Shown here one piece after another: positions 1-64,000 of a stretch of 64,000 nucleotides of DNA. Positions within the stretch are counted from its first letter, which is position 1, and the number at the start of each line of letters is the position of its first letter. Source of the stretch: a virus (taxonomy: Duplodnaviria > Caudoviricetes); IMG/VR virus record IMGVR_UViG_2924769383_000001, positions 2,059 through 66,058 of that record; one strand, 5' to 3'. The position numbers and the translations under genes are program-made. Below the pieces are notes generated by a model. It had not been told where the DNA came from and did no database searches. It saw only the letters and a list, made by a program, of their open reading frames with translations.

Positions 1-49
1 GCATCCGCCAGCCGGCCTTGCGCGAAAGCTGAACTCTGACAGGTGTCAT
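1..49 (-). CDS. 5' end of a gene running off the window, DUF4326-like N-terminus
   Basis: ATG at 49 overlaps stop of 46..318; translates MTPVRVQLSRKAGWRM, resembling the DUF4326 N-terminus. Confidence 0.5.
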   Translation of the reverse strand, partial: MTPVRVQLSRKAGWRM

Positions 50-318
50 GCTGCACCTGCCTTGGAGGCGCGAAGGCGCTCAACCACGAGGCGGACCTCT
101 TCCGGCACAAGCATCAGGAAGTCTGTCGAGACTTCATCAGACAGTCCGGCTCCGACATTGCGTCCGCAGGCGATCAGCGCTTTCCGCAGATGGGCTATCT
201 CCTCATGGGAGGAGGCGAGGGATGCCTCAGCGCGTTTTGCACGCGACTGCTGTTTTATGGCAGCCTCTATCCACTTGTCGCGTTGGATATGTAATTCTTT
301 GATGGTGTCCGCGCTCAT
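46..318 (-). CDS. Hypothetical coiled-coil phage protein
   Basis: 90-aa ORF coupled by ATGA overlap to upstream gene; ends GAA. Confidence 0.7.
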   Translation of the reverse strand: MSADTIKELHIQRDKWIEAAIKQQSRAKRAEASLASSHEEIAHLRKALIACGRNVGAGLSDEVSTDFLMLVPEEVRLVVERLRASKAGAA

Positions 319-644
319 TCTGGCTTTCTCCCAGAGGTGAGGGCGAGACGGCCGAGGTCATCGACCCGGAATCCGTTTGTGATCTGGTCTCCGTCGTGAC
401 GAAGCGCGATGTTCCAGTCCTGCTTCCTGTGATCCCAGATGATGCCAATGACCTCGCCGACAACACCTGACCACTCTTCGTCAGCCCATTCGTGGTGTGA
501 TTCAATTTTCACAAGATCGCCGAGACTAAACCTCATGCCATCTTCAATCTGCGCTTCTGTCAGCCTCATGGCAGCGATCCTTGCGGGGCGGCGGACTGCG
601 GCTCGGGGATTGCTTCGTATGGCATCCACCATCGGGGCGACCAC
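315..644 (-). CDS. Hypothetical protein, SH3/KOW-like (true start probably near 570)
   Basis: FSLGDLVKI...GVVGEVIGI motif; overlap-coupled to neighbours. Confidence 0.6.
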   Translation of the reverse strand: MVAPMVDAIRSNPRAAVRRPARIAAMRLTEAQIEDGMRFSLGDLVKIESHHEWADEEWSGVVGEVIGIIWDHRKQDWNIALRHDGDQITNGFRVDDLGRLALTSGRKPE

Positions 645-1294
645 ATCTCGTCTTCGTCGTCAGCTTGAACCCAACCGGATTCGTAATCGTCTGGGTCGCC
701 ACCTTCACGTTCCGCCCATTCCTCGGCAGCCGCCCAACGAACAGCCCTGATTCCTGTCTGCTTAAGCCAAGCCCAAATGATCTGGCCATCCTTCGGCGCC
801 GTTTCAATCGGCTGCCATCCCTCCGCAGGGGGAAGGGTAGTGTGGTCGAGGGCGGATAGGATGCGTGCTTCGAAGTCGGCTTGGGCCGCTGCTTTGGCTT
901 CGCCTTGGGTGGCGAAGTGGCCCAAACTATCCAACGGGGACCAGCAACAATACGGCGTTTCAGCCATGTCGTCATCTTCATCGAGATCGATGGTATAGTC
1001 TCCAAACGGACATTCAGCAGTGCCTGCACGCTCAGCAGTGCCTGCACGCCAAGTCAGCGCCTTCACCGCTAGTTCTCCCTGTGTGGGGGAAGCGGATAGC
1101 GATAGGGCTACTCGAATGCTCTCGGCTTGCTCCTGAGCATCACGGAACAATTCCATCAACGCGCCATCAGGGTCGGGGTGATTGCTGCCCGACATAGCAA
1201 CACCAAGTGTGACGCCTTGGACTTTGCCGAGAAAGTCGTAAGCTTCTCGGAGCGCCTCTGTCACGCCCTTGGCGGTTACACGGAGGGCCGTCAC
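566..1294 (-). CDS. Mosaic hypothetical protein with C-terminal DUF551-like domain
   Basis: GWQPIETAPKDG motif and P.WWMP tail typical of DUF551-type phage domains. Confidence 0.7.
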   Translation of the reverse strand: MTALRVTAKGVTEALREAYDFLGKVQGVTLGVAMSGSNHPDPDGALMELFRDAQEQAESIRVALSLSASPTQGELAVKALTWRAGTAERAGTAECPFGDYTIDLDEDDDMAETPYCCWSPLDSLGHFATQGEAKAAAQADFEARILSALDHTTLPPAEGWQPIETAPKDGQIIWAWLKQTGIRAVRWAAAEEWAEREGGDPDDYESGWVQADDEDEMWSPRWWMPYEAIPEPQSAAPQGSLP

Positions 1295-2217
1295 AGCGCC
1301 TCCCCCTCTCCCTTGGGAGCGGAAAGGGCGGCTTCAAGCAGGTCGCGAGATGGGGCTTGCGCAGGCCACGAATGGCCCCAGTGGTACCGCTCGGCAACCT
1401 CGCGGTACTTCTCTTGGAACGCCGCCACCATCGCGTCCGAGATCACCGTCCCCGTGGGAGCTACGGCTTCCGGGGCGGGTGCCTTGAGGGCGGTGTCGAT
1501 AGCAGCAACCGCATGCGCCGTGTCGCAGCCAGTAATGATGCTCTCGCGAGCGGCTATCAAAGCCTGCACAAGCGCATCCGTTACCCTCGCTTCGGAGACA
1601 GTAGGGCATGCGTAGAGCGGGACATCAAAGCCGGGTTCCGCAGTCTTCGACGCGGGGATGGCGTTGCATGGACCGTCGATATCGCGCTGCCGAATATAAG
1701 CAATCACTCCCTCGCCAGCGGGTTTGGGCGCGAGGGCGGCCAAGCGAGTGCGCGTGCTTTCCCATGGCTCGTTTGCGATGCCGCGTACTGGCTTCCTGTC
1801 GAGTATGTCGTTGACCAGTTTGCAGAACACGGTCGCAGTATGGTCATGACCTCGCCACCACGCGGGATGCGCTCCATCCGTCGCGTCGAGTTCGGGGTCA
1901 TCCACCGCCGCTGTCGGGGCGGGCGGGGCGGCTACGAGAGCGGAGCGGAGTGATGCGAAGCGTCCTGCAAATTCCCTCAACTCGGATGGCCAGTAGTTTG
2001 GTCCGATCGGCTCGCTGTCCTGCTCTGCGTCGGTCGCCTCACCGTCCCGTAGGGCGGAGAGGGCGCACCATAGCGCCTCAATGTCGTGTTTGGCGTCGAT
2101 CAGGGCATATTCGACTTGGGCGACGGACCCGGCAGCTACCGCAACTGGAACCATGTTGCGCCACTGGTCCATCGACCGAACCATGCCTTGAACTCGGTTC
2201 TTCGCATCCTGGGTCAT
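1291..2217 (-). CDS. Hypothetical mosaic phage protein
   Basis: 308-aa ORF, ATGA-coupled on both sides; HPAWWRG motif common in phage accessory proteins. Confidence 0.7.
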   Translation of the reverse strand: MTQDAKNRVQGMVRSMDQWRNMVPVAVAAGSVAQVEYALIDAKHDIEALWCALSALRDGEATDAEQDSEPIGPNYWPSELREFAGRFASLRSALVAAPPAPTAAVDDPELDATDGAHPAWWRGHDHTATVFCKLVNDILDRKPVRGIANEPWESTRTRLAALAPKPAGEGVIAYIRQRDIDGPCNAIPASKTAEPGFDVPLYACPTVSEARVTDALVQALIAARESIITGCDTAHAVAAIDTALKAPAPEAVAPTGTVISDAMVAAFQEKYREVAERYHWGHSWPAQAPSRDLLEAALSAPKGEGEAL

Positions 2218-2447
2218 GTACGGGATCCTTTCGAGCGCTCGGCAAGCATGGCGTCGGCTTGCGCTCGCCGGCCGTAAATGTCGCAGCGGCGGATTTCCTT
2301 GGCGCCAAGCTCGTGCTTCAGGCGGCGGACATTGACGCCGTGCCAGTCGCAGCGAATGACCTTGCCGTCCGCGACATACAGGTAGTCGGCATAAACCGGA
2401 TAATCGTCTTCCAAAATCGGTTCGTGCAGTTCTCTGGTCTTGTTCAT
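2214..2447 (-). CDS. Hypothetical protein
   Basis: 77-aa ORF, coupled to 1291..2217. Confidence 0.7.
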   Translation of the reverse strand: MNKTRELHEPILEDDYPVYADYLYVADGKVIRCDWHGVNVRRLKHELGAKEIRRCDIYGRRAQADAMLAERSKGSRT

Positions 2448-2495
2448 GTCGTTGTCCTCGATGCGTAGATGAGCTTGGGAGCGAGAGGTGCGGTA

Positions 2496-2708
2496 TTAAG
2501 CCGCCACCCTACGTCCCTTACCCGGCACGTTGTCATTAGCCGCAAGCCGCAAGCGGCGGGCCATGCCAGTCGACCAGGCTTCCCCCTTGGCACCATAGTA
2601 GTTGGCGATATTGCGCGCCGTCTGTGGATCGATGTTTGGGTCTATGGCGTTGAACGTGCCGCCTTCGCAGTATGGGCCGATGCCGTTGTAGTCGTTGTTG
2701 TCGTTCAT
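2496..2708 (-). CDS. Small protein ending in ssrA-like tag
   Basis: SD GAGGAGAG upstream; C-terminus AANDNVPGKGRRVAA. Confidence 0.8.
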   Translation of the reverse strand: MNDNNDYNGIGPYCEGGTFNAIDPNIDPQTARNIANYYGAKGEAWSTGMARRLRLAANDNVPGKGRRVAA

Positions 2709-2762
2709 TGTGTCTCTCCTCTGGTTGCGGGTTATTGCTGCGCAATAAGCGGCAAGGGCTAG

Positions 2763-2948
2763 CTAGATTGCTGGCATCTCGAACCGGCAGCCGCGCAACC
2801 AACCCACTATGCTGCGCTCGCCTACGACCACAGCATAAAAGCCAAGATCGATAAGCCGCTCTTGCGCGTTGATGGCCGGTATGTTGCCGCACCGCCAGAA
2901 TCTGGCTATGCGGTCAGCGTTGTTGATTGTGTCGATGAGGGTAGCCAT
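2763..2948 (-). CDS. Hypothetical protein
   Basis: ATG at 2948 (MATLIDTINNADR...) overlaps stop of upstream ORF. Confidence 0.6.
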   Translation of the reverse strand: MATLIDTINNADRIARFWRCGNIPAINAQERLIDLGFYAVVVGERSIVGWLRGCRFEMPAI

Positions 2949-3127
2949 TAGCGCGCACCTACGCGTTGCCGCCAAGCGGTCTCGCCGTGCTGCTCAATGA
3001 AATTCTCGAGCCTGTCGGCAAGCGCACTGAACAGCAGCGCTGTTTGCTTCTTGCCGTGCGACTTCTCGCATCCGCGTGCCAGTTCGGTTATGGCGCGCAA
3101 CTCGGCTTCGGCTTGTTGGTTGATCAT
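2948..3127 (-). CDS. Hypothetical 59-aa protein (below ORF-track cutoff)
   Basis: Read manually: MINQQAEAELRAITELARGCEKSHGKKQ...VGAR*. Confidence 0.55.
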   Translation of the reverse strand: MINQQAEAELRAITELARGCEKSHGKKQTALLFSALADRLENFIEQHGETAWRQRVGAR

Positions 3128-3372
3128 GACACACCAGCCGCAACACAGATAACGCCGACCGCAAAGCAGGCCAAGACAATGCCAGCCATAACCGCCTGCG
3201 GGAAGCTTACGGATGACTCCTTGCGGTGCATCTGTCGGGCATATGCACTCCCATTGACCATGAAGGAGCGGCGGGGGTCGCGCCCAACAAAAAGCCCGCC
3301 GTGTGCCAACAGCGGGCTGCTAGTGTTCCTGTCCATGCGAATCTCCTAACGACATTGCGTTAGGAGCATCAA

Positions 3373-3388
3373 TAGGCGCTTTCGCCTA
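3373..3388. promoter_or_regulatory. 16-bp operator overlapping leftward promoter
   Basis: TAGGCG-CTTT-CGCCTA perfect 6-bp inverted repeat; TTGACT on minus strand at 3392-3397. Confidence 0.8.
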
Positions 3389-3430
3389 ATTAGTCAACAA
3401 CATAATATAAAAACGCCTACCGCCGCCTAC

Positions 3431-4258
3431 CTACTGCTCACGCCGGGGCTTGCGGCCTGCATTCTTCGCAATTACGCGCACGCGCTCACGCGAAAGGCCG
3501 TGGCTTTCGGCGATAGACGACAATGACTCGCCGTTATCAAAACGGGCCAATATATCCCTATGTCTGTCGTCGCCCTTCTTGGTGACGCTCTCGGCGCGAC
3601 GCGGCCTTGTAATGAACGAAGCCTGCACAATGCCGGTAATGGTTACTTCTTCCGCGCCGCCATATTGCAGCGGCGCCTGATGCTGTGGGTCTGACGAGCG
3701 AGGCCACAGCCAGCGAACACCGTCTTCGCCGAGAACGTATTCTTTCAGGGATGCCTCGACCAAGCCTTGGCGGTCCCGCCGCGTGACAATTACGTGGTCG
3801 CCATGCACAGGCCGCAGGCCGTTCGCAATCGTCGCAGCTACGAATACCACGGCACCATCTGGATAGTAGTTATTCATCGACGTGCCACGTACGATATAGC
3901 CCTGTAGCGGGTAGCCGGGCATGTCTGGATCCAAAAGGGCAGGAACCTTGTATTGGTCGTCGTGGTCCCACTCGATAGCCTCCCGCCAGTCGCCTGCACA
4001 AAGCTCGCCGACAACAGTGACCATCCTTGCCCGAACATCGTCCGGCTCGACCGGCTCGACGCCCACCCACTCGCCATAGGCGACGCCAGCCAGGTCGGCC
4101 AGCTTCATGTTGGGTTCACGCTTCGGCTCCTGCACACCCCGCTCGTACTTAGACACGGTGGATTGATCGACGCCGATTTTGGCGCTCAACTCTTTTTGGT
4201 CGATCCCAAGCCTCGCACGGAGCGCTTTGATTTTTTCAGCCATGCTTTCCATGGACAT
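3431..4258 (-). CDS. CI-like repressor: XRE HTH + S24 autopeptidase + extra C-terminal HTH
   Basis: IKALRARLGIDQKELSAKIGVDQSTVSKYERG; GTSMN Ser and ASLKEY Lys of S24; tail GESLSSIAESHGLSRERVRVI. Confidence 0.9.
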   Translation of the reverse strand: MSMESMAEKIKALRARLGIDQKELSAKIGVDQSTVSKYERGVQEPKREPNMKLADLAGVAYGEWVGVEPVEPDDVRARMVTVVGELCAGDWREAIEWDHDDQYKVPALLDPDMPGYPLQGYIVRGTSMNNYYPDGAVVFVAATIANGLRPVHGDHVIVTRRDRQGLVEASLKEYVLGEDGVRWLWPRSSDPQHQAPLQYGGAEEVTITGIVQASFITRPRRAESVTKKGDDRHRDILARFDNGESLSSIAESHGLSRERVRVIAKNAGRKPRREQ

Positions 4259-4311
4259 TCCTCATTTTGTTTTCAGCCCGCTTTTGCGGCGCCGCTACCC
4301 GATTCGCCATA

Positions 4312-4476
4312 TATGCGAAAGCGCCTATTTAAGCAATACAAATAGAATAAAACGCCTTTGGTTCCATTCACGCTTAGTTAATTTCTGAAACTGACTGGCC
4401 GCGGCGCGGCTTTTTGCGGTGCCGTAGGCGGTTTCGCATATCGCTGGTTGACATACAAGGCGAAAACGCCTACAAC
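4312..4476. promoter_or_regulatory. Divergent switch region with three operators and rightward sigma70-type promoter
   Basis: TATGCGAAAGCGCCTA 4312-4327, TAGGCGGTTTCGCATA 4425-4440, AAGGCGAAAACGCCTA 4457-4472; TTGACA 4448-4453, 17 nt, TACAAC. Confidence 0.8.
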
Positions 4477-4536
4477 TGGAATTGCGGTTAACGAGTCGCT
4501 TTGTTCTGACCGCCAGGAACCAAGGAAACCAATCAA

Positions 4537-4809
4537 ATGAACAAGACTGGGCGAGCCCGCTTGATGCGGGCCGAGGGGATGTCTTTTGCCGGGATTGCAA
4601 GAGACTTGGGAGTTGGATTGCAATGGGCTTACAAAATGGCCGGTGACGTTCTCTGCAATAACGACAATTCAGCCGTTCGCGGCGCGGAACTGAAGCCTAC
4701 CGCTCAGACGGTGGTCCGCCATGGCGCGATCAACGGCGGATGCTCAACGCAATCCGGCCTCATCGCAATTTCAATGCCGCGGATTACCGCGCTTCACGGT
4801 GCAGCATGA
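4537..4809 (+). CDS. HTH protein, Cro position
   Basis: RAEGMSFAGIARDLGVGLQWAYK HTH; first gene after rightward promoter; contains NNDN, ends GAA. Confidence 0.75.
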   Translation: MNKTGRARLMRAEGMSFAGIARDLGVGLQWAYKMAGDVLCNNDNSAVRGAELKPTAQTVVRHGAINGGCSTQSGLIAISMPRITALHGAA

Positions 4810-5006
4810 GCGCGGCGGGAGATAAGCCGCAGGTGGCCCTTGGCGCCACGGTAGTGCTTGAGGGTGTCGTGGTTGGCGTAACCAAGTTCCAAGACAGGCG
4901 CGACACCTACCTTGTGCAGTTCAAGCGTAAGGGGCGCTCATTCGAGGACTGGTTCTTCCTCGAAGACCTTGATGTTTTCACAGAGCAGGATGGGACCGGC
5001 ATATGA
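4806..5006 (+). CDS. Small SH3-like hypothetical protein
   Basis: ATG at 4806 overlapping upstream stop; GVVVG...YLVQF...EDWF, similar to next gene. Confidence 0.6.
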   Translation: MSAAGDKPQVALGATVVLEGVVVGVTKFQDRRDTYLVQFKRKGRSFEDWFFLEDLDVFTEQDGTGI

Positions 5007-5209
5007 TCGGCGGAAGGTGCAGAATTCTACTAGGCGAGTACGACGGCAATGTCGTCGGTAAGCGGACCTATATCGGCGAGGCAGACCGTTACGCGGTTCG
5101 CTACTTGGACGATAGCGGGCCGCAGGAACGCTGGTTCCAGGCGCATGAGATTTCATTCGATGGCCGCGAGGCCGAAGGCAATGTGGTGGATTTTAGGAGG
5201 ACGGCATGA
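5003..5209 (+). CDS. Small SH3-like hypothetical protein, probable paralog of 4806..5006
   Basis: GNVVG...YAVRY...ERWF pattern. Confidence 0.65.
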   Translation: MIGGRCRILLGEYDGNVVGKRTYIGEADRYAVRYLDDSGPQERWFQAHEISFDGREAEGNVVDFRRTA

Positions 5210-6687
5210 ATATGCATGTGAAGGCGGAGCTTAAGCTGGAAGCCGGTAAGTCCTATCGCGGCAAGTCTGGCGCAATTCATCGCGTCGAGACGAACGACAA
5301 TTCTGCGTGGCCGTTCAAGACTGCCGACGAAGACCTTGGCGTTAGCCGCTTTTGGAAGATCGACGGCAGCGGGTACAATACCGATGGCTGGAATAGCCGC
5401 GCAATGATCGGCGAAGATCTTGTCGAACTCGCCCCGCGCTTCTCCGTTGGTGACAAGGTGCGTCGTATCAATTTCGACAACAACCCTGTGATGCGTGTTG
5501 GCACTGAATGGATCGTGTCTGGATTCAAGAAGTATCGCGGTGATGACTACCTGGTCTTTCACGGCGGAAGCGACGGAAACGTCAATAATTTCGAACTTGT
5601 ATCTCCCGCCACCTACACCTCCTGCGCCGCAGCCGAAGTCGACAACCCGGCCGACGAGTATGGTGGCGGGAAGAAGTTCAAGGTTGAAGCAGGAAAATCC
5701 TATATCGGTGACGATGGCAAGACGTATGGGCCGCTAAAGGATTACGATTTCGCCGCTGGCCCCTTCATAATCGAACTCGGCGACGGCAACGTTTGGGATG
5801 CTGACGGCAAGTACGGCAAGGGTAATAACATCCGCGTCAACCTCGTTGCCGTTGCGCCAGCAACCGCAACCACATCGTCGGTAAGCGCGCTCCGCATCCA
5901 GCCAGGGCGCTACTACAAGACGCGCGACGGGCGGAAGGTCGGGCCGATGGAAGCGCGCGATGCCTGCGGCAGTAAATACGTGTGGCAATACGATTATGGA
6001 CGTCGCATCTTCCTGCCGGACGGGACCAACTTCGCCGGCCCTAATTCACCGGAAGACCTCATCGCCGAATGGCAGGACGAGCCAGCCGCAGCCGGGTTCA
6101 AAGTGGGGGATCGGGTAGAGAACGTCATTCCCGGCAACGATTACGACATGCTTGGCACAGTCACGGCACTTAAGGGTGAGGCATATCGAGTTCGGTGGGA
6201 CGGCCATTCAAGCGACGAAGGTCTGTCTTGGCGCCCGAACGAATTGCGCCTTGTTGCGTCAGCAACAATCGGCAATCGACCAACCACCATCGCCGACATC
6301 GTGCGCAAGCACAGCGGCAAGGCAGTCGTCATGCTTATCGAGGACGGCCAGCCGAAGCCTTCAACCCTGCCGTTTGTTCACTCTTCTCAGAGCGCAGCCG
6401 CGACCGAGGCCAGCCGCCTTGCTGGCATCAACAAGGGCAAGGAGTTCGGCGTCTACGTGTGCGTCGACGTGAAGAAGGTGGAAAAGACGTATGAGCACGA
6501 ATGGCAGCGGTTGGCGGCGCGGGGTAGCAAGATACCGGCAATCAAGGCTTACCGTGATGCAGGTGGCAAGCGGCAGACCTTCGTCGCGGCCGAATGGGGC
6601 TTCCCGGCACGTTATGAAGATCACCACGTCATTGGCCTAAAGGAAGCCAAGGACGCCGTAGAGCACTGGCTGGCCACAGCCGCATAA
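5206..6687 (+). CDS. Modular repeat protein with C-terminal ribosomal L7/L12-CTD-like motif
   Basis: Repeats xxxGKSY/GRYY and F(S/K)VGD(K/R)V; KIPAIKAYR...IGLKEAKDAVE near C-terminus. Confidence 0.8.
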   Translation: MNMHVKAELKLEAGKSYRGKSGAIHRVETNDNSAWPFKTADEDLGVSRFWKIDGSGYNTDGWNSRAMIGEDLVELAPRFSVGDKVRRINFDNNPVMRVGTEWIVSGFKKYRGDDYLVFHGGSDGNVNNFELVSPATYTSCAAAEVDNPADEYGGGKKFKVEAGKSYIGDDGKTYGPLKDYDFAAGPFIIELGDGNVWDADGKYGKGNNIRVNLVAVAPATATTSSVSALRIQPGRYYKTRDGRKVGPMEARDACGSKYVWQYDYGRRIFLPDGTNFAGPNSPEDLIAEWQDEPAAAGFKVGDRVENVIPGNDYDMLGTVTALKGEAYRVRWDGHSSDEGLSWRPNELRLVASATIGNRPTTIADIVRKHSGKAVVMLIEDGQPKPSTLPFVHSSQSAAATEASRLAGINKGKEFGVYVCVDVKKVEKTYEHEWQRLAARGSKIPAIKAYRDAGGKRQTFVAAEWGFPARYEDHHVIGLKEAKDAVEHWLATAA

Positions 6688-6748
6688 CCCACCACCACCC
6701 GCACACCAACAACCCTGCTGCACGCTGTGCAGCAGGCAGGAGGGACTT

Positions 6749-6958
6749 ATGTCAACAATCAACGGAACGCTGCGCAACGCGCGCATGATCTTCGACGGTG
6801 ACTCGCGCTGCCCTTGCCTTCGCGGCGAGGTTTACGGCGACACCAAGGGGCGGTTCGCGGACGGAACACCCATCACCACTAGCCGCTTAAAGGCACAGGA
6901 GGATGGCCTTGTCTTCCACACCACCTTTAGCGTCTACAAAGTGGAGTCGTGGGCATGA
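6749..6958 (+). CDS. Conserved small phage protein
   Basis: SD GGAGGG; GEVYGDTKGRFADGTPITTS motif. Confidence 0.75.
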   Translation: MSTINGTLRNARMIFDGDSRCPCLRGEVYGDTKGRFADGTPITTSRLKAQEDGLVFHTTFSVYKVESWA

Positions 6959-7146
6959 CCTATCACGACCAGCACGACCCCGAACTGCACGGCGCACCGC
7001 CCGACACCATCCCGCCAGCCGCGCAGCGCTACATGGCGGTGTGGCTGACTATCGCCATTGTCATCCTGCCGCTTGCCGTGTGGTGGCTGCTATGACCCGC
7101 TCACTGCCACCGGCCTGGTTGCTTGGCCTTATCGTACTGACACTCA

Positions 7147-7971
7147 TTGCAGCATGGAGCATTCACATTGGCTATTAGTCTTTCATCCTTGAAGTCCACC
7201 GTCGAGGTGTCGGCAAGCCGCGCACCAATCGTGCTTGTCTATGGCATCGACGGTATTGGAAAAACCAGTTTCGCCGCCGAATTCCCATCGCCGCTGTATG
7301 TACCCACGGCTGGCGAGCGCGCGCCGTCTGACATCGACATGGCAACGCCCGGCACCATCGAAACCATTGACGATCTCTGGAACGTCATCGGCGAGTTGAT
7401 GGCCGGCGACCATGAATTCAAGACGCTCATTATCGACAGCATGGATGGGCTGGAGCCTATCATGAACGGCGTTACCTGCGCGCGTATTGGAGCGGCTTCG
7501 ATCGATGACAACAGCCAGGGATCCCCCGCAGCCTTCGGGCGAGGTGACGTGGCGTCTGACGTCGAGTGGGCGCAATTTATGGACGCCTGTGACGATCTGG
7601 CTGAGGCTGGCATTTCAGTTGTGCTTGTTGCGCACCCTGAAATCAAGCGCTTCGATAGTCCGGTTACGGATCCTTACGACCGCTATCAAGTGAAGCTCCG
7701 CAAGCGAGCGGCCGCACTTCTTAGGGAGCGTTCCGACATCGTAGCCTTCATGAACACGCGTGTTTCGCTCAAGTCCAAGACTGTCGCCCCCAAGAAGGAC
7801 GTCACACACGCTGAGGGCGGCAAGGAGCGCCAAATCCACCTGACCGAGGCGGCGGGCTTTATGGCCAAGTCGCGTTATCCGACGCCAGACACAATCGTCT
7901 ACAAAAAGGGACAGGGATACGCCGAGTTGGCGAAGTACTTGCCGCAAGGCCAGGAGGCGCCGACCGAATAG
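7147..7971 (+). CDS. Sak4/AAA_24 P-loop ATPase (recombination)
   Basis: YGIDGIGKTSFA Walker A, TLIIDSMD Walker B, VVLVAH, AKSR motifs. Confidence 0.9.
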   Translation: MQHGAFTLAISLSSLKSTVEVSASRAPIVLVYGIDGIGKTSFAAEFPSPLYVPTAGERAPSDIDMATPGTIETIDDLWNVIGELMAGDHEFKTLIIDSMDGLEPIMNGVTCARIGAASIDDNSQGSPAAFGRGDVASDVEWAQFMDACDDLAEAGISVVLVAHPEIKRFDSPVTDPYDRYQVKLRKRAAALLRERSDIVAFMNTRVSLKSKTVAPKKDVTHAEGGKERQIHLTEAAGFMAKSRYPTPDTIVYKKGQGYAELAKYLPQGQEAPTE

Positions 7972-8016
7972 GCTTCCTTTTCCCCGCACCACCATCCGAC
8001 CAACAAGGAATCAATC

Positions 8017-8637
8017 ATGGCCAAATTCGGCGTATCAATTGCAGTCACTGAAGAGAGCACAGAGCAGCGCGGCGAGTACGACAATCTCCCAAATGGCGTA
8101 TATCGCCTTGAGATCAGCGCGGCAGAAGTTAAGCGTAAGAACGAGGGCACGCAGCAAGAGGCGTCTGGCTTCAAATGCACCTTTGACGTGGTAGACCCAG
8201 AAGACCTGCGCGGACGCAAGGTGTTCGGCTACTACAATCTCAGCAACCCGTCAGCGCAAGCGCAGGAGATCGGCCAGAAGCAGTTTTCGCAGCTGCGTCG
8301 TGCCTTGGGTTTCGGCGACGTCGATGCCGAGATGGAAGAGCAGGACGTCATTGATGAAATGCGCCTGGTACCATTCGTTGCCACCATCGGCATGGGCAAG
8401 GTCCAGTACGAGAAAAAGCCGAATGGCGAAATCGTCAAAGACGCCGCTGGAAATCCAGTCGTTAAGTACGAAGCATCGAACGAAATCAGGCGCTACTGGT
8501 ATCCCGACCTGGACGACGCGCCGCCCATCGGCGTGACCGCCGCAGCGAATGACAACAAGGCTACGGCGAAGGTCGTGGCAAAGCCTGCGACCGTGGAGGC
8601 TAAGCCCGCCGTGGGCAGCAAGCCGTGGAAGCGGTAG
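8017..8637 (+). CDS. DUF669-like ssDNA-binding protein
   Basis: Follows Sak4; LPNGVYRLEI...GRKVF...SNEIRRY; internal AAANDN. Confidence 0.8.
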   Translation: MAKFGVSIAVTEESTEQRGEYDNLPNGVYRLEISAAEVKRKNEGTQQEASGFKCTFDVVDPEDLRGRKVFGYYNLSNPSAQAQEIGQKQFSQLRRALGFGDVDAEMEEQDVIDEMRLVPFVATIGMGKVQYEKKPNGEIVKDAAGNPVVKYEASNEIRRYWYPDLDDAPPIGVTAAANDNKATAKVVAKPATVEAKPAVGSKPWKR

Positions 8638-9212
8638 CAATTATTGCTGGCGGGGATGTGGATGATCCCCGCCAGCATCTTAACTCCAAAGATCAGGCCA
8701 TAACCAATGGAGAGCACATCTACCAAGGCAAGCCGTGCATCTACGGGCACTCTGGCCGACGATATACGGGGAACAACGTATGCGTCGATTGTTCGAAAGA
8801 ACACAGGATAGCGCGTCGGGCCAAATTCCCGAAGGAGCATGCGCAGCGAGAATCCGACTATCGGCAACGTTTCCCTGAAAAAGTCAGGGCGAGGGAGCGG
8901 GACTATCTTAAGAGAAATCCAGACGTAAGACGAAGGAAGAACACAAGCACAAGGGCGCGCCGTGCCGGTGTTCCTGGATCATACACAATGGACGAGGTTC
9001 GGGCCATCTTGAAAAGACAGAACTACAAATGCGTAGAGTGTGGTGTATCTGTCAGAAAGAAGGAAAGTCGCCACGTGGATCACATCATGCCTGTGGCTTT
9101 AGGCGGTCACAATTACGCCACCAACCTGCAAGTCCTGTGTAAGCAATGCAATTTATATAAGGGCGCGAGAGACCCCATAGACTTCGCCAGGATAAAGGGC
9201 CGACTAGTTTAG
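8625..9212 (+). CDS. HNH endonuclease (homing-type)
   Basis: CVECG...HVDHIMPVALGG.NYATNLQVLCKQCN; N-terminal GKPCIYGH..RY..N.CVDC. Confidence 0.9.
   Translation: MEAVAIIAGGDVDDPRQHLNSKDQAITNGEHIYQGKPCIYGHSGRRYTGNNVCVDCSKEHRIARRAKFPKEHAQRESDYRQRFPEKVRARERDYLKRNPDVRRRKNTSTRARRAGVPGSYTMDEVRAILKRQNYKCVECGVSVRKKESRHVDHIMPVALGGHNYATNLQVLCKQCNLYKGARDPIDFARIKGRLV
8643..8675. repeat. Inverted repeat/hairpin at start of HNH insert
   Basis: TGCTGGCGGGGAT-gtggatg-ATCCCCGCCAGCA. Confidence 0.8.
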
Positions 9213-9246
9213 TCCGCCACCTACTACACAACATGAGGAGATTGCC

Positions 9247-10281
9247 ATGCTTGTTTCCAAGCAGGATTTCGCGCGCCTACTGGCAAGCGTCGCCAAGGCC
9301 GTGCCCACACGCAACACAATTCCTATCTTGGCTACAGTTCGGCTTGTTGCCGCGTCCGGTCGCTTGACGGCAACCGCAACTGACCTCGATGTCGAGATCA
9401 CCGGCAGCATTGAGTCCGAAGGCGACTTCTCTGCGTGCATCGATGCAAAGTTGCTTGCAGGAATCGTTGCCAAGGTGGCTGGCGACGCCATCGAAATTGA
9501 TGCTGGCGAGGGCGGCGCTACGCTTAAGGCAGGACGTTCAAAGTTCAAACTCGAGACGCTACCTGTTGAGGATTATCCTTCGCTGGACCACGGCAAGTTC
9601 GACGCTGAGTTCGAGGCCGACTTGGCGGCGCTGCTCGGCGCAGTGTCTTTCGCCATGTCGCAAGAGCAGAATCGCCACTATCTTTGCGGTGTGTTCCTGC
9701 AGCCTGAAGCCGTGACGGCAACGGACGGACATCGCCTGGCCACGCGCAAGCTCGATAAGCTCGGCAAGTTTAAGCCGGTCATTGTGCCGCGTAACCTGGT
9801 GCCAATGCTGCCCGCAGGCAAGGCGGTTGTTCGCTTGTCTAGCGGCAAGATCCAGATTGAGCATGCGACTTCCACAATCACATCGCGCTTGGTGGACGGG
9901 ACGTTCCCCGACTACGAGCGCGTCATTCCTGCCAATAACAACAAGATTGCAACCGTCGATGCTGACGCTTTGCGGCAGGCGGCTGGGCGTGTGGCGCTGA
10001 TCTCCAACGAGCGAGGCAAGGGCGTCAAGCTTGTCGTCAACAACGACGGAATCGGCCTGTGGGCGCGTGGCAGCGGTGAGGCCGAGGACTCGGTTGAAGC
10101 CACATACGAAGGCGAGCAGGTAGAGGTTGGCATGAATGCCCAATACCTGGCCGACATCCTTACCGCCATGCCGGACGGCGCCACATACGTTGCAATTAAT
10201 GATGGCGGTTCTCCCGTGCTGTTTACGTCGCCGGCTGATGCGTCTCTGCGCATTGTAGGCATGCCAATGAGGGTCTGGTGA
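9247..10281 (+). CDS. dnaN: DNA polymerase III beta sliding clamp
   Basis: RNTIPILATV, TATDLDVEI, ATDGHRLA, RLVDGTFPDYERVIP, GMPMR C-terminus. Confidence 0.95.
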   Translation: MLVSKQDFARLLASVAKAVPTRNTIPILATVRLVAASGRLTATATDLDVEITGSIESEGDFSACIDAKLLAGIVAKVAGDAIEIDAGEGGATLKAGRSKFKLETLPVEDYPSLDHGKFDAEFEADLAALLGAVSFAMSQEQNRHYLCGVFLQPEAVTATDGHRLATRKLDKLGKFKPVIVPRNLVPMLPAGKAVVRLSSGKIQIEHATSTITSRLVDGTFPDYERVIPANNNKIATVDADALRQAAGRVALISNERGKGVKLVVNNDGIGLWARGSGEAEDSVEATYEGEQVEVGMNAQYLADILTAMPDGATYVAINDGGSPVLFTSPADASLRIVGMPMRVW

Positions 10282-10502
10282 TGGGGTGGAAACACGAAGA
10301 GACAAAAGACCTCATTTGGGAGGCTATCGAAGCAATTAAAGATGGTCGCACTGACGATGCGCTCGTCACGTTGGAGCGCGCAGGCCGTCCGAAGTGGCAC
10401 AGCAGCGCGCAGGCCGCAGAGAAGTACGCAGAGGGCAAGGCGAAGGCACTCACGAAGGCTGACGCGGCATACTGTGCAGCCATGACTGCGGTATCCGCAT
10501 GA
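10278..10502 (+). CDS. Hypothetical protein
   Basis: 74-aa ORF coupled on both sides. Confidence 0.65.
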   Translation: MMGWKHEETKDLIWEAIEAIKDGRTDDALVTLERAGRPKWHSSAQAAEKYAEGKAKALTKADAAYCAAMTAVSA

Positions 10503-10889
10503 CATGCCTCGCCGCACTCATCCATGGCGGCAAAGTCTTCATTGGCGGCGATAGTGCCGCCAGTGTTGACGCCGCCGTAGAGGTTCGCCTCAACCGCAAG
10601 GTCTTTCGTAACGGCGCCTATGTGATCGGTACCCGCCATCCTGAAGCTTGCCGGCAAGGAGATGGACGAGCTTCTTATGGGGGAGGGCGGCAGGTTATTC
10701 AAAATCTCGTCTGACTATAGCGTTGCGGAATATCCGTCTTACGCCGCAGCGGGTCAAGGTGAGCCATATGCGCTCGGCAAGCTTCACGGTTCATTGGGCG
10801 CACCAGAACAGCGTGTGGTGGCCGCCCTGGCTGCTGCTGAGGCTCATTGTGGTGCAGTGCGTGCGCCGTTTCATGTTGAGGTAATATAG
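10499..10889 (+). pseudogene. HslV/proteasome-beta-like Thr protease, internally deleted and frameshifted
   Basis: MTCLAAL...GGDSA...RKVF in one frame; AAAGQGEPYALGKL...AAAEAHCGAVRAPF in another; junction near 10628-10631. Confidence 0.65.
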
Positions 10890-11848
10890 TGCCAGCATTC
10901 CCGCGCCCAACGCCGTCGACTGTCCGCGCTATCTATGCGGCGTATGAGGCCGCTAACGAGCATTACGATAGCTTGGGCATCAGCGTTGGTGAGATCGGCA
11001 CGGAGTGCGACAGGGCGCTTTGGTATACGCTGCATTGGGCAAGCCAGCCGGAGCAGCTTGACGGGCGCAAGCTGCGCCTGTTCCAGACCGGCAACCTCGA
11101 GGAAGAGCGGCTTGTCGCCGACCTTGAGCGCATCGGCGTCGAAGTCTACGGCCAGCAAGATCGCATTCGACTTGTCTCCGGGTTCGTCCGCGGCAAGTGC
11201 GACGGCAAAGCGATGGGCATCATTGAAGCGCCAAAGACCGAACACCTGCTGGAGTTCAAGTCGACCAACGAAAAAGGAATGAAGGAACTCCAAAAACTGA
11301 AGGTCAAGGAAGCTAAGCCTCTTCATTACGGCCAGTGCCAAATCGGAATGCACGCCTTCGGACTTAGCAGGTGCTTCTACCTGGCCGCATGCAAGAACAC
11401 TGACACGCTCTACAGCGAGAGGATCGAGTACGATGCGGAATACTGCCTCCGGCATCTAGCGCGCGTTGAGCGCCTTGTGCTGGCCGCCGAGCCGCCATCG
11501 AGAATATCGGAGAAGCCCGACTTTTTCGGATGCATGTTCTGTTCGCACAAGGACGTATGCCACAGCGGAAAATGGGCGCGGGTGACCTGTCGTTCTTGCG
11601 TCCACTCGACGCCCGAGTTGGGTGGGGATTGTCATTGGTCTTGTGCCCGGTTCAGCAAGCCATTGTCTATCGATGAGCAGAAGGCCGCATGTCCTGCGCA
11701 TCTGTACCAGCCCGCCTTAGTACCAGGCACAGTCGAAAGCGTGGACGAAGAAGCAGAGCAAATAACGTATCGCCTTAGCAATGGCGAGCTATGGACAGAC
11801 GGCGAAACTAGAGAAGACACCAAAGACAACGCACAGGAAGCAGCATGA
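10889..11848 (+). CDS. Cas4/YqaJ-like PD-(D/E)XK exonuclease
   Basis: GTECDRALWY, GKCDG, LLEFKS, HYGQCQ, CMFCSHKDVC; no CRISPR array in window. Confidence 0.85.
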   Translation: MPAFPRPTPSTVRAIYAAYEAANEHYDSLGISVGEIGTECDRALWYTLHWASQPEQLDGRKLRLFQTGNLEEERLVADLERIGVEVYGQQDRIRLVSGFVRGKCDGKAMGIIEAPKTEHLLEFKSTNEKGMKELQKLKVKEAKPLHYGQCQIGMHAFGLSRCFYLAACKNTDTLYSERIEYDAEYCLRHLARVERLVLAAEPPSRISEKPDFFGCMFCSHKDVCHSGKWARVTCRSCVHSTPELGGDCHWSCARFSKPLSIDEQKAACPAHLYQPALVPGTVESVDEEAEQITYRLSNGELWTDGETREDTKDNAQEAA

Positions 11849-12363
11849 CACGCCCCAAAGAGTTTGATGCCAAGGTCATCCAGTGGCTGCCCTTCTTAAG
11901 GAAAATGGCGTTCAAGATGGAGCGCAGTGCGCAGGACCGTGAAGACCTGGTCAATGAAACTGTCGTGACCGCCTTGCATCGCTGGGCGTCCTATAGAGAG
12001 GGCGGCAGCTTTCCGGGTTGGCTGGTGTTTCAAATGCGCGAGCGTTGTCACGCCATGAGGTCTAAGAAATCTTCCGCAGCAGCGCTAAGCCTTGATGCGA
12101 AGGAGGAAATGGCCGGCAGCAACGACAATCATGCGCCTTGGTTCAGGGATCTTTCGGCCGCTTCATTGCCAGCCACCCAATCTGATGCTGTCGAGCTTGC
12201 TCAGGTATTCGACGCCATACCAAGGCGGTATCATACGGTTATGGCAAAGCTTGCCGCAGGTTACGAGCAGAAGGAAATTGCCGCATCGGAAGGCGTGTCG
12301 AGGCAAGCCATCCATCAACGCATTACAGCCTGTCGCGCACGTTTGAAGAAAGTTGCTGCTTAA
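11845..12363 (+). CDS. ECF sigma-factor-like regulator
   Basis: DREDLVNETVVTAL, FPGWL (region 2); GYEQKEIAASEGVSRQAIHQRI (region 4). Confidence 0.85.
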   Translation: MTRPKEFDAKVIQWLPFLRKMAFKMERSAQDREDLVNETVVTALHRWASYREGGSFPGWLVFQMRERCHAMRSKKSSAAALSLDAKEEMAGSNDNHAPWFRDLSAASLPATQSDAVELAQVFDAIPRRYHTVMAKLAAGYEQKEIAASEGVSRQAIHQRITACRARLKKVAA

Positions 12364-14093
12364 TGGCGCTCCGCTACTACCAGACCGAGGCTAAGCAGGC
12401 CGTGATGGACTACTGGGCAGAGACGCCCGGTAATCCATTGGTGGTCGCCGCCACCGGCACTGGCAAGAGCATGATGCAGGGATCCTTGACCTGCGACTTG
12501 CTCGACGGCTGGTCGGACCTTCGTATCATGAACACGACTCACGTCGTGGAGCTGGTCGAATCCAACTTCAAGGAATTGGTGGGCATGCGCCCCTTCGCGC
12601 CCGTCGGTATATGGGCAGCGTCTTTGGGCCGTGCTGACAGGCAGGCGCAGGTTCTGTTCAGTCAAATACAAACCGTCCACGACAAGGCCGAAGCCATCGG
12701 CCATGTCGACATCCTTCAAATTGATGAAGCCCACCTGGTGCCCTTTAAGCAGGCTACGATGTATCGCCGGCTGATCGACGCCTTGCTGGTGGTCAATCCG
12801 GACATGAAAATCAACGGCTTTACGGCCACCGATTTTCGCCTTGACGGGGGGCGCCTGACCGAGGGCGACGGCAAGCTGTTTGATGAGGTGGTTTATGACT
12901 ACGGCCTGCGGCGCGGTATCGATGACGGATATCTAACGCCGATCACCAGCAAGCCTGTTGGCACGAAATACGACATGACCGGCGTTGGTCGCTCGATGGG
13001 CGAATATAAGGCAAGCGACTATCGCGCAGCGGTAGATACAGAGACGCTAAATCAGCGCGTCATTGAGGAAGTTCTAGATACAGAAGGGCACCGCAATAAG
13101 GCTCTTATTTTCTGCCGCGGCGTCGAGCACGCCGGGCACATCAGGGATGCTTTCCGGAAGGCTGGGCGCAACGTCGAATTGGTCCACGGGGGAACGCCAG
13201 GCGGGGAACGTCGAAGGCTCATTGACAGGCTGAAGTCGGGCGAGATTTGGGGCCTAGTCAACGACAACATCCTTAGCACTGGAACGAACATCGTCGGCGC
13301 CGATCTACTGGTGGACTTATATCGAACGATGTCGGCTAGCCGCTATGTGCAGCGCGCCGGACGCCTAACGCGCGTCATCTACCCGCCAGGATTTGATCCG
13401 GAGGCGGTCGACGCCGAGGCTCGCCGCGCCGCGATCGCGTCATGGATCAAGCCAAACGGCAGGTACATGGATTTCGCCGGCAACATCAATGAGCACGGCC
13501 CGGTAGACATGGTTCAGCCGCGTAAGCCTGGCAGCGGTCAAGGCGAGGCGCCTATCAAGCTTTGCCCTTCGTGTGAGGAGATTTGCCACGCATCGGCTCG
13601 AGTTTGCCATTGCTGTGGGCATCAGTTCGTCTTTGAGGAAAAGCCTAAGTTTGCCGAGCGGGCAAGCGACGCGCCTATCATTTCCATTCAGTCAGACATG
13701 TGGCGCACTGTCACCGGCCGCCGCTTCTTCGAGCATCCCGGCAAAGAGGGCAAGCCGCCTAGCGTGAAGTGCTCGTACACTTGCGGGTTCCTTAATGTGA
13801 ATAGCTGGTACTGCCCGCAGCACCAGGGCTTTGCGAAAACAAACTCTGACCGCTTCTGGAAAGCTCACGGCGGTAAGACACCTTATCCTGACAACGTGGA
13901 GTCGTTCTTACTTCGCCAACACGAATTGAACGACACCGCTGAAATCGAGATTGAATACAACGGCAAGTGGCCCAACGCCAAGGCGTACAGGGCTGCCGCT
14001 ACGAACGACAATCAACGACAGGCGGATAACGATAATGAGCCGGTATCGGCTGGAATGAGGGACGTACTAGACGGAGATTTCATACCGTTTTGA
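12363..14093 (+). CDS. SF2 DEAD/DEAH-like helicase with C-terminal Zn ribbon (RadD/UvsW-like)
   Basis: AATGTGKS, IDEAH, GFTAT, YVQRAGRLTR, KLCPSCEE...CHCCGH. Confidence 0.92.
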   Translation: MALRYYQTEAKQAVMDYWAETPGNPLVVAATGTGKSMMQGSLTCDLLDGWSDLRIMNTTHVVELVESNFKELVGMRPFAPVGIWAASLGRADRQAQVLFSQIQTVHDKAEAIGHVDILQIDEAHLVPFKQATMYRRLIDALLVVNPDMKINGFTATDFRLDGGRLTEGDGKLFDEVVYDYGLRRGIDDGYLTPITSKPVGTKYDMTGVGRSMGEYKASDYRAAVDTETLNQRVIEEVLDTEGHRNKALIFCRGVEHAGHIRDAFRKAGRNVELVHGGTPGGERRRLIDRLKSGEIWGLVNDNILSTGTNIVGADLLVDLYRTMSASRYVQRAGRLTRVIYPPGFDPEAVDAEARRAAIASWIKPNGRYMDFAGNINEHGPVDMVQPRKPGSGQGEAPIKLCPSCEEICHASARVCHCCGHQFVFEEKPKFAERASDAPIISIQSDMWRTVTGRRFFEHPGKEGKPPSVKCSYTCGFLNVNSWYCPQHQGFAKTNSDRFWKAHGGKTPYPDNVESFLLRQHELNDTAEIEIEYNGKWPNAKAYRAAATNDNQRQADNDNEPVSAGMRDVLDGDFIPF

Positions 14094-14103
14094 GGAGCTA
14101 ACC

Positions 14104-14283
14104 ATGAAGCTGACAGGCCGTACTCGCTACCGCACGAACTGGCGCGGGAAACTCATCCTTCAAATTGAATACACGCGTTACTACTGTCACGATCTTAACG
14201 GCAGCGGTTACTACGATGAAGGCCACACGACACATTGGCGCGACGCTAAAGCTGTTGACCTAATCAATAAGGACAACCAATGA
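14104..14283 (+). CDS. Hypothetical 59-aa protein (not in ORF track)
   Basis: SD GAGGAG; MKLTGRTRYRTNWRGKLILQIEY...WRDAKAVDL. Confidence 0.6.
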   Translation: MKLTGRTRYRTNWRGKLILQIEYTRYYCHDLNGSGYYDEGHTTHWRDAKAVDLINKDNQ

Positions 14284-14449
14284 AAACACCAACCGAAGTT
14301 CTTACGGCCAGCTTGCGCGGCTGCTATGCCGCTTATCCTGGCGCTCCGGCATTAGCAGTGCAGTTGGTTGCTGCACTAAGGGCGGCTGGCTGGATTATCG
14401 TAAGGAATGACGCCATTAAGTTGGCGCAGGCACATGCGCGGGAGGAGGT

Positions 14450-14833
14450 GTGATGGGCAGGGAAACAATAGCGGTATTCTTTCCGCCACTAGGTGGACCT
14501 TCGGACGCGGACGTGGCGCAAGCCGAAGCAGTTCTGAACGCCCGGGAAACGGCTGTTGCTGAGCAACGTTCAGCCGCACTTGTGCGTTGCACGTCGCAGA
14601 CGGCAACTGGCAAGGGATGCGGCACAATGCATCCCGTGGGGCAGTTGGATTACATCCAGACGCACTCATACGTCGAGCCGCACGGATGCACTGGCGGTGA
14701 CTACTGGCGCGAAGGTGAAGGCAACTGGATATGCCCGACATGTGGACATCGCAACAGGCTTTACGACAGTCCTGAAGTCGAAAAGCTTAAGCGAAGCTTC
14801 AAGTCGATAACTAAGACACACGACAGGCGATAG
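14450..14833 (+). CDS. Hypothetical Zn-ribbon protein
   Basis: WICPTCGHRNRL motif. Confidence 0.65.
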   Translation: MMGRETIAVFFPPLGGPSDADVAQAEAVLNARETAVAEQRSAALVRCTSQTATGKGCGTMHPVGQLDYIQTHSYVEPHGCTGGDYWREGEGNWICPTCGHRNRLYDSPEVEKLKRSFKSITKTHDRR

Positions 14834-14843
14834 GGGCACCATC

Positions 14844-15551
14844 ATGTTGACCACACCCGGCATCGGCCACAACCAACCACCAGACCCCATTGACGAAGCG
14901 CTTACCGCCATCCACGACCTATACGACGAAGCGCTAAACTTCGCGGACGGCGCCGCCATCGACTCAGAGGCAATGCACGACACCGTGACAGCATTGCGAG
15001 ACGCGATCCACGAGGCCGGTAAGGCTGCGGATGCATTGCGCGTAGAGGCCAAGCGCCCATTGGACGAGCAGATTGCCGCCATTCAGGAGCGGTTTAATCC
15101 GGCCATCCAGCCTAAGAAAGGCATGGTCGACCGCGCTAAGGCAAGCCTAGGCGAACTGCTCGCCGCATGGCGCAAACAAGAGGCCGACAAGAAGGCCGCC
15201 ATTGCAGCCGCAGCACGCCTTGAGGCCGAGCGCATCGCCAAGGAAGCACAGGATGCTATCCGCGCCAGCGCCGGCAATCTTGCGGCACGCGAGGAAGCGG
15301 AAGCGCTTTTGGTGGAGGCTAAGCAGGCCGAGAAGCAGGCTAAGCGCGACGATAAGGCTGCGACTAGCGGGTTGGGCTTGCGTACCGTGTGGCGGGCCGA
15401 GTTGGTTGACGTCGAGAAAGCGCTGGACTGGTGCTATGGGCGCGATCCCGATGCTTTCCGTGCGCTGTGCCAATCGCAGGCGGATACCGTCGTGCGGGCC
15501 GGTATGCGGTCTGTGCCGGGGTTTAGGGTGTTTGAGGATAAAATCGTATGA
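14844..15551 (+). CDS. Coiled-coil protein, Gam/gp157-like
   Basis: GIGHNQPP N-terminus, long helical body, GLRTVW...VPGFRVFE tail. Confidence 0.7.
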   Translation: MLTTPGIGHNQPPDPIDEALTAIHDLYDEALNFADGAAIDSEAMHDTVTALRDAIHEAGKAADALRVEAKRPLDEQIAAIQERFNPAIQPKKGMVDRAKASLGELLAAWRKQEADKKAAIAAAARLEAERIAKEAQDAIRASAGNLAAREEAEALLVEAKQAEKQAKRDDKAATSGLGLRTVWRAELVDVEKALDWCYGRDPDAFRALCQSQADTVVRAGMRSVPGFRVFEDKIV

Positions 15552-16927
15552 CGACCGAACTAGCACCAACCCAAGTCTTCCTCGACGGCAAGGTAGAACT
15601 GCGCCCCGGTGATTGCCGCGACGTTATCAAAGCTATGCCGGATAATAGCATTGATAGCGTTGTTTGCGACCCGCCTTACGCACTGGTGAGCATCGTTAAG
15701 CGGTTCGGGGGGCCGAATGCAGCGCCATCGAACGATGGCGACGTGTATTCGCGTGCCTCAGCCGGCTTCATGGGCCGCACTTGGGACACAGGCGAGACGG
15801 CATTCGCCGAGACGTTTTGGGCCGAGGTGCTACGCGTCCTCAAACCTGGCGGGCATGTCGTGGCGTTCTCCGGCACGCGCACCTATCACAGGATGGCGGT
15901 TGCTATCGAGGATGCGGGGTTTGAAATCCGTGACCAGTTGGCTTGGTGTTACGGCTCGGGATTTCCGAAAAGTCACGATGTCAGCAAGGCTATTGATAAG
16001 CATTTTGGTGCGGTGCGCGAGAAGGAGCGGCACACCAACGTGCGCAACCCGAAGGCTACCGGTGGCGGAAAGGACGGAACAGAAGGTGCGACGCGTCCAT
16101 GGATAGAGGCTGCCATGGCGCGGGGATACCACGAGAAGGATGGCGACGAAGCTGCCACTCCGCAGGCTGCGGAGTGGCAAGGCTGGGGCACCGCTCTGAA
16201 ACCAGCATGGGAGCCTATATGCCTTGCGCGCAAGCCGCTGATTGGCACGGTTGCCGCCAACGTGCTCGAGCGCGGTACCGGCGCACTGAATATCGACGGG
16301 TGTAGGGTGGGAACAGAAGGCGGAACGGCCAAAGGCCGTTCCGCTGACAAATCAACCACGGACAGTGTTGGCTGGTATCTCAACGCAAAAGCCGGAACAC
16401 CAATCGACGCCGGCCGCTGGCCTGCCAACATCGTGCACGACGGCAGCGACGAGGTTGTGGCGTGTTTTCCTGATGCTCCGGGACAGCAACGTGCGGTTGG
16501 CCCGCAACATGGCGCAAAAGCCAGCGTTAACACATACGGCGACTATGGCCCTCGCGACGATTTCCAGCCGCGTCTAGACCAAGGCTCCGCCGCCCGCTTC
16601 TTCTACACCGCCAAGGCGGACAAGCTAGACCGCATCGGCAGCAAGCACCCGACCGTAAAGCCTGTCGACCTGATGCAATGGTTGGTGCGGCTCGTAACGC
16701 CGCCTGATGGCGTTGTGCTAGATCCGTTTGCAGGCTCTGGCTCGACTGGCGAGGCGGCTTGGCGCGAGGGGATGCGCTGCATCCTGATTGAGCGCGAGGA
16801 GGAATATCAGACCGACGTCGCCGCCCGTCTCAGCCTGGCCGACAAAGGGCCGACTACGCGCAAGGCGAGGGCCATCAAGCAGGCAGCGAATGACAACGAC
16901 CTGCCGTTGTTCGGAGCAGCCGCATGA
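15548..16927 (+). CDS. N4/N6 DNA methyltransferase with large internal insertion
   Basis: VCDPPY, HPTVKP, VLDPFAGSGSTG; ends AANDNDLPLFGAAA. Confidence 0.92.
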   Translation: MTTELAPTQVFLDGKVELRPGDCRDVIKAMPDNSIDSVVCDPPYALVSIVKRFGGPNAAPSNDGDVYSRASAGFMGRTWDTGETAFAETFWAEVLRVLKPGGHVVAFSGTRTYHRMAVAIEDAGFEIRDQLAWCYGSGFPKSHDVSKAIDKHFGAVREKERHTNVRNPKATGGGKDGTEGATRPWIEAAMARGYHEKDGDEAATPQAAEWQGWGTALKPAWEPICLARKPLIGTVAANVLERGTGALNIDGCRVGTEGGTAKGRSADKSTTDSVGWYLNAKAGTPIDAGRWPANIVHDGSDEVVACFPDAPGQQRAVGPQHGAKASVNTYGDYGPRDDFQPRLDQGSAARFFYTAKADKLDRIGSKHPTVKPVDLMQWLVRLVTPPDGVVLDPFAGSGSTGEAAWREGMRCILIEREEEYQTDVAARLSLADKGPTTRKARAIKQAANDNDLPLFGAAA

Positions 16928-17265
16928 CCACCCCCAACCCACACCCCAACGTCTGCCACGTCTGCGGAATGACCGGCTGCGGCCTCGGCATTGGCTTTTC
17001 CCATTCCCGCGACGCAGACCCAAAGTGGCTTTGCATTGAGTGCAGCCTGATCATTGAGGATATCAAGAAGGTTAAAAGGCTCGACGTCTACGAGCTTAAG
17101 GCGAGGGAGGGCGGCGTAGAGGCCGCCGCGCCTGTTGTGGAGGCTTACGGCACGGACCTGGCGGAATATACCGACGAGCAGGCGGCCATGTTGGCAGGTG
17201 CCATCTGGAAAGGCTGCGCGGCACGGTTGAGGGAACTGATTAGAGATGGGAGCGCGCCGTTTTGA
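16924..17265 (+). CDS. Conserved phage protein (DUF6511-like)
   Basis: CHVCG...WLCIEC; frequently near primase genes. Confidence 0.6.
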   Translation: MTTPNPHPNVCHVCGMTGCGLGIGFSHSRDADPKWLCIECSLIIEDIKKVKRLDVYELKAREGGVEAAAPVVEAYGTDLAEYTDEQAAMLAGAIWKGCAARLRELIRDGSAPF

Positions 17266-17385
17266 TGGAACATGCGACAGCACAAACGGAATGGATCAGC
17301 GTGCCGCGCGCCCTAACCTTCGGAATGCGCATCGCGCTGGAGGAGGCAATTATCCGGCACGATAAAGACTTGGATAGAGTGTGGC

Positions 17386-17631
17386 GTGAGGTGCTTGACT
17401 TCGCTCCCAATTACGAGAGCAAAGACAATGTTCCGCGATAGGAGCAATTGGCATCGGTGGTTCGCCTGGTATCCGGTCAGATTGCTGCCCTATCAGGCGC
17501 AACTTACCGTCGATCCTATACGCAGATGGGTCTGGCTGCAGGTCGTGGAGCGCATCTGGTTTGACGAGGTTCCACTCTACAGGAGTTTCAATCGCGGCTG
17601 GGTGTATCAGCGCAAGGGGTGGAGTACATGA
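17386..17631 (+). CDS. Hypothetical Trp-rich protein
   Basis: WHRWFAWYPVRL...WVWLQVVER motif common in phages. Confidence 0.65.
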   Translation: MRCLTSLPITRAKTMFRDRSNWHRWFAWYPVRLLPYQAQLTVDPIRRWVWLQVVERIWFDEVPLYRSFNRGWVYQRKGWST

Positions 17632-18431
17632 AACACGACAATGACAACGTGACATATCCTGTATCTCATTCAAATGACACCCAGTATATGTCACATCACG
17701 ATGTCACAAACCCTACTACTAAATCACATTCACGCCCAGAATATGTGACACCTGCGGCAAACGACAATTTTCCGACAAAGATTGCCGCGCTCTACGTGGA
17801 AACCAATGGTGCTTACTATGGTTTGCCTGACATATATCCATGGGATGAAGCTAGGGACGCACGCAGGTACAGCGGACCGTATCCAGTAATCGCTCATCCT
17901 CCGTGCCAACGGTGGGGCAAACTGTGGGCCGGCCAACCTCTCTGGATTGCGCGCACTGGTGAGCGCAAGATTAAGGGCGACGATGGCGGTTGCTTTGCCG
18001 CGGCGCTGTCGTCGGCGCGTACCTATGGAGGCGTTATCGAACATCCGTGGGGTAGCCATGCGTGGGCGCATTTCGGCATAAACAAGCCGCCTCGATCGGG
18101 TGGGTGGATTGCGGCCGACTTCCATGGAGGATGGACGTGCTGCGTCGAGCAAGGAAGGTATGGGCACTACGCGCGCAAGCCAACAATGCTGTTGGCATAC
18201 CGAGTTACCTTGCCGGAACTTGATTGGGGCATTGGCGAGCCGCGCCTTGATCCGGCAGTAATTGAGCGTATGGGCCTTAAGCGAGCAAAGCGCATGGGTG
18301 AACTTGGACAGCGCGGAGGGGGGCAGAACAGCACGCCACGCATTCACACTCCGATTCCGTTCCGCGACCTTCTTATAGCTATGGCACGCACCGCGGCCAA
18401 CGGCAATCAGGAAGCGCGCCGTGCGGCCTGA
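17619..18431 (+). CDS. Divergent C5-cytosine methyltransferase-like protein
   Basis: VIAHPPCQRWG (PC motif), GVIEHP (ENV-like), RKPT; SAM-binding motif degenerate. Confidence 0.6.
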   Translation: MEYMKHDNDNVTYPVSHSNDTQYMSHHDVTNPTTKSHSRPEYVTPAANDNFPTKIAALYVETNGAYYGLPDIYPWDEARDARRYSGPYPVIAHPPCQRWGKLWAGQPLWIARTGERKIKGDDGGCFAAALSSARTYGGVIEHPWGSHAWAHFGINKPPRSGGWIAADFHGGWTCCVEQGRYGHYARKPTMLLAYRVTLPELDWGIGEPRLDPAVIERMGLKRAKRMGELGQRGGGQNSTPRIHTPIPFRDLLIAMARTAANGNQEARRAA

Positions 18432-18598
18432 TCTTCCAGCAACTCAAGCATCACGGCAAGCCATTGAGGTATCGGCCTATCTCCGTTCGCCCAATGGCGG
18501 ATGGTCCGCACGGGAACGCAGATACGGCGTGAAAGCGCCGTCTGCCATTGCGAACCGAATAGGGCGGTGGTGCGCGTTGATAGTTCGGCGGGTGTCAT
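18407..18598 (-). CDS. Small HTH regulator
   Basis: WQTALSRRICVPVRTIRHWANGDRPIP. Confidence 0.8.
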   Translation of the reverse strand: MTPAELSTRTTALFGSQWQTALSRRICVPVRTIRHWANGDRPIPQWLAVMLELLEDQAARRAS

Positions 18599-18837
18599 GC
18601 TGAAAACGCATATTTCTTGCCGTTTGAGGCAAGATTGTCTGCGAAAATTTCAGCGCGAAGTCGGCTGTTGAATGACCACTCGTCACGCGCGCCGTCGTCC
18701 CTGATGAATTGGACGTTAAAACCATTAGAGCGGTTTGAATACCACGCCCTATCCATGGCTGCAGCAATCTGCGGGATGAGACCTTCGCGGTGAGGCTTGA
18801 AGCTATGATCGAAGCTAAATTCCTTGGTGGCGCTCAT
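18595..18837 (-). CDS. Hypothetical protein, upstream partner of HTH gene
   Basis: ATG at 18837 with GGAG SD; own promoter TTGACA(18887-18892)-17-TAAGTT. Confidence 0.7.
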   Translation of the reverse strand: MSATKEFSFDHSFKPHREGLIPQIAAAMDRAWYSNRSNGFNVQFIRDDGARDEWSFNSRLRAEIFADNLASNGKKYAFSA

Positions 18838-18914
18838 GTCAGTAACTCCGTTTCCGTTCCTATAACTTAGGCCCACTGGTCCTTTATGTCAACAGCTAAT
18901 TTGCGAGCCGCAGC

Positions 18915-21119
18915 ATGACCCCACTCGACCTGGCCCTCTCCTACGCCTCTGCTGGCATACCTGTTTTCCCCTGCCGCGCAGCCGACGAGGACACGGACGA
19001 ATTCGACCCCGTAACTGGCGAGGTGATCGTCCTAAAGCCGAAGACCCCGCTTACCGTTGACGGCTTCAAGGCCGCAACGCGCAGTAAGCCTCTCGTGAAG
19101 CGCTTCTGGGCTAAGTTTCCCGAGGCCATGGTTGGTGCGCCTTCCGGCGAGCCAATGAAGGCATGGATACTGGATATCGACGTCAAGAAACTTGATGACG
19201 GAACCACCATCAATGGCTTCGAGACGCTGTCCGCAATGGAGGAAGACAACGACGTTCTGGACACGGCCATGGCGACGACGCCCCGCGGCGGTCGGCACTA
19301 CTATTTCGCCTACGATGAGCGCGTCACAAATCGCCGCGGCAATCTCGGTCAAGGTGTAGACGTCCGCGGCAATGGTGGCTTCGTTTGCCTGCCTGGCAGT
19401 GTTATGGCTGACGGCGGACGATATGAGTGGCTCGACTACGATGGAGAAGGATTACCTCCGCTCAGGCCCGCCCCTAAGTGGTTGTTGGACATTATCCTGC
19501 CTCCGCCAACACCGCACCGCCAGCCCTACACCTACCAGGCCAACAATGACAACGAACCGTACGTCACCGCAGCGGTAGAGGCCGAACTGTCCAATCTGGC
19601 CGCAGCACCACAAGGCGGACGTGGCGAGGCACTGAACCGTGCCGCCTTTAGCTTGGGAACATTGGTTGGAGCCGACGTTCTATCACGCCACGAGGCGGAG
19701 GACGGCCTGTACGCCGCGGCAGCGTCCAATGGCGTGTTGGCGAAGGATGGCGAGAAGTCAACTTTGGCGCGGATCAAGCGCGGGCTGGACGCCGGATCCC
19801 GCCAGCCACGGGCAGTCCCTGAGCGGCAAGGTGACGACACGCCGATTGTTGGGTTGGGCAGGCTGGTGAAGAAGGCGAAGCCGGCGCCCGTGTCCGAAAA
19901 ACCTATACAAACTTCGGACAGCGAACCAGTAGCCAACTTGGAGCATGTATCGGCGCAGCCCTCAGAACCACCCGCCTTCACGGCCACGCCGTACACCTTC
20001 AAGGATCCACGCTCACTACCGCGGCGCGAGTTTGCGTTTGGTACGCATTACATCCGAAAATATGTGTCCGTCACAGTGTCGCCAGGCGGATTGGGCAAAA
20101 CCTCGAACAGCATCGTTGAGGCGGCGTCCATGGTGTCGGGCCGTGACCTGACGGGCATCAAGCCGCCCGCCAGGCTTAAGGTGTGGCTTTTCAATGCCGA
20201 GGATCCGCGCGACGAGATGGAGCGACGCATTCAGGCGGTATGCCTTCACTACAAGCTAAAGCCCACCGACATCAACGGCCATCTCTTTCTCGACACCGGC
20301 CGTGAGCAAGACCTGGTTATTGCTGTAGATGACAAGCGGACAGGCACAAAAATCCAAGTGCCAATCGTCGAGGCTGTGGTCGACCAAATTCGCCGCAACC
20401 AAATCGATGTGATGATAGTTGATCCATTCGTGTCGACACATCAGGTCAACGAGAATGATAACGGCGCGATCGACAAGGTTGCCAAGCTATGGGCGCAGAT
20501 TGCCGATGATACGAACTGCTCTATCGATATCGTCCATCATCTACGCAAGGTGGCAGACCGCGAGGCAACGGTTGAGGACGCTCGAGGCGCAGTGTCGCTG
20601 ATTGGTGCTGCCCGCTCAGTGCGCGTCTTGAACCGAATGTCGGAGGAGCAAGCTACGGCGTCCGGCGTTCCTGTGCAGGAGCGATTCTCCTATTTCAACA
20701 TCCACCAAGGTAAAGCCAATCTGACCAAAATGTCGACTAGCCAGGACTGGCGGCGCCTGGAGAGTGTGCCACTGGGCAACGGCACGACTTGGAAGCCGCA
20801 AGACTTTGCCGGTGTGGTGACGGAGTGGAAGTGGCCATCTCCGGAAGAAGCGGTTGGCGAAGTGACTGGAGACCAGTTGGAACAGATCAAGTCGCGCATC
20901 AGCAATACCGATTGCAAGTTGCACGCAGCGGCTGACAATTGGGTGGGGCGAGAGGTCGCCTACGTGCTTGGTCTGGATATCGCAATAAAGGCCGACAAGG
21001 CGCGTGTGGCTCGTCTCGTCAAGGCGTGGATAGAGGACGGAACGCTGCTCATTGTGAACCGTCGCTGCCCTATAAAACGCGAGAACAAAGACTTCGTAGA
21101 AGTTGCAGAGCTGTCCTAG
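18915..21119 (+). CDS. Bifunctional primase-polymerase + AAA_25 (RepA-like) helicase
   Basis: GIPVFPC, ILDIDVK, TPRGGRHYYF, DVRGNGGFV; SPGGLGKT, IVDPF, IVHHLRK. Confidence 0.92.
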   Translation: MTPLDLALSYASAGIPVFPCRAADEDTDEFDPVTGEVIVLKPKTPLTVDGFKAATRSKPLVKRFWAKFPEAMVGAPSGEPMKAWILDIDVKKLDDGTTINGFETLSAMEEDNDVLDTAMATTPRGGRHYYFAYDERVTNRRGNLGQGVDVRGNGGFVCLPGSVMADGGRYEWLDYDGEGLPPLRPAPKWLLDIILPPPTPHRQPYTYQANNDNEPYVTAAVEAELSNLAAAPQGGRGEALNRAAFSLGTLVGADVLSRHEAEDGLYAAAASNGVLAKDGEKSTLARIKRGLDAGSRQPRAVPERQGDDTPIVGLGRLVKKAKPAPVSEKPIQTSDSEPVANLEHVSAQPSEPPAFTATPYTFKDPRSLPRREFAFGTHYIRKYVSVTVSPGGLGKTSNSIVEAASMVSGRDLTGIKPPARLKVWLFNAEDPRDEMERRIQAVCLHYKLKPTDINGHLFLDTGREQDLVIAVDDKRTGTKIQVPIVEAVVDQIRRNQIDVMIVDPFVSTHQVNENDNGAIDKVAKLWAQIADDTNCSIDIVHHLRKVADREATVEDARGAVSLIGAARSVRVLNRMSEEQATASGVPVQERFSYFNIHQGKANLTKMSTSQDWRRLESVPLGNGTTWKPQDFAGVVTEWKWPSPEEAVGEVTGDQLEQIKSRISNTDCKLHAAADNWVGREVAYVLGLDIAIKADKARVARLVKAWIEDGTLLIVNRRCPIKRENKDFVEVAELS

Positions 21120-21300
21120 GTTTTGCAACCATAGGTAACGCCCCAGTCGATGCGCCCCAGTCAGATTTTCAGCGCGTGGCATCGGGGCACACTACTGCCC
21201 CGCCCCACCCTTATAGGGAGGGTGCGGGGGTAGGGATGCAGCGCCCCAGTGAGTAAAATCAGGTGGGGCACTTTTGGTTGGGCAAGAAGGAAAATTAGAA

Positions 21301-21810
21301 ATGGCTAAATCATCGAAATCCACCCGCCGCCAGACCACCACCCGCATCAACGGCAAGCGCATGCGCCTCGTTACACAGAACGGCAAGACGGTCGTGTCCG
21401 ATGCTCCGATAGAGGAATGGCGCTTGCAGGCTGAGGCTGTCCGCCAGCTTAGGGCGATGCCGGAATATGCGGCCAGCGCAGAAGACGCCACAACGGCAAG
21501 CTTCACCCTGGCTGCCGACTTCAACGCGGGCAAGCGGGACGCAGCCAAGGCCAAGGCTACCGGCGTAACCGCGGGCGAGACGGATCTTCGCGTGTATGGC
21601 TCTGCGGGCCGCCTGCTGCTTGTCGAGTACAAGAACGCGGAAGGCCGGTTGAGCGGCGACCAGAAGGACAGACACGCTCTCCTCCGCGCCTTGGGCTATC
21701 GCGTTGAGGTTATCAAGGCCTCGACGCCAGAAGAGTGCGCCGTGGCTTCGGTAAGCCTAGTCCGCTCATGGCTCGCGGCAAACGACAATAATTGCTCATT
21801 AGCCGCCTGA
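21301..21810 (+). CDS. VRR-NUC domain nuclease
   Basis: GVTAGETDL...LVEYKNAEGRLSGDQ; ends AANDNNCSLAA. Confidence 0.85.
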   Translation: MAKSSKSTRRQTTTRINGKRMRLVTQNGKTVVSDAPIEEWRLQAEAVRQLRAMPEYAASAEDATTASFTLAADFNAGKRDAAKAKATGVTAGETDLRVYGSAGRLLLVEYKNAEGRLSGDQKDRHALLRALGYRVEVIKASTPEECAVASVSLVRSWLAANDNNCSLAA

Positions 21811-21821
21811 AGCCTATATAG

Positions 21822-22256
21822 TTGGTATGGGACTGTAAGCCGCTAAATATGGGGACTGGGATGCGGAACGATGCGACAATTACGATATTGGATATCCCGG
21901 AGAATGTTACGTTGCCGGACGGAGCAACAGTGAGCAGACATGACGCAGATGCGCACATAAAAAAATCATATGGGAAGCCCTGTGTCGGCTATGTATTGCC
22001 AGCAAAGGGCAATGGCCTGATTGTCTATGCGGCATTTTCACCCAATGTAGAGCGCGACGAAAACGGCGACTGGCAGCGCGATGGTGAAAACATAACGTGG
22101 CATGCTACATTCAAGTCGGCATCCAGATTGGTGAAGAAGGGGTATCGCTCGCTAGACCGCATTGAAAATTGCGACGAAGAAGATTGGTGGGTAGGTGATT
22201 ACGCGGAGGACAACGATAACGACAACGAAGACGATTATTATTTGGAGGCCGCATGA
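21822..22256 (+). CDS. Acidic hypothetical protein (start probably near 21850-21861)
   Basis: ORF ends DNDNDNEDDYYLEAA, coupled to next gene. Confidence 0.65.
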   Translation: MVWDCKPLNMGTGMRNDATITILDIPENVTLPDGATVSRHDADAHIKKSYGKPCVGYVLPAKGNGLIVYAAFSPNVERDENGDWQRDGENITWHATFKSASRLVKKGYRSLDRIENCDEEDWWVGDYAEDNDNDNEDDYYLEAA

Positions 22257-23134
22257 CTCGCCACGCATCAATGGCTGACCAACTTAAAGCATTGCTGGCG
22301 TATCGCAATCGACCGGAAGGACCAATTGAAACCGTAAAGACGAACTGGAAGACGATAGCGGCCAACGACAATAATCCAGAGGACTTGGACGGGCTGTACA
22401 TCGAGCGAGAACGCCCAATCCGCCCAAGACTTGGCGAGATAATGGAGTCAGTCAAGAGCAAATACGTCGAGCATAGCGATGATGGCAAGATTATCCGCAT
22501 CGGCAAGCTACGTTTTAGCGACGGCACGCAAACGGAAAAGGCACACCGGTACAGCGTTGACGGTAAGCTCATTGAATATGATGCCGTGATGCCTATCGGG
22601 GCGATGCTGGGGACATCTGAAAAGCAAGAGCGCATTCTGGGCGGCGATACCATATCGAGCAACGGCGCTTACACTGCGGCATATGGCGGTCGACACCCCA
22701 ATAAGGTTAGACGAAAGGACAAGGATAAGCGGGCCTCAGAGAAGCCGGCGCCAGAACGCTCAAAGGCAGACATGCGAGCTGAGATTGCCTCACTTCCCTC
22801 CTTCCCTGTGAAAATGTACAAAAAGGGATTTCCGTGGAAGCCGTCTAATCTGCGTGAATTGTTCATGGGACTGGAGAAGGGAAGGAAAGGCGAATCGGGT
22901 TCAGTGGCGTGGGAGGATATTTCAACGCACATCGTTGAGCGCGAGGTTTGGGCGGAGACGATGGCTGCCCTGTCGAACGAAGATAAGGTCGATTTGGATA
23001 AAGTCATGACAGCCGACAACGTTTCAGATTTTGGCGGTACAGGCCACAGACGCACAAATGAGAGGCGCGGCAAGAGGCGACTGAAGGCAATGAACGACAA
23101 TTTTTATGCATCATATAAAAAATCAGCAGCGTGA
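22253..23134 (+). CDS. Hypothetical protein in late-regulator position
   Basis: Last gene before the non-coding/tRNA region and packaging genes; internal AANDN and C-terminal AMNDNFYASYKKSAA. Confidence 0.75.
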   Translation: MTRHASMADQLKALLAYRNRPEGPIETVKTNWKTIAANDNNPEDLDGLYIERERPIRPRLGEIMESVKSKYVEHSDDGKIIRIGKLRFSDGTQTEKAHRYSVDGKLIEYDAVMPIGAMLGTSEKQERILGGDTISSNGAYTAAYGGRHPNKVRRKDKDKRASEKPAPERSKADMRAEIASLPSFPVKMYKKGFPWKPSNLRELFMGLEKGRKGESGSVAWEDISTHIVEREVWAETMAALSNEDKVDLDKVMTADNVSDFGGTGHRRTNERRGKRRLKAMNDNFYASYKKSAA

Positions 23135-23166
23135 TTTGCCGCTTTTGCCGTGTTTCATGCGGAGTA

Positions 23167-23650
23167 TAGGTGAGGGGTAGCGATACCCCAAACCTATCCG
23201 TGCGCTTATGCGACGGACGGGTCGTTATGTGGCGGGACGGTTGCGCTAGCAACAGGCGCCACCGCTGAACGTGCCCGTAACTATCATCCAGTGCGCGTCC
23301 TCCTCCGCTGCCGGATGATTGCCCGCTCCTGCTGTTTGCCTTTCGGGGCGTGGCAGTGAGCGGGCTTCAATTTGCCCGAAGCTTAGACGTGAAGCTGAGA
23401 TGACGTCCAGCGCGGTGCAAGGCCGCGACAAAATTGGACAAGCGACACGATGATAAAGTGGAATGCTGCCATACTTGCACGATGCAATTTCGTGCACGGT
23501 GCTGAAGCTCGTAACGTTCAGTAGGCCACATGATGTGAAGGTGGCAGCCACACGCTTGGCTAAACGGGCCTTTGTCCGATGCGCACCATTCATAACGGTC
23601 GACGTATGGGCAATGCCTCGCGTCGATAACCAAGATCCGTAATCGGGCGC
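23167..23650 (+). ncRNA. Candidate structured RNA(s) upstream of tRNA cluster
   Basis: No convincing CDS; dense hairpins with GCGA and UUCG tetraloops; nested multi-branch stems at 23433-23580. Confidence 0.5.
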
Positions 23651-23664
23651 CGTTCTTTTTATAA

Positions 23665-23742
23665 CGCGGGCTAGCTCAATCCGGTAGAGCGCCAGGCTCA
23701 TAACCTGGAGGTTTCGGGTTCAAATCCCGAGTTCCGCAACCA
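23665..23742 (+). tRNA. tRNA-Met(CAT), initiator-like
   Basis: C1.A72 mismatch, CCAGG-CTCATAA-CCTGG, TTCAAAT T-loop, encoded CCA; one extra nt in acceptor 3' strand. Confidence 0.88.
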
Positions 23743-23784
23743 AATAAGGGAATATCCCATGTCGTCGTCCAGTACCGCCAATCA

Positions 23785-23872
23785 GGAGAGGTGACAGAGC
23801 GGTAATGTGCCTGTTTGCTAAACAGTAGCCAACCGAAAGGTTGCGTGGGTTCGATCCCCATACTCTCCGCCA
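23785..23872 (+). tRNA. tRNA-Ser(GCT)
   Basis: Loop TTGCTAA, long variable arm with GAAA loop, G73, CCA. Confidence 0.88.
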
Positions 23873-23885
23873 ATTTTCATAGTTT

Positions 23886-23971
23886 GGAGGGTGCCGCTGA
23901 ATGGCCGGCAACTGGTCTTGAAAACCAGGGTATCCGAAAGGTTAAGGGTTCGATTCCTTCACCCTCCGCCA
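23886..23971 (+). tRNA. tRNA-Ser(TGA)
   Basis: GGAGGGT/ACCCTCC acceptor, loop CTTGAAA, long variable arm, GCCA end. Confidence 0.88.
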
Positions 23972-23976
23972 ATTAA

Positions 23977-24052
23977 GCCGGCATAGCTCAGTAGGTAGAG
24001 CGGTGCTTTTGTAAAGCGATGGTCGTTGGTTCAATTCCGACTGCCGGCTCCA
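23977..24052 (+). tRNA. tRNA-Thr(TGT)
   Basis: GCCGGCA/TGCCGGC acceptor, loop TTTGTAA, U73, CCA. Confidence 0.88.
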
Positions 24053-24079
24053 TTTCGTAGTGCATGCCAACAGAGGAGA

Positions 24080-24424
24080 ATGAGCATGGACGGATCACCT
24101 TGGTATATGGCCACGGATGGCATGGGCAATAGCGAGTCCATTGGTGACTACTTCGTTAGAGAGCCTGCCGCACCTACTGCATGGCACGACTATAGCATTG
24201 GCGACCATGTAGAGCTTACCACTGGTGGGCCTACCATGGTGGTTCTGGACGTATGCGACGAGTGTGGTGATATCGACGTGGCGTGGTTCAACGGCACGAC
24301 GATGGAGATCGTCACACTGCCGTCCGCTGCTGTGTGGCATGCATACGATGATTATAAGCGCCTCCTAGACAAGGTGCGCACCACGCTAGGCGATTGGTAC
24401 ATGCGTGACGCAGTACCAGCCTAA
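24080..24424 (+). CDS. YodC/DUF2158 family protein
   Basis: SD GAGGAG; IGDHVELTTGGPTMVV...VAWFNG. Confidence 0.8.
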   Translation: MSMDGSPWYMATDGMGNSESIGDYFVREPAAPTAWHDYSIGDHVELTTGGPTMVVLDVCDECGDIDVAWFNGTTMEIVTLPSAAVWHAYDDYKRLLDKVRTTLGDWYMRDAVPA

Positions 24425-24713
24425 CCGGCCTTGGAAGGGCTGGTATAAGCTTGCTGCCTGGGAGGCTAGGCGGCAAGCACTGTTCGCGGTCGAGCCTCTG
24501 TGCCGTATGTGCATTCAGCGCGAAGAGGTAACGATAGCTACCACTGCTGACCACGTTGTCCCTCATCGCGGCGACCCCGAACTGTTCTGGCATGGGGAAC
24601 TACAGCCGCTATGTGCGTCGTGTCACTCGAGCCAGAAGCAGGCCGAGGAGAGAACCGGCATCGTTCGAGGCAATGACACCGATGGATGGCCCGCTTGGCG
24701 CGAAGGCGAATGA
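24405..24713 (+). CDS. HNH packaging endonuclease (HK97 gp74-like)
   Basis: PLCRMC, TADHVVPHRGD, LQPLCASCHS; immediately upstream of terminase. Confidence 0.92.
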   Translation: MTQYQPNRPWKGWYKLAAWEARRQALFAVEPLCRMCIQREEVTIATTADHVVPHRGDPELFWHGELQPLCASCHSSQKQAEERTGIVRGNDTDGWPAWREGE

Positions 24714-24900
24714 CCGCGCCGTTATAACATTACATTGTGCAATGCACAAAACATGTGACATTTATGCAACTGTTGCAATCATGCAACATGTTGCAAATCT
24801 GCCACACCTAGGGGGTGTTGCAAAAGTGCAACACTGCCCGACTAAGGACCGGCGTGGGCCAAGAGTTGTGCTAAACCTGTATTTTTTTTCATTTTAGTGG
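24714..24900. other. Probable cos/packaging initiation region
   Basis: AT-rich spacer between HNH and TerS, the usual cos position in HNH-assisted packagers; four TGCA palindromes. Confidence 0.55.
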
Positions 24901-24910
24901 CGGGGAAAAT

Positions 24911-25342
24911 ATGGCTGTGCGCGGACGAAAGTCGGCGGCAAGCACTGAGATTACAATAACCTCTTCTGTCGAGGTTGTACAGCGCCCATTACCGCCAAGT
25001 GAATTAACACTGGAACAATCTGAGGAGTGGTGCGCGGTTGTTGACCGCATGCCTGCGGACTGGTTTCCGCGCGAGACGCAAGCGCTGCTTACGCAATATT
25101 GCCGGCACGTTGTTGCGGCACGCCGTATCGCGCAACTCATCTCGAAGGCTGAGAAAGCCAAGGCTTTTGATGTCGACGCTTATGACAAGCTTCTGAAAAT
25201 GCAGGAGCGCGAGGGGCGGGCAATTTCTTCGTTGTCGACGCGCATGCGCATCACGCAGCAGGCGACAGTTAGAGCGGAGCAGGCTCGCAAGCCGGGGCAA
25301 ATAATTGCGCCATGGGAAAAAGATGGCGAAGAAGACGATTAG
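24911..25342 (+). CDS. terS: Terminase small subunit (P27-like)
   Basis: MAVRGRKS, PPSELT, LLTQYC; position. Confidence 0.85.
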   Translation: MAVRGRKSAASTEITITSSVEVVQRPLPPSELTLEQSEEWCAVVDRMPADWFPRETQALLTQYCRHVVAARRIAQLISKAEKAKAFDVDAYDKLLKMQEREGRAISSLSTRMRITQQATVRAEQARKPGQIIAPWEKDGEEDD

Positions 25343-26888
25343 CCGTGCCGAGCGGAATATCCGTTGGCTAGAAAAGCATATTCGCATCCCAGAAGGGCGC
25401 TTCGTTGGTCAGCCACTAAAGTTGGCTGAGTTCATGAAGGAAGACCTTCGGGCTATTTACGACAACCCAAACGGGACACGTCGAGCTATCATCAGCCGTG
25501 GGCGAAAGAACGCCAAGACAACCGAATCGGCCATGATCCTCTTGCTGCACCTGTGCGGCCCGGAGGCTAAGCGGAATGCGCAATTGTATAGCGCAGCGCA
25601 GTCACGCGAGCAGGCCGCAATCTTGTTCGAACTTGCCGCCAAGATGATCCGCATGTCGCCTGTATTGAAGGCGTATGCATTCCCGAAAGACAGCGGCAAG
25701 CGCATTGTCTGCCCCGACTTGGGCACCGTCTACCGGGCGCTCTCTGCAGACGCATCTACGGCTTACGGACTTTCGCCATCGTTGACCGTTCACGATGAGC
25801 TTGGCCAGGTCAAAGGTCCGCGGTCGTCGCTGTATGATGCGCTCGAGACTGCCACCGCAGCGCAGAGCGAGCCGCTGTCGATTATCATCTCGACGCAGGC
25901 GCCGACAGAAAATGACTTGTTGTCCATTCTGATTGACGACGCCGCCAAGGCGCGAGATCCGCGCACGGTGTTGCGGTTTCAGACCGCACCAGAGGATATG
26001 GATCCCTTTACGGAAGAGGCTATCCGGGCAGCAAATCCAGCATTCGATCTGTTCATGAACCAAGAGGAAGTCTTGGGCATGATGGAAGATGCGCGGAACA
26101 TGCCATCTCGCGCTTCAGAGTTTGAAAACCTTGTCCTTAACCGGCGTGTCGAGACGAGCAATCCGTTCGTGTCTCGCAAGGTTTGGATGGAGAACGCTGC
26201 CGAGCCGAATCGGGACTTCAAAGGCAGGCCGGTATATGGCGGGCTTGACTTGTCTGAGACGACCGATTTGACAGCCTTAGTCCTGGTGGCTCCTGAAACT
26301 GTCGACGGAGTTGTCGTGTGGGATGTGCGCCCGCACTTCTGGCTGCCAGGTGTCGGCCTTGATATCAAGGCGCGATTGGACCGCGTGGAATACGATGTTT
26401 GGGCGCGCGACGGGCTTCTTGACGCTGTGTCTGGTTCAAAGAGCATCGAATACGAATTCGTTGCGGAGTACCTGCGGGAAGTCTGCGATGACTATGACGT
26501 CAGGCAGATTGCCTTCGACAGATCGTATTTCAAGCACCTACGCCCTTGGCTGGCAAAGAAGGGTTTTGGCGACGAAGAGATAGAGGCAAAGTTCGTAGAG
26601 TTCGGCCAAGGCTTTGTGTCTATGTCGCCAGCTTTGCAAACGGCTGAAACTTTGTTGCTCAACAACCGCATACGCCACGGCGACCACAAGGTATTGACCA
26701 TGTGCGCCGGCAACGCAGTCGTCAAGAAAGACGACGCGGGCAATCGCAAGCTCACTAAGGCCGGAAGCCGAGGGCGCATCGACGGCATGGTCAGCTTGGT
26801 GATGGCACTGGCCGTGGCCGAACAGCATTTGCCTGATGAAACCAACCTGGACGACTTCGTAAACAACATGATCACCGTTACATGGTAG
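25323..26888 (+). CDS. terL: Terminase large subunit
   Basis: GRKNAKT, YSAAQSREQA, VHDELG, GGLDLS..TDLTA, RIDGMVSLVMA. Confidence 0.97.
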   Translation: MAKKTISRAERNIRWLEKHIRIPEGRFVGQPLKLAEFMKEDLRAIYDNPNGTRRAIISRGRKNAKTTESAMILLLHLCGPEAKRNAQLYSAAQSREQAAILFELAAKMIRMSPVLKAYAFPKDSGKRIVCPDLGTVYRALSADASTAYGLSPSLTVHDELGQVKGPRSSLYDALETATAAQSEPLSIIISTQAPTENDLLSILIDDAAKARDPRTVLRFQTAPEDMDPFTEEAIRAANPAFDLFMNQEEVLGMMEDARNMPSRASEFENLVLNRRVETSNPFVSRKVWMENAAEPNRDFKGRPVYGGLDLSETTDLTALVLVAPETVDGVVVWDVRPHFWLPGVGLDIKARLDRVEYDVWARDGLLDAVSGSKSIEYEFVAEYLREVCDDYDVRQIAFDRSYFKHLRPWLAKKGFGDEEIEAKFVEFGQGFVSMSPALQTAETLLLNNRIRHGDHKVLTMCAGNAVVKKDDAGNRKLTKAGSRGRIDGMVSLVMALAVAEQHLPDETNLDDFVNNMITVTW

Positions 26889-26906
26889 CGGCGCAAGGGA
26901 GCGGCC

Positions 26907-28172
26907 ATGGGCCTATTCGATAGATGGCTTGGCCGCCCTATCGACCTGAACGCGGATAGTGCGCCTTTCTGGCGCGGCTTCTTCGGATTAGGCACGACTA
27001 GCGGCGAGACGGTTACGTTTGATACAGCCATGCAGCTTGATGCTGTGTGGGCATGCGTGCGGCTGATTGGCAATTCGGTAAGGACGCTTCCATGCCTTGT
27101 TTACAAGGATGACGGCGTTACGGTCGACAAGGACAATCCGCTCTACGAAATCATGCACGACATGCCGAACCTGGACAATACGGCGTCCGAGTTTTGGGGC
27201 ATGGTGGCCCTTTGCCTGTGTCTGGATGGCAATTTCTTCGCAGAGAAGAAGATGTCTGGATCCAGACTGGTATCGCTGGAGCCGTTTCACCCTCTCTGCG
27301 TCGATGTAAAGCGCGACGAGCGCAACAACCGTTACTATGAAGTGACGGAGCGCATGAGTGCCAATGGCAAGAATGGCGGCAAGCGGCGCATAAACGAAGA
27401 TAGGATGTTCCACGTCCGCGGCGAGTTGCTTCCGGGCTGCGACCGAGGGCTTTCGCCTATCGGGATGGAGCGGAACATCATCGGCAATGCGCTTGCCGGT
27501 GAGAAGGCCGGGGCCAAGATTTACAAGAGCGGGTTGATCGCAACCACATTCTTGATGACAGACCAGAAGCTTGACGCGCCGCAGCGGAAGCAGATTTCTG
27601 AGACGCTGTCGAGCTTCATGGGCGCAGAGAAGGCAGGCGGAGTCGCTGTTCTTGAGGCCGGGTTCGAGCCTAAGGCAATAAGCATCAACCCAAAAGACGC
27701 ACAGATGCTCGAAACGCGCCAATACAGCGTTGAGCAAATTTGCCGTATCTTTGGCATCCCGCCTGTCATGATAGGCCACGCGGCCAATGGAACAACGACT
27801 TGGGGCAGCGGTATAGAGCAGTTGATTCTGCAGTTCACGAAGACGTGCCTGACGCCGCTGCTTAGGTCCATTGAATCGGCGGTTTACCGCGACTTGCTTG
27901 ATGTCAGGACGCGCAAAACAACGGTGGTGAAGTTTTCTATGGAAGGACTCTTGCGCGGCGATAGCACCGCAAGGGCTGCTTTCTTGTCCAAGATGGTGGA
28001 TTCAGGCATTTATACGCCGGACGAGGCCCGCGCTTACGAAAACAAGGCCGCTATGGATGGCGGAGACAAGCTTATCGTCAACGGCACAATGACGCGACTG
28101 GATAAGTTAGGCGAAGAGCCGGTTGTTCCGCCCGCCGCTAACCAAAACGCACCCACAACGCGCGCTGCTTAA
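26907..28172 (+). CDS. HK97-family portal protein
   Basis: AVWACVRLI, LCLDGNFF, GLSPI, QICRIFGIPP; ends AANQNAPTTRAA. Confidence 0.97.
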   Translation: MGLFDRWLGRPIDLNADSAPFWRGFFGLGTTSGETVTFDTAMQLDAVWACVRLIGNSVRTLPCLVYKDDGVTVDKDNPLYEIMHDMPNLDNTASEFWGMVALCLCLDGNFFAEKKMSGSRLVSLEPFHPLCVDVKRDERNNRYYEVTERMSANGKNGGKRRINEDRMFHVRGELLPGCDRGLSPIGMERNIIGNALAGEKAGAKIYKSGLIATTFLMTDQKLDAPQRKQISETLSSFMGAEKAGGVAVLEAGFEPKAISINPKDAQMLETRQYSVEQICRIFGIPPVMIGHAANGTTTWGSGIEQLILQFTKTCLTPLLRSIESAVYRDLLDVRTRKTTVVKFSMEGLLRGDSTARAAFLSKMVDSGIYTPDEARAYENKAAMDGGDKLIVNGTMTRLDKLGEEPVVPPAANQNAPTTRAA

Positions 28173-28181
28173 GGGAAAAAG

Positions 28182-29294
28182 ATGAAATTCAACCACCTTT
28201 TGGCGGCGTTTTGCGCCGAGCCATGGGCGATTCAGCGCGAGAAATTGGGCGTTTTGGCCGACATTCTCGTTGCGCGCGCCGAAGGCGACAAATTGTTTTC
28301 GACGGAGATGGCAACCGCCATTTCTGACGCTCGAGCCAAGGAAATCGCGGAAATCGACGGCAAAGTGGCCGTTATCCCGGTTTATGGCGTTCTGGCGCAG
28401 AAAATGGACATGATGTCCGCAATGTCGGGCGGAACTTCGTATGCTGGGCTGAAAAAGTCGCTGCATTCGGCGCTTTCGAACGAAGACGTCAAGGCTATTG
28501 TCCTTGATATCGACAGCCCTGGCGGTTCAGTGCCGGGCACCGAAGAGCTGGCGACCGAAATTCGCCGGATTCGCGGTGGTGACAAGCCGATTATTGCGCA
28601 GGTCAACAGCCTTGCGGCCAGTGCCGCGTACTGGATCGCGTCAAGTGCTGACGAGATTGTTGTTACGCCGTCTGGGCGAGCTGGATCCATCGGCGTCTAT
28701 ACGGCGCATGATGACGTTTCGGCTGCGCTGGAAAAGCGCGGTATCAAGCGAACCTACATTTCGGCCGGCGAGCACAAGGTCGAAGGCAATGAGACCGAGC
28801 CGCTGGGCAAGGACACGTTGGCTTTCATCCAAGATGGCGTCAATCGCTCATACGGGCGGTTTGTAGCGGCTGTAGCCGAAGGACGCGGCACGACTGTCGG
28901 CAAGGTCGAGGACGGCTTTGGGCAGGGCAGGGTGTTCTACGCAGAGCAGTTGCTAGATCGCGGCATGGTGGACGCCGTTGCCACGATGGATGAGACGCTG
29001 GAGCGCTTCGGCGCCGTCACGCAGCCCGCCTATGTGCGCCGCGTGAAAGCGGCTAACCAGGCTAGGGCCGGCGCGGCTGAAGTGCTGGCCGCAAAGATGG
29101 CTGCTGGAGACAAAATTACAATTCGCGAATTCGAGCATGGCATCAGGGGACTGATCGGCCTTTCGAAGTCGGAAGCAGAGCACGCTGCAAAGCTCTACTT
29201 CAAGGATAGTCAGGGGGAACCTGACGCAGATGCGGCAACTCTTGCCGCGCTAGACCGTCTGTTAGCGGCTGCGCGTTCTCCTCTGTTTAAATAA
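28182..29294 (+). CDS. S49 (SppA/ClpP-like) prohead protease
   Basis: LDIDSPGG, AASAAYWIAS, GSIGV. Confidence 0.95.
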   Translation: MKFNHLLAAFCAEPWAIQREKLGVLADILVARAEGDKLFSTEMATAISDARAKEIAEIDGKVAVIPVYGVLAQKMDMMSAMSGGTSYAGLKKSLHSALSNEDVKAIVLDIDSPGGSVPGTEELATEIRRIRGGDKPIIAQVNSLAASAAYWIASSADEIVVTPSGRAGSIGVYTAHDDVSAALEKRGIKRTYISAGEHKVEGNETEPLGKDTLAFIQDGVNRSYGRFVAAVAEGRGTTVGKVEDGFGQGRVFYAEQLLDRGMVDAVATMDETLERFGAVTQPAYVRRVKAANQARAGAAEVLAAKMAAGDKITIREFEHGIRGLIGLSKSEAEHAAKLYFKDSQGEPDADAATLAALDRLLAAARSPLFK

Positions 29295-29303
29295 GGAGCC
29301 ACT

Positions 29304-30527
29304 ATGGCTGACTCTAATCCGCTTGCCGACAAGATCGGCGAGCTTGGTACTTCGCTTGCCTCCATTAAGGAGCAGGTTGGTAATCTCGGCGCCGACTTCA
29401 CCGCTAAGCTCGCCGCGACCGGCGAAGTTTCCGCCGAACTGAAGGGTAAGGTCGACAAGGCTCTGACCGAGCTTGGTGAAGCCACCACTCGCGTTAGCGA
29501 GCTTGAGAAGCGCGCCGCCCGTGAGCGTGACGTTGTTGAGTCCGAAAGCATGGACCTCGGCGACCACCTCATTGCGTCTGAGGCGTTTAAGGGCACCGAC
29601 AAGTCGGGCGGCTGGCGCGGCGCCATTCGCGTTGGCGTTGAGCGTGCGGACATTACTTCCGGCAACACCACCGTTGGCGCAGGCCGCTCGGCTGGCACGT
29701 CGCTGGTTCCTGGCGCTCGTGTTCCAGGCATTGTCACGCCTCCGAATCGTCAGCTCACCATCCGCGACCTGCTTGCCCCCGGCCAGACCGTATCCAGCTC
29801 GGTTGAGTACGTGAAGGAAACGGGCTACACGAACAACGCCCGCCCTGTGACTGAAGGCACCACCAAGCCTAAGTCGGACCTGACCTTCAACCTGGTCACC
29901 ACTCCGGTGCGCACGATTGCCCATATCTTCAAGGCTTCGCGCCAGATCATGGACGATGCGCCGGCCCTGGCCAGCTACATCAACGCTCGTGGCACGTATG
30001 GGCTGAAGTTTGTCGAAGAGACGCAGCTCCTGAACGGCAATGGCACTGGCCAGAACCTGAACGGCATTCTGCCGCAGGCTACTGCGTTCGCTCCTGCGTT
30101 CAATCCTACGGGCGAAACCGCAATCGATCGCGTGCGCCTCGCACTCCTTCAGGTCATCCTGGCTGAGTACCCGGCGAGCGGTATCGTGCTCAACCCGATT
30201 GATTGGGCGCGCATCGAACTGACCAAGGACAACGAGGGCCGCTACATTGTCGGCAACGCGCAGTCCCCGATCGGTCCGACGCTGTGGGGTCTGCCGGTTG
30301 TGCAGACGCAGGCGATGGCCGCGGGCGAGTTCCTGACTGGTGCGTTCAACCTGGCTGCTCAGATCTTCGACCGCATGGGCGTCGAGGTTCTTCTGTCGAC
30401 CGAGAACTCGGACGACTTCGAGAAGAACATGATGACTCTGCGCATCGAGGAGCGCCTTGCTCTTGCCGTGTATCGTCCAGAGGCGTTCGTGACCGGCGAT
30501 ATCGACACTATTACGACTGCGGCTTAA
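29304..30527 (+). CDS. HK97-fold major capsid protein
   Basis: N-terminal coiled-coil delta domain; TIRDLL, LWGLPVV, RIEERLALAVYRPEAF. Confidence 0.97.
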   Translation: MADSNPLADKIGELGTSLASIKEQVGNLGADFTAKLAATGEVSAELKGKVDKALTELGEATTRVSELEKRAARERDVVESESMDLGDHLIASEAFKGTDKSGGWRGAIRVGVERADITSGNTTVGAGRSAGTSLVPGARVPGIVTPPNRQLTIRDLLAPGQTVSSSVEYVKETGYTNNARPVTEGTTKPKSDLTFNLVTTPVRTIAHIFKASRQIMDDAPALASYINARGTYGLKFVEETQLLNGNGTGQNLNGILPQATAFAPAFNPTGETAIDRVRLALLQVILAEYPASGIVLNPIDWARIELTKDNEGRYIVGNAQSPIGPTLWGLPVVQTQAMAAGEFLTGAFNLAAQIFDRMGVEVLLSTENSDDFEKNMMTLRIEERLALAVYRPEAFVTGDIDTITTAA

Positions 30528-30535
30528 CGGCCAAA

Positions 30536-30557
30536 GGGGCGGCTTTCGGGCCGCCCC
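30536..30557 (+). terminator. Stable hairpin after capsid gene
   Basis: GGGGCGGC-TTTCGG-GCCGCCCC; U-tract weak. Confidence 0.6.
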
Positions 30558-30575
30558 ACCTTATCCGGAGCAATA

Positions 30576-30869
30576 ATGAGAATCCAAGCCCTGAAAACCC
30601 TTCTTGACGGCAACGTCACCACAAAGAAGGGCACTGTTTACGAGGAAGACGACTTCAAGGCGCGCGATCTCATTAACATGGGCTACGCGGTGCATTTGCC
30701 TGAGCCAGACGAATCTGTCGCGGCGCCATTGGTTGGCAAAGACAACGTGGATTTTCTTCTGCTCCAAGCTGGTGGCCACGTTGGCTTGGAGAAACCTGCA
30801 TCATCGTCGCAGGAGGACCAAGCGCGGCCGAAGCGGACCTACACGAAGCGCGCGGCAAGCACAAAGTAA
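30576..30869 (+). CDS. Small post-capsid protein (0-frame product)
   Basis: SD GGAG; KGTVYEEDDFKARDLINMGYA resembles small capsid-associated domains. Confidence 0.8.
   Translation: MRIQALKTLLDGNVTTKKGTVYEEDDFKARDLINMGYAVHLPEPDESVAAPLVGKDNVDFLLLQAGGHVGLEKPASSSQEDQARPKRTYTKRAASTK
30749..30791 (+). promoter_or_regulatory. Candidate -1 programmed frameshift signal
   Basis: In-frame G-GAT-TTT (30749-30755), 6-nt spacer, 8-bp stem CTCCAAGC/GCTTGGAG. Confidence 0.7.
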
Positions 30870-31396
30870 TAGTCGTAAACAACGGCTATCGGCTAGCGCC
30901 GTGGGCTGACGTTCTTTACGCCTGTGACTACGACTGGTGGGCACATAATGGCGGTCGGACTGATTTCGCCGGCCTACGAATTGGCGGCGATGTACGTGAC
31001 GGCAAATGGGGCGTTCGCCCCGTTAAGATCGACATGCGCCGGGATGAAATCCTTGTGCATAAGTTCGGGACCATTGGTTGCGGTGGCAATTCGGGGTTCC
31101 AGGCCCTAAACCTTGCCGTCCAATTCGGCAGCCGGAACATAATTCTGGTTGGGTACGACATGCATGACCGAGCCGGTGTCCATTGGCACGGGAAGCATGG
31201 CAGCGGGCTTAATAACCCGAGTCGCGCGAGTTTGGCGCGGTGGCGCGGTGTAATTGACGGCCAAGCGCCGATGCTGGAGCGCATGGGCGTGCGCGTGATT
31301 AACGCGAGTCCAGACAGTGCGCTTACGGCATACCCCAAGATGACATTTAGCGCCGCGCTTGCGGCATGTACGGAGCGCGCCAATGTCGTTGCTTGA
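30755..31396 (+). CDS. Maf/MptE-like (CstII/GT42-type fold) transferase domain, start-less, likely a -1 fusion
   Basis: Frame open from 30704 with no ATG/GTG/TTG before ETCIIVAGGPSA; VNNGYRLAPWADVLYACD, NSGFQALNLAVQFGSRNIILVGYDM. Confidence 0.75.
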   Translation, partial: SSAPSWWPRWLGETCIIVAGGPSAAEADLHEARGKHKVIVVNNGYRLAPWADVLYACDYDWWAHNGGRTDFAGLRIGGDVRDGKWGVRPVKIDMRRDEILVHKFGTIGCGGNSGFQALNLAVQFGSRNIILVGYDMHDRAGVHWHGKHGSGLNNPSRASLARWRGVIDGQAPMLERMGVRVINASPDSALTAYPKMTFSAALAACTERANVVA

Positions 31397-31742
31397 TATT
31401 GCCTTGGTGAAGAAGCACCTCCGCATCGACTTCGATGATGATGACGACACGATTTCCGCCTACCAGGCAGCGGCAGAGACCATCGTAACGGAATATGTTG
31501 ACCGCGCCGTCTATGCCGCTGGCGGCATGCCGGCCACTGGTGACGACGGAACGGCAATTGAGGTTACACCGGCTATTACGGCTGCGATATTGCTCCTTAT
31601 TGGCGACCTTTACGAAAGTCGTGAGGCGGATCCTGAAAGCAAGGGTGATGCTGTGCTGCCGCGTGCGGTCAGGGCGCTGCTTGCGCCGTACCGCGTGTGG
31701 CGCGTGCTAGATGAATGCACTTACGTGGAAGTTACGACGTGA
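31383..31742 (+). CDS. Head-tail connector (HK97 gp6-like)
   Basis: VKKHLRIDFDDDD...AILLLIGDLYESRE...LLAPYR. Confidence 0.92.
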   Translation: MSLLDIALVKKHLRIDFDDDDDTISAYQAAAETIVTEYVDRAVYAAGGMPATGDDGTAIEVTPAITAAILLLIGDLYESREADPESKGDAVLPRAVRALLAPYRVWRVLDECTYVEVTT

Positions 31743-32674
31743 CGATTGCCGAAAAGCGCCACCTCTTCATCCGCGGGATGCATGGCCTTGGCGACAACCT
31801 CCACCAGCGGGCGATCATTCGCCAACTGATGCCGCGCTTCGATGTCTATCTCGAGAGTTCATGGATTGCTCCGTATCATGATTTGATTGCGGGTGGCCTG
31901 AAGGTTCTGCACAAGCGCACCTCACTGCGGACCCAGGCCAAGAACGCCGACCGGGAGCGCAATCTGTTCTGGCGCGGCAGTGTCCCGATCGCACGGCAAA
32001 TGCAGATTTCCTACTCGCCTGACCTGGTGCGCGAGTGCGGTTCTGTCCTTGCCGCAATGTGTCGAACGGCGGATGTGGATTACGCGCGGGCGGATTTTCG
32101 CCTTCCAATTCCGGCAGAGTGGCGCGAGCGAGCCGACAGGCTTATTGACTTTTGGCAGCCAACCAAGCCGATCCTGATTTACAGGCCGCTCAATGAGCGG
32201 ACGGAATGGGGCGGTTGCCAGGCAAGAAATCCAGACTATGACGCTTATGCTTCGCTGTTTGCGTCGATCAGAGATCAGTTCTTCGTCGTGTCAGTTGCTG
32301 ACCTTGTTCCAAAAAAAGAGTGGATGGTCGGCCATCCTATCAAGGCTGATGTCGAATGCCACTCTGGCGAACTGGATTTCGAGACGTTGGTTGCGTTGGC
32401 ATCGCGTTCTGCCATGGTCTACTCCTCGCCGGGCTTTGCCGTGATTCTTGCGCAGGCTGTAGGCACTCCTGTCGCTTGTATATTCGGCGGCTATGAGGAC
32501 TCGACGTCCTTCGCCGGAGGCGCGCGCTATAGCCCGTATCTCGGCATTGACCCTATCAAGCCGTGCCAGTGTTTTAGCCACAAGCATGACTGCCAGAAGG
32601 AAATAGACATTGGCGCCGCAACCGAACTTCTACAATCCTTCGTCACTGCAAATACCGGCCGTCTCGCAGGATAG
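31739..32674 (+). CDS. Glycosyltransferase, GT9 (heptosyltransferase-like)
   Basis: GMHGLGDNL N-terminal motif; LVALASRSAMVYSSPGFAVILAQAVGTP..IFGG. Confidence 0.8.
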   Translation: MTIAEKRHLFIRGMHGLGDNLHQRAIIRQLMPRFDVYLESSWIAPYHDLIAGGLKVLHKRTSLRTQAKNADRERNLFWRGSVPIARQMQISYSPDLVRECGSVLAAMCRTADVDYARADFRLPIPAEWRERADRLIDFWQPTKPILIYRPLNERTEWGGCQARNPDYDAYASLFASIRDQFFVVSVADLVPKKEWMVGHPIKADVECHSGELDFETLVALASRSAMVYSSPGFAVILAQAVGTPVACIFGGYEDSTSFAGGARYSPYLGIDPIKPCQCFSHKHDCQKEIDIGAATELLQSFVTANTGRLAG

Positions 32675-33233
32675 TATTGGCGTGCAGCCAATCGACAAGA
32701 CTGGACTAAATACACGGTTCATGAACCCCGGTGAGTTGGAGGCCGCTGTTGCGTTAGCGCGCCTGGCTAAGCCGAAAGTCGTTGTTGAGTTCGGCGTCAG
32801 CGAGGGCCGCACCGCCAAGGCTTTGCTGCTCAACATTGACACAATAGAGCGCTACGTCGGCATTGACGTGCCGCAAGGATATGTCACAGACAAGGCTGTT
32901 CAGCGGCGGGAGGTGCCGCAACAACCGGCGCACTTCGCATTGGACGACCCGCGCTTCCGGCTTCTGATTGCGCGTCGTGGATCGCATGATTTGGCCACCG
33001 ACGATTTGCCCGAGTGCGACTTCGTGTTCATCGATGGCGATCACGGGCGCGCTGGCGTTACAAAGGATACGCTCCTGGCCACGCGCATCGTTCGTCCGGG
33101 CGGCATGATTGTTTGGCACGACTACCACCACCTCGGCAGCGTCGACGTTAGGGATGTGCTTGATGAGTATTACGACGCGGGCCGACCAATCCAGCACGTG
33201 GAGGGCACATGGCTGGCGTTCATGAGGGTGTAA
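32610..33233 (+). CDS. Class I SAM methyltransferase (Methyltransf_24-like)
   Basis: VVEFGVSEGRT, DFVFIDGDH, GGMIVWHDY. Confidence 0.9.
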   Translation: MAPQPNFYNPSSLQIPAVSQDSIGVQPIDKTGLNTRFMNPGELEAAVALARLAKPKVVVEFGVSEGRTAKALLLNIDTIERYVGIDVPQGYVTDKAVQRREVPQQPAHFALDDPRFRLLIARRGSHDLATDDLPECDFVFIDGDHGRAGVTKDTLLATRIVRPGGMIVWHDYHHLGSVDVRDVLDEYYDAGRPIQHVEGTWLAFMRV

Positions 33234-33463
33234 GCGTGTGGGTTAGGTTTATCGAGCCATACGACTATCGCCTGCCGTCTTCGACTGTGGCGTACAAGCC
33301 GGGTGACTATAATGTCCCGCAACGGTGCGCCACGCTGGCCGTCGCTGCGGGTAAGGCTGTGAGGCTTCGCAAGGACAACAAGAATGAGGAGCCGCAGCCG
33401 TGGCAAGAACCCGCAGTGGCCAACTCAACGCCAAAATTATCTTCCAGCGAAGAGGCGATGTAA
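33209..33463 (+). CDS. Small virion-associated protein
   Basis: VRFIEPYDY...YKPGDYNVPQRCATLAVAAGKA; position among head-completion genes. Confidence 0.65.
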   Translation: MAGVHEGVSVWVRFIEPYDYRLPSSTVAYKPGDYNVPQRCATLAVAAGKAVRLRKDNKNEEPQPWQEPAVANSTPKLSSSEEAM

Positions 33464-33795
33464 CTGACGATTACGGGAATGTTTCCGTTGGTGCAGGTCC
33501 CTTTGAAGATGTAGGCGCGCCGTTCTCGGCCCGCCTCCAGCCGATCTATGGCAGCAGCCAAAATGTGGAGGGTGTCTTCGCTTCCCGCCTGTCCGCCAAG
33601 CAGCCGTACAACCTCATCGTAAGGAACTGCGCCGCTACGCGGGCAGTTCGCACTGATTGGCGCGTTGTGGATGCACGGCAGGCGCAGGATGTGAATGGGG
33701 CAATTCCACGCGTTTTCAACATCAAGACAATTGTTGATCCTGGTGAGGATCGTGCGTGGCTAGAGTTTTTGGTGGTCGAAGGCGAGGCGTCCTAA
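33400..33795 (+). CDS. Head closure / head-tail adaptor
   Basis: SGQLNAKIIFQRR..DDYGN, DWRVVD, FNIKTIVDP. Confidence 0.88.
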   Translation: MARTRSGQLNAKIIFQRRGDVTDDYGNVSVGAGPFEDVGAPFSARLQPIYGSSQNVEGVFASRLSAKQPYNLIVRNCAATRAVRTDWRVVDARQAQDVNGAIPRVFNIKTIVDPGEDRAWLEFLVVEGEAS

Positions 33796-34301
33796 TGGCG
33801 CTCACGACTAAAATCATTGGCCGCGAGGCACTACAGCGCCGCCTTGACGAACTTGTTCCGGAAGCCGGCAAGGCGGCTGCGGCGGCTAAGCTTGAGGTGG
33901 CTCGAGAGGCTGCCAATCGCATTGCGTCGAGGGCGCCAGTTGGCGTGACTGGTGTTCTGAAAGACAGCATCATCGGTGCGCGACAGGCCGACATGCCGGG
34001 CAAGAAGGCGATCGGAGAGAATCCTTCCAAGGATCCGGACGCTACGGGCGTCTACGCTGATTTCACTTGGAAGTTTGCTGAGTATGGGACTGCGCCGCAC
34101 GTTATATCAGCCAAGAGCGGCAAGAACCTTGTGTTCACGGCCAAGGACGGGGCGCGGGTTTCTATTCCTTCGGTCAACCACCCCGGCGCTCGCGCACAAC
34201 CGTTCGTCTTCTACACATGGAAGGCTTACCGCAAGGCGGCCAAGGCCAAGATAGCGCGCGCTATTAGCGCGGCGGTGAAGGCCGCCACGAAGGGCAAATA
34301 G
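33795..34301 (+). CDS. HK97 gp10-like neck protein
   Basis: APVGVTGVLKDSI, FAEYGT, HPGARAQPF. Confidence 0.9.
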   Translation: MALTTKIIGREALQRRLDELVPEAGKAAAAAKLEVAREAANRIASRAPVGVTGVLKDSIIGARQADMPGKKAIGENPSKDPDATGVYADFTWKFAEYGTAPHVISAKSGKNLVFTAKDGARVSIPSVNHPGARAQPFVFYTWKAYRKAAKAKIARAISAAVKAATKGK

Positions 34302-34318
34302 GGCTACAGGAGTACCGC

Positions 34319-34750
34319 ATGGCCGCGCCGATGCACGAGATGATTGGCGTGGCTACGGCCCGCCTAAAGGCATACGCAGGGCTAACCGCGCTCGTACCCG
34401 CAACGAACATCTTCTATCGTCCGCCAGCGAGCTACGTGCCGCCTTATGTGACCTTAGACGATGCCTTTTCAGTTCGCGATGATATGTCTTGCGTCGATTC
34501 CATTGAGATAACGCTCAACGTCCACGTGTGGACAGATGACAGCCACCCGCTCGCGGGCGGCGGGGGTGCGTTGCAGGACGCGCGCGCTATCGGATGGCAA
34601 GTGGTCAAGGCGCTGCACCATTACGATTTAGTGCTGCCCAACAATCGACTAGTGACATTGGCAAACACTGGCGAGCGGTACTTCTATGACCAGGATGGCG
34701 TGACGGGCCATGGCGTCGTTTCTATGTCCAGTGTTATCGAGGCGACTTGA
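34319..34750 (+). CDS. Tail terminator (DUF3168-like)
   Basis: PYVTL, NVHVW, DGVTGHGV; position before tail tube. Confidence 0.85.
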   Translation: MAAPMHEMIGVATARLKAYAGLTALVPATNIFYRPPASYVPPYVTLDDAFSVRDDMSCVDSIEITLNVHVWTDDSHPLAGGGGALQDARAIGWQVVKALHHYDLVLPNNRLVTLANTGERYFYDQDGVTGHGVVSMSSVIEAT

Positions 34751-34834
34751 TACACGGCAATCCTAAGCCTATATAAGAAGCGAGCCGACGCGGTACTTGC
34801 AATACCTAGCCGGCTCTAACCTTACGAAGCTGGA

Positions 34835-35737
34835 TTGGAGCTACGCATGGCTGACGACGCAATTAGTGCGCTATTCGATGGCGCGCAAGACCCACCGCTG
34901 AAAACTATTGTCTGCGCCAGGTGCGGTTGTGAAACCCTGCGCCGTAAGGCTACTGGCCCACAGAAGTATTGTGACGCGTGTCGATCGGTTCGTAAGACGG
35001 AGACGTCTCGCGAGGCATCAAGAAAGTTTTCTTATAGGCACAACGGCACGGCGCCATCTGGAACCGAGTGCGCGTGCGAGTGGTGTTCCCAACCCTTTGA
35101 GTCGCGCAAGGGCAGGAACATATTTTGCAGCGAGGCATGCAGGGCCGAGTCGTGGCTGGCAAAGCGGTGGAGGAAGAGACTCCGTGGCGCCATCAGGACT
35201 GTCGGCCAAATTGTTATCTGTGAATGCTGTTTCGAGACATATGAATTCGGTGTGCGATCGGACAAGAATAGATGCGAAACATGCGTATCGTCCGGCACCA
35301 ATCCAACCTTGCGTGAGTTGTGGAGCGCGTATCGGCATAAGAAAACGTCCGTTGGCGTGGCAGAGCGGAAAAGGAAATACTTCCGACACTATAAAGATAG
35401 AAGGCGAGAGGATGACCCTCGCTATGTGCTCGACGAGCGTATGAGCGATGCCATTCGGAGCAGTCTGAAGTTAGGCAAGCAAGGCGTATCGTGGAAGTTG
35501 ATGGTCGATTACTCGGTCGGACAACTCAAGAAGCACATTGAGCGTCAATTCTTACCCATGATGACTTGGGAAAATTATGGCGAATGGCATATTGATCACA
35601 TAGTCCCGAAGGTGTCGTTCAACTACGAGGATCACACAAGTCCTGATTTTAAGGCGTGCTGGGCTTTAACCAATCTTCGCCCCTTGTGGGCATTAGACAA
35701 CATCAGCAAAGGTGGCCGAAGGATACATTTGATCTGA
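34835..35737 (+). CDS. HNH-type endonuclease with tandem Zn ribbons, inserted in tail operon
   Basis: Multiple CxxC; MTWENYGEWHIDHIVP...CWALTNLRPLWA.DN.SKG. Confidence 0.88.
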   Translation: MELRMADDAISALFDGAQDPPLKTIVCARCGCETLRRKATGPQKYCDACRSVRKTETSREASRKFSYRHNGTAPSGTECACEWCSQPFESRKGRNIFCSEACRAESWLAKRWRKRLRGAIRTVGQIVICECCFETYEFGVRSDKNRCETCVSSGTNPTLRELWSAYRHKKTSVGVAERKRKYFRHYKDRRREDDPRYVLDERMSDAIRSSLKLGKQGVSWKLMVDYSVGQLKKHIERQFLPMMTWENYGEWHIDHIVPKVSFNYEDHTSPDFKACWALTNLRPLWALDNISKGGRRIHLI

Positions 35738-35763
35738 CCGCCAGTAACAAATATCAACTTATG

Positions 35764-35791
35764 AGGCCGCCAAGTGTGCGGCCTTTTCTTT
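35764..35791 (+). terminator. Intrinsic terminator-like hairpin after HNH
   Basis: AGGCCGC-caagtgt-GCGGCCT followed by TTTCTTT. Confidence 0.55.
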
Positions 35792-35806
35792 GAAAAGGAA
35801 ACTCAC

Positions 35807-36244
35807 ATGGCAGTTACTCCCGGTCAACAGACGGGCAGATTGTTGCTCCTGCAAATCGGCAACGGCGCGTCCCCGGAACTCTTCAACAATCTCTGCGGCG
35901 TTCAGACGCGCAGCTTCAACATGTCGGCCAATGACGTCGACACCACGATTCCTGATTGCGAAAACCCTGGCGACACGCCGCAGAAGACTGGCGTTCCAGG
36001 CATCAAGAATCGTACCTTCACCGGTTCGGGCAAGTTCGTTGCCGGCGCCGATCAGACGGCGTTCATGCAGCATGTGATTGACGCCACTGTGTTCAACGCC
36101 AAGGTTATCGTGCCTGGATTGGGCACGTTTACCGGCTCCTGGTATGTGACCGACTTTACGCTGAATGGCGAGCAGGAAGGCACAATGGGCTTCGACGCCA
36201 CGTTTATGGCTGCCGGTCCTCTGGAATTTGAGGCCGAGGTATAA
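35807..36244 (+). CDS. Major tail (tube) protein, GTA gp9/TP901-1-like
   Basis: GRLLLLQIG, FSMSANDVDTT-like, GTFTGSWYVTDF. Confidence 0.9.
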   Translation: MAVTPGQQTGRLLLLQIGNGASPELFNNLCGVQTRSFNMSANDVDTTIPDCENPGDTPQKTGVPGIKNRTFTGSGKFVAGADQTAFMQHVIDATVFNAKVIVPGLGTFTGSWYVTDFTLNGEQEGTMGFDATFMAAGPLEFEAEV

Positions 36245-36246
36245 TC

Positions 36247-36585
36247 ATGGCGTTAGAGGTAAACGGCGCACGAGGGGAAGTCGCACTTACGGTGGGCGGC
36301 GTCGACCTCGTTATTGCGGCCACCATGGCCGGGCTTGCGGCTGTGTCTACAAGGCTTGAATGCAAGTCCATGGCTGATCTATTTCAACGCCTTTCTGGCG
36401 TTGAACCTGCCGCAACCACTGCAGCACTTGAGCTTCTTACGGTTCGTGGCGACAAGGCCGCAGCCGTAAGCAAGCTGAAGTTGAAGCACTTTAGGGCGTG
36501 TGCGGAGGCTATTAACGCAGCCCTCGCCCATCAGTTCATGGACGATGAGGGAAACGACGAAACCGCCAAACCAAAGGCGGGGTAA
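36247..36585 (+). CDS. Tail assembly chaperone G (GTA gp10-like)
   Basis: NGARGEVAL...LVIAATMAGLA motif. Confidence 0.85.
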   Translation: MALEVNGARGEVALTVGGVDLVIAATMAGLAAVSTRLECKSMADLFQRLSGVEPAATTAALELLTVRGDKAAAVSKLKLKHFRACAEAINAALAHQFMDDEGNDETAKPKAG

Positions 36586-36788
36586 AAGTCGATCAACCAT
36601 TTCCGTGGCGTGACTGGATGAAGGGCGCGTTTGGCGGCCTTCAGTGGTCGCCGGAAACGTTTTGGCGATCAACAATCACAGAATACATGCTGGCGATTGA
36701 GGGCTTCAACGACCTAAATGGCGACGGCAAAAAAGACGAAGGGCCAAGCGATGATGATATGTCGGACCTTGTGGCTAGATACGGCTAG
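36579..36788 (+). CDS. Tail assembly chaperone GT extension in -1 frame
   Basis: After GCG-GGG-TAA the -1 frame reads GVKVDQPFPWRDWMKGAFGGLQWSPETFWRST...; lambda G/GT arrangement. Confidence 0.75.
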   Translation, partial: GVKVDQPFPWRDWMKGAFGGLQWSPETFWRSTITEYMLAIEGFNDLNGDGKKDEGPSDDDMSDLVARYG

Positions 36789-37099
36789 CCCGCTGATATC
36801 CTGGCCGATACACACTTGAATGCGCCAACAAAATTAACGCCGCTGCCTGGCTCTGGATATTGTCCAGTCGCGCAAAGGCGAAAAATGCCATCAACTATCG
36901 GGCCTCGCACTCTCTTAAGGGCTTCGATACGGATTAGAGCGCCGCTTTGATCCTGAATGCATTTCGACACATCGCTGCCGCTGAATGCATGAGTGCAGTA
37001 TGGTGCGATCTTTGTAAGCACGTTTTCGCCATCGGCACGAGCATCCGCTGTCCAGACAGACATCGCAGTCACAAAAGCTGCACCTACAAGCCACTTCAT
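36785..37099 (-). CDS. Antisense moron, secreted Cys-containing protein
   Basis: Signal peptide MKWLVGAAFVTAMSVWTADARA; four Cys; opposite strand to tail operon. Confidence 0.7.
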   Translation of the reverse strand: MKWLVGAAFVTAMSVWTADARADGENVLTKIAPYCTHAFSGSDVSKCIQDQSGALIRIEALKRVRGPIVDGIFRLCATGQYPEPGSGVNFVGAFKCVSARISAG

Positions 37100-37126
37100 T
37101 TTAGCCTCACATAAGAAGGTTCATTT

Positions 37127-40066
37127 ATGGCCGATAGAACCGACGACCTTCTTATTAGCGTCAGTACTGATCTCACTACCATAAAAAGACAACTTAAGCA
37201 ACTCGGTCAGGATGTAGGTACTGCAACCTCCGGAATCCAGAAGCAGTTCGAAGGTGCGGGGAGGGGCATCGACAAGTCGATGTCTTCGCTACAGGACACC
37301 ATCAATCGCGTGACTGGAATTGCCAGGCAGTCCGGCAAGGAGTGGGCGGGCGCTCTTGCGGCTCCGGCCAAGCAACTTGACGATCTTAGGCGCGCGTATG
37401 TTCCGGCCTATGACGCGGCCAGAACTCTTCAGGAGCAGCAGCAGGAACTTACCCGCGCGCTTAGTATAGGGGCGATTAGCCTCGAGGAGTACTCCGGGCA
37501 CCTAGACAAGCTCGCCATTAGATACGATGCAACTGTTGCAGCAGCGGCCAAGCTTAAGGCTGAGTACTCTTCACTGGCGGAGGCCGAAAGGCTCGCTGCT
37601 AGCTCAAGCGATGGGCAGCGTGATATCAATGCGCTTACGGGCGTTGGCGCCGGAACGGCCAAGAGCGCTAGAGACTCTGCCGCTCTGTTTGCAGCAGAGA
37701 TGGATCGTCTTGATACAATAGCGTCTCAAAAGGCTCGCCAGATTGGCGACACATTTGGGAGCGATCTTGAGCAACGTTTGGTCCCCGGAGTAAAGTCGGC
37801 GGCCCGAGATTCCGCAAGCGTTTTTGAGGCGGAGCTTTCTAAGCTTGATGAAATTGCGCGCCTGAAGTCGGCTCAGGTCGGCTCCAACTTCGCTGCCGAT
37901 CTAAATGCTTCATTCGGGATTGGAGCTAAGTCTGGCAGCGCTGCTGCATCCGCATCCGTTTTTGAAGAATCGGCGCGCGACATGGATGAGATGGCCAGGA
38001 AGGCCACTTATCTTAAGGCGCTTATCAATCCGCTGGCTGCTGCACAGGATAGATACAACGCTGAACTGGCGGAATACTCCGCCCTTGCAAGTCGCGGTGC
38101 ACTAACTACTGACGAGCTAGCGCAGGCGCAGACGATGGCGAAGGCCAAGTTTGACGCGACAACCGCAGCAATGCGGAACCAGGCCAAAACTCTTGGTCAC
38201 GGCGCCGGCAACTTCAACACAGCCAACATAGCGGCGCAGTTTCAGGATATCGGCGTCACCGCAGCTATGGGCATGAACCCTCTGCAGATTGCGCTTCAGC
38301 AGGGCACGCAGCTTTCAGCCGTACTCAGTACGATGGGTGGCACTAAGAACACAATCGCAGGTTTGGGTGCTGCGTTCGCGTCAATAGTTAGCCCGGTATC
38401 ACTGGTTACGATAGGCGTTGTCGGTCTAACTGCTGCTGCCATCGAATATTTCACGACCTTCGAGTCCGGCTCCAGTAAAAGCGAGGAGACACTAAAAACT
38501 GAAGCAGACCTCATTCAGAAGGTCGCGAGTCAGTGGGGGGTAGCTCTACCGGCCCTCAAAGCATATGCCGACGAGCAGGCCGGGCTAGCCGATCAGCAAG
38601 ACAAACTAAACGCCCTAGTCGCAGCCCGCGAGAACTCTGGCGCCCCCTTGCTGGAAGGCTTCACTGATGCCACAGCTGAGGTTGCCGACCTTCAGGACAA
38701 GCTAAACACACTTGGCGAAAATAGCGCGGCACAGCAATTGCGCGACAAGTTCGAGGAGTTGAAAAAAGAGGTCGGCGAAGGCACGGTAACACAACAGAGC
38801 TTCAATGACGTCATTGAACTAGCTAAGGCAACTTTTGCCGACGCGAAAATAAATGGCGACGGCTTCATAGCCATGCTCTCCAATCTAGCGGGCCGGGCGT
38901 CGGCGCTGATCCCCACCATGGCTTCGCTTGCAGGCGAGGTTGATAAAGTTTTCGGTGGCAGCGGTTCTCCTAATGGCAGGTCGGTACGCGGCAAAAAGAA
39001 TGGGTACGACCCAAGATTTGGTGAATTGCCGGACACGGCACCTACGCCAGACAAGGCTCCTAATCGTGAAGATCAGGGCGCTTATGAAGACAAAATTGCC
39101 GCACGCGCAGCCAAAGCCGCCAGCAAGGCGCCAGCCAAAACCGCTGATGATCGCTTCTTTGAAGACATTGAGGCGATCCGTCAGCGCACAGCAGCGCTCG
39201 CGCAAGAGCAGGCAATCATGGGCCTGTCCTTTGAGCAGCAGCAAAAGCGAAAAATCGCCTTTGATCTAGAAACTACGGCCCTAAAGCAGGTCCGCGAGGA
39301 GGCTCGTAAAAAAGGCGAGGCCGACTGGCAAAACGCGCAGTTGACGCCCGATCAAATTGCCAAGATCAACGCCGTTTCAGACGCCTACGCAAAGCAGGCC
39401 GACGAACTGCGCAAGGCGCAGGACATGCAAGACCTTCAGCGGGATGTGCTGAAGGGAACGTTTGACGACCTGCGTTCCGCCTTGGATGATGGCAAACTTG
39501 ATTGGCAGGATTTCGCCAAGATCGCCGAAGGCGCCTTGGACAAGATCATCGACAAGATCGAAAACGATCTCATCGACTCCATCATGCAGGCTAACGGCGC
39601 TGCCGGTGGTGGCGGTGGCATTCTGGGCGGCATCTTGGGACTGTTTGGTGGTGGATCGAGCAACGTCTTCCCTGGCGGCGGCGTACTCAACAGCACTGGC
39701 GGCCTCTACGCTGACGGCGGCTTTACCGGAGCGGGCGGTAAGAACCAGCCCGCAGGCATCGTTCACAAGGGCGAGTACGTCTTTGACCAGGACGCAGTGA
39801 AGCGCATTGGTGTCGGCAACTTGGCCATGCTTCAGCGCGGTTACGCCAATGGTGGGCTGGTTGGTGCTCCGAGCTTGCCGCGCATTCAGGCGCCGGCAAA
39901 TCAGAATGGTGCGCCAAACATCACCTTTGCGCCAACCATCAACATGCCAAACGCTCAGAAGGGCGCGGGGGAAGAGGTGACGCAGGCGCTGAAGAAGTTT
40001 GAGCGGGAGTTCACACCTCGCGTCTTGAAGTCCTTGCGGGACGCCAGAACGACAGGAATGATCTAA
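37127..40066 (+). CDS. Tape measure protein
   Basis: 979 aa helical; AQFQDIGVTAAMGMNPLQIALQQGTQL; YADGGFTG..VHKGEYV tail. Confidence 0.95.
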   Translation: MADRTDDLLISVSTDLTTIKRQLKQLGQDVGTATSGIQKQFEGAGRGIDKSMSSLQDTINRVTGIARQSGKEWAGALAAPAKQLDDLRRAYVPAYDAARTLQEQQQELTRALSIGAISLEEYSGHLDKLAIRYDATVAAAAKLKAEYSSLAEAERLAASSSDGQRDINALTGVGAGTAKSARDSAALFAAEMDRLDTIASQKARQIGDTFGSDLEQRLVPGVKSAARDSASVFEAELSKLDEIARLKSAQVGSNFAADLNASFGIGAKSGSAAASASVFEESARDMDEMARKATYLKALINPLAAAQDRYNAELAEYSALASRGALTTDELAQAQTMAKAKFDATTAAMRNQAKTLGHGAGNFNTANIAAQFQDIGVTAAMGMNPLQIALQQGTQLSAVLSTMGGTKNTIAGLGAAFASIVSPVSLVTIGVVGLTAAAIEYFTTFESGSSKSEETLKTEADLIQKVASQWGVALPALKAYADEQAGLADQQDKLNALVAARENSGAPLLEGFTDATAEVADLQDKLNTLGENSAAQQLRDKFEELKKEVGEGTVTQQSFNDVIELAKATFADAKINGDGFIAMLSNLAGRASALIPTMASLAGEVDKVFGGSGSPNGRSVRGKKNGYDPRFGELPDTAPTPDKAPNREDQGAYEDKIAARAAKAASKAPAKTADDRFFEDIEAIRQRTAALAQEQAIMGLSFEQQQKRKIAFDLETTALKQVREEARKKGEADWQNAQLTPDQIAKINAVSDAYAKQADELRKAQDMQDLQRDVLKGTFDDLRSALDDGKLDWQDFAKIAEGALDKIIDKIENDLIDSIMQANGAAGGGGGILGGILGLFGGGSSNVFPGGGVLNSTGGLYADGGFTGAGGKNQPAGIVHKGEYVFDQDAVKRIGVGNLAMLQRGYANGGLVGAPSLPRIQAPANQNGAPNITFAPTINMPNAQKGAGEEVTQALKKFEREFTPRVLKSLRDARTTGMI

Positions 40067-40674
40067 TGGCAATAGCACTCCCCGCCGTTCCGTTTCAGGT
40101 CAGCTATCCGCAGCTTGTGGAGTCTGTATCGGTAAGCCGGTCAGGCACACGCGCTATGGCCTTTGTCGAGTACGCCGACGCGTACTGGACCGTCCAGATG
40201 AAGACCGTGCCCCTGTCGGCGGCGCAGCGGCTACTGGTGGAGGCGTTCAAGGACGCCTCCCGCGGCGGCCTTACGACTGTCACGTACACACCTAAGCATA
40301 TGTGCATCCCGCGCGCGTATTGGGGCGACGCAGACAACGCCGCGCTGGCCAACACCGGCAACCTGGTTTCAATCACCGGCAATGGCCTGGTGATCAATAG
40401 CGTCAACAACGGACTTACGCTTTCGGCGGGCGATCTTATCAGTCTGACGACGGGCGGCTATAACTCGCTGTTCCGGGTCCAAACTGGCGCGGTTGCGGCG
40501 AGCAACTCCGTGACCATCACGGTTGAGCCTACGGTGCCGTCGTACATCACGGCCGGCGCAGTTGTGACGTTTAAGAATCCCGTTGCCAACATGCGCGTTA
40601 TGCCCGGTTCGTTCTCTATACCGGACGACTTCCTTCCTGTCGCGACGTTCACATTGGTTGAGATTCCCAAGTAG
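40066..40674 (+). CDS. Distal tail protein
   Basis: Directly after TMP; beta-rich. Confidence 0.7.
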   Translation: MAIALPAVPFQVSYPQLVESVSVSRSGTRAMAFVEYADAYWTVQMKTVPLSAAQRLLVEAFKDASRGGLTTVTYTPKHMCIPRAYWGDADNAALANTGNLVSITGNGLVINSVNNGLTLSAGDLISLTTGGYNSLFRVQTGAVAASNSVTITVEPTVPSYITAGAVVTFKNPVANMRVMPGSFSIPDDFLPVATFTLVEIPK

Positions 40675-40683
40675 GAAGCCAGC

Positions 40684-41250
40684 ATGACCTTTCCAACGCG
40701 CCTGCAAGACGTCCTTACCGAAGGGCGGGCAGTTATCCGTTCCGGTATCAAGATCGTCTGCACGACGGGCACATATGGCTTCTGGAACGGCAAGGGTGAC
40801 ATCACGGTCGATGGTCAGTTGTACTGGCCAAACACGCTCATCGAAGTATCTGAGCCGGTCTACGGCTTGGGTACCGCTGCGTCGACATTCACCATGAGCC
40901 TTGTCGCCAAACGCGACTCTGGCCTGACGCCCGACAAGCTACTGCTTATCGAAAACGAAGGCTACAAGGACGCACCTGTCACGGTATTCGATTTCTATTT
41001 CGATCCGGATGACCGTTCGTTCTTGCACGCCGAACCTGGCGCTTACGGCTTTATAGACACCATCGACCATTCGCGAGATGGCGGTGAGAAGAAGCTTGTC
41101 GCCAATGTGCGCTCTGGTGCCATCGCTAACCACCGCGATGGCTATCGCACGGCAAGCGATGCTGACCAGCAACTGGTTTCACCTGGCGACAAGTTCTTTC
41201 AGTACGCCAGCAAGGTGAAGCACGAGAGCTTTGACATCACGTTCGACTAG
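40684..41250 (+). CDS. Tail tip/hub-associated protein
   Basis: Position; ASDADQQLVSPGDKFFQY motif. Confidence 0.7.
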   Translation: MTFPTRLQDVLTEGRAVIRSGIKIVCTTGTYGFWNGKGDITVDGQLYWPNTLIEVSEPVYGLGTAASTFTMSLVAKRDSGLTPDKLLLIENEGYKDAPVTVFDFYFDPDDRSFLHAEPGAYGFIDTIDHSRDGGEKKLVANVRSGAIANHRDGYRTASDADQQLVSPGDKFFQYASKVKHESFDITFD

Positions 41251-41274
41251 CCGCCCGCCTTATCAAGGATTCCT

Positions 41275-41697
41275 ATGCTTACCCTAACCCGGTTGCCAGA
41301 CTGGGACCGGCGCCTTGCGCGCTTGGTCTCCAGCATCACCGACGCGCCTGGCGTGTGGGGCGAATCCGACTGCCTGCTTACGGCTGCGGCCGGCATTGAA
41401 GCCATTACTGGCGAAGACATAATGGCTCCGTGGCGCGGTCGATACACAACCGAAGTCGGCGCCGCGCGCCTTATGCGCAAAGAGGGCTGCGAGAACGTCG
41501 AAGACGTACTCGGCAAGTTCTTTGGCTTGCCTACGATTGGCAGACTCCTGGCGCGCCGCGGTGACGTAGCCGTTGTCGAACAGGGCGGCGTCCTTTGCGC
41601 AGGCTTTGTCTGCGACCGCGGCTTCCTCGCCCGCACCGAGACCGGTCGCACCTTCCTTCCACAGACAGCAATAAAGACCGCCTTTCGAGTCGGCTAA
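41275..41697 (+). CDS. NlpC/P60-like tail tip assembly protein (DUF6950-like)
   Basis: WGESDCLL, ARRGDVAV. Confidence 0.8.
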   Translation: MLTLTRLPDWDRRLARLVSSITDAPGVWGESDCLLTAAAGIEAITGEDIMAPWRGRYTTEVGAARLMRKEGCENVEDVLGKFFGLPTIGRLLARRGDVAVVEQGGVLCAGFVCDRGFLARTETGRTFLPQTAIKTAFRVG

Positions 41698-41713
41698 ACG
41701 GGTGGGCTAGCTT

Positions 41714-44416
41714 ATGGGTTTTCTTGTCCCGGTCTTTGCCGCCATTGGTTCGGTAATTACGGGCGCTGTCAGCTTGCTGGGCGGATCCACTATCCTGGCA
41801 GGCTTGGCCCGCTTTGGCTTGGGTCTCGCCGCCAAGTACGCGCTCGGTGCACTGCTTGCACCCAAGCAGCAAGCGCAGGCTTCTCAGCTTGACACTACCT
41901 ACGGCGAAGATCTTGCGCGTACCGTTGCCATGGGCAAGGTCGGGACTGCCGGGCAACTGGTTTACCGCAACGCTTATGGCTCCGGAAACCGTAGGGTTCA
42001 GGACGTCCGCATCCTGTCTCACTTCAGGATCACGGGCATAACGCGCGTTCGCGTCGACGGCGAATGGAAGACTCTCGGCGGGACTGAGAATCCAGAATTG
42101 GGCTTCCGCGTTCAGGGTACAGACGCCGAAATCTGGGTCAAACTCTACATCGGACGGCTCGACCAGGTTGCCGATCCAAATCTCATAGAGGAAAGCAACC
42201 CGCCAGGCCGTTGGACTGCGGACCACCGCGGCGCCGGCATCGCTTATGCCGTCATCACGAGCATGCTCGATCGTGAGCACCTGACGCAGCCGTGGGACGC
42301 GTTCTTCGAAATCGAGGGCGCCCCACTATACGATTGGCGGCTTGACGACACGGCTGGTGGCGACGGCGATCAGCGCTGGAGCGATCAGGACACTTGGGCG
42401 TTCTCAGAGAACCCCATTCTGATGGCCTACGCGCTCGAGCGCGGGTTCTTCAACGGCACAGAGATGATGGTCGGCAAGGGTGCGAATCCCTCTCGCCTTC
42501 CACTCGCACTTTGGACGCTCGCTGCGAACATCTGTGATGAGGTGGTCGGCAGCGGTGCAAGGTACTCGGCGGCGGTTATTGCTGCGGCCGGTTCTTCCAT
42601 CACTCACGACCAGAACTTACAGCCTCTCCTTGAAGCAAGCGCGGCAACGTGGGTCGAAGACGCTAACGGCGAGTACCCCATAGCAGGAGCCGCGCAATCT
42701 ATCGCGATGACGTTCACCGATGACGACATCATGGTGGATGAGCCTTTCAGGTTTTCTGTCTTCCGCACCAAGTCCGAACTGATCAATACGTTGTCCGGTA
42801 CCTATCTCGAGCCGGACAATTTTTATGAACAGACGCCAATGACCATCCGCATCGACGCGGCGGCTCTGGCGGAGGATGGTGAACGGCTGGCGGTGTCCGT
42901 GCCCTATGCCGCAGTAAATCGCTCTGATGTGGCCGACAGGCTGGCGGACATTGCTTTCAAGGCGAGTCGTTACCAGGGCAATGCCGAGATTACGATTCAC
43001 CCCAAATATCTGGCCGACGCGAGTGCGGGTCGGTGGATTGATTGGGACTCCGCAGAATACGGCACACGCACGTTCCAGATCCTGGAAAAACGCCTTGGTC
43101 CGTTGGGTGACAAGGGAGCGCGCAACATCACGCTGACTTTGCAGCAGGTGAGTGACGCAATCTTTGATCCTTCAGCCTATGTGACCGTTCCCACCATCAC
43201 GGATCCACCTGGCGCACCAAATTATGCATCTTCTGCCGCAAACTTCAGTGCTGTTGGCGTGCAGATCAAAGTTGCAGGATCGCCAGACCGCAAGTCAGCT
43301 ATCCGCTTCGCATGGGATGCATTTGACGATGTGACAGTTACCGCGGTGGATGTGGAATACCGTCCCGAGGCTGTTGGCGTGACCATATCCATCGCCGACC
43401 CGGCCGTAATCACATGGCCTAGCCATGGCTTGGCTGCCGGCGACTTGTTTTATCTGGCCACAACGGGTGCGCTTCCTACTGGCCTGACCGCCAATAGTCC
43501 ACTCTACGTCAAGACGGTGTTGACGTCCGGAACCTTCACTGCATCGTTGACGCCAGGCGGCGATGCAATAGCCACAAGCGGCACGCAGTCCGGCATACAG
43601 AGCGGCTATGTCGATAGCATCATAAAGCGGGCGGAGATGCCCGTGCAGGTACTTACGGTCTCTGAGGCTGTGCTACCCAGCAAGACCTACGAATATCGGC
43701 ACAGGATCATTACAAGTCCAGTGCGAACCACGTTCTTTACGGCATGGGGTAGCGTATCAACGCCAGCCGATGTGTTCGATGTGTCGGTCGATTTGGCGCA
43801 GACGCAACAGGACATCAGGGATTTCCTGACGTCACTTTCGCTTGGTTTGCAGGACGCTCGCGACAAGCTTGCGCAACTAGCTGCGGCTGCCACTGAAAAC
43901 GCAGGCAGGCAAGTACAAGACAACGCCGTTGCGGTTCGCACAGCGCGCGCCAATGCGGCTGCATTCACTGAACTTGACGCCAATATTGTTGAACTCGATG
44001 GGCAGATAACGGCAATTGGCAGCGCCGTTACCGCAGTCGAAGCTTCCGTTGACAACGTGTCTGCTGACGGCCTGTTTCAACTCCGCGCAGAGGCAGGGAC
44101 GGGCGATGTTGTGTCTCGTATGGTTGCCGAAGTCAGAGCAAGCGTTAATGACGTTTGGGTTTCTGCTGGGTGGGTTATTGAGGCCGGCTTTACTGGCGGA
44201 AACCCCGCAGCCCCATTCTCCAACTTCATCGTTATCGCCGACAGGTTTGTCGTAACGGACGGTACCAACAGCGGTACGCCGCTGACGTTTGAGAGCGGTG
44301 TGTTGAAGTTGTTGGTGGCGAACATCGGCACGGTTACGGCGGGGCTTCTGCAAAGCCCAGACGGCTCTGTGAAGCTCGATCTAAATAACGGCTTCTTCTC
44401 GATCTCTGTACCTTAA
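41714..44416 (+). CDS. Central tail tip / host-specificity protein J-like
   Basis: N-terminal hydrophobic stretch, GIAYAV, ENPILMAY; FCCH-like insert (SHGLAAGD..TTGALPTGL); DUF1983-like end (ADRFVV). Confidence 0.9.
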   Translation: MGFLVPVFAAIGSVITGAVSLLGGSTILAGLARFGLGLAAKYALGALLAPKQQAQASQLDTTYGEDLARTVAMGKVGTAGQLVYRNAYGSGNRRVQDVRILSHFRITGITRVRVDGEWKTLGGTENPELGFRVQGTDAEIWVKLYIGRLDQVADPNLIEESNPPGRWTADHRGAGIAYAVITSMLDREHLTQPWDAFFEIEGAPLYDWRLDDTAGGDGDQRWSDQDTWAFSENPILMAYALERGFFNGTEMMVGKGANPSRLPLALWTLAANICDEVVGSGARYSAAVIAAAGSSITHDQNLQPLLEASAATWVEDANGEYPIAGAAQSIAMTFTDDDIMVDEPFRFSVFRTKSELINTLSGTYLEPDNFYEQTPMTIRIDAAALAEDGERLAVSVPYAAVNRSDVADRLADIAFKASRYQGNAEITIHPKYLADASAGRWIDWDSAEYGTRTFQILEKRLGPLGDKGARNITLTLQQVSDAIFDPSAYVTVPTITDPPGAPNYASSAANFSAVGVQIKVAGSPDRKSAIRFAWDAFDDVTVTAVDVEYRPEAVGVTISIADPAVITWPSHGLAAGDLFYLATTGALPTGLTANSPLYVKTVLTSGTFTASLTPGGDAIATSGTQSGIQSGYVDSIIKRAEMPVQVLTVSEAVLPSKTYEYRHRIITSPVRTTFFTAWGSVSTPADVFDVSVDLAQTQQDIRDFLTSLSLGLQDARDKLAQLAAAATENAGRQVQDNAVAVRTARANAAAFTELDANIVELDGQITAIGSAVTAVEASVDNVSADGLFQLRAEAGTGDVVSRMVAEVRASVNDVWVSAGWVIEAGFTGGNPAAPFSNFIVIADRFVVTDGTNSGTPLTFESGVLKLLVANIGTVTAGLLQSPDGSVKLDLNNGFFSISVP

Positions 44417-44432
44417 AATCAGTGGGTGGCGA

Positions 44433-46028
44433 ATGCCGAATCTGGCAATTGGCGAACGGTCTGGTGTGCCGTTCGCCAAAATCATGAAAAGCAACAGCGA
44501 CGACCCGCTGACGACGCCCAACACCAACACCGGAAAGTTTTATTTCAATTCTGAGTACCAGAAGGTAGGATACATTAAGGACATCTTCGCCGTCGAAATC
44601 GATGATGCGACATACCCATCGTCCGGCGGAACTGCCCTTTCCCCGAATAAATACTATTACCCTTCAGGTTCAAACCAAAATAACTGCCAAATAAGGATTG
44701 AGAGCTTTAGGGGTGGTGCTGGTGGACCGTGTCAAAACTGGTACTTCTTCTACGAGTATTTTAATTCGGCCTATGGGTTCACCTTCTTTCCACTTGTTGA
44801 GTATCGTCCAACAATCAATTTTAGCACTAATCAGTTCCGAGGGCCGTATATCGACATATCGGGCAACAGCAACAGCAACGGGCAGATTTTTTCGCTCACA
44901 GGCTCCACCAGCAAAACCAATATCATTCTCAGTTCGGGTTCCTCTGGACCTGCCGCGCGAAACAGGCCGGCTGTGTCCGCATTTGTCAGTGATCCCGTTG
45001 GAAACCCAGCTGTGCGCCGCTGCCTAATGACTGTCTTTGATCTGCCAATGCACTCTGAGGCGATCCCGAACAACTCGGCAACTCCGGCATCGGGTCAGGA
45101 AGTCGTGCGTATCGATAAGGTGTCGCCAGGAATTGCTCGCGTGGCGCTGCCTGGGCGCACAGTTACAGATACAGACCCAAACCACTATATTTTGCACGAA
45201 GGAAGAATACCGGCGAAGGTAATGGCCTCGGGTGTGGTCACAGTCGCGGCGGGCGCAACGGTGAATATCACCACGCGCCTGCCTATGACAGCGCTAACGT
45301 ACATGGACTACATCTGCAAAAAGACTACGGAACCGACCTTCTGGAATCCGCCATTTATTAACAGTTTCACGTCAAATGCCAACAGCTTCACTTACACGGT
45401 GTCAGGAACTACGCTGGCAATTACCAGCACGTGCGGATTCTCCATCGACATCATCTACGCTGTTTACGCCGATTCAGGTGAGGCGCCAACAACGGGCGGC
45501 AAGAAGATACTGCTGAAGGGCAACGACGGAACTGGCGACTACGTTCAGGTCAAACGGCCAGGTTCATCCGATCTAGGGCCGAACCTTAATGATATCATGA
45601 TGGATACGCGACTGACGTATCTGCCGATCTTGGCGGAAGGCTTTCTAAACTGGACGGGCGATTTCCCAACTGTGCTTTCCGGGTCCGATCTCTTTAAGGG
45701 CGTTCGGTCTGCCAATATCACTGTGCCAAATCCAGACGGATTGATGCTCTTCCCAAAGGTGGGGGCGGTTTACAACCCGCCGCCAAGCGGTGGTGACTTC
45801 GACGAGCCTTCGGCGGTGTGGGGAGAACACGCAGTCTTCGTGAACAATACAACGTGGGCTGGGCAGACCGCGGGGTACTCGATCTGGTCAAACATTCTTT
45901 CAAGCACCAGCATCGACCTCTACGCGGCCAATAACAACCCTTGGACCATCCAGCCCGCTGCGGCCTTCTATAACGCCCAGCTCAAGGGCCTTCGCTACTA
46001 CATTTTCGGCATACCGCAGAGCTTATAG
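44433..46028 (+). CDS. Tail fibre / receptor-binding protein
   Basis: 531-aa beta-rich, Ser/Thr/Asn/aromatic-rich ORF after J; lower GC. Confidence 0.65.
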   Translation: MPNLAIGERSGVPFAKIMKSNSDDPLTTPNTNTGKFYFNSEYQKVGYIKDIFAVEIDDATYPSSGGTALSPNKYYYPSGSNQNNCQIRIESFRGGAGGPCQNWYFFYEYFNSAYGFTFFPLVEYRPTINFSTNQFRGPYIDISGNSNSNGQIFSLTGSTSKTNIILSSGSSGPAARNRPAVSAFVSDPVGNPAVRRCLMTVFDLPMHSEAIPNNSATPASGQEVVRIDKVSPGIARVALPGRTVTDTDPNHYILHEGRIPAKVMASGVVTVAAGATVNITTRLPMTALTYMDYICKKTTEPTFWNPPFINSFTSNANSFTYTVSGTTLAITSTCGFSIDIIYAVYADSGEAPTTGGKKILLKGNDGTGDYVQVKRPGSSDLGPNLNDIMMDTRLTYLPILAEGFLNWTGDFPTVLSGSDLFKGVRSANITVPNPDGLMLFPKVGAVYNPPPSGGDFDEPSAVWGEHAVFVNNTTWAGQTAGYSIWSNILSSTSIDLYAANNNPWTIQPAAAFYNAQLKGLRYYIFGIPQSL

Positions 46029-46049
46029 CACACCGTAAGGAATCCTACA

Positions 46050-48509
46050 TTGTCAACTTACAGAACCGGCACGGTTTCCGTGACGAATGGCAGCGCTGTG
46101 ATTGCGGGCAGCGGTACGGCGTGGGCTGTCGCGCTTGTTGCGGGAGGCATGTTCTCGAGCGCAGGCATTGCTGTTCCTATAGCGTCCGTCGATAGCGATA
46201 CGCAGATTACACTGGACTATGAGTGGCCAGGTATTACGGCTAGCGGCGCGACTTACAGCATTGCGCTGGAGAATGCAGCCGCAGCTAGTGTTGTCGATCT
46301 AAATACCACCCTTAGCCGAGTGCTTGTCACGCTGTCGCTGGCAGGCATCCATCCGGATGCCTCAGGTACTATTGCGGAGCGCGACGCCATTTCGCTTGGC
46401 GTGGGCGATAAGGGCTTCCTGTTCCTTCATGCCGAGATCGGCGTTGGCTTTGCGTTCTATCGCTGGACGGGTACGGCTTGGGAGGGGCCGTTTGCTGTTC
46501 AGGGTGCGACTGGTCCGCATGGCGATCCAGGCATTATCGGTACATGGCTTGGACCATGGGCCACGGCCACCGCATACGTTGTGAATGACGTCGTTAGCGA
46601 GGATGGCTCTAGCTATATTTGCGTAACGGCGCACACGTCCGGCACGTTCGCCGCCGACCTTGCTGCCGGGAAGTGGGAGATTGTCGCACAGAAGGGCGAT
46701 GTCGGCGCTCCTGGCGGTGTCACGAGTATCGCTGGCCTAACTGGAACCGTGACGGCCGCTGACGCCAGGGACGCACTCGACACTCCGGCCTATGTGGCCG
46801 ATCGCGCCGCCTTGAAAGCGCTCACTGTCGCCAAGGACACACTGGTGTTTTTGAAGGAGGCCAGCCGCGAAGGCTGGTTCCGCTTCAGTTCCAGCAATCT
46901 GTCTAGCCTAGTTTCAGCAGACACCCGGGAGGGCCTTTACATCGCCCCGGCCAGCGACGCGACCGGCGCTTCCGGCGCGTGGATTCGTCAGCGCGATAAC
47001 CTCGATGTGCAGGCAAAATGGTTTGGCCAGACCGGCGACGCTATTGTCGTCACCGGCAACACGTCGATCACGTCAGGTACTGCGGCTCTGACGGTGGCGG
47101 GCGCAGCTTTCGCCACGTCAGACGTCGGCAAGCTTATCATTGTCCCCGGCGCCGGTGCCGCGGGCATCCCTCTTGTAACAACGATCTCAGCACGGACCAG
47201 TGCGACGCAAGTCACTTTGGGTGCCAACGCCGGAACCACTCTTTCGGCTGTATCCAAAACGGTCACTTATGGCACCGACGATGCAACAGCGATCAACAAA
47301 GCCATTCTGGCCCTCCCCACGACCGGTGCCACCTGCTGGCTCAGTGGACAATCAGCCATTGGCTCGGCAATTCAGGTGGGCAACGGTTCCGCTGCCGGGT
47401 CTTCGACGCGGTGGGGAATTCGCCTGACCGGCGTCAGCGTCGGCGGCGGAGGCAACGCCGGCAACGGTCTCCACTGGCTTGGTGCTTATAACACAAGCGT
47501 TATCGTCTCGGTGAACGGCCCGATGAACGGATGGGAGGTCAGCAGCCTTTTCATCGATGGCAAAGACAGCGTTCAGTACGGCTTTCTTGCGCAGAGCGCC
47601 GGGCAGGGCCGGACCGATTTCCTCTACATCCAGAACTGCCGTGTCGCGCATTACGCCACCATCTGCTACGCCACCGGTACTGCCCGCAATTGCGAAATGA
47701 TCCAGGGCAATAACATCACCATCGCCATGGGATCGGCATCTGGCGCAATCGGCATCCTATTCGATGGTAGAACTGATGGCGCGGCCTCAAGTTGTTTCAT
47801 CACGCTGACGACCATTAGAATCTATCCACAATCTGTCGCCGTTGCAAAGCCAATCATTTTCAAGGTCGCCGACACTTGTACCGTCAACGATTTGCTGATC
47901 TTCCACGCAGCGCCTGCCAATGCCAGCACTGTTAACGTTACTTACGACTACAGCGGCAATTCGGTATTCCCTTGCGGCAACATATTGAACGGGGTGGATG
48001 CCGGCTGGAATACTCCGGTAGCCCAACAGTTTGCTAACAACGGAGTTTCGACAGGGGCTTCATCGGCGAACCTCATCAATAATCTGACGGAGTTGAACGG
48101 GTGCAGGTACCCGACCAAGCTCGCTAACGTCACTCTTGATCTGCCACGCAAATATTCAGAAGACGTTGCGCTGACCGGTCAGACTGCCGCAATCGGATTT
48201 ACCACCCTACACACTCCGCAATACGCATCCCGGTACAGGGTGAACTATCTCCTGGCTGTTACCGCCGTAGGCACGGCAGGGACGGTCGATCTGCGCATTC
48301 GGTGGAAGGATCCGAACAACGTGGATAGGACTCAGGTCGTTGGCACAGTAACGTTAACTAACGCAGTTGGCGGGAACCAAATATCTGGTTCCATCTCGGT
48401 GACGACATACCTCCTGGCGGGCACTTATATTGCTTACCAGACCATCCATACGGGTGTCACCGGGAGTCCACAATACTCTCTGGATCTCAGCGTAGAGAGG
48501 CTGAATTAA
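46050..48509 (+). CDS. Tailspike with carbohydrate-binding module and beta-helix depolymerase-like domain
   Basis: YRTGTVSVTNGS anchor; WATATAYVVNDVV..DGSSYIC..AH (CBM5/12-like); TDDATAINKAI (pectate-lyase-like start). Confidence 0.8.
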   Translation: MSTYRTGTVSVTNGSAVIAGSGTAWAVALVAGGMFSSAGIAVPIASVDSDTQITLDYEWPGITASGATYSIALENAAAASVVDLNTTLSRVLVTLSLAGIHPDASGTIAERDAISLGVGDKGFLFLHAEIGVGFAFYRWTGTAWEGPFAVQGATGPHGDPGIIGTWLGPWATATAYVVNDVVSEDGSSYICVTAHTSGTFAADLAAGKWEIVAQKGDVGAPGGVTSIAGLTGTVTAADARDALDTPAYVADRAALKALTVAKDTLVFLKEASREGWFRFSSSNLSSLVSADTREGLYIAPASDATGASGAWIRQRDNLDVQAKWFGQTGDAIVVTGNTSITSGTAALTVAGAAFATSDVGKLIIVPGAGAAGIPLVTTISARTSATQVTLGANAGTTLSAVSKTVTYGTDDATAINKAILALPTTGATCWLSGQSAIGSAIQVGNGSAAGSSTRWGIRLTGVSVGGGGNAGNGLHWLGAYNTSVIVSVNGPMNGWEVSSLFIDGKDSVQYGFLAQSAGQGRTDFLYIQNCRVAHYATICYATGTARNCEMIQGNNITIAMGSASGAIGILFDGRTDGAASSCFITLTTIRIYPQSVAVAKPIIFKVADTCTVNDLLIFHAAPANASTVNVTYDYSGNSVFPCGNILNGVDAGWNTPVAQQFANNGVSTGASSANLINNLTELNGCRYPTKLANVTLDLPRKYSEDVALTGQTAAIGFTTLHTPQYASRYRVNYLLAVTAVGTAGTVDLRIRWKDPNNVDRTQVVGTVTLTNAVGGNQISGSISVTTYLLAGTYIAYQTIHTGVTGSPQYSLDLSVERLN

Positions 48510-49402
48510 GCGATTAGGCCGATTCGCCTGTAATGCTCAAGCATGTCGTCATGCACATAATACGTGTTGTAGTGTATGTTCTGGACGGGTCGGATCTTAT
48601 CTTCCACTCTTTCGAAGGGGCGATAGCCGACATCGGCCATAGCCTCTTTCATGCTAGCGAAATCAGTGATCTCGATCATGACTAGCGGCTGATGCTCTCT
48701 AAGTATGCGCTGCGCGCCAGCGACGGCAGATAATTCGTGACCCTCAACATCGATCTTCAGCCCGACGATGCGTCGGCCATGATGTCTCCACGGAGCATTT
48801 GGCAGTAGCATGTCATCAAGGCGAACCGTCTCAAAGTCAGCCCTCAACACCCTGGCCTCGTATCGGTCAACGAGAGGGATCATTTGCTCACCGACCCGCC
48901 CTGACAGGTAGGTTGAAAACCAACTGGCGAAGGTGGCTCCCCGGATCGTTGTCGTGCCGCCTATAAGATTTCCATTTACCACGAGATTGTAGGCGTCGAC
49001 GGTTCCACTATGATCGCTACAGGCCAAACGAGAGTAGGTGAATTTCGGGTCTATGGCGGCAAGCCGATCAAGTACTGGATGGCAGACGATAAACGGCTCG
49101 AAAGAGTGGATGTGGTTTCGAACGGGTAGATTACGAATTGTGGCTGCGGTGTAGCCGAGGTGCGCGCCGACATCGAGAATGACCGATTCTGTGTCGTTCA
49201 AATGCCGGAACGGCAAGACGTCAATTTCATATATCTCCTTGGAGGCAAGCCAATAGTCGGCGCCTTCAGGATTGGCATCTACCGTCAATTCAGTGATATC
49301 CGCGTAATCTTCTGGCTTCAGTGTCCCCGTGCGGAAACGGTCGAAAAGGCCGTCAACGGCTGACATCATCTCGGTTCTTGCATCTACTAGTGAAATATCC
49401 AT
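48506..49402 (-). CDS. FkbM-family methyltransferase moron
   Basis: ILDVGAHLG, HSFEP, LKIDVEGHEL; convergent with tailspike. Confidence 0.9.
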   Translation of the reverse strand: MDISLVDARTEMMSAVDGLFDRFRTGTLKPEDYADITELTVDANPEGADYWLASKEIYEIDVLPFRHLNDTESVILDVGAHLGYTAATIRNLPVRNHIHSFEPFIVCHPVLDRLAAIDPKFTYSRLACSDHSGTVDAYNLVVNGNLIGGTTTIRGATFASWFSTYLSGRVGEQMIPLVDRYEARVLRADFETVRLDDMLLPNAPWRHHGRRIVGLKIDVEGHELSAVAGAQRILREHQPLVMIEITDFASMKEAMADVGYRPFERVEDKIRPVQNIHYNTYYVHDDMLEHYRRIGLIA

Positions 49403-49499
49403 CTGGTGCCTAATCCTCCCCTTTTGCGCAACGTGTAGGCGAATAGGCGCACCCAGACAAGTCTCAATACGCTAACATCTACCATCAGGAACCAGCCAA

Positions 49500-49709
49500 A
49501 TGACCATCTTTGGCAACATCTCCCGTGCGCTCAACCGGCTATCGGGCGGCCCGCGCGGCCAAACCCTATGCGCCCGCATAGCTGCAAAGTGGCCCGATTG
49601 CCTCTTCTGCCGGCTCCTTAACCACTACGAACCGAACCACTGCGTGATTGAATTAGCGCGGTGGGATAGGCGCGGGACGTCAATGACTGGCCGTCTGCGC
49701 TGGGGCTGA
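49500..49709 (+). CDS. Small conserved phage protein
   Basis: SRALN..GG..QTLCAR...CRLLN.YEPNHC. Confidence 0.6.
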   Translation: MTIFGNISRALNRLSGGPRGQTLCARIAAKWPDCLFCRLLNHYEPNHCVIELARWDRRGTSMTGRLRWG

Positions 49710-49734
49710 GCACCTCTACACGAAAGACAAGACC

Positions 49735-49929
49735 ATGAAACTCATACCCGACGTCGAGCGGGTGCTTAAGCGCGCCTGGTCCCTGCGGCTCATCGAGCTT
49801 GCTGCCGTCACAGACATCATCCTGAACACAGTTCCCGCGATGGAATTCCTGCCTTGGTGGGCAACGCTTGCGCTGCTTGCTGGCGCTTGGACGGCACGCC
49901 TGCTGTGGCAGCCCGACAAGGAGGCTTAA
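49735..49929 (+). CDS. Putative holin
   Basis: 64 aa with hydrophobic segments, KRAWSLRL motif, directly before endolysin. Confidence 0.7.
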   Translation: MKLIPDVERVLKRAWSLRLIELAAVTDIILNTVPAMEFLPWWATLALLAGAWTARLLWQPDKEA

Positions 49930-50504
49930 TGCCCATCCATAAGATTGTATCGAGCAAGCGGGCCAAGGCGGCCATTGCAGCCGTGCTTGCGGCGGGCATT
50001 GCGGTTGGTGGCTTATGGCCGGCATCGACATCGCCTGCTGTTATCCTGGCTACCGACCACCTGATTAAGCCGTGGGAAAGCCTGGTGCTGAAGTCGCATT
50101 GGGATCGTTTTTCCAAGCGGTGGGACATCTGCTACGGCGAGACCAAAGGCATAACGGCCGGCATGACTAAGACCAAGGACGAATGCGACGCGATGCTGAT
50201 CAAGCGCGTCACAAACGACTTCTACAAGCCTCTCACCAGATGCATTGCCGACTTCGACAAGAAGCCGGTCAGCCTTCAGGCGTCGATGATTTCCCTGGCG
50301 TACAATTACGGCGCAGAGAGAACGTGCGCCACGAATGCAGCGCGCCTGACGCGGGCGAGCAAGTTCCGAGCGGCATGCGAAGCGGCGACGGCTATCAACA
50401 AAGCTGGCGGCCAGGTTGTTGAGGGTCTAGTGCGACGCCGTGAGATGGGCGACGCACAGCGCATTGGTGAGGCGGAGCTTTGCGTTAGCGGGCTGCCGGC
50501 ATGA
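49929..50504 (+). CDS. GH24 lysozyme endolysin with SAR-like N-terminus
   Basis: ATG at 49929; KPWESL (Glu), WDICYGET, SLAYNYG, GLVRRR. Confidence 0.92.
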   Translation: MPIHKIVSSKRAKAAIAAVLAAGIAVGGLWPASTSPAVILATDHLIKPWESLVLKSHWDRFSKRWDICYGETKGITAGMTKTKDECDAMLIKRVTNDFYKPLTRCIADFDKKPVSLQASMISLAYNYGAERTCATNAARLTRASKFRAACEAATAINKAGGQVVEGLVRRREMGDAQRIGEAELCVSGLPA

Positions 50505-50875
50505 AATGGCTTGACTTCCTCACAGGCGGCTACGCCAAGCTTATCATTTACGCCATTGCGGCAGCCGCGATCATTGGCGCCTTTGGCTACACGTATCATG
50601 CGGGCAGCGCCCATACCGCTGCCGCTTGGCAGCTAAAATACGACCAGCGTGAAGTCGCCATCACCGCGGCGACCAATGCCGAAATCAGCCGCCAGGCTCA
50701 AGCCAACGCTCTTGCTAAGGCACTCGAGGCCAAGCGGCTCGAGGAACTGGCCGCCGACAACGCGGCGCTTGAACAGAAAATCAAGGAACTCTCAGATGAA
50801 GCGAACGCTGACCCTGATCGTGATCGCGTTTGCCTGTCTGACGGCAGCGGGATGCGTATCGACTCAGTCCATTAA
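50501..50875 (+). CDS. i-spanin (Rz-like)
   Basis: N-terminal TM + coiled coil. Confidence 0.8.
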   Translation: MKWLDFLTGGYAKLIIYAIAAAAIIGAFGYTYHAGSAHTAAAWQLKYDQREVAITAATNAEISRQAQANALAKALEAKRLEELAADNAALEQKIKELSDEANADPDRDRVCLSDGSGMRIDSVH

Positions 50876-51095
50876 GGTGCTGCCTCCGCCCGCCCTGAGC
50901 GAGCCGGACCGCTCCTTGCTCATTGCCTGTCTCGGCCCGGTTCGCCTGCCGAAAGGCGAGCTAAGGCAAAAGGACGTCGAGCGGTTGTGGATTAGTGACA
51001 GGAAAGCGCTGCTGGAGTGCGGACGGCGCTTTGGTGCGCTCCGAGATTTCTACGCGGACAGGGACAAGGCTATCCGCGGAGCGGCGAAGAGATGA
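50796..51095 (+). CDS. o-spanin lipoprotein (Rz1-like)
   Basis: Overlaps Rz 3' end; lipobox TAAGC; Pro-rich. Confidence 0.8.
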   Translation: MKRTLTLIVIAFACLTAAGCVSTQSIKVLPPPALSEPDRSLLIACLGPVRLPKGELRQKDVERLWISDRKALLECGRRFGALRDFYADRDKAIRGAAKR

Positions 51096-51427
51096 CACCT
51101 GAACAGATAGCGGCGGCGGTTGCATTCTTTATCATGGTCTCTGGCGCCATGTGGGCCATCTGGTGGCGCATTGAGGGTAAAGTTGACGCCGCCCGCAAGG
51201 ATGCGCAGGCAACCGCCTCCACGGCGCAGATGACAGCAATGTTGGCACGGGAGGAGTTGTCAAAATACATGCTCCACGTTTCCGAGACCTTTGCCACCAA
51301 GGCTGGAATGCAGGAGCAGACGACTCAACTGCTTCGAGCGATTGAGGGCGTAGGCAACCGCATCGACGGGCTGCACGAACGCCTAGACCGCGCATTTGAG
51401 ACACGTCCTGTCCGCCGCACATCATAG
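51092..51427 (+). CDS. Single-TM coiled-coil protein at end of lysis cassette
   Basis: VAFFIMVSGAMWAIWW TM; RIDGLHERLDR tail. Confidence 0.75.
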   Translation: MTPEQIAAAVAFFIMVSGAMWAIWWRIEGKVDAARKDAQATASTAQMTAMLAREELSKYMLHVSETFATKAGMQEQTTQLLRAIEGVGNRIDGLHERLDRAFETRPVRRTS

Positions 51428-51433
51428 ACCCAC

Positions 51434-51465
51434 GCCCGTCAGCCGAAAGGTTGGCGGGCTTTTTT
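51434..51465 (+). terminator. Intrinsic terminator of late operon
   Basis: GCCCGTCAGCC-GAAA-GGTTGGCGGGC-TTTTTT. Confidence 0.9.
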
Positions 51466-51471
51466 GCGTTT

Positions 51472-51522
51472 TAGGCGGTTTCGCATGTGATTGTTGACAA
51501 GAAAGGCGAAAGCGCCTATAAG
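51472..51522 (+). promoter_or_regulatory. Second operator pair and promoter matching the immunity switch
   Basis: TAGGCGGTTTCGCATG 51472-51487, TTGACA 51494-51499, AAGGCGAAAGCGCCTA 51503-51518, TATAAG 51517-51522. Confidence 0.85.
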
Positions 51523-51565
51523 TTGGAATAACAGCATATTTGATTCCAACCACAGGGGAACACCA

Positions 51566-52243
51566 ATGCGCATTCTTGCCGCCACCCTTCTTGCTGCCTC
51601 GGCCCTGTGTGTTGTGGGGTGCGCCACAGGTATCCAGTCCAGTGCGCCGGTTGCAGGTTCGTCCGTTCGCATCGAACTGCCTACCAGTTTGGGCAGTGGC
51701 GTCTATATCGGGAATGGCGTCATCATCACCGCGGCGCATGTTGTTGACGGTGCGCCGCAGTCAAGAGTTGAAGTGCAGCCTGGCGTAACAATTTCAGGCC
51801 CGCAGACAGTTCGTCTTATCAGTGACCAGGGCGACGTCCAGACCGGCGAAGTGCTCTGGCTCAACAAAGAGTACGACATCGCGGCCATCAGGCCAGCGAA
51901 TGCGCGCCGCTTTGCCGCAGCGGGACTTGCCTGCCGCGAGCCTGACTTGGGCGAGGCGCTTGTTGCGGAGGGCAACCCGGCAGGCGTGAAGTTCATTCAA
52001 ATGCACGGCTATGTTTCCGGCGACACCCGTCCATTCTTGCCAAACTGGAAGTCAGGTTTCGTTACCGACATGACGGTGATTTCCGGAATGAGCGGTGGTG
52101 GCGTTTACGACCAGTTCGGCGCCGTGATCGGCATTACTGTTGGCGCATTCGACCCACACGGCCAGCAAGGCCAAACAGCGCAGGGCGGCATGGGCTTTGC
52201 GGTGCCGTCGAAGGTGGTTTGTGAACTGCTTGGCCGCGCTTAA
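51566..52243 (+). CDS. Lipoprotein trypsin-like serine protease (HtrA-type domain, no PDZ)
   Basis: Lipobox VVGC; TAAHVV, YDIAAI, GMSGGG triad. Confidence 0.9.
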   Translation: MRILAATLLAASALCVVGCATGIQSSAPVAGSSVRIELPTSLGSGVYIGNGVIITAAHVVDGAPQSRVEVQPGVTISGPQTVRLISDQGDVQTGEVLWLNKEYDIAAIRPANARRFAAAGLACREPDLGEALVAEGNPAGVKFIQMHGYVSGDTRPFLPNWKSGFVTDMTVISGMSGGGVYDQFGAVIGITVGAFDPHGQQGQTAQGGMGFAVPSKVVCELLGRA

Positions 52244-52249
52244 GGGGAG

Positions 52250-52570
52250 ATGGCAATGTCAAAGTCCGAAACCAAGCAGCAATCTCGCACCATGCCGTTC
52301 ATCATTGCAGCCTATGCAATCGGCGCATTCCTGACGTTCGGCCATATCTTCAATCAGAATTACGTTGAGCCGACTCCCGTTGTCGACTGCGGGCAGATGC
52401 CCGAAGTCTTGGGTCACGGATGGGATGCTTACTGGGATTGTAGGCAGTCCAACATCTATGCTCCAGGCACCGGCACTTCCCGGTTTGAGGCCGGATTCCC
52501 CGCCGCCTATGCAGCCATCGCCTGGCCCATCTATTGGGGTGGCCACTTCGCCATCAAGGTGACGAAATGA
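52250..52570 (+). CDS. Membrane protein
   Basis: AYAIGAFLTFGH and AAIAWPIYW hydrophobic segments. Confidence 0.7.
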   Translation: MAMSKSETKQQSRTMPFIIAAYAIGAFLTFGHIFNQNYVEPTPVVDCGQMPEVLGHGWDAYWDCRQSNIYAPGTGTSRFEAGFPAAYAAIAWPIYWGGHFAIKVTK

Positions 52571-52709
52571 CCGCAAGTCTCGCACTGTCAATCCCTAGCG
52601 CAGTCGCCTTTGCTTTCGCTGGCGTGCTCGCTTACCGCGGCACCGAAGGTTGGGGCTGGTTTCTCTTTGCCGGCCTGCTTGCTGCGGGCAGCATGAAGGT
52701 TGTTGCATC

Positions 52710-53219
52710 ATGACCCTCACCCGCAAATTGTTCATCATCAATTTCGCTTGGGCGGCACTCGTCGCTTGGGCGTGGTTTATGGGGTATGTGCAGCGCGTTA
52801 CGGAAGCGGACGCTGTGCATATGGCTTATGTCATTGCGGCAGTCTTTGCGGCTGGCCTTGCGTCGACGTTCTGGCAGGCACGGAAGGTGGACGAGCGGAT
52901 GCGACAGCGCTCATGGACTGGTAATGAGCGAGAGCGCGGGTACACGTCCATTGTTCGGGAAAGCGCCCATCTGTATGATGTCTTCGTCGCGCTGTTCCTT
53001 CTCGGTATCATTGGCAACGCGATCGGCTTCCTTGTGGCATTCGGCGGCGTTGACGTCGGCGCGCTGTCGGACCCGGAAGGTATCCGCAAGGCTGGCGCGC
53101 AACTCCTATCCGGTGCAGGCACCGCCTTCGGCTCAACACTAGTTGGACTGACGCTCGCACTTTGGACTTCTGTCAATCTGCGCATCTTGGCTACGGCTAC
53201 CGATCGGCTCGCGCCATGA
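52710..53219 (+). CDS. MotA/TolQ/ExbB-like membrane protein
   Basis: LLGIIGNAIGFLVAF...LLSGAGTAFGSTLVGL resembles ExbB/TolQ TM signature. Confidence 0.7.
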   Translation: MTLTRKLFIINFAWAALVAWAWFMGYVQRVTEADAVHMAYVIAAVFAAGLASTFWQARKVDERMRQRSWTGNERERGYTSIVRESAHLYDVFVALFLLGIIGNAIGFLVAFGGVDVGALSDPEGIRKAGAQLLSGAGTAFGSTLVGLTLALWTSVNLRILATATDRLAP

Positions 53220-53785
53220 GCCGACCGTCGCACGCTTCACACGTATGGTTGTTTGCGTTCGTTGATGTGCTTCTGGTGCTGACGTTTGTGCTTGCGTCGT
53301 TTGTGTTCCTTGCCCTTCCGCAAATCAACCCGCCAGCACGAGACAACCCCGACGCCCTGCCGCCTCCGGGTAGCCTAGCTGTAGTCGCTGCATGGCCGGA
53401 AGGCAGCGTGGATGTTGATCTATGGCTTAAGTCGCCAGACGACGACAAGCCGGTTGGCTACTCCAGAAAAGACGGCACGGTCTGCGCACTACTGCGTGAC
53501 GACCTCGGCACCACGAACGACGGCAGCCCGTTTAATGCTGAAAATGCCTTCTGCCGCGCGCTGCCTGCCGGCGAATATGTGGTGAACACCCACGCATATT
53601 CGGTGCCTGCGGAGGGCGTGAAGGTGCATGTCGAGATCGCGCTTAACGGTCGGCTGCTTGTGTCAAGGGATATGGATTTGCGCCCCAAGCAAGAGCGCAC
53701 TGTGGCGCGGTTCACGTTGGATGGGGGCGGCCAGGTTGTGAGCAGTAACGAGGTTTATTTGCCGCTCCGCTCAGCGAACAAGTAG
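53216..53785 (+). CDS. ExbD/TolR/MotB-like single-TM protein
   Basis: FAFVDVLLVL with Asp in TM, Pro-rich linker, periplasmic beta domain. Confidence 0.65.
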   Translation: MSRPSHASHVWLFAFVDVLLVLTFVLASFVFLALPQINPPARDNPDALPPPGSLAVVAAWPEGSVDVDLWLKSPDDDKPVGYSRKDGTVCALLRDDLGTTNDGSPFNAENAFCRALPAGEYVVNTHAYSVPAEGVKVHVEIALNGRLLVSRDMDLRPKQERTVARFTLDGGGQVVSSNEVYLPLRSANK

Positions 53786-53794
53786 GAGGGAATT

Positions 53795-54121
53795 ATGTGC
53801 GCAGTTAGCATGGTTGGCGATCACTACAATGAGAAATGGCACGACCAGCCTTGGGCTAAGCCGCTGCAGCCATTTCGCGTCTATCCCGAAGGGTGGCCCT
53901 TGACGCCAACTAAGGTTGAGGCGGTTCCATCCGTTTATGTGTCGAAGCTAGAATTTGACGCTCTTAAGAAGGACGTCGAAGAAATGAAGGCGCTGCTCAT
54001 TCGCGCCAAGGAATACGATGAGCGCAACAATGAGCCGCACTGCGAAATCGAAGACAAGGTTGCCTTACTCAAGCGCGTCGCCGAGGCGGTAGGCGTAGAC
54101 CTGTCAGAGGTATTCAAATGA
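53795..54121 (+). CDS. Hypothetical protein
   Basis: SD GGAGGG; MCAVSMVGDHY...EPHCE motif. Confidence 0.75.
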   Translation: MCAVSMVGDHYNEKWHDQPWAKPLQPFRVYPEGWPLTPTKVEAVPSVYVSKLEFDALKKDVEEMKALLIRAKEYDERNNEPHCEIEDKVALLKRVAEAVGVDLSEVFK

Positions 54122-54312
54122 AGATCAAGAATGATGGTGGTCAGGCTTTCCCATACAATACGGCATGGGGCACGCCAGGCATGACGCTGCGCGACTGGTT
54201 CGCGGGGCAGGTTATTGCCGGTCACTTCCACATTGATCCGGCAGTCCAGTACAGTTACGCGCAGACGGCTTACACAATGGCCGACGCCATGCTCGCGGCT
54301 CGCGACAAATGA
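54118..54312 (+). CDS. Conserved small phage protein
   Basis: DGGQAFP..GMTLRDWFAGQ..AYTMADAMLAAR. Confidence 0.8.
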   Translation: MKIKNDGGQAFPYNTAWGTPGMTLRDWFAGQVIAGHFHIDPAVQYSYAQTAYTMADAMLAARDK

Positions 54313-54597
54313 CCCAGTTCGCATGGGCCGGCGTCTGCTTCGCGGCGTTCCTGGTTGCGGCGGGCACGTTCAGTGCTGTCGGTCTTTGGTGGTTGGGAGA
54401 GGAGGAGGAGGTGTGATGGATATCTGGCATGGCGCGCAATGGGTGTTGGCAACCTATTTTGCGATGATGACGGCGATCAATTTCTTCGGCGTTACGCTAC
54501 AGAAGACATCCTATCCGACACGGGCAGGGTGGCTGTTCGGAAAGCTTGCGACGCGGTCGGCTCTAGTTGCCGTACTATATTGGGGAGGCTTTTGGTC

Positions 54598-55017
54598 ATG
54601 ATCGCCTCAACCTGGCTCTGCCTTATGCTCACACTTGCCGCCTACGCATGGTTCGCCTATCGCACACCTTACGTGCTTCCAATCCTGGCCGCAGCGGCAG
54701 CCTTTGCGATGTACGTGCCAACCGGCACGCCGCGCCTTACGGCGCCGCCCGCTGGACACTACGAAGTGCTTGGCGCCGACATCGTGGTCGACCAGTACAT
54801 TGATGCGCTGCTTAAGCCGGAGGGTGGCGAAGCCATGCTTTACCGCCTGCCGTATAGCACAGCGCAAGCCAATGCATTGCAGGCTGCCAAGGATGGCGGC
54901 AACGGCGTTAGCGCCGAAGTCGGCACCGATGGTGGGGTTGCTTATGACGGCGACCCGCCCGTTACCGACACTGAGAATAAGCATGCGGAAGAGCCGCAAT
55001 TGAACGTTGGAGGGTGA
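54598..55017 (+). CDS. Membrane-anchored hypothetical protein
   Basis: Two N-terminal TM segments then GTPR..YRLPYS. Confidence 0.7.
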   Translation: MIASTWLCLMLTLAAYAWFAYRTPYVLPILAAAAAFAMYVPTGTPRLTAPPAGHYEVLGADIVVDQYIDALLKPEGGEAMLYRLPYSTAQANALQAAKDGGNGVSAEVGTDGGVAYDGDPPVTDTENKHAEEPQLNVGG

Positions 55018-55229
55018 TTATGGACGACGGATGGATTGAGTGGCGCGGCGGGGAGTGTCCGGTTGATGGCGACGTGACTGTTGAGGTTCGTTTTCAAAAT
55101 ATGCGCCACGAAGAGGGCGAGCCAACTACGATCGAGATGGCGGGCGCTATGTGGTGGGACCATCGCGAGTACGGAGGTGTAGACAGCCCTGGAAATATTC
55201 TGGCCTACCGCATCCACAAGGAATCCTGA
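55014..55229 (+). CDS. Small conserved phage protein
   Basis: GWIEWRGGECPV..VEVRF..ILAYRI. Confidence 0.75.
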   Translation: MIMDDGWIEWRGGECPVDGDVTVEVRFQNMRHEEGEPTTIEMAGAMWWDHREYGGVDSPGNILAYRIHKES

Positions 55230-56497
55230 TTTTGCCAACACCATCAGTCACAGACGAAGCCATCGCCGCGACCGTAGCGGCGCGCCAGGCGCACAAGACC
55301 AATGTCGACGCAGCCAAGGCGCTCGGCATTGATGAGAAGACCGTGCGCCGCCACATGACGCTTGCTGCGGAGCGGGGGATGTTAGGCTTCAATCCTGTGC
55401 TCGACGGCTTTGCCGTGTCTCAGGTCTCGGGCAAGGTCGACGGCCATTGGGTCAAGCAGCGTAAGGCGGCTGGCGAAGTCTTTGAAGTGCCGGTCGGCCA
55501 AAAAATCAAGGGCGTCAGTGCGCTCGTGGATCCCGATGGGCGCGAGCTTATCAAGTGGATTAAGACTGATGCCGCGCGCGAAGTGCAACAGAAAGCCTTT
55601 GAGGCGATGGTTGCGGCTTTTGCAGACGCGCTGCCTCGCGCTGAACCGGTTCCTGTACCGCGATGGACTAACGCCGACTTGCTCTGCCAGTACACCATTA
55701 CGGATGCACACCTTGGCGCTCTGGCATGGAATGAGGAAACGGGAGGCGGGGATTACGATCTCTCAATTGGCGAGGAACTGCTGATCGACTGGTTTGCGGC
55801 GGCTATTGCAACATCGCCACCGGCCAAGCGAGCCGTCTTTGCTCAGCTTGGCGACTTCCTTCACTATGACTCGTTCAAGAGCATAACGCCGGAACACGGT
55901 CACTTGCTCGACGGCGACACGCGCTACCCAAAGATGGTGCGGGCAGCCATTCGCGTGGTGCGTACCGTAATACGCCTCTTGCTCGAAAAGCACGAGCAAC
56001 TCGACATCATCATGAGTGACGCCAACCACGACCCATCAAGCGAGGTGTGGCTGCGCGAGATGCTTGCCGCATTTTACGACCATGAGCCACGTATCAAGGT
56101 AGATACCAATCCCGGCACATACTCGATGCTCGAGCATGGCGACGTCACGCTCTTTTATCATCACGGTCATCGTCGCGGTGTCGGCCAAGTCGACTCAGTG
56201 TTCGTCGGCAAATTCCGCGAAGCCTATGGTCGCACTCGTTTCTCATATGCGCACGTCGGTCATAAGCACGCCGATGAATTGAAGACCACCAATCTAATGA
56301 AGGTTGAGCAGCATGAGACGCTAGCCGCGCCCGACGCCTACGCGGCGAACGGCGGATGGCTATCCGGTAGGTCGGCCAAGGTCATCTACTACCATTCGAA
56401 GTTCGGATACGTGGGCCGCAACATCATGACTCCGGAAATGGTTGCCGGTGCCTACCTGGCCGCTAATGACAACGAACCGAAGGAGATGGCGGCGTGA
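55151..56497 (+). CDS. HTH + calcineurin-like metallophosphoesterase (start probably TTG 55232)
   Basis: ITDAHLG, LGDFLH, DANHD, YHHGH, GHKH; ends AANDNEPKEMAA. Confidence 0.85.
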   Translation: MVGPSRVRRCRQPWKYSGLPHPQGILILPTPSVTDEAIAATVAARQAHKTNVDAAKALGIDEKTVRRHMTLAAERGMLGFNPVLDGFAVSQVSGKVDGHWVKQRKAAGEVFEVPVGQKIKGVSALVDPDGRELIKWIKTDAAREVQQKAFEAMVAAFADALPRAEPVPVPRWTNADLLCQYTITDAHLGALAWNEETGGGDYDLSIGEELLIDWFAAAIATSPPAKRAVFAQLGDFLHYDSFKSITPEHGHLLDGDTRYPKMVRAAIRVVRTVIRLLLEKHEQLDIIMSDANHDPSSEVWLREMLAAFYDHEPRIKVDTNPGTYSMLEHGDVTLFYHHGHRRGVGQVDSVFVGKFREAYGRTRFSYAHVGHKHADELKTTNLMKVEQHETLAAPDAYAANGGWLSGRSAKVIYYHSKFGYVGRNIMTPEMVAGAYLAANDNEPKEMAA

Positions 56498-56694
56498 CAG
56501 TCCTATACGATCCACCAAGCGGTTGGAGGTTTGGCTTCCCAAAGCCTTATGAGCCTTCAAATCCGCTTGAGCCTATCGAGCACACGTTGCGACGCGACGG
56601 CTATCCAGACGAGTTGCTGGCGCAAGGCTTGGCGAAATATTGCCGGTTCATGGGTAGCGATGAGGAATTGGAGGGCTTGCCGGATGCCGCTTAA
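56494..56694 (+). CDS. Small conserved phage protein
   Basis: YDPPSGWRFGFPK motif. Confidence 0.75.
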   Translation: MTVLYDPPSGWRFGFPKPYEPSNPLEPIEHTLRRDGYPDELLAQGLAKYCRFMGSDEELEGLPDAA

Positions 56695-57517
56695 TTGGGA
56701 CTCCGCAGCCCGCCGCTACGTCGAGCACGACACGCTGCCGCAGGAGACGTTTGGGCCGATGACCCGCGCAGAGTTCGATGCGGCACCGGTAGAATTCACC
56801 AACGACAACGTTGGCTTGCGAGGCGCGGCAGCCGAGGGCGCACGTGCCGTGGCGTCGACAGTCCATGTCCGCATTCCATCCAACGACAACACCGCTCGCC
56901 GGGGCGACTTCATGCAGACTTTCACGGCCCGCCAGTTCTGGCCGTTGGACGCTCGCAACGACGAGGTGCATATCGAGGACATTGCGCACAGTTTGAGCCT
57001 GCAATGTCGGTATGCCGGCCACTGCAAGCAGTTCTACAGCGTGGCGGAGCACTCCGTCCTGATTGCTAACTGGATCTGGTGGCACGGTTCCGCTGCCGAT
57101 GCGCTGTGCGGTCTGCTGCATGACGCTACCGAAGCCTATCTGGTCGACATGCCGCGACCTGTGAAGCGTAGCTTGCACGAGTATAGGCTGCACGAGGCGG
57201 CGCTCTGGAAAGTGATCGCCGCGCGCTACGGCTTGCCAGGGGTAATGCCAGATGTTGTGCACGAGGCTGACAATCGCATCATCGCAGACGAACTCGTCAA
57301 CATGGCGCCGATGGCATGGCACGCAAAGCATGACGACCCCCTTGGCGTCGAGTTGCAATTCTGGTCGCCGGCAGAGGCTGAGGCGAATTTTCTGGCGACG
57401 TTCGCGGCTTTGCAGAAGTTGGGCACACCAACAAACGACGACCACTACCCCGAACATGACCGCGCGGCGTCTGCGTCCGACCGCGCTTATCAATTGGCGA
57501 AGGAGGATATGGGGTGA
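56684..57517 (+). CDS. HD-domain phosphohydrolase (YfbR/5'-deoxynucleotidase-like)
   Basis: YSVAEHSV, LLHDATEAY, HEADNR. Confidence 0.88.
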   Translation: MPLNWDSAARRYVEHDTLPQETFGPMTRAEFDAAPVEFTNDNVGLRGAAAEGARAVASTVHVRIPSNDNTARRGDFMQTFTARQFWPLDARNDEVHIEDIAHSLSLQCRYAGHCKQFYSVAEHSVLIANWIWWHGSAADALCGLLHDATEAYLVDMPRPVKRSLHEYRLHEAALWKVIAARYGLPGVMPDVVHEADNRIIADELVNMAPMAWHAKHDDPLGVELQFWSPAEAEANFLATFAALQKLGTPTNDDHYPEHDRAASASDRAYQLAKEDMG

Positions 57518-57928
57518 CACCTAAGCAAAAGTACGATGAGCGGAAGCGCCTGCGGCTTGAGAACGACTTGCGGCTCGAACAGCGAAGATCATACGACCTA
57601 GACCGCGATGATGAAATGCAGCGCCAGTTCACCCGAGTCCTCAGTGCCATAGAGCGCATCGCCGAAGTGATGGAACTCTGGGCGGACAAGCAGGTGGACG
57701 CATGAGCGAGATTCCGAAGGATATTGAGAGCGCGGCGACTGTCGCCTTCTACTTGGCTTGGGACGCTGGCCACTATGCGCCCATTGCCGACGCCATCCTC
57801 GCCGAGCGCAAGCGGTGTGCGGATATAGCGACGGCTAATCTCCGCAACACAGGCCAACTGCTGTCTAGCCCGCCGCAGTCGGGTGCCGCTTGGGATATCC
57901 GCAACGCCATCCTTTCCGGTGAGCAGCC

Positions 57929-58306
57929 ATGAACACCTTCCACGTTGGGATGCAGGTTGTCTGTGTTGATGCGAAAGTGCCGCCGCATGTGACCATTCCT
58001 CTTGGGCTTAAGGAGGGCGCGATTTACGTCATCCGCTGGATAGGTCCGCACAATAGCTATGTAGACGGCGAGTTCATAGGTGTGCGCCTTGAAGGCGTCG
58101 AGCGCGGCCAGTGCCCAACCTATGGGCATGACGATCCGCCATTCAATGCCAAGCGCTTCCGTCCGCTGGTAAGCGACCCGCTTGCCATCTTTAGGCGCAT
58201 AGCCACGGATCCAGATTTTAAGATCGATGCACCAGAAGGTCCGGTGCGCGATCGACCGACGAGAGAAGGCGCGCCGAGGCGCAAGGTCAAGGAGGAGGTG
58301 GAGTGA
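57929..58306 (+). CDS. Hypothetical SH3-like protein
   Basis: FHVGMQVVCVD...RFRPL. Confidence 0.7.
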   Translation: MNTFHVGMQVVCVDAKVPPHVTIPLGLKEGAIYVIRWIGPHNSYVDGEFIGVRLEGVERGQCPTYGHDDPPFNAKRFRPLVSDPLAIFRRIATDPDFKIDAPEGPVRDRPTREGAPRRKVKEEVE

Positions 58307-58698
58307 TGGACAATCCAATGTGGACGCCATGGGGCAATACCGAGGACGCATTTGAGGTGCCCCCTGCGGCCAACGATAGCTTCTGTGACCGCGTGCTTAC
58401 CGTTGACACCGACGTCAAGGCGGCGATTGCCGACGATGCCAAGCGTATCGTGTCAGGTGCTCGGCGCGCCGCCTACGGCAAGCCGGAAGACAACTTTGAG
58501 CGGATTGCCAAGTTCTGGCAGGCGTTCTTTGAGAATACCGGTAGGCCGGAGGCCAATGTTACTGCGGCCGATGTGTCGCCGCTGATGCGCCTGATGAAGG
58601 AGGCTCGGCTCTGCGAGACGCCAGACCATCGCGATAGCTTCGTAGATCTGGTGGGCTATGCACTGACCGGCGCCGAGATCAATAAGGTTGCCGCATGA
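58303..58698 (+). CDS. DUF6378-like protein
   Basis: RRAAYGKPEDNFERIAKFW, MRLMKEAR, DSFVDLVGY. Confidence 0.8.
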   Translation: MMDNPMWTPWGNTEDAFEVPPAANDSFCDRVLTVDTDVKAAIADDAKRIVSGARRAAYGKPEDNFERIAKFWQAFFENTGRPEANVTAADVSPLMRLMKEARLCETPDHRDSFVDLVGYALTGAEINKVAA

Positions 58699-59429
58699 CG
58701 CTTCCGCTGCCCAAACTTCTTGAAAGGTTCTTCGTCAGTTTCACCGTTGACGAGGAGACCGGATGCTGGAACTGGACCGGAGAAGTTAAGCCCAACGGAT
58801 ATGGCGTCATTTCAAAGAAGGTCAAAGGCAAGCGACATCGGTTCTACGCGCATAGGTTTTCCGCAGAACACGTTGCTGGTAAAGATGTGCCTGCTGACAT
58901 GGACGCTTGTCATGAGTGCGACAATCGCAGATGCGTCAATCCAGACCATCTATTTGTAGGCACAAGAAAGAAGAACATGGAGGATTGCGTCGCTAAAGGC
59001 AGGCAGGCTAAAGGCGATATGCTTCCTCAAACAGTTCTGACTGAGGAGCAAGTTCAGTCCATCCGGGCTGACGACCGCGACTACGAGACGATTGCTGACG
59101 CATTCGGAGTTGGATGCTCCAGCGTAAGCAACATCAAGAACCTGAAGGAATGGTCATGGCTACCGGTGGCTTGTCATATTGCCAAGTGCGAGACTGGCGA
59201 TCGTATAGCAGGCGAGGCGCATTATTGCGCCAAGCTAACAGAGGAAAAGGTGGCTCACATTAGAACTTCAGATGAACCGCTTGCCGCCTTGGCTGTTCGA
59301 TATGGGGTCTCCTACAACACAGTTCTTTCAGCATTGACTGGAAAGACATGGAGGAGGGTTACTGTGGCTGCTAACGACAATCGCCTCAAGGCTAGCAAGG
59401 TTGACGAAGCGCTGGTGAGGTGGGGATAA
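58695..59429 (+). CDS. HNH endonuclease with duplicated C-terminal HTH modules
   Basis: GCWNWTG..NGYG, HECDNRRCVNPDHLFVGT..NMED. Confidence 0.92.
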   Translation: MTLPLPKLLERFFVSFTVDEETGCWNWTGEVKPNGYGVISKKVKGKRHRFYAHRFSAEHVAGKDVPADMDACHECDNRRCVNPDHLFVGTRKKNMEDCVAKGRQAKGDMLPQTVLTEEQVQSIRADDRDYETIADAFGVGCSSVSNIKNLKEWSWLPVACHIAKCETGDRIAGEAHYCAKLTEEKVAHIRTSDEPLAALAVRYGVSYNTVLSALTGKTWRRVTVAANDNRLKASKVDEALVRWG

Positions 59430-59494
59430 AAGAAATAGTAGCCAGACAACAGATTTTGGTGTATTGCTGTTCCGTTTATCAAATGAGGGGCAAT

Positions 59495-59647
59495 ATGCGA
59501 TACATCTTTACTGTTGCCACAAGTCTCGTTCTGGTCCTTGGGTTTTTTGAGGACGCATACGCCAGCTGCGGCTATAAAAGCGATGGTCAATACCATTGTG
59601 GAGAAAACTGTGGCTACAAGAGCGATGGGCAGTACCACTGCGAATGA
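59495..59647 (+). CDS. Secreted 50-aa peptide with two CGYKSDGQYHC repeats
   Basis: SD GAGGGG; signal peptide ending AYA; repeats 59567-59599 and 59609-59641. Confidence 0.8.
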   Translation: MRYIFTVATSLVLVLGFFEDAYASCGYKSDGQYHCGENCGYKSDGQYHCE

Positions 59648-59653
59648 GTAATT

Positions 59654-59681
59654 AAAAGGGCGCCTTTATGGCGCCCTTTTC
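59654..59681. terminator. Bidirectional intrinsic terminator
   Basis: AAAAGGGCGCC-TTTAT-GGCGCCCTTTT between convergent genes. Confidence 0.9.
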
Positions 59682-59683
59682 TG

Positions 59684-60091
59684 TCAAGCCACACCAGCCT
59701 TCCGCGCAGCCTTAGACGGCACATACTCGCCGGTCTTCGGATCTTTGCGACGCCGGAACCTCTTCTCGCCCTTCGGCGCAGCGGCACGCGGCACCAAGCT
59801 CTCGGCGGTAGGCGCCCGCAAAATCATGCCTGGCACAAACATGCCGTCGCCGCGGCTAAAGCCCTGCGCTACGCGCTCGGGCAGCAGACCGTTGTCGTGA
59901 AGCCACTTGATGTCGGCCACGACTCGTTCCACGCGGGTAGCGGCCTCTGCGGCAAGCTCTTCCTTGGCAGCGATATCGGCGCGGCGCTTCTTTTCCGCCA
60001 TAGCCATGGCGATCTCATTAGCCAGACGCTCGAGTTCTGCATCGGACTTGTCAAGAAGTTCAGGGCGGAGTTTATCAATCGTAGCGGCCAT
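59684..60091 (-). CDS. Coiled-coil, basic-tailed protein, possibly H-NS-like
   Basis: N-terminal amphipathic helices (SDAELERLANEI...KKRR), basic C-terminal RRRKDPKTGEY. Confidence 0.55.
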   Translation of the reverse strand: MAATIDKLRPELLDKSDAELERLANEIAMAMAEKKRRADIAAKEELAAEAATRVERVVADIKWLHDNGLLPERVAQGFSRGDGMFVPGMILRAPTAESLVPRAAAPKGEKRFRRRKDPKTGEYVPSKAARKAGVA

Positions 60092-60169
60092 GCATTATCC
60101 CTCGTTAATGCATGGCCCTATAGCGCGCTTATGAGCGCCTAGCAAGCGGCTGGCGGGCCGCCCGTCGCA

Positions 60170-60469
60170 CTACTGACCGGGGCAAATGCCCGTTAGGAAC
60201 AACAGGCAATCATGGCATGGTTCGCTTCCTGGCACTACGTCCACCAAGCTATCGCCCAGCATCATCCTGTCTCTGTTTGGATCCACGATCGCAAAGGAGC
60301 GAACGCCGTAGATTTCTCGGCCCTTGCTGGTCGTAGTCCGAGACATGACCAGTGAAGGCATGCTTTGCTCTTTATGTGAAATGCACTGCCCAAGTCTGAA
60401 CCGCCAGTCAACCTGCCCGTCTGAACGCACTGCTACGGAGCCGGCTACTTTCGGCTGTACCATGTTGCC
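60170..60469 (-). CDS. Hypothetical protein
   Basis: MGNMVQPK... ORF with FRLGQCISH, EPCHDCL. Confidence 0.55.
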   Translation of the reverse strand, partial: GNMVQPKVAGSVAVRSDGQVDWRFRLGQCISHKEQSMPSLVMSRTTTSKGREIYGVRSFAIVDPNRDRMMLGDSLVDVVPGSEPCHDCLLFLTGICPGQ

Positions 60470-60845
60470 CATAACCCAAACCCTACTTTCTCTTAGTTGT
60501 TGCAAAGTCCCTTTCTTTGTCGGCGCAGAGCGCCAGTCCGCATCTCAATGCTTTGTCGACCGTCCGTCGTAGGGCGCGGCAAGCCGGGGGTTGATAACCG
60601 GATCGGCATCCGGCCGGGGTTTTTAGCTTTCGCCTGGACAGCACACACCGCCCCCGGCCAAAATTGGCCAGGACGTGCGCTGCTGCCGAACAGTCCGCAC
60701 AAGGGTCGACGTAAGGTACGTTCGCCGACCAAAAACCGGGTTATCAAGCCCGTTAGCACCCTGTTATATTTGCATACCTTCTGCAAGTGCTAATTGGTCG
60801 GACCAAACTTGCTTTCGAGATGTACCCCAGAAGCCACACTTACAG

Positions 60846-61082
60846 TTAAGGGTGGGCTAATGCGAAGAGGCGATTGTGATATTTGTTTGAGCATTTAGTG
60901 CAGCGGACGAAACGTGCTGCAAATCGAACGTAAGCCTCGCCTGACCGCTTGCGGAGACGTTCGCGGTCAATAGGAGCCTCATGGTCGCAGCAGCCGCACC
61001 TTGCGCCAAGCTGGGTGCCTGGCGGTATGTCATCAAAGCGGATTTCATAATATACCTTGCCGGTGAGCGCTGAGAGTTCCAT
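60846..61082 (-). CDS. Small Zn-binding protein next to ligase gene
   Basis: ARCGCCDH and RCTKCSN. Confidence 0.65.
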   Translation of the reverse strand: MELSALTGKVYYEIRFDDIPPGTQLGARCGCCDHEAPIDRERLRKRSGEAYVRFAARFVRCTKCSNKYHNRLFALAHP

Positions 61083-61189
61083 GCGGGCATGCTAGCACCT
61101 ATGGGATATTATTCCTAGTATGAGATTTATCTAAATTGCGACGGAACGGAATCGTGCCCAAGGATTTGAGTCGCGTTCGTTGGAGTTCG

Positions 61190-61904
61190 CGTATGCACAG
61201 AGTACCCGCCAAAGACCGGCTGAAGTTCATTCCTCCGCAATTGCCGCGGCTGGTGGAAGAGCCTCCCAAAAGTGACGACTGGATCCACGAAATCAAATAC
61301 GACGGCTACCGTACACAGGTCATCATCGATTGGGACGGCGCCCGCGCTTACACCAAGACCGGAATTGACTGGACATCGCGCTACTGGCCGATTGTAGCCG
61401 CGGCAGAGGAGCTTGGTGCGCGGTCAGCGATAATCGACGGCGAAGTCATTGCGCCGACGTCAAGCGGCGCTCCTGACTTCCACGCGCTGCGATCGGCGAT
61501 GACTTGGAATGCGGAGCGTCTGGCGTTCGTCGCGTTCGACCTGCATGGTGTCGAAGCGCCGCGGCGCGGCATACCGGAGCGGCGAGTCCGACGCTTGGCT
61601 GAAGATCAAGTGCTACGAGTTTTCCGAAATGGACCTGCTAGGCGTGAAGCGCGAGCCAGGGAAGCCTGCCATGGCACTCATGGGGCAGGACGGAAAGTAT
61701 GCCGGCTCGGCTTTTCTAACGCTGCCGAAAGATATCCGCGAGCGCCTGTGGAGGCGCGTCCAGGCTGGCAGAGAGGCTCCTGCGGGTGTGCCTGCCACAA
61801 AGGGTGTCGAGTGGCTGAAGCCGGGGATACGGGCGCGCGTGAAGCACCTGCGCGGCGAGGCTAAGTTGCGGCATGCGTCCGTGAAGGGGATTGTGGAGGA
61901 TTAG
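61190..61904 (+). pseudogene. ligD: LigD-type ATP-dependent DNA ligase, internally deleted and frameshifted
   Basis: HEIKYDGYR, IDGEV, AFDL in one frame; MVSKRR..YRSG..WLKIKC and OB domain in another; junction CTGCATG near 61541-61547. Confidence 0.8.
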
Positions 61905-62173
61905 GGGCGCTCGATGAATGCGGGTATTTCGTCGCTGCTGTCGGGTTGCGCGGTAAGGGCGCGGATTAGCGAGCGATAGCACTCCGCGAAAGACTCCTTG
62001 GTGTTGGAGGTGCGCATCGACCACACAGCAGACATCATCTCGTCGTTTGGCTCTGCTGCCTCAAGCGCCTTCACCACAGCCTCAGCGGCGCCCATGTAGT
62101 TCGCCCACATGGCGTCCGTGCCGTGCCTGGCTTTGGCGATCGTGCGGGCAAGGGATTCTAGGGAGATGGTCAT
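61901..62173 (-). CDS. Hypothetical protein
   Basis: 90-aa ORF, EPNDEMMSA motif. Confidence 0.6.
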   Translation of the reverse strand: MTISLESLARTIAKARHGTDAMWANYMGAAEAVVKALEAAEPNDEMMSAVWSMRTSNTKESFAECYRSLIRALTAQPDSSDEIPAFIERP

Positions 62174-62413
62174 TGTCTTACCCGGATTTCTGTGTCCTTG
62201 CCGTCTTTGCGGGTGATTAGCCGATTCTCATAGTCGATATCGAAAATCGCCTCAAATTCATCGGACGTCCATGACTCTGGGTCCAGACGGGATATTCTGT
62301 GCCACACAGGCGTGCCGCAATGCGGACAATCATCTTGCAGCCATGCTGGTGTCTTGTCGGGAACTCCGAGCGCCAAACTTCCATCGCAGCAGGGGTACGC
62401 TCCGAATATCATA

Positions 62414-62746
62414 TCACTTCCCTCCGCGCGCAAGCGCAAGTGCGGTGTCGATGTCTAGATCGATCTTGGCCCACGCCTCACGCCGTTTGTCGATTTCTGA
62501 CTGGTAGGCAGCCGGCGCAAGCGCTTCTATGGTTCGCATCGACCTAACCAATTCAAGCGCAGCAACGAGCGCGTCGATGGTGGATTGTTGGCTAACGATG
62601 GCAGAAGCTATGGACGGCTCGAACGTAGGCGTAAGGACGTTGCAACCGCGCTCCTCGTCGTATGATGGCGTGATATCAACGATTGATGCGCCATGCGCAT
62701 CAAGGATGACCGCACGGTCTTCGCTCAACTTCATTTCGTACGTCAC
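62414..62746 (-). CDS. Hypothetical protein
   Basis: 110-aa ORF ending ALALARGGK. Confidence 0.6.
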   Translation of the reverse strand: MTYEMKLSEDRAVILDAHGASIVDITPSYDEERGCNVLTPTFEPSIASAIVSQQSTIDALVAALELVRSMRTIEALAPAAYQSEIDKRREAWAKIDLDIDTALALARGGK

Positions 62747-62981
62747 TTCTCATCCTCCATCATCTCTTTCGCCAACCCAACCCCGTGGTTAGGTGGCGGG
62801 CCGTCGGGATTGCTCGATGCTCGCATAGTCGATGCGATAGCCCAGCCACGGCTCGTATTTGCCGTATGGCTTTGTCGTGAAGATGTCACCCGTAGTCGGC
62901 TCATTCGGGCTAATGCGCAACGAGTACCCGATAACAGGATACCATTCGCCACCGACCAGAACGTCATCCCCTCGTTGAAGA

Positions 62982-63206
62982 TTATCCATCACCCTCCCTT
63001 TCCATAAATTCCCTGGCAACCTCCACCCCGTAGCGCTCGATGTAGGCGAGCAGGCGGGCCATTGATTTAGATCCAACTCCGTGCCGTTTCATATTCAAAA
63101 CCTGTCGCGCCGTGATGCCTAGCAGCCTGCCGCACTCCGCATCTGACCTCGCCTTGCCCGCCGCTTGCGTGGCGGCAAGCCATTGGGAAAATGACTCAGG
63201 CGTCAT
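62982..63206 (-). CDS. Small HTH protein
   Basis: MTPESF...SDAECGRLLGITARQVLNMKRHG. Confidence 0.65.
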   Translation of the reverse strand: MTPESFSQWLAATQAAGKARSDAECGRLLGITARQVLNMKRHGVGSKSMARLLAYIERYGVEVAREFMEREGDG

Positions 63207-63335
63207 CGCGTAGTCGCTTTATCTCATCGATCGCCAGACCAACCGTGTTGGCTTTCACATACCAACCTTCATCCTCTAACTTGCGCCATAGGATTTCTAG
63301 GCGGGCCAATACCTCGTCGGTGGTGGGCGCGGCCA

Positions 63336-63638
63336 TTAGGCCGCCTCCCGTGTTTCGCTCAACCATGCCTCAAACTCCTGAATTGAATAGCTGCAACCGT
63401 TGGGATGCTTCGGTACTGGACCAGCACCCACATAGGCACGGAAGGTCTCAACGGAAACGCCTTGCTGCTTAGCCATTCGGGCGTCGTGCTTGAGTGTGCG
63501 TTGGCGGTGTATCTCGGCGCGCTCAGCGGAGGTAAGCGTGACGCCGGTTCCCTCGCACTTGAAGCAGGTGCCGTTCTCGACGCCGCTGAATTTCTGGATG
63601 TAGCCAGCGCCGCCGCATTTGTTGCACTTGTTTGCCAT
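63336..63638 (-). CDS. CxxCxGxG Zn-finger protein
   Basis: CNKCGGAG...CFKCEGTG; SD AAGGGAG; promoter TTGACC-17-TATATA at 63666-63694; ends EAA. Confidence 0.75.
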   Translation of the reverse strand: MANKCNKCGGAGYIQKFSGVENGTCFKCEGTGVTLTSAERAEIHRQRTLKHDARMAKQQGVSVETFRAYVGAGPVPKHPNGCSYSIQEFEAWLSETREAA

Positions 63639-63744
63639 TTCCGTATCTCCCTTTCTTGTGACCCATATATAGAAATAATTTCCATATTGGTCAAGAGGGA
63701 ATATAGAAATAATTGCTATTATTTTTCGGCTCGGCTCCACCCCA

Positions 63745-63891
63745 TAACGCGCTCCGTAACGCGGGGTAACGCGCCACCAGTAACGCCTTGTTCCTGCTTT
63801 TCTATTTTTTCAGCAACGCTAACAACGCGTCAAACACGTTGACGCCAGGATTGTGAGAGGCCAAATACAGTATTCGTACAAAATCCGTACA
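63745..63891. repeat. Short direct repeats flanking att core (candidate arm-type sites)
   Basis: TAACGC at 63745, 63757, 63767, 63781; TACA at 63866, 63877, 63888 (11-bp period). Confidence 0.55.
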
Positions 63892-63951
63892 GTTCCCAAA
63901 AGATGACCCCTCAAACCCTTATGGTATAAGGCGTTGTGAAACTAAACCCTA

Positions 63952-63999
63952 CCCTTGGTAAGGGAGAGGTCGAGAGTTCAATCCTCTCTCGCAGCACCA
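63952..63999 (+). mobile_element. att core: 3' half of tRNA-Thr(GGT)
   Basis: CCCTTGGTAAGGG-AGAGGTC-GAGAG-TTCAATC-CTCTC-TCGCAGC-ACCA; 5' acceptor strand and D-arm absent upstream. Confidence 0.9.
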
Positions 64000-64000
64000 G

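Follow-up and report, generated by a model that had tools for sequence, protein, structure and literature searches.

Known ssrA-like signals in bacteria and phages

The ssrA tag of Caulobacter starts with AANDN and ends in AA, and the turnover of proteins bearing it is sped by SspB (PMC9393093). Hard-coded ssrA-like degrons are already known on two proteins of some mycobacteriophages. In integration-dependent immunity, as outlined in PMC9635641, C-terminal ssrA-like tags are present on both the integrase and the repressor (Broussard et al. 2013), and these tags drive the switch between lysis and lysogeny. In Escherichia coli, the N-terminal fragment of RseA is described in the citing literature as a natural SspB cargo, with an SspB site that is separate from its ClpX degron (Flynn et al. 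2004, cited in PMC5587285 and bioRxiv 2020.06.12.148478). A literature search found no published account of AANDN or of ssrA-tag mimicry in phage proteomes.

The phage described here (IMG/VR record IMGVR_UViG_2924769383_000001) infects bacteria of the rhizobia type; it is complete, 66 kb long, and temperate, possessing an integrase and a CI-like repressor; coordinates refer to the analysed window, a stretch of 64,000 nucleotides (positions 2,059 to 66,058 of the record). Like the mycobacteriophages, as far as PMC9635641 outlines them, it is a temperate phage that hard-codes ssrA-like tags, and its protein levels would likewise be set by ClpXP-type proteolysis of the host. It differs from them in the choice of proteins: neither the repressor (3431-4258, minus strand) nor the integrase ends in NDN or AA, and the motif is borne instead by a dozen early enzymes. 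The motif also contains a putative adaptor-binding head, a feature absent from that outline's description of the mycobacterial tags.

Tag-like tails in the phage proteome

Seven proteins carry complete or near-complete tails of 11–15 residues that start with A-A/M-N-x-N and end in Ala-Ala (Table 1), and all seven tails listed by the first-pass annotation are present at the genes it named. Four heads are exact AANDN, and three are variants (AANGN, AMNDN, and AANQN). The tails are positioned beyond the ends of Pfam/PHROG domains. Each is read in the gene's own frame up to an ordinary stop codon and is not added by tmRNA; the window contains no tmRNA gene. The feature is a mimic, not a native tmRNA-added tag.

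The smallest carrier, at 2496-2708, has a GC3 of 0.73, as in other genes, against 0.49 for an overlapping 118-aa ORF, and is therefore taken as the real gene at this locus. For the exonuclease, the sole protein modelled, the tail is predicted to be disordered (pLDDT <50 across residues 397–411). Further proteins end in AA without an NDN head, and several of their NV1.1.1 orthologs likewise terminate in AA.

Table 1. Positions of tag-like tails, isolated heads, AA-ending proteins, and the promoter/operator cassette in the window.
Position	Strand	Gene	Feature	Remarks
2499..2543	-	70-aa protein 2496-2708	15-residue complete tail, AANDN...AA	motif scan, GC3
4425..4480	+	beside repressor gene	promoter/operator cassette	second copy ~51470-51520
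8542..8556	+	DUF669 / SSB-like protein 8017-8637	isolated AANDN	in Ala/Pro-rich tail, 31 residues from end
13998..14036	+	SNF2/ResIII helicase 12363-14093	two degenerate heads, A-T-NDN and A-D-NDN	in tail
16883..16924	+	N6/N4 DNA methyltransferase 15548-16927	14-residue complete tail: AANDN, LPLFG motif, AAA	
17754..17789	+	phrog_12600 protein 17619-18431	N-terminal AANDN, 12 residues ending AA	before conserved domain; protein then continues
18393..18428	+	phrog_12600 protein 17619-18431	12-residue tail, AANGN...AA	variant head
21775..21807	+	VRR-NUC nuclease 21274-21810	11-residue complete tail, AANDN...AA	
22358..22372	+	phrog_36072 protein 22253-23134	N-terminal AANDN	
23087..23131	+	phrog_36072 protein 22253-23134	15-residue tail, AMNDN...AA	
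28134..28169	+	portal protein 26907-28172	12-residue tail, AANQN...RAA	weakest case
56459..56494	+	phrog_704 exonuclease / metallophosphoesterase-like protein with HTH, 55151-56497	12-residue complete tail, AANDN...AA	
59367..59381	+	HNH endonuclease 58695-59429	isolated AANDN	20 residues from end; terminus not AA
within 4537..58698	+	4537-4809, 5206-6687, 10889-11848, 11845-12363 (sigma-like), 21822-22256, 29304-30527 (capsid), 56494-56694, 58303-58698 (DUF6378)	AA end, no NDN head	

Among the 95 ORFs selected (20,651 residues in all), AANDN occurs seven times, or eight times if the small ORF at 2496-2708 is included, whereas 2000 within-protein shuffles yielded a mean of 0.0185; the excess is thus several hundred-fold. 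The same shuffles predict 1.34 proteins ending in AA, against 12–13 observed among approximately 95, and no shuffle matched either observed count. These shuffled controls had been proposed in the first-pass annotation. GC bias and GCATGA stop/start overlaps were rejected as the source of terminal AA, since the overlap is found in only 4 of 12 AA-ending genes, and among ORFs in alternative frames only 2.1% have a terminal AA.

Every AANDN site lies in frame within a real gene, and together the sites use all four alanine codons, both asparagine codons, and both aspartate codons. This synonymous variation argues that selection acts on the peptide, as had been supposed at the outset from the codons. 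Within NDN, the eight sites of this phage use AAT-GAC-AAC or AAC-GAC-AAT but never AAC-GAC-AAC, a mildly unusual pattern; general avoidance of the latter 9-mer was rejected, as it occurs five times elsewhere in the genome.

Such figures bear on the proposal that the motif is functionless, having arisen by compositional accident, as a DNA-level repeat, or as a neutrally drifting scar of gene fusion. The tag-like stretch at 17754-17789, followed as it is by more protein, does look as if a short tagged ORF had been joined to the gene after it, and methyltransferase relatives possess variable extensions after the motif. The size of the excess, the confinement of all sites to the coding frame, reversed-pattern controls with only 0–1 matches, the variation of synonymous codons, and the conservation of the motif while spacers diverge all weigh against this proposal, which is close to refuted.

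Isolated copies of the tag head

The first-pass annotation missed further AANDN sites, which lie close to N-termini or within linkers and lack a terminal AA; the putative adaptor-binding half is therefore the core unit. Terminal AA at a tag-like distance is a property of the seven tails and is missing from the isolated sites. The helicase, for example, ends in an acidic ...IPF tip, and its relatives have AANDN plus ANDN where this phage has two degenerate heads; an A-x-NDN-related site is also present in the primase. In the DUF669 / SSB-like protein, AANDN occupies an unchanged position in relatives from 16-3, Neorhizobium, and Bosea, and the N-terminal AANDN of protein 22253-23134 is kept in TM3_3_14B and Neorhizobium relatives. 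Relatives of the latter protein also possess AANDN at the C-terminal tail position, so that there are two motifs per protein. The putative SspB-binding half is employed alone as well, judging from the conservation of these N-terminal and linker sites across relatives.

RseA offers a parallel, at least as the citing literature presents it: a genome-encoded protein uses SspB through an adaptor site lying away from the degron, as an isolated AANDN would. RseA is a single host regulator, whereas the AANDN carriers are a phage-wide set. The SspB-binding sequence of RseA is, moreover, not known to copy the ssrA tag.

Conservation in relatives and other viruses

Among relatives of the exonuclease, approximately 95 of 120 keep AANDN, a variable spacer of 5–8 residues, and a final AA or VA. 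The tail is appended after the domain end and is absent altogether from some relatives; only 1 of 149 distant representatives of the family possesses it. Portal relatives (n = 120) end in AA in 89 cases, and around 15 have ANDN at the tail position. The VRR-NUC ortholog in NV1.1.1 ends in AAA without NDN.

Across seven phage and prophage genomes, heads situated 11–16 residues from the stop are followed by a terminal alanine in 28 of 30 cases (AA in 20, VA in 4), while heads 17–35 residues from the stop mostly lack it. To our knowledge, a terminal VA has not been established as a signal for ClpX. Phages 16-3 and TM3_3_14B have 10–11 AANDN sites per genome, two other Rhizobium phages have one each, and there is none in a Pseudomonas phage that shares the exonuclease family; the reversed pattern gave 0–1 matches in the compared phages.

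Within the exonuclease family, the mimic does not track the tags of other host clades: a Rhodocyclaceae relative has a terminal AA but neither an NDN nor an NDE head, and no ANDE-type head occurs among the 149 distant representatives. In the viral collection as a whole, the E. coli-type head AANDENY is found in only 8 stretches, the host-type continuation AANDNYA in 30, and the phage-type continuation AANDNVP in at least 117.

Comparison with host tags and host genomes

The ssrA tags of eight genomes with related prophages all start with ANDN and end in AA, which bears out the resemblance to host tmRNA tags that had been put forward for comparison. Host tags comprise 12–13 residues plus an alanine from tmRNA charging. 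Phage tails and the native alphaproteobacterial tag thus share a five-residue head, a similar length (11–15 versus 13–14 residues), an AA end, and a disordered C-terminal location. They differ in that the phage tails are gene-encoded and not the product of trans-translation, that their middle is unrelated, and that the phage head can stand by itself at N-termini and within linkers. After AANDN, phage tails often continue x-Pro (40% proline at position 7), whereas host tags have tyrosine or asparagine followed by alanine. SspB-alpha affinity for the phage tails could be low if residues after the head are required.

An sspB gene is present in all five host genomes searched and lies around 200–300 bp from ssrA in four of them; the host SspB is homologous to the Caulobacter and Agrobacterium proteins whose structures are solved. 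In three host genomes of 6–6.6 Mb, 13 of 15, 14 of 19, and 7 of 9 matches to the AANDN DNA pattern fall inside one prophage of 55–67 kb, giving a density approximately 300–600 times that of the remaining genome, and the reversed pattern gave 0–1 matches. Host genes therefore do not share the motif frequency of the phage, an equality that the first-pass annotation had named as contrary to its proposal. Strong support for its central idea, that the phage proteins mimic the alphaproteobacterial tmRNA tag, comes from the statistics, the host tags, the host-genome controls, and conservation in relatives; the purely C-terminal location it described has to be given up in view of the N-terminal and linker sites.

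Possible roles of the motif

Every NDN-bearing plus-strand gene is located downstream of one of the two promoter/operator copies, and most carriers are early, repressor-controlled enzymes of DNA metabolism (methyltransferase, nucleases, SSB-like protein, helicase). The portal gene, with only a weak AANQN head, is also downstream of the cassette. A family search found no SspB match in the phage, and no SspB-like ClpX-binding tail motif was found among its ORFs.

From these sequences we infer SspB binding, ClpXP degradation, and a physiological purpose. The first-pass annotation had proposed such routing to SspB/ClpXP either as a built-in timer or as a decoy, with a possible link to CtrA. The AANDN/AA tails probably mimic the host ssrA tag and thereby couple early, repressor-controlled DNA-metabolism proteins to SspB–ClpXP. 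The AANDN head would copy the part of the tag read by the adaptor SspB and the Ala-Ala carboxyl end the part read by ClpX, both being placed in disordered extensions of otherwise ordinary phage proteins. Proteins with a complete tail of 11–15 residues would be delivered by SspB to ClpXP and would be short-lived, a property that may clear the products of leaky expression in the lysogen and, after infection or induction, confine the early enzymes to a limited period. An isolated AANDN would tether its carrier to SspB, which might raise the local concentration of that protein at ClpX or merely occupy the adaptor. Many AANDN sites are N-terminal or internal and have no ClpX-type end, and degradation is not the obvious outcome there. 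A degradation tag on a portal protein would also be odd; the portal head is degenerate.

Isolated heads of this kind are what would be expected of a non-degradable competitor for SspB, and with 10–17 sites per genome on co-expressed early proteins, a high concentration could be reached. The motifs might accordingly act as decoys that saturate SspB, with the AA ends saturating ClpX, such that other phage or host substrates are stabilised or the cell cycle or stress response is shifted. This role is unlikely: one abundant protein would suffice for it, yet the motif is found at conserved places on many unrelated enzymes, and the terminal-alanine rule for heads 11–16 residues from the end fits true substrates. 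Nor do we know of a requirement for SspB among the cell-cycle substrates of ClpXP.

The predominance of DNA-metabolism proteins, which are typical clamp clients, raises another alternative, namely that AANDN docks its carriers onto a phage-encoded hub such as the phage beta sliding clamp or another replication protein, with the ssrA likeness coincidental and the AA ends a separate matter. All four motif-rich phages encode a beta clamp and the two motif-poor Rhizobium phages do not, although this pattern may merely reflect shared ancestry; and in the methyltransferase family NDN directly adjoins the clamp-motif-like LPLFG. Among the tails, LPLFG occurs in the methyltransferase only, as a separate neighbouring motif, and AANDN itself does not have the hydrophobic Leu/Phe core of beta-clamp-binding sequences of the QL[SD]LF type, being polar and unlike the clamp-binding motifs known to us. 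Docking would leave unexplained why the head matches that of the host tag at 5/5 residues, why the tails have a tag-like length, and why the terminal-alanine rule holds. It also sits poorly with nine extra AANDN sites in 57 viral stretches (496 kb) with <10% homology to the phage group, where approximately 0.1 would be expected. A hub-docking role is accordingly considered very improbable, and coupling to SspB–ClpXP is the preferred reading.

An extension of the SspB–ClpXP reading, which at present is speculative and rather doubtful, is that AANDN is a portable short linear motif by which temperate phages and satellites of Hyphomicrobiales connect their entire early proteome to the host SspB. 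The load on the trans-translation/ClpXP system, as the number of host ssrA-tagged proteins in competition for SspB, would then set the stability of early phage proteins, providing a read-out of host translational stress for the choice between lysis and lysogeny or for induction.

Significance

Copying of the adaptor head onto at least 10 unrelated proteins per genome, in many rhizobial phages and prophages, would represent a new scale and logic of host mimicry. If this reading is true, proteins fused to the tails are expected to show an instability that depends on sspB and clpX, and phage 16-3 or NV1.1.1 should develop differently in sspB mutants. The tails may supply naturally tuned degrons, ready for use in the genetics of Sinorhizobium, Agrobacterium, and Caulobacter, and AANDN density provides an easy means of marking prophages and satellites in rhizobial-type host genomes.

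A tag-like motif in coding frames

The head motif (AANDN or a variant), which resembles the start of the alphaproteobacterial tmRNA (ssrA) tag, was found by six-frame scan for A-[A/M]-N-[D/G/Q]-N at eleven sites, eight of them exact AANDN and all eleven read in frame within long ORFs. The seven tag-like C-termini picked out by the first-pass annotation are all present, each with its head 11–15 residues before the stop and a terminal Ala-Ala, and the codon-position GC pattern identifies the 70-aa protein (Table) as the real gene at its locus. A set of 95 selected ORFs contains 7 copies of AANDN vs 0.0185 in shuffles, and terminal Ala-Ala closes 12 proteins vs 1.34, with neither observed count matched in any of 2000 shuffles; just 2.1% of alternative-frame ORFs end in Ala-Ala. 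The earlier worry that a GCATGA overlap lies behind these ends did not hold up, as the overlap is found in only four of the 12.

Synonymous codons at the motif are all in use. At every one of the eight exact sites, the NDN codons read AAT-GAC-AAC or AAC-GAC-AAT; AAC-GAC-AAC, the dominant form in relatives, is at none of them (P about 0.03), and the rest of the phage genome shows no avoidance of this 9-mer.

Table. Positions of motif carriers and neighbouring features in the window
Feature	Position	Remark
70-aa protein	2496-2708(-)	
CI-like repressor	3431-4258(-)	S24 peptidase domain
Promoter/operator cassette, two copies	4425-4480; 51470-51520	Inverted repeat TAGGCG...CGCCTA around TTGACA box
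Beta sliding clamp	9247-10281(+)	Three domains (Pfam DNA_pol3_beta N, central, C)
Helicase	12363-14093	Acidic stretch and IPF at 14070-14090(+)
DNA methyltransferase	15548-16927	LPLFG element at 16898-16915(+)
Small protein next to methyltransferase	16924-17265	APF end
Two-motif proteins	17619-18431; 22253-23134	
tRNA cluster	23666-24052(+)	Met, Ser-GCT, Ser-TGA, Thr-TGT
Portal	26907-28172	AANQN
Exonuclease/phosphoesterase-like protein	55151-56497	
Exact AANDN sites	2543, 8542, 16883, 17754, 21775, 22358, 56459, 59367	

Carriers and gene neighbourhood

Several sites had escaped the first-pass annotation. Two proteins are each two-motif, because an AANDN near the N-terminus, previously missed, accompanies their C-terminal tail; likewise overlooked were AANDN 31 residues before the end of a DUF669/SSB-like protein and 20 residues before the end of an HNH endonuclease. 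The helicase tail and the primase interior hold degenerate heads. The carriers comprise enzymes (DNA methyltransferase, VRR-NUC nuclease, exonuclease/phosphoesterase-like protein, HNH endonuclease, and helicase) together with the SSB-like protein, a small protein, and two proteins whose function is unknown; the portal is a weak case. A six-frame scan found no exact AANDN in the structural module (about 24.9–48.5 kb).

The acidic stretch and IPF closing the helicase, where relatives end in VPF, IPF, or LPF, resemble the C-terminal tip of bacterial SSB, and the APF end of the small protein beside the methyltransferase recurs in Sinorhizobium phage NV1.1.1.

The viral record is complete (66,058 bp with a 49-bp terminal repeat), and the window, with a GC content of ~57%, covers 64 kb of it. 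The phage is temperate, since it encodes a CI-like repressor and, just outside the window, a tyrosine integrase. NV1.1.1 is the nearest named relative (~73% nucleotide identity from portal to capsid); at the protein level, the closest relatives are encoded by prophages of Mesorhizobium, Rhizobium, Sinorhizobium/Ensifer, and Neorhizobium, and the exonuclease is common to phage 16-3 (51% identity). Four tRNA genes are clustered between the early and late modules. The promoter/operator cassette next to the repressor is duplicated at about 51.5 kb, which suggests two early units under one common repressor. Plus-strand carriers lie downstream of one copy or the other, a placement that supports their putative assignment to an early, repressor-controlled expression class.

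Two motif classes across phages

Seven complete phage or prophage genomes (the present phage, NV1.1.1, 16-3, TM3_3_14B, and three prophages) contain 11–17 A-x-NDN sites each. Where the head lies 11–16 residues from the stop, a terminal Ala follows in 28 of 30 cases (AA 20, VA 4), and where it lies 17–35 residues away, there is mostly none; this dependence on distance separates complete tag mimics from isolated heads. Beyond the head, Pro occupies position 7 in 40% of sites, the remainder being variable. Exact AANDN occurs 10 times in 16-3, 11 times in TM3_3_14B, once each in Rhizobium phages Y5A and TM3_3_9, whose exonuclease has no tail, and not at all in a Pseudomonas phage.

In the viral collection, one codon version of AANDNxP matched at least 120 stretches. 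The matches listed (1.1 Mb) contain 69 further AANDN sites, nine of them in 57 stretches with <10% homology to the present phage group. At equal pattern information, the collection gave at least 117 matches for AANDNVP, 30 for AANDNYA, and 8 for the E. coli-type AANDENY.

Conservation in protein families

About 95 of 120 exonuclease relatives (60%–81% identity) carry AANDN, a variable 5–8-residue spacer, and terminal AA or VA. This tail is placed after the conserved domain end, at which a minority of tailless relatives stop, and in an AlphaFold model built on the relatives' alignment, the last 15 residues have pLDDT <50 and no secondary structure. In distant clusters, only one further representative (1/149) has the tail, which is therefore an addition made in the rhizobial branch. 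Some 15% of distant representatives have Ala-Ala directly after the domain end with no NDN head; because of these, the bare Ala-Ala may be older, or more general, within the exonuclease family.

Ala-Ala closes 89 of 120 portal relatives, and where the present phage has AANQN, about 15 carry ANDN. In the methyltransferase family, NDN follows A, V, D, or G and adjoins a conserved LPLFG on either side, and many members extend past the motif with no Ala-Ala end. LPLFG or GPLFG, which most of 120 relatives keep in their tails and which is always adjacent to the NDN head, resembles a beta-clamp-binding motif.

Host tags and host-genome controls

Related prophages were located in eleven bacterial genomes and the tmRNA genes read in eight, all of which encode a tag starting with ANDN and ending in AA (12–13 residues plus the tmRNA-carried Ala). 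The sspB gene was found in all five host genomes searched, its product being a clear homolog of the Agrobacterium and Caulobacter SspB proteins with solved structures; in four of these five rhizobial genomes, it lies within about 200–300 bp of ssrA, the tmRNA gene.

Across five whole host genomes, the AANDN DNA pattern gave 8–19 matches per genome vs 0–1 for a reversed-pattern control. In three of these, a single 55–67-kb prophage holds 13/15, 14/19, and 7/9 of the matches, and AANDN density in prophage exceeds that in the rest of the genome by roughly 300–600-fold. Equal frequency in host genes, named beforehand as the point on which the tag interpretation could fail, was therefore not what was found.

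A probable role in protein turnover

Judged from sequence, ssrA-tag mimicry is the simplest account of the motif, because five-residue identity to the host head is combined with tag-like length and terminal Ala-Ala; it also fits the disordered placement, the peptide-level selection, and the near-absence from host chromosomes. SspB would recognize the head, and ClpX the Ala-Ala end. SspB accelerates turnover of proteins bearing the Caulobacter tag (PMC9393093). SspB dimers deliver best with both cargo sites filled (bioRxiv 2020.06.12.148478), a mode that the two-motif phage proteins would fit. A decoy role of the motifs is the main rival to turnover control, and is considered unlikely. It is less probable still that the motif serves a hub encoded by the phage itself, for instance its beta clamp: clamp and motif co-occur in the six phages tested (16-3, TM3_3_14B, and NV1.1.1 also encode the clamp; Y5A and TM3_3_9 do not), but a hub leaves the tag-like features unexplained.

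Mycobacteriophage integration-dependent immunity involves ssrA-like tags on integrase and repressor (PMC9635641), whereas both are untagged here and the motif is on a dozen other proteins; the literature searched yielded no description of such a motif spread over phage proteins. The most likely reading is that, in this temperate phage, the motif probably serves to control the turnover of early DNA enzymes that are potentially harmful.

Follow-up and report, generated by a model that had tools for sequence, protein, structure and literature searches.

The window, a stretch of 64,000 nucleotides, comes from a complete 66-kb temperate phage of Rhizobium-type bacteria. Its proteins repeatedly carry the tripeptide Asn-Asp-Asn (NDN): 19 in-frame copies were observed against 1.4 expected from residue-shuffled proteins, and AANDN was found 6 times against 0.02, counts that were reached in 0 of 2000 shuffles. 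The motif occurs in at least nine unrelated protein families; its carriers include an SSB-like protein, a sigma factor, a helicase, a primase, a methylase, an HD protein, an HNH nuclease and several unknowns. No NDN is encoded by any gene call of the terminase-to-tail block, from 24 to 55 kb. About 100 relatives carry Ala-Asn-Asp-Asn in apparently flexible ends or linkers of many early proteins, among them phage 16-3 of Sinorhizobium meliloti, in which the same motifs are present. The family logo reads [AP]-A-N-D-N, with proline preferred two residues past NDN (41%).

Table 1. Inner, N-terminal and tail NDN sites of the window, with two look-alike peptides.
Feature	Positions	Strand	Gene and remarks
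CN-NDN-S, doubtful ORF 4537-4809	4660..4668	+	ORF overlaps a better gene call (4740-5006)
ET-NDN-S, p5206 residue 30	5293..5301	+	gene 5206-6687, end ATAA; no homologue spans the site
AANDN, tail of DUF669 SSB-like protein (peptide AAANDNK, 8548)	8542..8556	+	gene 8017-8637; 29 residues from end
S-NDN-H (GSNDNH), sigma factor linker between regions 2 and 4	12121..12129	+	gene 11845-12363, end KKVAA
V-NDN-ILSTGTN, helicase residue 300	13260..13268	+	inside Pfam Helicase_C (234-338)
Tandem T-NDN-QRQA-D-NDN, helicase C-terminal tail (ATNDNQRQADNDNE, 14004/14028)	14004..14036	+	gene 12363-14093
HD-NDN-V, p17619 N-terminus	17640..17648	+	gene 17619-18431, end RRAA
AANDN-F (PAANDNF, 17760), second copy, p17619 N-terminal region	17754..17768	+	just before conserved AALYV
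AN-NDN-E (QANNDNE), primase after Prim-Pol domain	19545..19553	+	gene 18915-21119
VNE-NDN-GAIDK, primase residue 514	20454..20462	+	inside AAA_25 ATPase domain
AANDN-N (22364), near p22253 N-terminus	22358..22372	+	gene 22253-23134, C-terminal tag as well
PANQNG, tape measure protein	39893..39910	+	NQN in low-complexity stretch
FT-NDN-V (FTNDNV), HD-type protein	56801..56809	+	gene 56531-57517; window only
PS-NDN-T (PSNDNT), linker before HD-type domain	56882..56890	+	gene 56531-57517
PAANDS, small protein	58363..58380	+	gene 58303-58698; not the motif
AANDN-R (59373), HNH endonuclease	59367..59381	+	gene 58695-59429; 18 residues from end

Nine of the eleven peptides listed in the initial annotation are genuine in-frame NDN on the plus strand, where it had placed them; the remaining two, PANQNG and PAANDS, are other sequences. 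The former is not NDN, lies in the block that is devoid of the tripeptide and is probably a chance likeness; the latter is not NDN either, and the nearest homologue, with 87% identity, has PARPAAPARVSES at that place, with no such motif. About 13 of the 19 window copies are not C-terminal tags. We define inner sites as those more than 17 residues from the protein end. None of them forms a complete ssrA-like degron, with a C-terminal Ala-Ala at tag-like distance, and Ala-Ala is missing from the C-terminus of five (helicase, DUF669, primase, HD and HNH) out of the nine window proteins that carry such sites. Ala-Ala ends are found in 34.6% of the proteins with inner motifs only, as opposed to 15.8% of motif-free ones. 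In C-terminal copies the first Asn lies most often 10–13 residues from the protein end, compared with 11–12 in host tags.

Comparison with homologues reveals the same behaviour in one protein after another. In the DUF669 protein, the motif at residue 178 lies past the DUF669 domain (residues 18–131), and NDN occupies the same tail position in all 17 homologues, within variable flanks and ahead of a conserved K-R-P-W tip. The two NDN of the helicase tail are conserved in 53 and 59 of 65 homologues, respectively, at a constant N-to-N spacing of 8 residues, the intervening residues being free to vary. The methylase has the motif in 27/27 homologues, and p22253 in 26/36, with N38, N40 and P42 nearly invariant. 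The HD protein shows [AP][AS]NDN before its HD-type domain in five of six homologues, flanked by indels and followed by a conserved RRGDFMQTF.

Elsewhere it is the presence of the motif, rather than its place, that is kept. The sigma factor carries its motif at residue 93, between region 2 (13–74) and region 4 (118–169), and 18 of 20 homologues have an N-terminal one instead, of the form [AP]ANDN-RPxxFDA. Since the window copy is devoid of the N-terminal motif and has a linker insertion bearing NDN, the motif has moved; at one position or another, it occurs at least once in 94% of sigma factors. The primase site at residue 211 is confined to the window (1/78), NDN being found in homologues at either of two different linker sites (55/78 and 18/78), and 96% of distinct primases contain at least one non-core NDN. 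In p17619, an insertion of ~40 residues separates the two motif copies, relative to a homologue (L076/L102) that begins MKHDNDNV and continues directly into AALYV.

Three further sites are less typical. FT-NDN-V of the HD protein, where homologues have TINDM or TVNRA, may be either a recent gain or chance. The doubtful ORF at 4537-4809 has a sole weak homologue, which is without the motif. The closest homologue of the HNH protein (L195, 57% identity) terminates in AANDNRISKEVLRWAA, a full tag, and the window protein has a small insertion and an RWG end; the site is therefore a degenerate C-terminal tag and, from this alignment, is taken as a tag minus its final AA, not a fusion.

Two NDN, both absent from the initial list, lie in folded domains. 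At helicase residue 300, homologues have NNS or NDN followed by a conserved (L/M)(S/T)TG, and at primase residue 514 NDN is invariant in 77/77 homologues and is present also in distant relatives otherwise without NDN. Judged by this conservation, both are part of the fold, and the helicase one is no linear motif. The earlier view that nearly all sites reside in linkers is broadly right for the peptides it covered, as assessed from Pfam boundaries and alignment indels, with the exception of primase residue 211, which begins a conserved helix. Order-promoting residues are scarcer in the flanks of the motifs (0.27 versus 0.31). Two AlphaFold models cover sites, at a confidence too low for disorder calls; in the low-confidence model of p22253 the motif is a coil segment with a pLDDT of ~37.

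The signal acts on the protein and not on DNA, because it is frame-locked, uses all synonymous spellings and far exceeds its permutations. Thus, in a comparison set of 80 related phage loci, whose family-wide counts are not phylogenetically independent, AAYGAYAAY occurs 756 times in frame and 48 times out of frame, all eight synonymous NDN spellings are used roughly at codon-usage expectation, and NDN (758) is 15–27 times commoner than NND (28) or DNN (48). On the plus strand of the window, 13/13 AACGACAA sit in the NDN frame. A DNA consensus conserved regardless of frame, which the initial annotation had raised as the sign of a nucleic-acid signal, was thus looked for and not found. Such a signal (a protein-binding site, recombination hotspot or RNA element with the consensus AACGACAA, read by chance as Asn-Asp-Asn) could draw on the facts that ACGACAAT is among the most over-represented 8-mers with a strand bias of 12 vs 1, and that motif positions often coincide with gene or module boundaries. 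However, gene strand alone accounts for the bias, and the adjoining Ala/Pro preference is a feature of the peptide, not of DNA. We regard this explanation, refuted by the frame and codon tests, as having next to no probability.

At the protein level, the sites combine a conserved core, a presence that is kept as position shifts, and independent occurrence in unrelated proteins. Because orthologues keep the core while flanks vary, and keep the motif while its position changes, the sites behave as short linear motifs. On these alignments, we assign the internal, N-terminal and tail ANDN sites to selected short linear motifs of roughly five residues with the pattern [Ala/Pro]-Ala-Asn-Asp-Asn, after which x-Pro is frequent.

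How did they come to lie inside proteins? The initial annotation had suggested gene-accretion scars, that is, tagged C-termini of earlier proteins that became internal when genes fused or a stop codon was lost (read-through). Consistent with that, three inner motifs of the window (17760, 19545 and 56801) have Ala-Ala 7–9 residues past the first Asn of NDN. The Ala-Ala past 17760 (AALYV) and 19545 (YVxxAV), however, belongs to conserved domain sequence shared by motif-less homologues, and the homologues of primase and p17619 run through the motif site without a break. Furthermore, for 0 of the 163 deep-internal motifs in the 80 related loci, which are not phylogenetically independent, does a homologue end there with an NDN tail. 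Motifs are also found at extreme N-termini, for which a C-terminal scar is no explanation, and NDN is conserved while its flanks drift, which means that it is under selection, not decaying. The scar origin thus found no support in the homologue comparison; it appears largely refuted, and we consider it very improbable.

What the motif resembles is the head of the host ssrA tag. In E. coli, where the native tag is AANDENYALAA, the adaptor SspB reads the tag head and ClpX reads the C-terminal Ala-Ala. Alphaproteobacterial tags begin with ANDN, and the Caulobacter adaptor SspB-alpha has been solved (PDB 2QAS/2QAZ). The hosts of five relatives conform to this: their tmRNA tags begin with ANDN (ANDNYAEARLAA, ANDNNAKEYALAA and ANDNKAQGYALAA), which the tmRNA-donated Ala extends to AANDN. 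SspB (PF04386) is encoded in all five host genomes of related prophages, adjoining the tmRNA gene in four, and shares homology with the SspB proteins of known structure from Agrobacterium and Caulobacter; we looked for SspB in the phage itself and found none. The E. coli adaptor recognises the seven leading residues of the tag and links the substrate to ClpX (PMC9963277). Among the 350,157 residues of a host sample there were 12 NDN (observed/expected 0.57), 29-fold fewer per residue than in the phage, and neither AANDN nor an encoded full tag.

The reading that we favour, if by a modest degree of belief, is that the sites are candidate SspB-docking motifs mimicking the head of the host ssrA tag, through which host SspB would tether the carriers to ClpXP. 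This adaptor-docking alternative, already offered in the initial annotation, fits everything tested, with SspB binding as its putative step: selection is at the protein level, the segments appear flexible, the core is identical to the host tag head and SspB is present in the hosts. We infer both SspB as the reader and the consequences of its binding. Host SspB would bind the motif sites and tether phage proteins to ClpXP, and tethering would speed the degradation of those that also offer ClpX a grippable end, in many cases Ala-Ala; equally, the motif might recruit ClpX for remodelling or competition. Three observations run against this. The carriers without an AA end have no known ClpX degron that would explain their delivery; as regards reading by SspB, the proline preference is foreign to host tags, and the motif was not found in distant relatives (Rhodobacterales and Sphingomonas loci), whose host tags likewise begin with ANDN.

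The motif may instead serve other ends. As a decoy, motifs on degron-less proteins would occupy SspB in infection, blunt the delivery of ssrA-tagged and other cargo, and so protect phage AA-ended proteins. Several early proteins, presumably abundant, carry the motif without an AA end (the SSB-like protein, the primase and the helicase, the last with a tandem pair), and tandem copies would raise occupancy. Yet many carriers are AA-ended at the host-tag spacing, so degradation is favoured over protection, and tandem copies spaced 8 residues apart would probably not span the two sites of an SspB dimer; we hold the decoy to be improbable. Rather unlikely, in our judgement, is also that the motif docks another partner, such as a phage hub or a host replication protein, and that likeness to the tag matters only for true C-terminal tags. 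Most carriers act in replication or DNA modification, other host-type peptides occur in their tails (SSB-tip-like DFIPF in the helicase, clamp-motif-like DLPLFG in the methylase), host tags have no proline preference two residues past NDN, and relatives from other alphaproteobacteria lack the motif. Against it, the [AP]-A-N-D-N core is common to inner and C-terminal copies, down to the additional Ala that imitates the one donated by tmRNA, the portal is a carrier too, as are several proteins outside replication, and no candidate partner was found.

Compared with the native tmRNA tag, the phage motif has the same five-residue head with the extra N-terminal Ala, lies in segments that are probably unstructured, occurs in a phage whose relatives' hosts have both tag and adaptor and, in C-terminal copies, keeps the host head-to-AA spacing. 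Unlike the native tag, it is gene-encoded and not added by trans-translation, is placed N-terminally, in linkers and at a long distance from the C-terminus, often lacks an Ala-Ala end, and is sometimes tandem, 8 residues apart, with proline preferred past NDN. Cluster N/P mycobacteriophages, which have integration-dependent immunity, carry gene-encoded ssrA-like C-terminal tags on repressor and integrase (PMC5764923). There as here, the genes of a temperate phage spell out a copy of the host degradation tag within the phage proteins; those tags, however, are ClpX-type ends at the C-termini of two proteins, both regulatory, and are removed by integration, whereas here the adaptor-binding head alone recurs in a dozen early proteins unrelated to one another, wherever the chain appears flexible.

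The split between adaptor site and degron has precedents. SspB delivers the N-terminal fragment of RseA, and engineered SspB-dependent tags such as DAS+4 exist. In these, as proposed here, the peptide bound by the adaptor lies apart from the end that the protease engages, and tethering increases the local concentration near ClpX; they differ in having one site per substrate and measured binding, reader and outcome being inferred for the phage. Mimicry by short linear motifs is a well-known theme in eukaryotic viruses and, to our knowledge, rarely documented in phages. The phage motif resembles such mimics in being short, in probably disordered regions, gained independently in unrelated proteins, shifting in position and copying a host peptide; it departs from them in that its putative host reader is a protease adaptor.

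For the lineage of temperate Rhizobiales phages that includes 16-3, we put forward, at about even odds, that a portable five-residue copy of the tag head would be a position-independent handle connecting the early proteome to host SspB and, together with Ala-Ala ends, a two-part degradation code setting the lifetime or remodelling of replication proteins. Since 16-3 has the same motifs, the idea is directly testable. If true, this would rank with the clearest examples of phages mimicking a host peptide, with a protease adaptor site and on a proteome-wide scale; its natural variation would define the minimal SspB-alpha recognition peptide, and the sites would provide a natural set of adaptor-only tags with which proteolysis could be controlled in Rhizobium, Agrobacterium and their relatives. 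For the phage, sites read by SspB would be a cheap, movable means of placing a dozen unrelated proteins under the control of a single host adaptor as regards their stability and, in a temperate phage, would amount to a proteome-level device for the timing or containment of toxic early functions.

The tripeptide Asn-Asp-Asn (NDN) is over-represented in the proteins of this phage, and most of its copies lie away from a C-terminal tag. A six-frame scan of the window gave 21 in-frame NDN on the plus strand, seven of which, on five proteins, are no more than 14 residues from an Ala-Ala stop. The window's proteins contain 19 NDN, compared with 1.4 in residue-shuffled proteins, as well as 6 ANDN (0.15 after shuffling) and 6 AANDN (0.02), and these counts were matched in none of 2000 shuffles. 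The roughly 13 sites that are not C-terminal tags, here called inner sites, still exceed expectation about nine-fold. The initial annotation had listed eleven such inner peptides. Its observation is real, and nine of the eleven are genuine and correctly placed NDN; PANQNG in the tape measure protein and PAANDS are not, and at the corresponding place nothing similar is seen in a homologue 87% identical to the PAANDS protein. Two NDN that it had not listed are intrinsic to domains, namely helicase residue 300, within the Helicase_C fold, and primase residue 514 (VNENDNGAIDK), an invariant part of the ATPase domain that is retained in distant relatives without other NDN.

As a host control, 1.2 Mb of chromosomal sequence from Brucella pituitosa, a host of a related prophage, was scanned (350,157 residues). 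It contains 12 NDN (21 expected) and 3 ANDN, while AANDN and encoded tags were both absent from these residues. The NDN depletion is mild (observed/expected 0.57, rank 210 of 5791 tripeptides), and we do not claim it as avoidance. Ala-Ala ends are found on 2.8% of the ORFs in this sample, as opposed to 12.6% in the phage.

Terminal tags and other features located in the window
Feature	Position	Strand
Complete ssrA-like C-terminal tag	end 16927	+
Complete ssrA-like C-terminal tag	end 21810	+
Complete ssrA-like C-terminal tag	end 22256	+
Complete ssrA-like C-terminal tag	end 23134	+
Complete ssrA-like C-terminal tag	end 56497	+
Sixth ssrA-like C-terminal tag	gene end 2496	-
Helicase C-terminus (D-F-I-P-F)	14076-14090	
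Methylase tail (DLPLFG)	16889-16927	
p17619, N-terminal region	17640-17768	
Portal C-terminus (tag variant)	28134-28172	

The motif is selected as a peptide. All 13 occurrences of AACGACAA on the plus strand of the window sit in the NDN frame, with varying codons. In 80 related loci, AAYGAYAAY falls in the reading frame 756 times, as opposed to 48 times in the other frames; each of the eight synonymous spellings is used, at close to general codon usage (AAC 60%, GAC 58%); and NDN occurs 758 times versus 28 for the permuted NND, 48 for DNN and 34 for NNN. Such frame-locking, combined with mixed codon spelling, points to selection on the peptide. A DNA consensus kept regardless of frame, which the initial annotation had raised as the outcome that would speak for a nucleic-acid signal, did not emerge from the frame and codon tests, and together with the k-mer test these rule out a DNA-level signal. 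Two other candidates were rejected: a translational effect of consecutive queuosine-decoded NAY codons, since other orders of N and D are not enriched, and, by reasoning, an N-glycosylation sequon or signal-peptidase site, whose patterns do not match.

Site-by-site alignments show what is being kept. In the helicase tail, two NDN are retained in 53 and 59 of 65 homologues at a fixed spacing of 8 residues, while the flanks and the four residues between the pair vary freely. The tail of the SSB-like DUF669 protein carries the motif in 17/17 homologues and, as a conserved K-R-P-W tip comes after it, the motif is internal in all of them. The site in p22253 is shared by 26/36 homologues, and N38, N40 and P42 hardly vary. 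In the HD protein, 5/6 homologues share the motif at residue 118, which has indels on either side and immediately precedes the catalytic domain; a second site, at residue 91, is found in the window only. Elsewhere, it is the presence of the motif rather than its position that is maintained. The sigma factor has an N-terminal copy directly before RPxxFDA in 18/20 homologues; this copy is absent from the window's protein, which instead carries NDN within an insertion in the linker between r2 and r4. Likewise, the primase NDN at residue 211, where a conserved helix begins, is confined to the window; in homologues, the motif occurs at two other linker places (55/78 and 18/78). Overall, at least one non-core NDN is present in 96% of distinct primases. 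Thus, with a core kept while flanks drift and presence kept while position moves, the motif behaves as a selected short linear motif.

The same picture holds family-wide. About 10 NDN are found per 6,800 residues in every related locus; most are not C-terminal, and sites are seen in tails, in linkers between domains and at the very N-terminus. For 343 distinct inner contexts, the logo reads [A 38% / P 29%]-[A 59% / D 16%]-N-D-N-x-[P 41%], and another NDN eight residues off appears as a secondary peak. In tails of DUF669 homologues, ANDN is followed 8 residues on by a degenerate copy of itself (ANSN, ANNN or SNDN), which the window's own protein lacks; it echoes the helicase tandem, and duplication of an octapeptide unit may lie behind it.

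Several tails carry further short peptides. The helicase ends in D-F-I-P-F (DDDIPF, DDEIPF or similar in relatives), an ending that is the hallmark of the bacterial SSB C-terminus, and judging by sequence the tail that bears the tandem ANDN seems to carry in it a second mimic of a host peptide. The methylase tail, AANDNDLPLFGAAA, has DLPLFG after ANDN (QADLFG, QASLFG or NLPLFG in relatives), which we take to resemble the beta-sliding-clamp binding motif QL[SD]LF. The portal, the sole virion protein bearing the tag, ends in PPAANQNAPTTRAA*, a variant with Gln for Asp; in relatives, it ends in ANDNKPSGAAAA, ANDNKPNEAKAA or ANDNQEDEAEAA.

The virus record is 66,058 bp long, has direct terminal repeats and is rated complete; the window covers its bases 2059-66058. 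A block of replication and early genes occupies about 5-23 kb, terminase-to-tail gene calls span about 24-55 kb, and a second non-structural block lies at 55-59.4 kb; the phage has four tRNA genes (Met, Ser, Ser and Thr). Relatives of its primase number 80 in IMG/VR, at 52-58% identity, and 37 in bacterial genomes, nearly all Rhizobiales prophages (in Rhizobium, Agrobacterium, Brucella/Ochrobactrum, Shinella, Ahrensia and Bradyrhizobium). Distant primase relatives from alphaproteobacteria outside the Rhizobiales (Loktanella, Rubellimicrobium, Sphingomonas and a further member of the Pseudomonadota) are devoid of ANDN, save for the ATPase-core NENDNG. The ANDN habit seems, from these sequences, to be confined to one phage lineage.

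Could the inner motifs be former tagged C-termini left by fusion or read-through, as the initial annotation had offered as one of two explanations? We took 166 NDN at least 60 residues from both protein ends in the 80 loci, excluding the primase core, and searched by blast for homologues of the upstream segment that are separate proteins ending at the motif. None of the 163 sites with homologues had one ending there with an NDN tail; the two matches were both spurious minus-strand ORFs. Moreover, N-terminal sites cannot be C-terminal scars, and the Ala-Ala following the motif in the primase and p17619 is conserved domain sequence. The p17619 homologue begins MKHDNDNV and continues directly with AALYV; between the two NDN of the window's protein is an insertion of about 40 residues rich in His, Ser and Thr, and the homologue has one motif. 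The closest homologue of the HNH nuclease ends in a complete tag, AANDNRISKEVLRWAA, and the window copy has drifted to ...VRWG. The screen and the primase, p17619 and HNH alignments agree, and within the reach of this sample fusion scars are rejected.

The other explanation, adaptor docking, is the best supported, though unproven, and is based on a selected peptide equal to the head of the host tag. In five hosts of related prophages, the tmRNA tag is ANDNYAEARLAA (three hosts), ANDNNAKEYALAA or ANDNKAQGYALAA; the Ala donated by tmRNA, added to the encoded ANDN, gives a mature head of AANDN. SspB is encoded in all five hosts and is a homologue of the proteins solved from Agrobacterium (2NYS) and Caulobacter (2QAS/2QAZ); in 4/5 of the genomes, sspB is no more than about 150-160 bases away from the tmRNA gene. 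SspB and tmRNA genes were sought in the phage and neither was found. In SspB substrates and engineered tags, the adaptor site can stand apart from the degron. The family's C-terminal copies resemble host tags in length, the first Asn most often lying 10-13 residues from the end (11-12 in host tags). In family counts that are not phylogenetically independent, Ala-Ala ends occur on 34.6% of inner-motif-only proteins versus 15.8% of motif-free proteins from the same loci; the latter figure, set against 2.8% in the host sample, indicates enrichment independent of the head motif. The SspB protein of E. coli binds residues one to seven of the tag, tethering the substrate to ClpX (PMC9963277).

We consider SspB, by a narrow measure, the probable reader of the inner sites. 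Against docking, however, five carrier proteins have no Ala-Ala end, host tags show no Pro preference after NDN, and the distant relatives from Rhodobacterales and Sphingomonas lack the motif. The structure predictions are uninformative as to disorder, both AlphaFold models being of low confidence (mean pLDDT 49 for p22253 and 37 for the HD protein). The flanks contain only modestly fewer order-promoting residues (0.27 vs 0.31). A variant in which SspB is likewise the reader but the sites serve as decoys appears improbable to us. Cluster N/P mycobacteriophages are known to carry gene-encoded ssrA-like tags at the C-termini of their repressor and integrase (PMC5764923); our literature search found no prior description of inner, position-flexible tag-head copies across a phage proteome.

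The closest isolated phages, by primase identity, are Rhizobium phage RHph_X2_26 (47%) and phage 16-3 (33%). The right arm of the latter (record positions 35000-60195) has 12 NDN in 6,864 residues, among them the paired motif of the helicase and a copy at the HNH N-terminus, and Ala-Ala ends on 13/39 proteins. Phage 16-3 is therefore a ready laboratory system for testing inner ANDN motifs.

We propose that inner ANDN are candidate adaptor-docking peptides that mimic the tag head, whereby host SspB would bind them and keep the phage protein at ClpXP; we infer both the step from tag-head match to SspB binding and that from binding to degradation. Where ANDN is accompanied by Ala-Ala or another ClpX-readable end, the two would form a two-part degron and shorten the protein's life. 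In the helicase, SSB-like protein, primase, HD and HNH proteins, ClpX might be recruited for remodelling, or the adaptor might merely be occupied. The restriction of the motif to early, non-virion genes suggests a role in timing replication functions, or, as the phage is temperate, in containing their leaky expression.

Follow-up and report, generated by a model that had tools for sequence, protein, structure and literature searches.

A start-less transferase frame in the head module

The DNA analysed here, referred to as the window, is a stretch of 64,000 nucleotides that covers most of its source record, a complete 66,058-bp phage genome with terminal repeats. The region of interest sits in an HK97-type head module, between the major capsid protein gene and the gene for a gp6-like head-tail connector. 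Leading into it are the portal (26907-28172), an S49 protease (28182-29294), and the major capsid protein (29304-30527, with its stop codon at 30525-30527); the features that follow, up to and including the connector, are all on the plus strand. A Shine-Dalgarno sequence, GGAG at 30567..30570, stands 5 nt upstream of the ATG of a small ORF at 30576..30869, which defines the zero frame and whose predicted short product is 97 aa long; in most relatives the small ORF is likewise preceded by a GGAG-like motif. The small protein can be divided into a folded N-domain (residues 1-42), a linker (43-60), and a tail (61-97) that is an out-of-frame reading of the transferase gene. That gene overlaps the small ORF in the -1 frame and ends at 31396, and the portion that would contribute to a fusion (30755..31396, 213 codons plus stop) encodes an MptE-like/GT42-like domain. 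The connector gene (31383..31742; PF05135, phrog_40) comes next, its ATG at 31383 lying inside the 3' end of the transferase with a 14-nt overlap.

The transferase frame has no evident beginning. It is open from 30704, immediately after a TGA at 30701..30703 that is its last stop 5' of the domain, and its first ATG, GTG, or TTG is at 31034, as a reading made earlier from the letters of the window (the sequence-only reading) had stated and as the sequence check reproduces exactly. The start-less part nevertheless encodes APSWWPRWLGETCIIVAGGPS, the conserved N-terminus of the family, and the frame reads ...RGFSSAPSWWPRWLGETCIIVAGGPS. A protein search retrieved 873 relatives from a collection of 5.8 billion proteins, and approximately 560 relatives of the enzyme are present in IMG/VR; alignment of relatives defines P.WWP.W.GETC.IVA.GPSA as the conserved N-terminus. 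Standalone homologs of 205-220 aa place their Met only a few residues before this motif, whereas in the window the motif lies 75-90 codons 5' of the first ATG in its frame. Because it encodes an N-terminus conserved in homologs, the upstream, start-less part of the -1 frame is really coding. Further, every one of the nearest database proteins is a gene call truncated at its N-terminus, among them a 94%-identical protein of Mesorhizobium sp. NZP2298, which suggests that they share the missing-start problem of the window. An in-frame start in homologs would speak against a frameshift, and the closest homologs have none.

Given the two frames, two products are predicted, and the lengths anticipated by the sequence-only reading (97 aa and about 273 aa) are borne out by the arithmetic. 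The short product of 97 aa (~10 kDa) would end in a tail peptide found in no other product, LLLQAGGHVGLEK. The trans-frame protein would combine 60 residues of the small ORF with 213 from the -1 frame to give 273 aa (~30 kDa), with the junction ...NVDF/SSAPSWWPR... contained in the predicted junction peptide DNVDFSSAPSWWPR. The TGA at 30701-30703 dictates that any slip has to occur 3' of it.

Recurrence of the arrangement and of the probable slip site

For comparison, 120 related loci were collected from IMG/VR, GTDB genomes, and metagenomes, anchored on W[WFY]P.W, and freed of duplicates. Loci were termed FS if the transferase frame offered no ATG, GTG, or TTG within 25 codons of the motif and an upstream small ORF overlapped it, and SA (standalone) if an ordinary start lay just 5' of the motif. 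This yielded 75 unique classified loci, 49 FS and 26 SA, with another 5 ambiguous. The transferase frame is -1 in all 49 FS loci (49/49), which differ from one another in linkers and lengths and carry the same -1 break. At least 7 further distinct arrangements turned up where a locus had been excluded because its motif is a variant one, the FS-type loci there being L011, L028, L041, L050, L086, L099, L118, and L120. Since it recurs in 49 independent loci, the frame arrangement is more than chance.

A particular tetranucleotide accompanies the break. CCCT, in phase (zero frame NNC CCU) and 6-33 nt 5' of the motif, is present in 41 of 49 FS loci versus 2 of 26 SA loci (Fisher p = 9.5e-11), and in neither other phase does it occur in any FS locus (0/49). 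Its modal distance to the motif is 21 nt, and the GGATTTT of the window is likewise 21 nt 5' of its WWPRW codons. Full heptamers, common among FS loci, are CCCTTTC (n=6), CCCTTTT (n=3), and CCCTTTA (n=3), while other FS loci have C_CCU followed by ACG, UCG, or UCC. Within the window's own subclade the aligned slip site is CCCTTTT in the 94%-identical relative (L001), CCCTTTC in L002 and L030, CCCTACG in L041, GCCTTTT in L003, GGCTTTT in L042, and GGATTTT in the window; the three members that lost C_CCU all kept U_UUU. The site and its phase are thus conserved among homologs beyond coding constraint. The sequence-only reading had pointed to conservation of the heptamer in related phages as a check, and the answer is divided: a slippery site in phase at the homologous position is conserved, but GGAUUUU as such is not, the relatives having mostly C_CCU_UUY or C_CCU_NNN.

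Some loci leave virtually no room for anything other than a slip at this position. In six of them (L055, L052, L056, L026, L004, and L001) the -1 frame becomes open no more than 3-5 codons ahead of the Phe codon, with no near-cognate start in that stretch; the distance is 3 codons in L055, L052, and L026. Tetraselmis viridis virus S20, a phage in GenBank, is arranged alike, with TGA TGA TGA TGA CCC TTT GGG in its -1 frame, and with four stops abutting CCC UUU a slip is possible only at C_CCU_UUG. These loci bear directly on the possibility that no frameshift takes place and that the transferase domain is translated alone, from ATT at 30728 or ATC at 30800 or through termination-reinitiation. 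A GGAG at 30788-30791 is 8 nt before the in-frame ATC at 30800, and the PHROG profile begins near the residue of that codon; a start there, however, would lose the conserved W-W-P-x-W-x-G-E-T-C that standalone homologs possess. The ATT at 30728, which the sequence-only reading had listed among what would refute its proposal, lacks a Shine-Dalgarno sequence, and relatives have nothing that corresponds to it. Reinitiation is unable to supply the conserved N-terminus, given that the zero-frame stop is ~115 nt 3' of it. In S20, L055, L052, L026, and L001, moreover, no more than 0-5 codons of open -1 frame precede the slip site, and none is a near-cognate start. Together, these observations make independent initiation very improbable relative to a frameshift.

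The substitution pattern follows the proposed change of frame. Among six subclade members, the small ORF differs over its first 25 codons mostly at frame-0 third positions (182 differences versus 87 and 72 at the other two); over the 111 nt that follow the slip site, the favoured positions are the third ones of the -1 frame, which are second ones in frame 0 (230 versus 120 and 71). The selected frame switches from 0 to -1 across the slip site. Because the differences after the slip track -1-frame third positions, the zero-frame tail (residues 61-97) is without selection of its own.

The small protein and the transferase are found in four architectures: a capsid gene followed by the small protein only, with no transferase (57 aa in Sinorhizobium phage NV1.1.1); the two as separate genes with the connector gene in between (L019); natural in-frame fusions (P0009-P0011, P0013, and P0033, of 247-258 aa, and L084), of which the five proteins have an N-terminus (M..KVL..FL.G...) that resembles the small ORF of the window; and the -1 recoded fusion. 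In most SA loci the transferase overlaps the end of the connector gene through ATGA, and the available flank of these loci showed no N-domain. Well-established frameshift genes likewise occur in split, fused, and recoded versions. That in-frame fusions exist can also be turned into an argument for a broken gene, in which such a fusion would have been split at the T-run, by a frameshift mutation or by an indel introduced in assembly, leaving the transferase a pseudogene, all the more as the slip motif of the window is degenerate compared with that of its 94%-identical relative. Against this, the same -1 break is found in at least 49 independent loci with different linkers and lengths, the 213-codon -1 frame is free of stops and shows third-position substitution bias within the clade, residues invariant in the family are retained in the window's domain, and the 66-kb record is complete and has terminal repeats. 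A broken gene is accordingly extremely improbable. The alternative that the start-less domain and the small ORF constitute one gene, recoded by a programmed -1 ribosomal frameshift in the phage of the window, is in our judgement highly probable. What the sequence-only reading called a hidden -1 fusion has thereby gained at least 49 loci, a slippery site in phase, natural fusions, and loci without room for a start. At the level of the family a hidden -1 frameshift is, on comparative sequence grounds, the reading we adopt, and it is very probably used in the window's phage. Most likely, in this rhizobial phage and in at least 49 related phage loci, a Maf-like glycosyltransferase would be made only as the -1 extension of a small post-capsid protein.

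Mechanics of the proposed slip and the downstream hairpin

The proposed slip site is G_GAU_UUU at 30749..30755, and the sequence contains it exactly as first reported, followed after 6 nt by an 8-bp stem. Ribosomes would initiate at the ATG at 30576, and most would terminate at 30869 to give the 97-aa protein. A fraction would slip back one base at 30749-30755, mainly through tRNA-Phe moving from UUU to UUU, possibly aided by the hairpin 6 nt downstream, and would read the -1 frame to 31396, producing a 273-aa protein composed of N-domain, linker, and a Maf-like glycosyltransferase-type domain. We infer the exact tRNA events and the efficiency.

The two halves of the heptamer are unequal. UUU to UUU forms a U_UUU (Z_ZZN) tetramer in phase at 30752-30755, on which tRNA-Phe can re-pair at the A site; in the P-site half, re-pairing of tRNA-Asp from GAU to GGA is poor. 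The heptamer is not a canonical X_XXY_YYZ, as GGA is not XXX, whereas relatives have canonical versions at the same position (C_CCU_UUU, C_CCU_UUC, and C_CCU_UUA). The motif of the window is a weaker, degenerate version, with re-pairing confined to its U_UUU half. In E. coli, H_HH.U_UU.Y heptamers, including C_CC.U_UU.Y, are among the most efficient -1 motifs, and six tetramers are active in the order A_AAG >> U_UUC > U_UUU > C_CCU = C_CCC > A_AAA, with tetramers giving 0.26-5.6% frameshifting in the presence of a strong pseudoknot (PMC4066793). By these rules the slip motifs of the transferase family are recognised ones. G_GAU_UUU itself has been documented as a -1 site of a plant RNA virus, pea enation mosaic virus (PEMV; PMC5009743), and the earlier statement that GGAUUUU is a known signal in RNA viruses is correct in this respect. 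The heptamer and its phase are identical in PEMV and a 3' element follows there too, but that site is read by eukaryotic ribosomes and serves viral polymerase genes (PMC5009743), and in E. coli activity would be expected from the U_UUU part alone (PMC4066793). With only the tetramer half intact, the efficiency in the window is probably low. Frameshifting in this phage is thus likely but probably inefficient, and its level may be very low. In many relatives C_CCU is combined with non-slippery codons (ACG, UCG), which implies single-tRNA slippage, a process that reaches at most a few percent in E. coli assays (PMC4066793).

Whether the two frames are joined at precisely this heptamer is a narrower matter. 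The interval in which a shift could occur in the window's phage is 19 codons wide, and many relatives apparently use a single-tRNA C_CCU slip, so that the shift might instead involve the P site alone at an adjacent codon, fall at some other point between 30704 and ~30760, or stem from slippage of transcription on the T4 run. GGATTTT, however, is the only in-phase motif in the interval that allows A-site re-pairing, and it occupies the modal position of the family. For transcriptional slippage the T4 run is judged too short, the slippage tracts of RNA polymerase that are known to us being far longer than four T. A joining by any of these other routes is improbable, and the ribosomal slip at G_GAU_UUU is retained as the working mechanism.

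A hairpin at 30762..30791, 6 nt 3' of the slip site, is a possible stimulator and part of the minimum free energy (MFE) fold computed with RNAfold. After the spacer CTTCTG its core pairs CTCCAAGC (30762-30769) with GCTTGGAG (30784-30791), and RNAfold extends the arms to 30762-30774 and 30779-30791, 13 bp including G-U pairs, closed by a GCCA loop. The structure overlaps the codons for APSWWPRWLGE. The local 47-nt MFE at the window is -16.9 kcal/mol. The notion that the 75-nt downstream region is exceptionally structured was dropped on account of its z of -0.82, as 45 of 200 shuffles fold as well. In the 7-member subclade the stem cells are paired at 83.5% versus 80.6% in shuffles, with 57 of 500 shuffles pairing as many; three pairs have double changes (for example, U-A to G-C through synonymous changes in Leu and Gly codons), and the covariation score of the subclade is reached by 38 of 500 shuffles. 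Across 48 FS loci, 65.4% of stem cells are paired versus 64.3%, and RNAalifold found no consensus structure; a stem conserved throughout the family is not supported. Local folds are stronger in FS than in SA loci (-17.3 versus -14.2 kcal/mol, p = 0.001), with FS loci also having the higher G+C content. Hence the stem that the sequence-only reading described is present and correctly spaced, but it is neither statistically exceptional nor conserved family-wide, and its retention in the subclade is weak. A role as local stimulator is plausible; the hairpin is not an established part of the signal.

The two domains, their counterparts, and the consequences of the proposed recoding

The extension domain matches PF01973 (MptE-like) at 22.4 bits, below the cut-off of 34.6, and many homologs carry PF01973 matches. 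Its match to phrog_4603, which PHROG labels 'alpha-2,3-sialyltransferase', is at 1.3e-45. By sequence, a PDB profile search gave no match at E <= 1 and no NCBIfam family was matched. The fold was read from an AF2 model of the natural fusion P0009, which is 59% identical to the window (pLDDT 94, pTM 0.86). Structurally, this model comes closest to 5mu5 (Z 14.8; 179 residues at rmsd 3.0), a member of the motility-associated factor (Maf) group of flagellin nonulosonic-acid glycosyltransferases, with the MptE HPPK 8sd5 (Z 11.6), Cst-I 2p56 (Z 11.2), and eukaryotic sialyltransferases next, and Foldseek matches it to CstII (E = 6e-4). The model therefore points to an MptE-like/GT42-like fold for the extension, closest to the Maf flagellin glycosyltransferases. 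Maf, the GT42 enzymes CstI and CstII, and MptE share this fold, but the family of the window differs from Maf in its low identity (~14%) and in the absence of the Maf flanking domains. Phage P1 PmgP and ORF010 of Pseudomonas phage PAJU2, labelled 'structural protein' by its depositors, are distant homologs.

The N-domain of ~42 aa is predicted to consist of four short strands, a helix, and a strand, with an AF2 pLDDT of 82-88 over residues 1-40 and of 74 when folded alone. PHROG 2616 and 5463 match residues 1-47 of the small ORF. Among aligned relatives DUF7302 is matched in 12 of 30 (best 1.5e-5) and DUF7210 in 5 of 30, the N-domain of the window itself having no Pfam match at E <= 0.1, and its BFVD matches are small uncharacterised phage proteins. 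From these profile matches, the N-domain appears to belong with DUF7302/DUF7210-like small phage head-module proteins. Longer proteins carrying it were not found by a profile search that was weak owing to word crowding. In fold it is like the N-domain of bL9 and the B-domain of GINS (Z 5-6.3), and it gives weak matches to the C-domain of lambda gpFI (2lsm, Z 3.9) and to B. subtilis YqbF (2hjq, Z 3.7), without sequence similarity to gpFI or YqbF. In lambda, the gene for gpFI, a protein that binds the major head protein, directly follows the capsid gene and precedes the gene for the head-tail connector. The small ORF has the same place after the major capsid gene and before the connector, and the N-domain is a small beta-alpha fold with weak matches to gpFI and YqbF, but the Z scores are lower than for bL9-N and GINS-B, and capsid binding by the N-domain is putative. 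Literature searches on DUF7302/DUF7210 and on gpFI/YqbF returned nothing relevant. The likeness to gpFI is thus a lead for the idea of capsid binding, an analogy under which the N-domain may target the enzyme to the head and the enzyme may glycosylate a virion protein; the capsid-binding domain and the low stoichiometry put forward in the sequence-only reading are putative too.

A considerably more ambitious view can be built on these domains, which we regard as rather unlikely. The DUF7302/gpFI-like N-domain would bind the procapsid, a tunable -1 slip would load a fixed, sub-stoichiometric amount of the Maf-like enzyme, and the outcome would be O-glycosylation of the capsid, possibly with nonulosonic acids, in phages of Alphaproteobacteria. 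The slip motif would then act as an evolutionary dial with the settings full C_CCU_UUY, C_CCU alone, and U_UUU alone, and the separate, recoded, and in-frame forms would be versions of one enzyme-delivery system. Irrespective of this view, a Maf-like glycosyltransferase that is physically joined to a head-module protein, as the frameshift predicts, makes virion glycosylation directly testable.

Conserved recoding sites in phages are few to our knowledge, and we know of none but the tail chaperone G/GT site that is routinely annotated. The lambda-like tail assembly chaperone G/GT shares with the locus described here a conserved -1 programmed frameshift (PRF) within a structural operon, a short and a C-terminally extended product, and homologs that are also fused or split. 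It differs in genes, location, and function, in that the part it adds is a chaperone domain and not an enzyme-like one of ~210 aa, and in its motif (G_GGA_AAG versus C_CCU_UUY or U_UUU in the transferase family). The chaperone site of the window itself, G_GGA_AAC at 36549-36555, is separate, and the sequence-only reading was justified in speaking of a second recoding site. Recoding in the head module that extends a fraction of a protein at its C-terminus is also described for T7 10A/10B and for the major head protein of Lactobacillus phage A2 (PMC355979, as cited in PMC10885494); there the major capsid protein itself is extended, whereas in the window a separate small protein would gain a glycosyltransferase-like part. 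Likewise, OrfA-OrfAB of IS3/IS911 is a bacterial -1 PRF with heptamers or Z_ZZN tetramers and hairpins or pseudoknots, in which an enzyme domain is joined to a small binding protein in a ratio that depends on how often the ribosome slips, but these are transposases with mostly A_AAA_AAG motifs and no homology to the proteins of the window. No description of a frameshift between a post-capsid small protein and a transferase was found in the literature that could be searched. Within the known class of phage programmed frameshifts, the predicted one is set apart by its enzyme-like extension and by the graded series of slip motifs in the family.

The implications are practical as well as biological. 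The head module would hold a second, widespread, and previously unannotated recoding site (49 unique loci classified), and the cost of missing the slip can be seen in existing records. For S20 the annotation gives a 'hypothetical protein' of 188 aa and, after it, an 'alpha-2,3-sialyltransferase' that is truncated; in both the NZP2298 and the S20 records, calls named 'hypothetical' or 'sialyltransferase' are cut short and the small ORF is too long, much as was foreseen when it was first suggested that annotation would overlook the fusion. More broadly, a natural series of motifs and architectures (split, recoded, and fused) lends itself to the study of frameshift tuning in bacteria beyond E. 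coli.

Two minor features of the window complete the picture. An overlap of ORFs at 32610/32674 was considered as a further instance of recoding and rejected, as an ordinary ATG at 32721 explains it. Finally, just 3' of the major capsid stop, the sequence read directly contains an all-GC 8-bp hairpin at 30536..30557 (GGGGCGGC / GCCGCCCC, loop TTTCGG) with no T-run after it, a possible means of damping read-through or of stabilising the transcript upstream of the small ORF.

The proposed frameshift arrangement in related loci

The same frameshift is present in a deposited phage genome, that of Tetraselmis viridis virus S20 (NC_020840, our locus L121), at positions 2097-3253, where the -1 frame carries four TGA codons directly adjoining CCC TTT G. 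In GenBank this region is annotated as a hypothetical protein of 188 aa and a 'sialyltransferase' that is truncated; further downstream lie another sialyltransferase-like gene and genes for a glycosyltransferase and a methyltransferase. Among the loci in which the start-less transferase frame lies -1 to the small ORF, those with a C_CCU_UCN slip site (e.g. L033, L040, L053, L058, L068 and L088) have a conserved GAGGCNGCCAAG about 24-27 nt upstream of that site, frequently in the Shine-Dalgarno-like form AAGGAGGC, within a linker that is otherwise variable. This element could be an upstream stimulator, or could reflect no more than a conserved EAAK peptide.

The small N-domain protein and its neighborhood

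In Sinorhizobium phage NV1.1.1 (OP484858, locus L126), a phage without the transferase, the small N-domain protein stands as a free 57-aa gene (2770-2943) immediately 3' of a closely related capsid gene. This makes it probable that the short product is functional by itself. Directly 3' of the major capsid stop codon in the window lies an all-GC 8-bp hairpin (30536-30557) without a T-run, which appears to recur at the equivalent place in close relatives, and which may set the ratio of expression between the capsid gene and the genes downstream.

Gene order and the tail-chaperone recoding site

In loci that give the transferase a start codon of its own (e.g. L070, L071 and L111), the gp6-like connector gene comes first and the two overlap at a stop-start ATGA, whereas in the window the transferase precedes the connector; gene order thus varies with architecture. 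On the 3' side of the connector, window positions 31715-33233 hold a 319-aa phrog_6804 protein of unknown function and a methyltransferase-like ORF; together with the transferase these make up a trio that Pseudomonas phage PAJU2 and S20 also have. The 65-nt overlap between the phrog_6804 and methyltransferase-like ORFs is only apparent, since an ordinary ATG at 32721 suits the methyltransferase. The usual tail-chaperone recoding site is also found in the window, at 36247-36788: a G-like ORF (36247-36585) carries the canonical G_GGA_AAC slip motif at 36549-36555, past which the -1 frame is open until about 36788, ending just upstream of the tape-measure gene (37127-40066).
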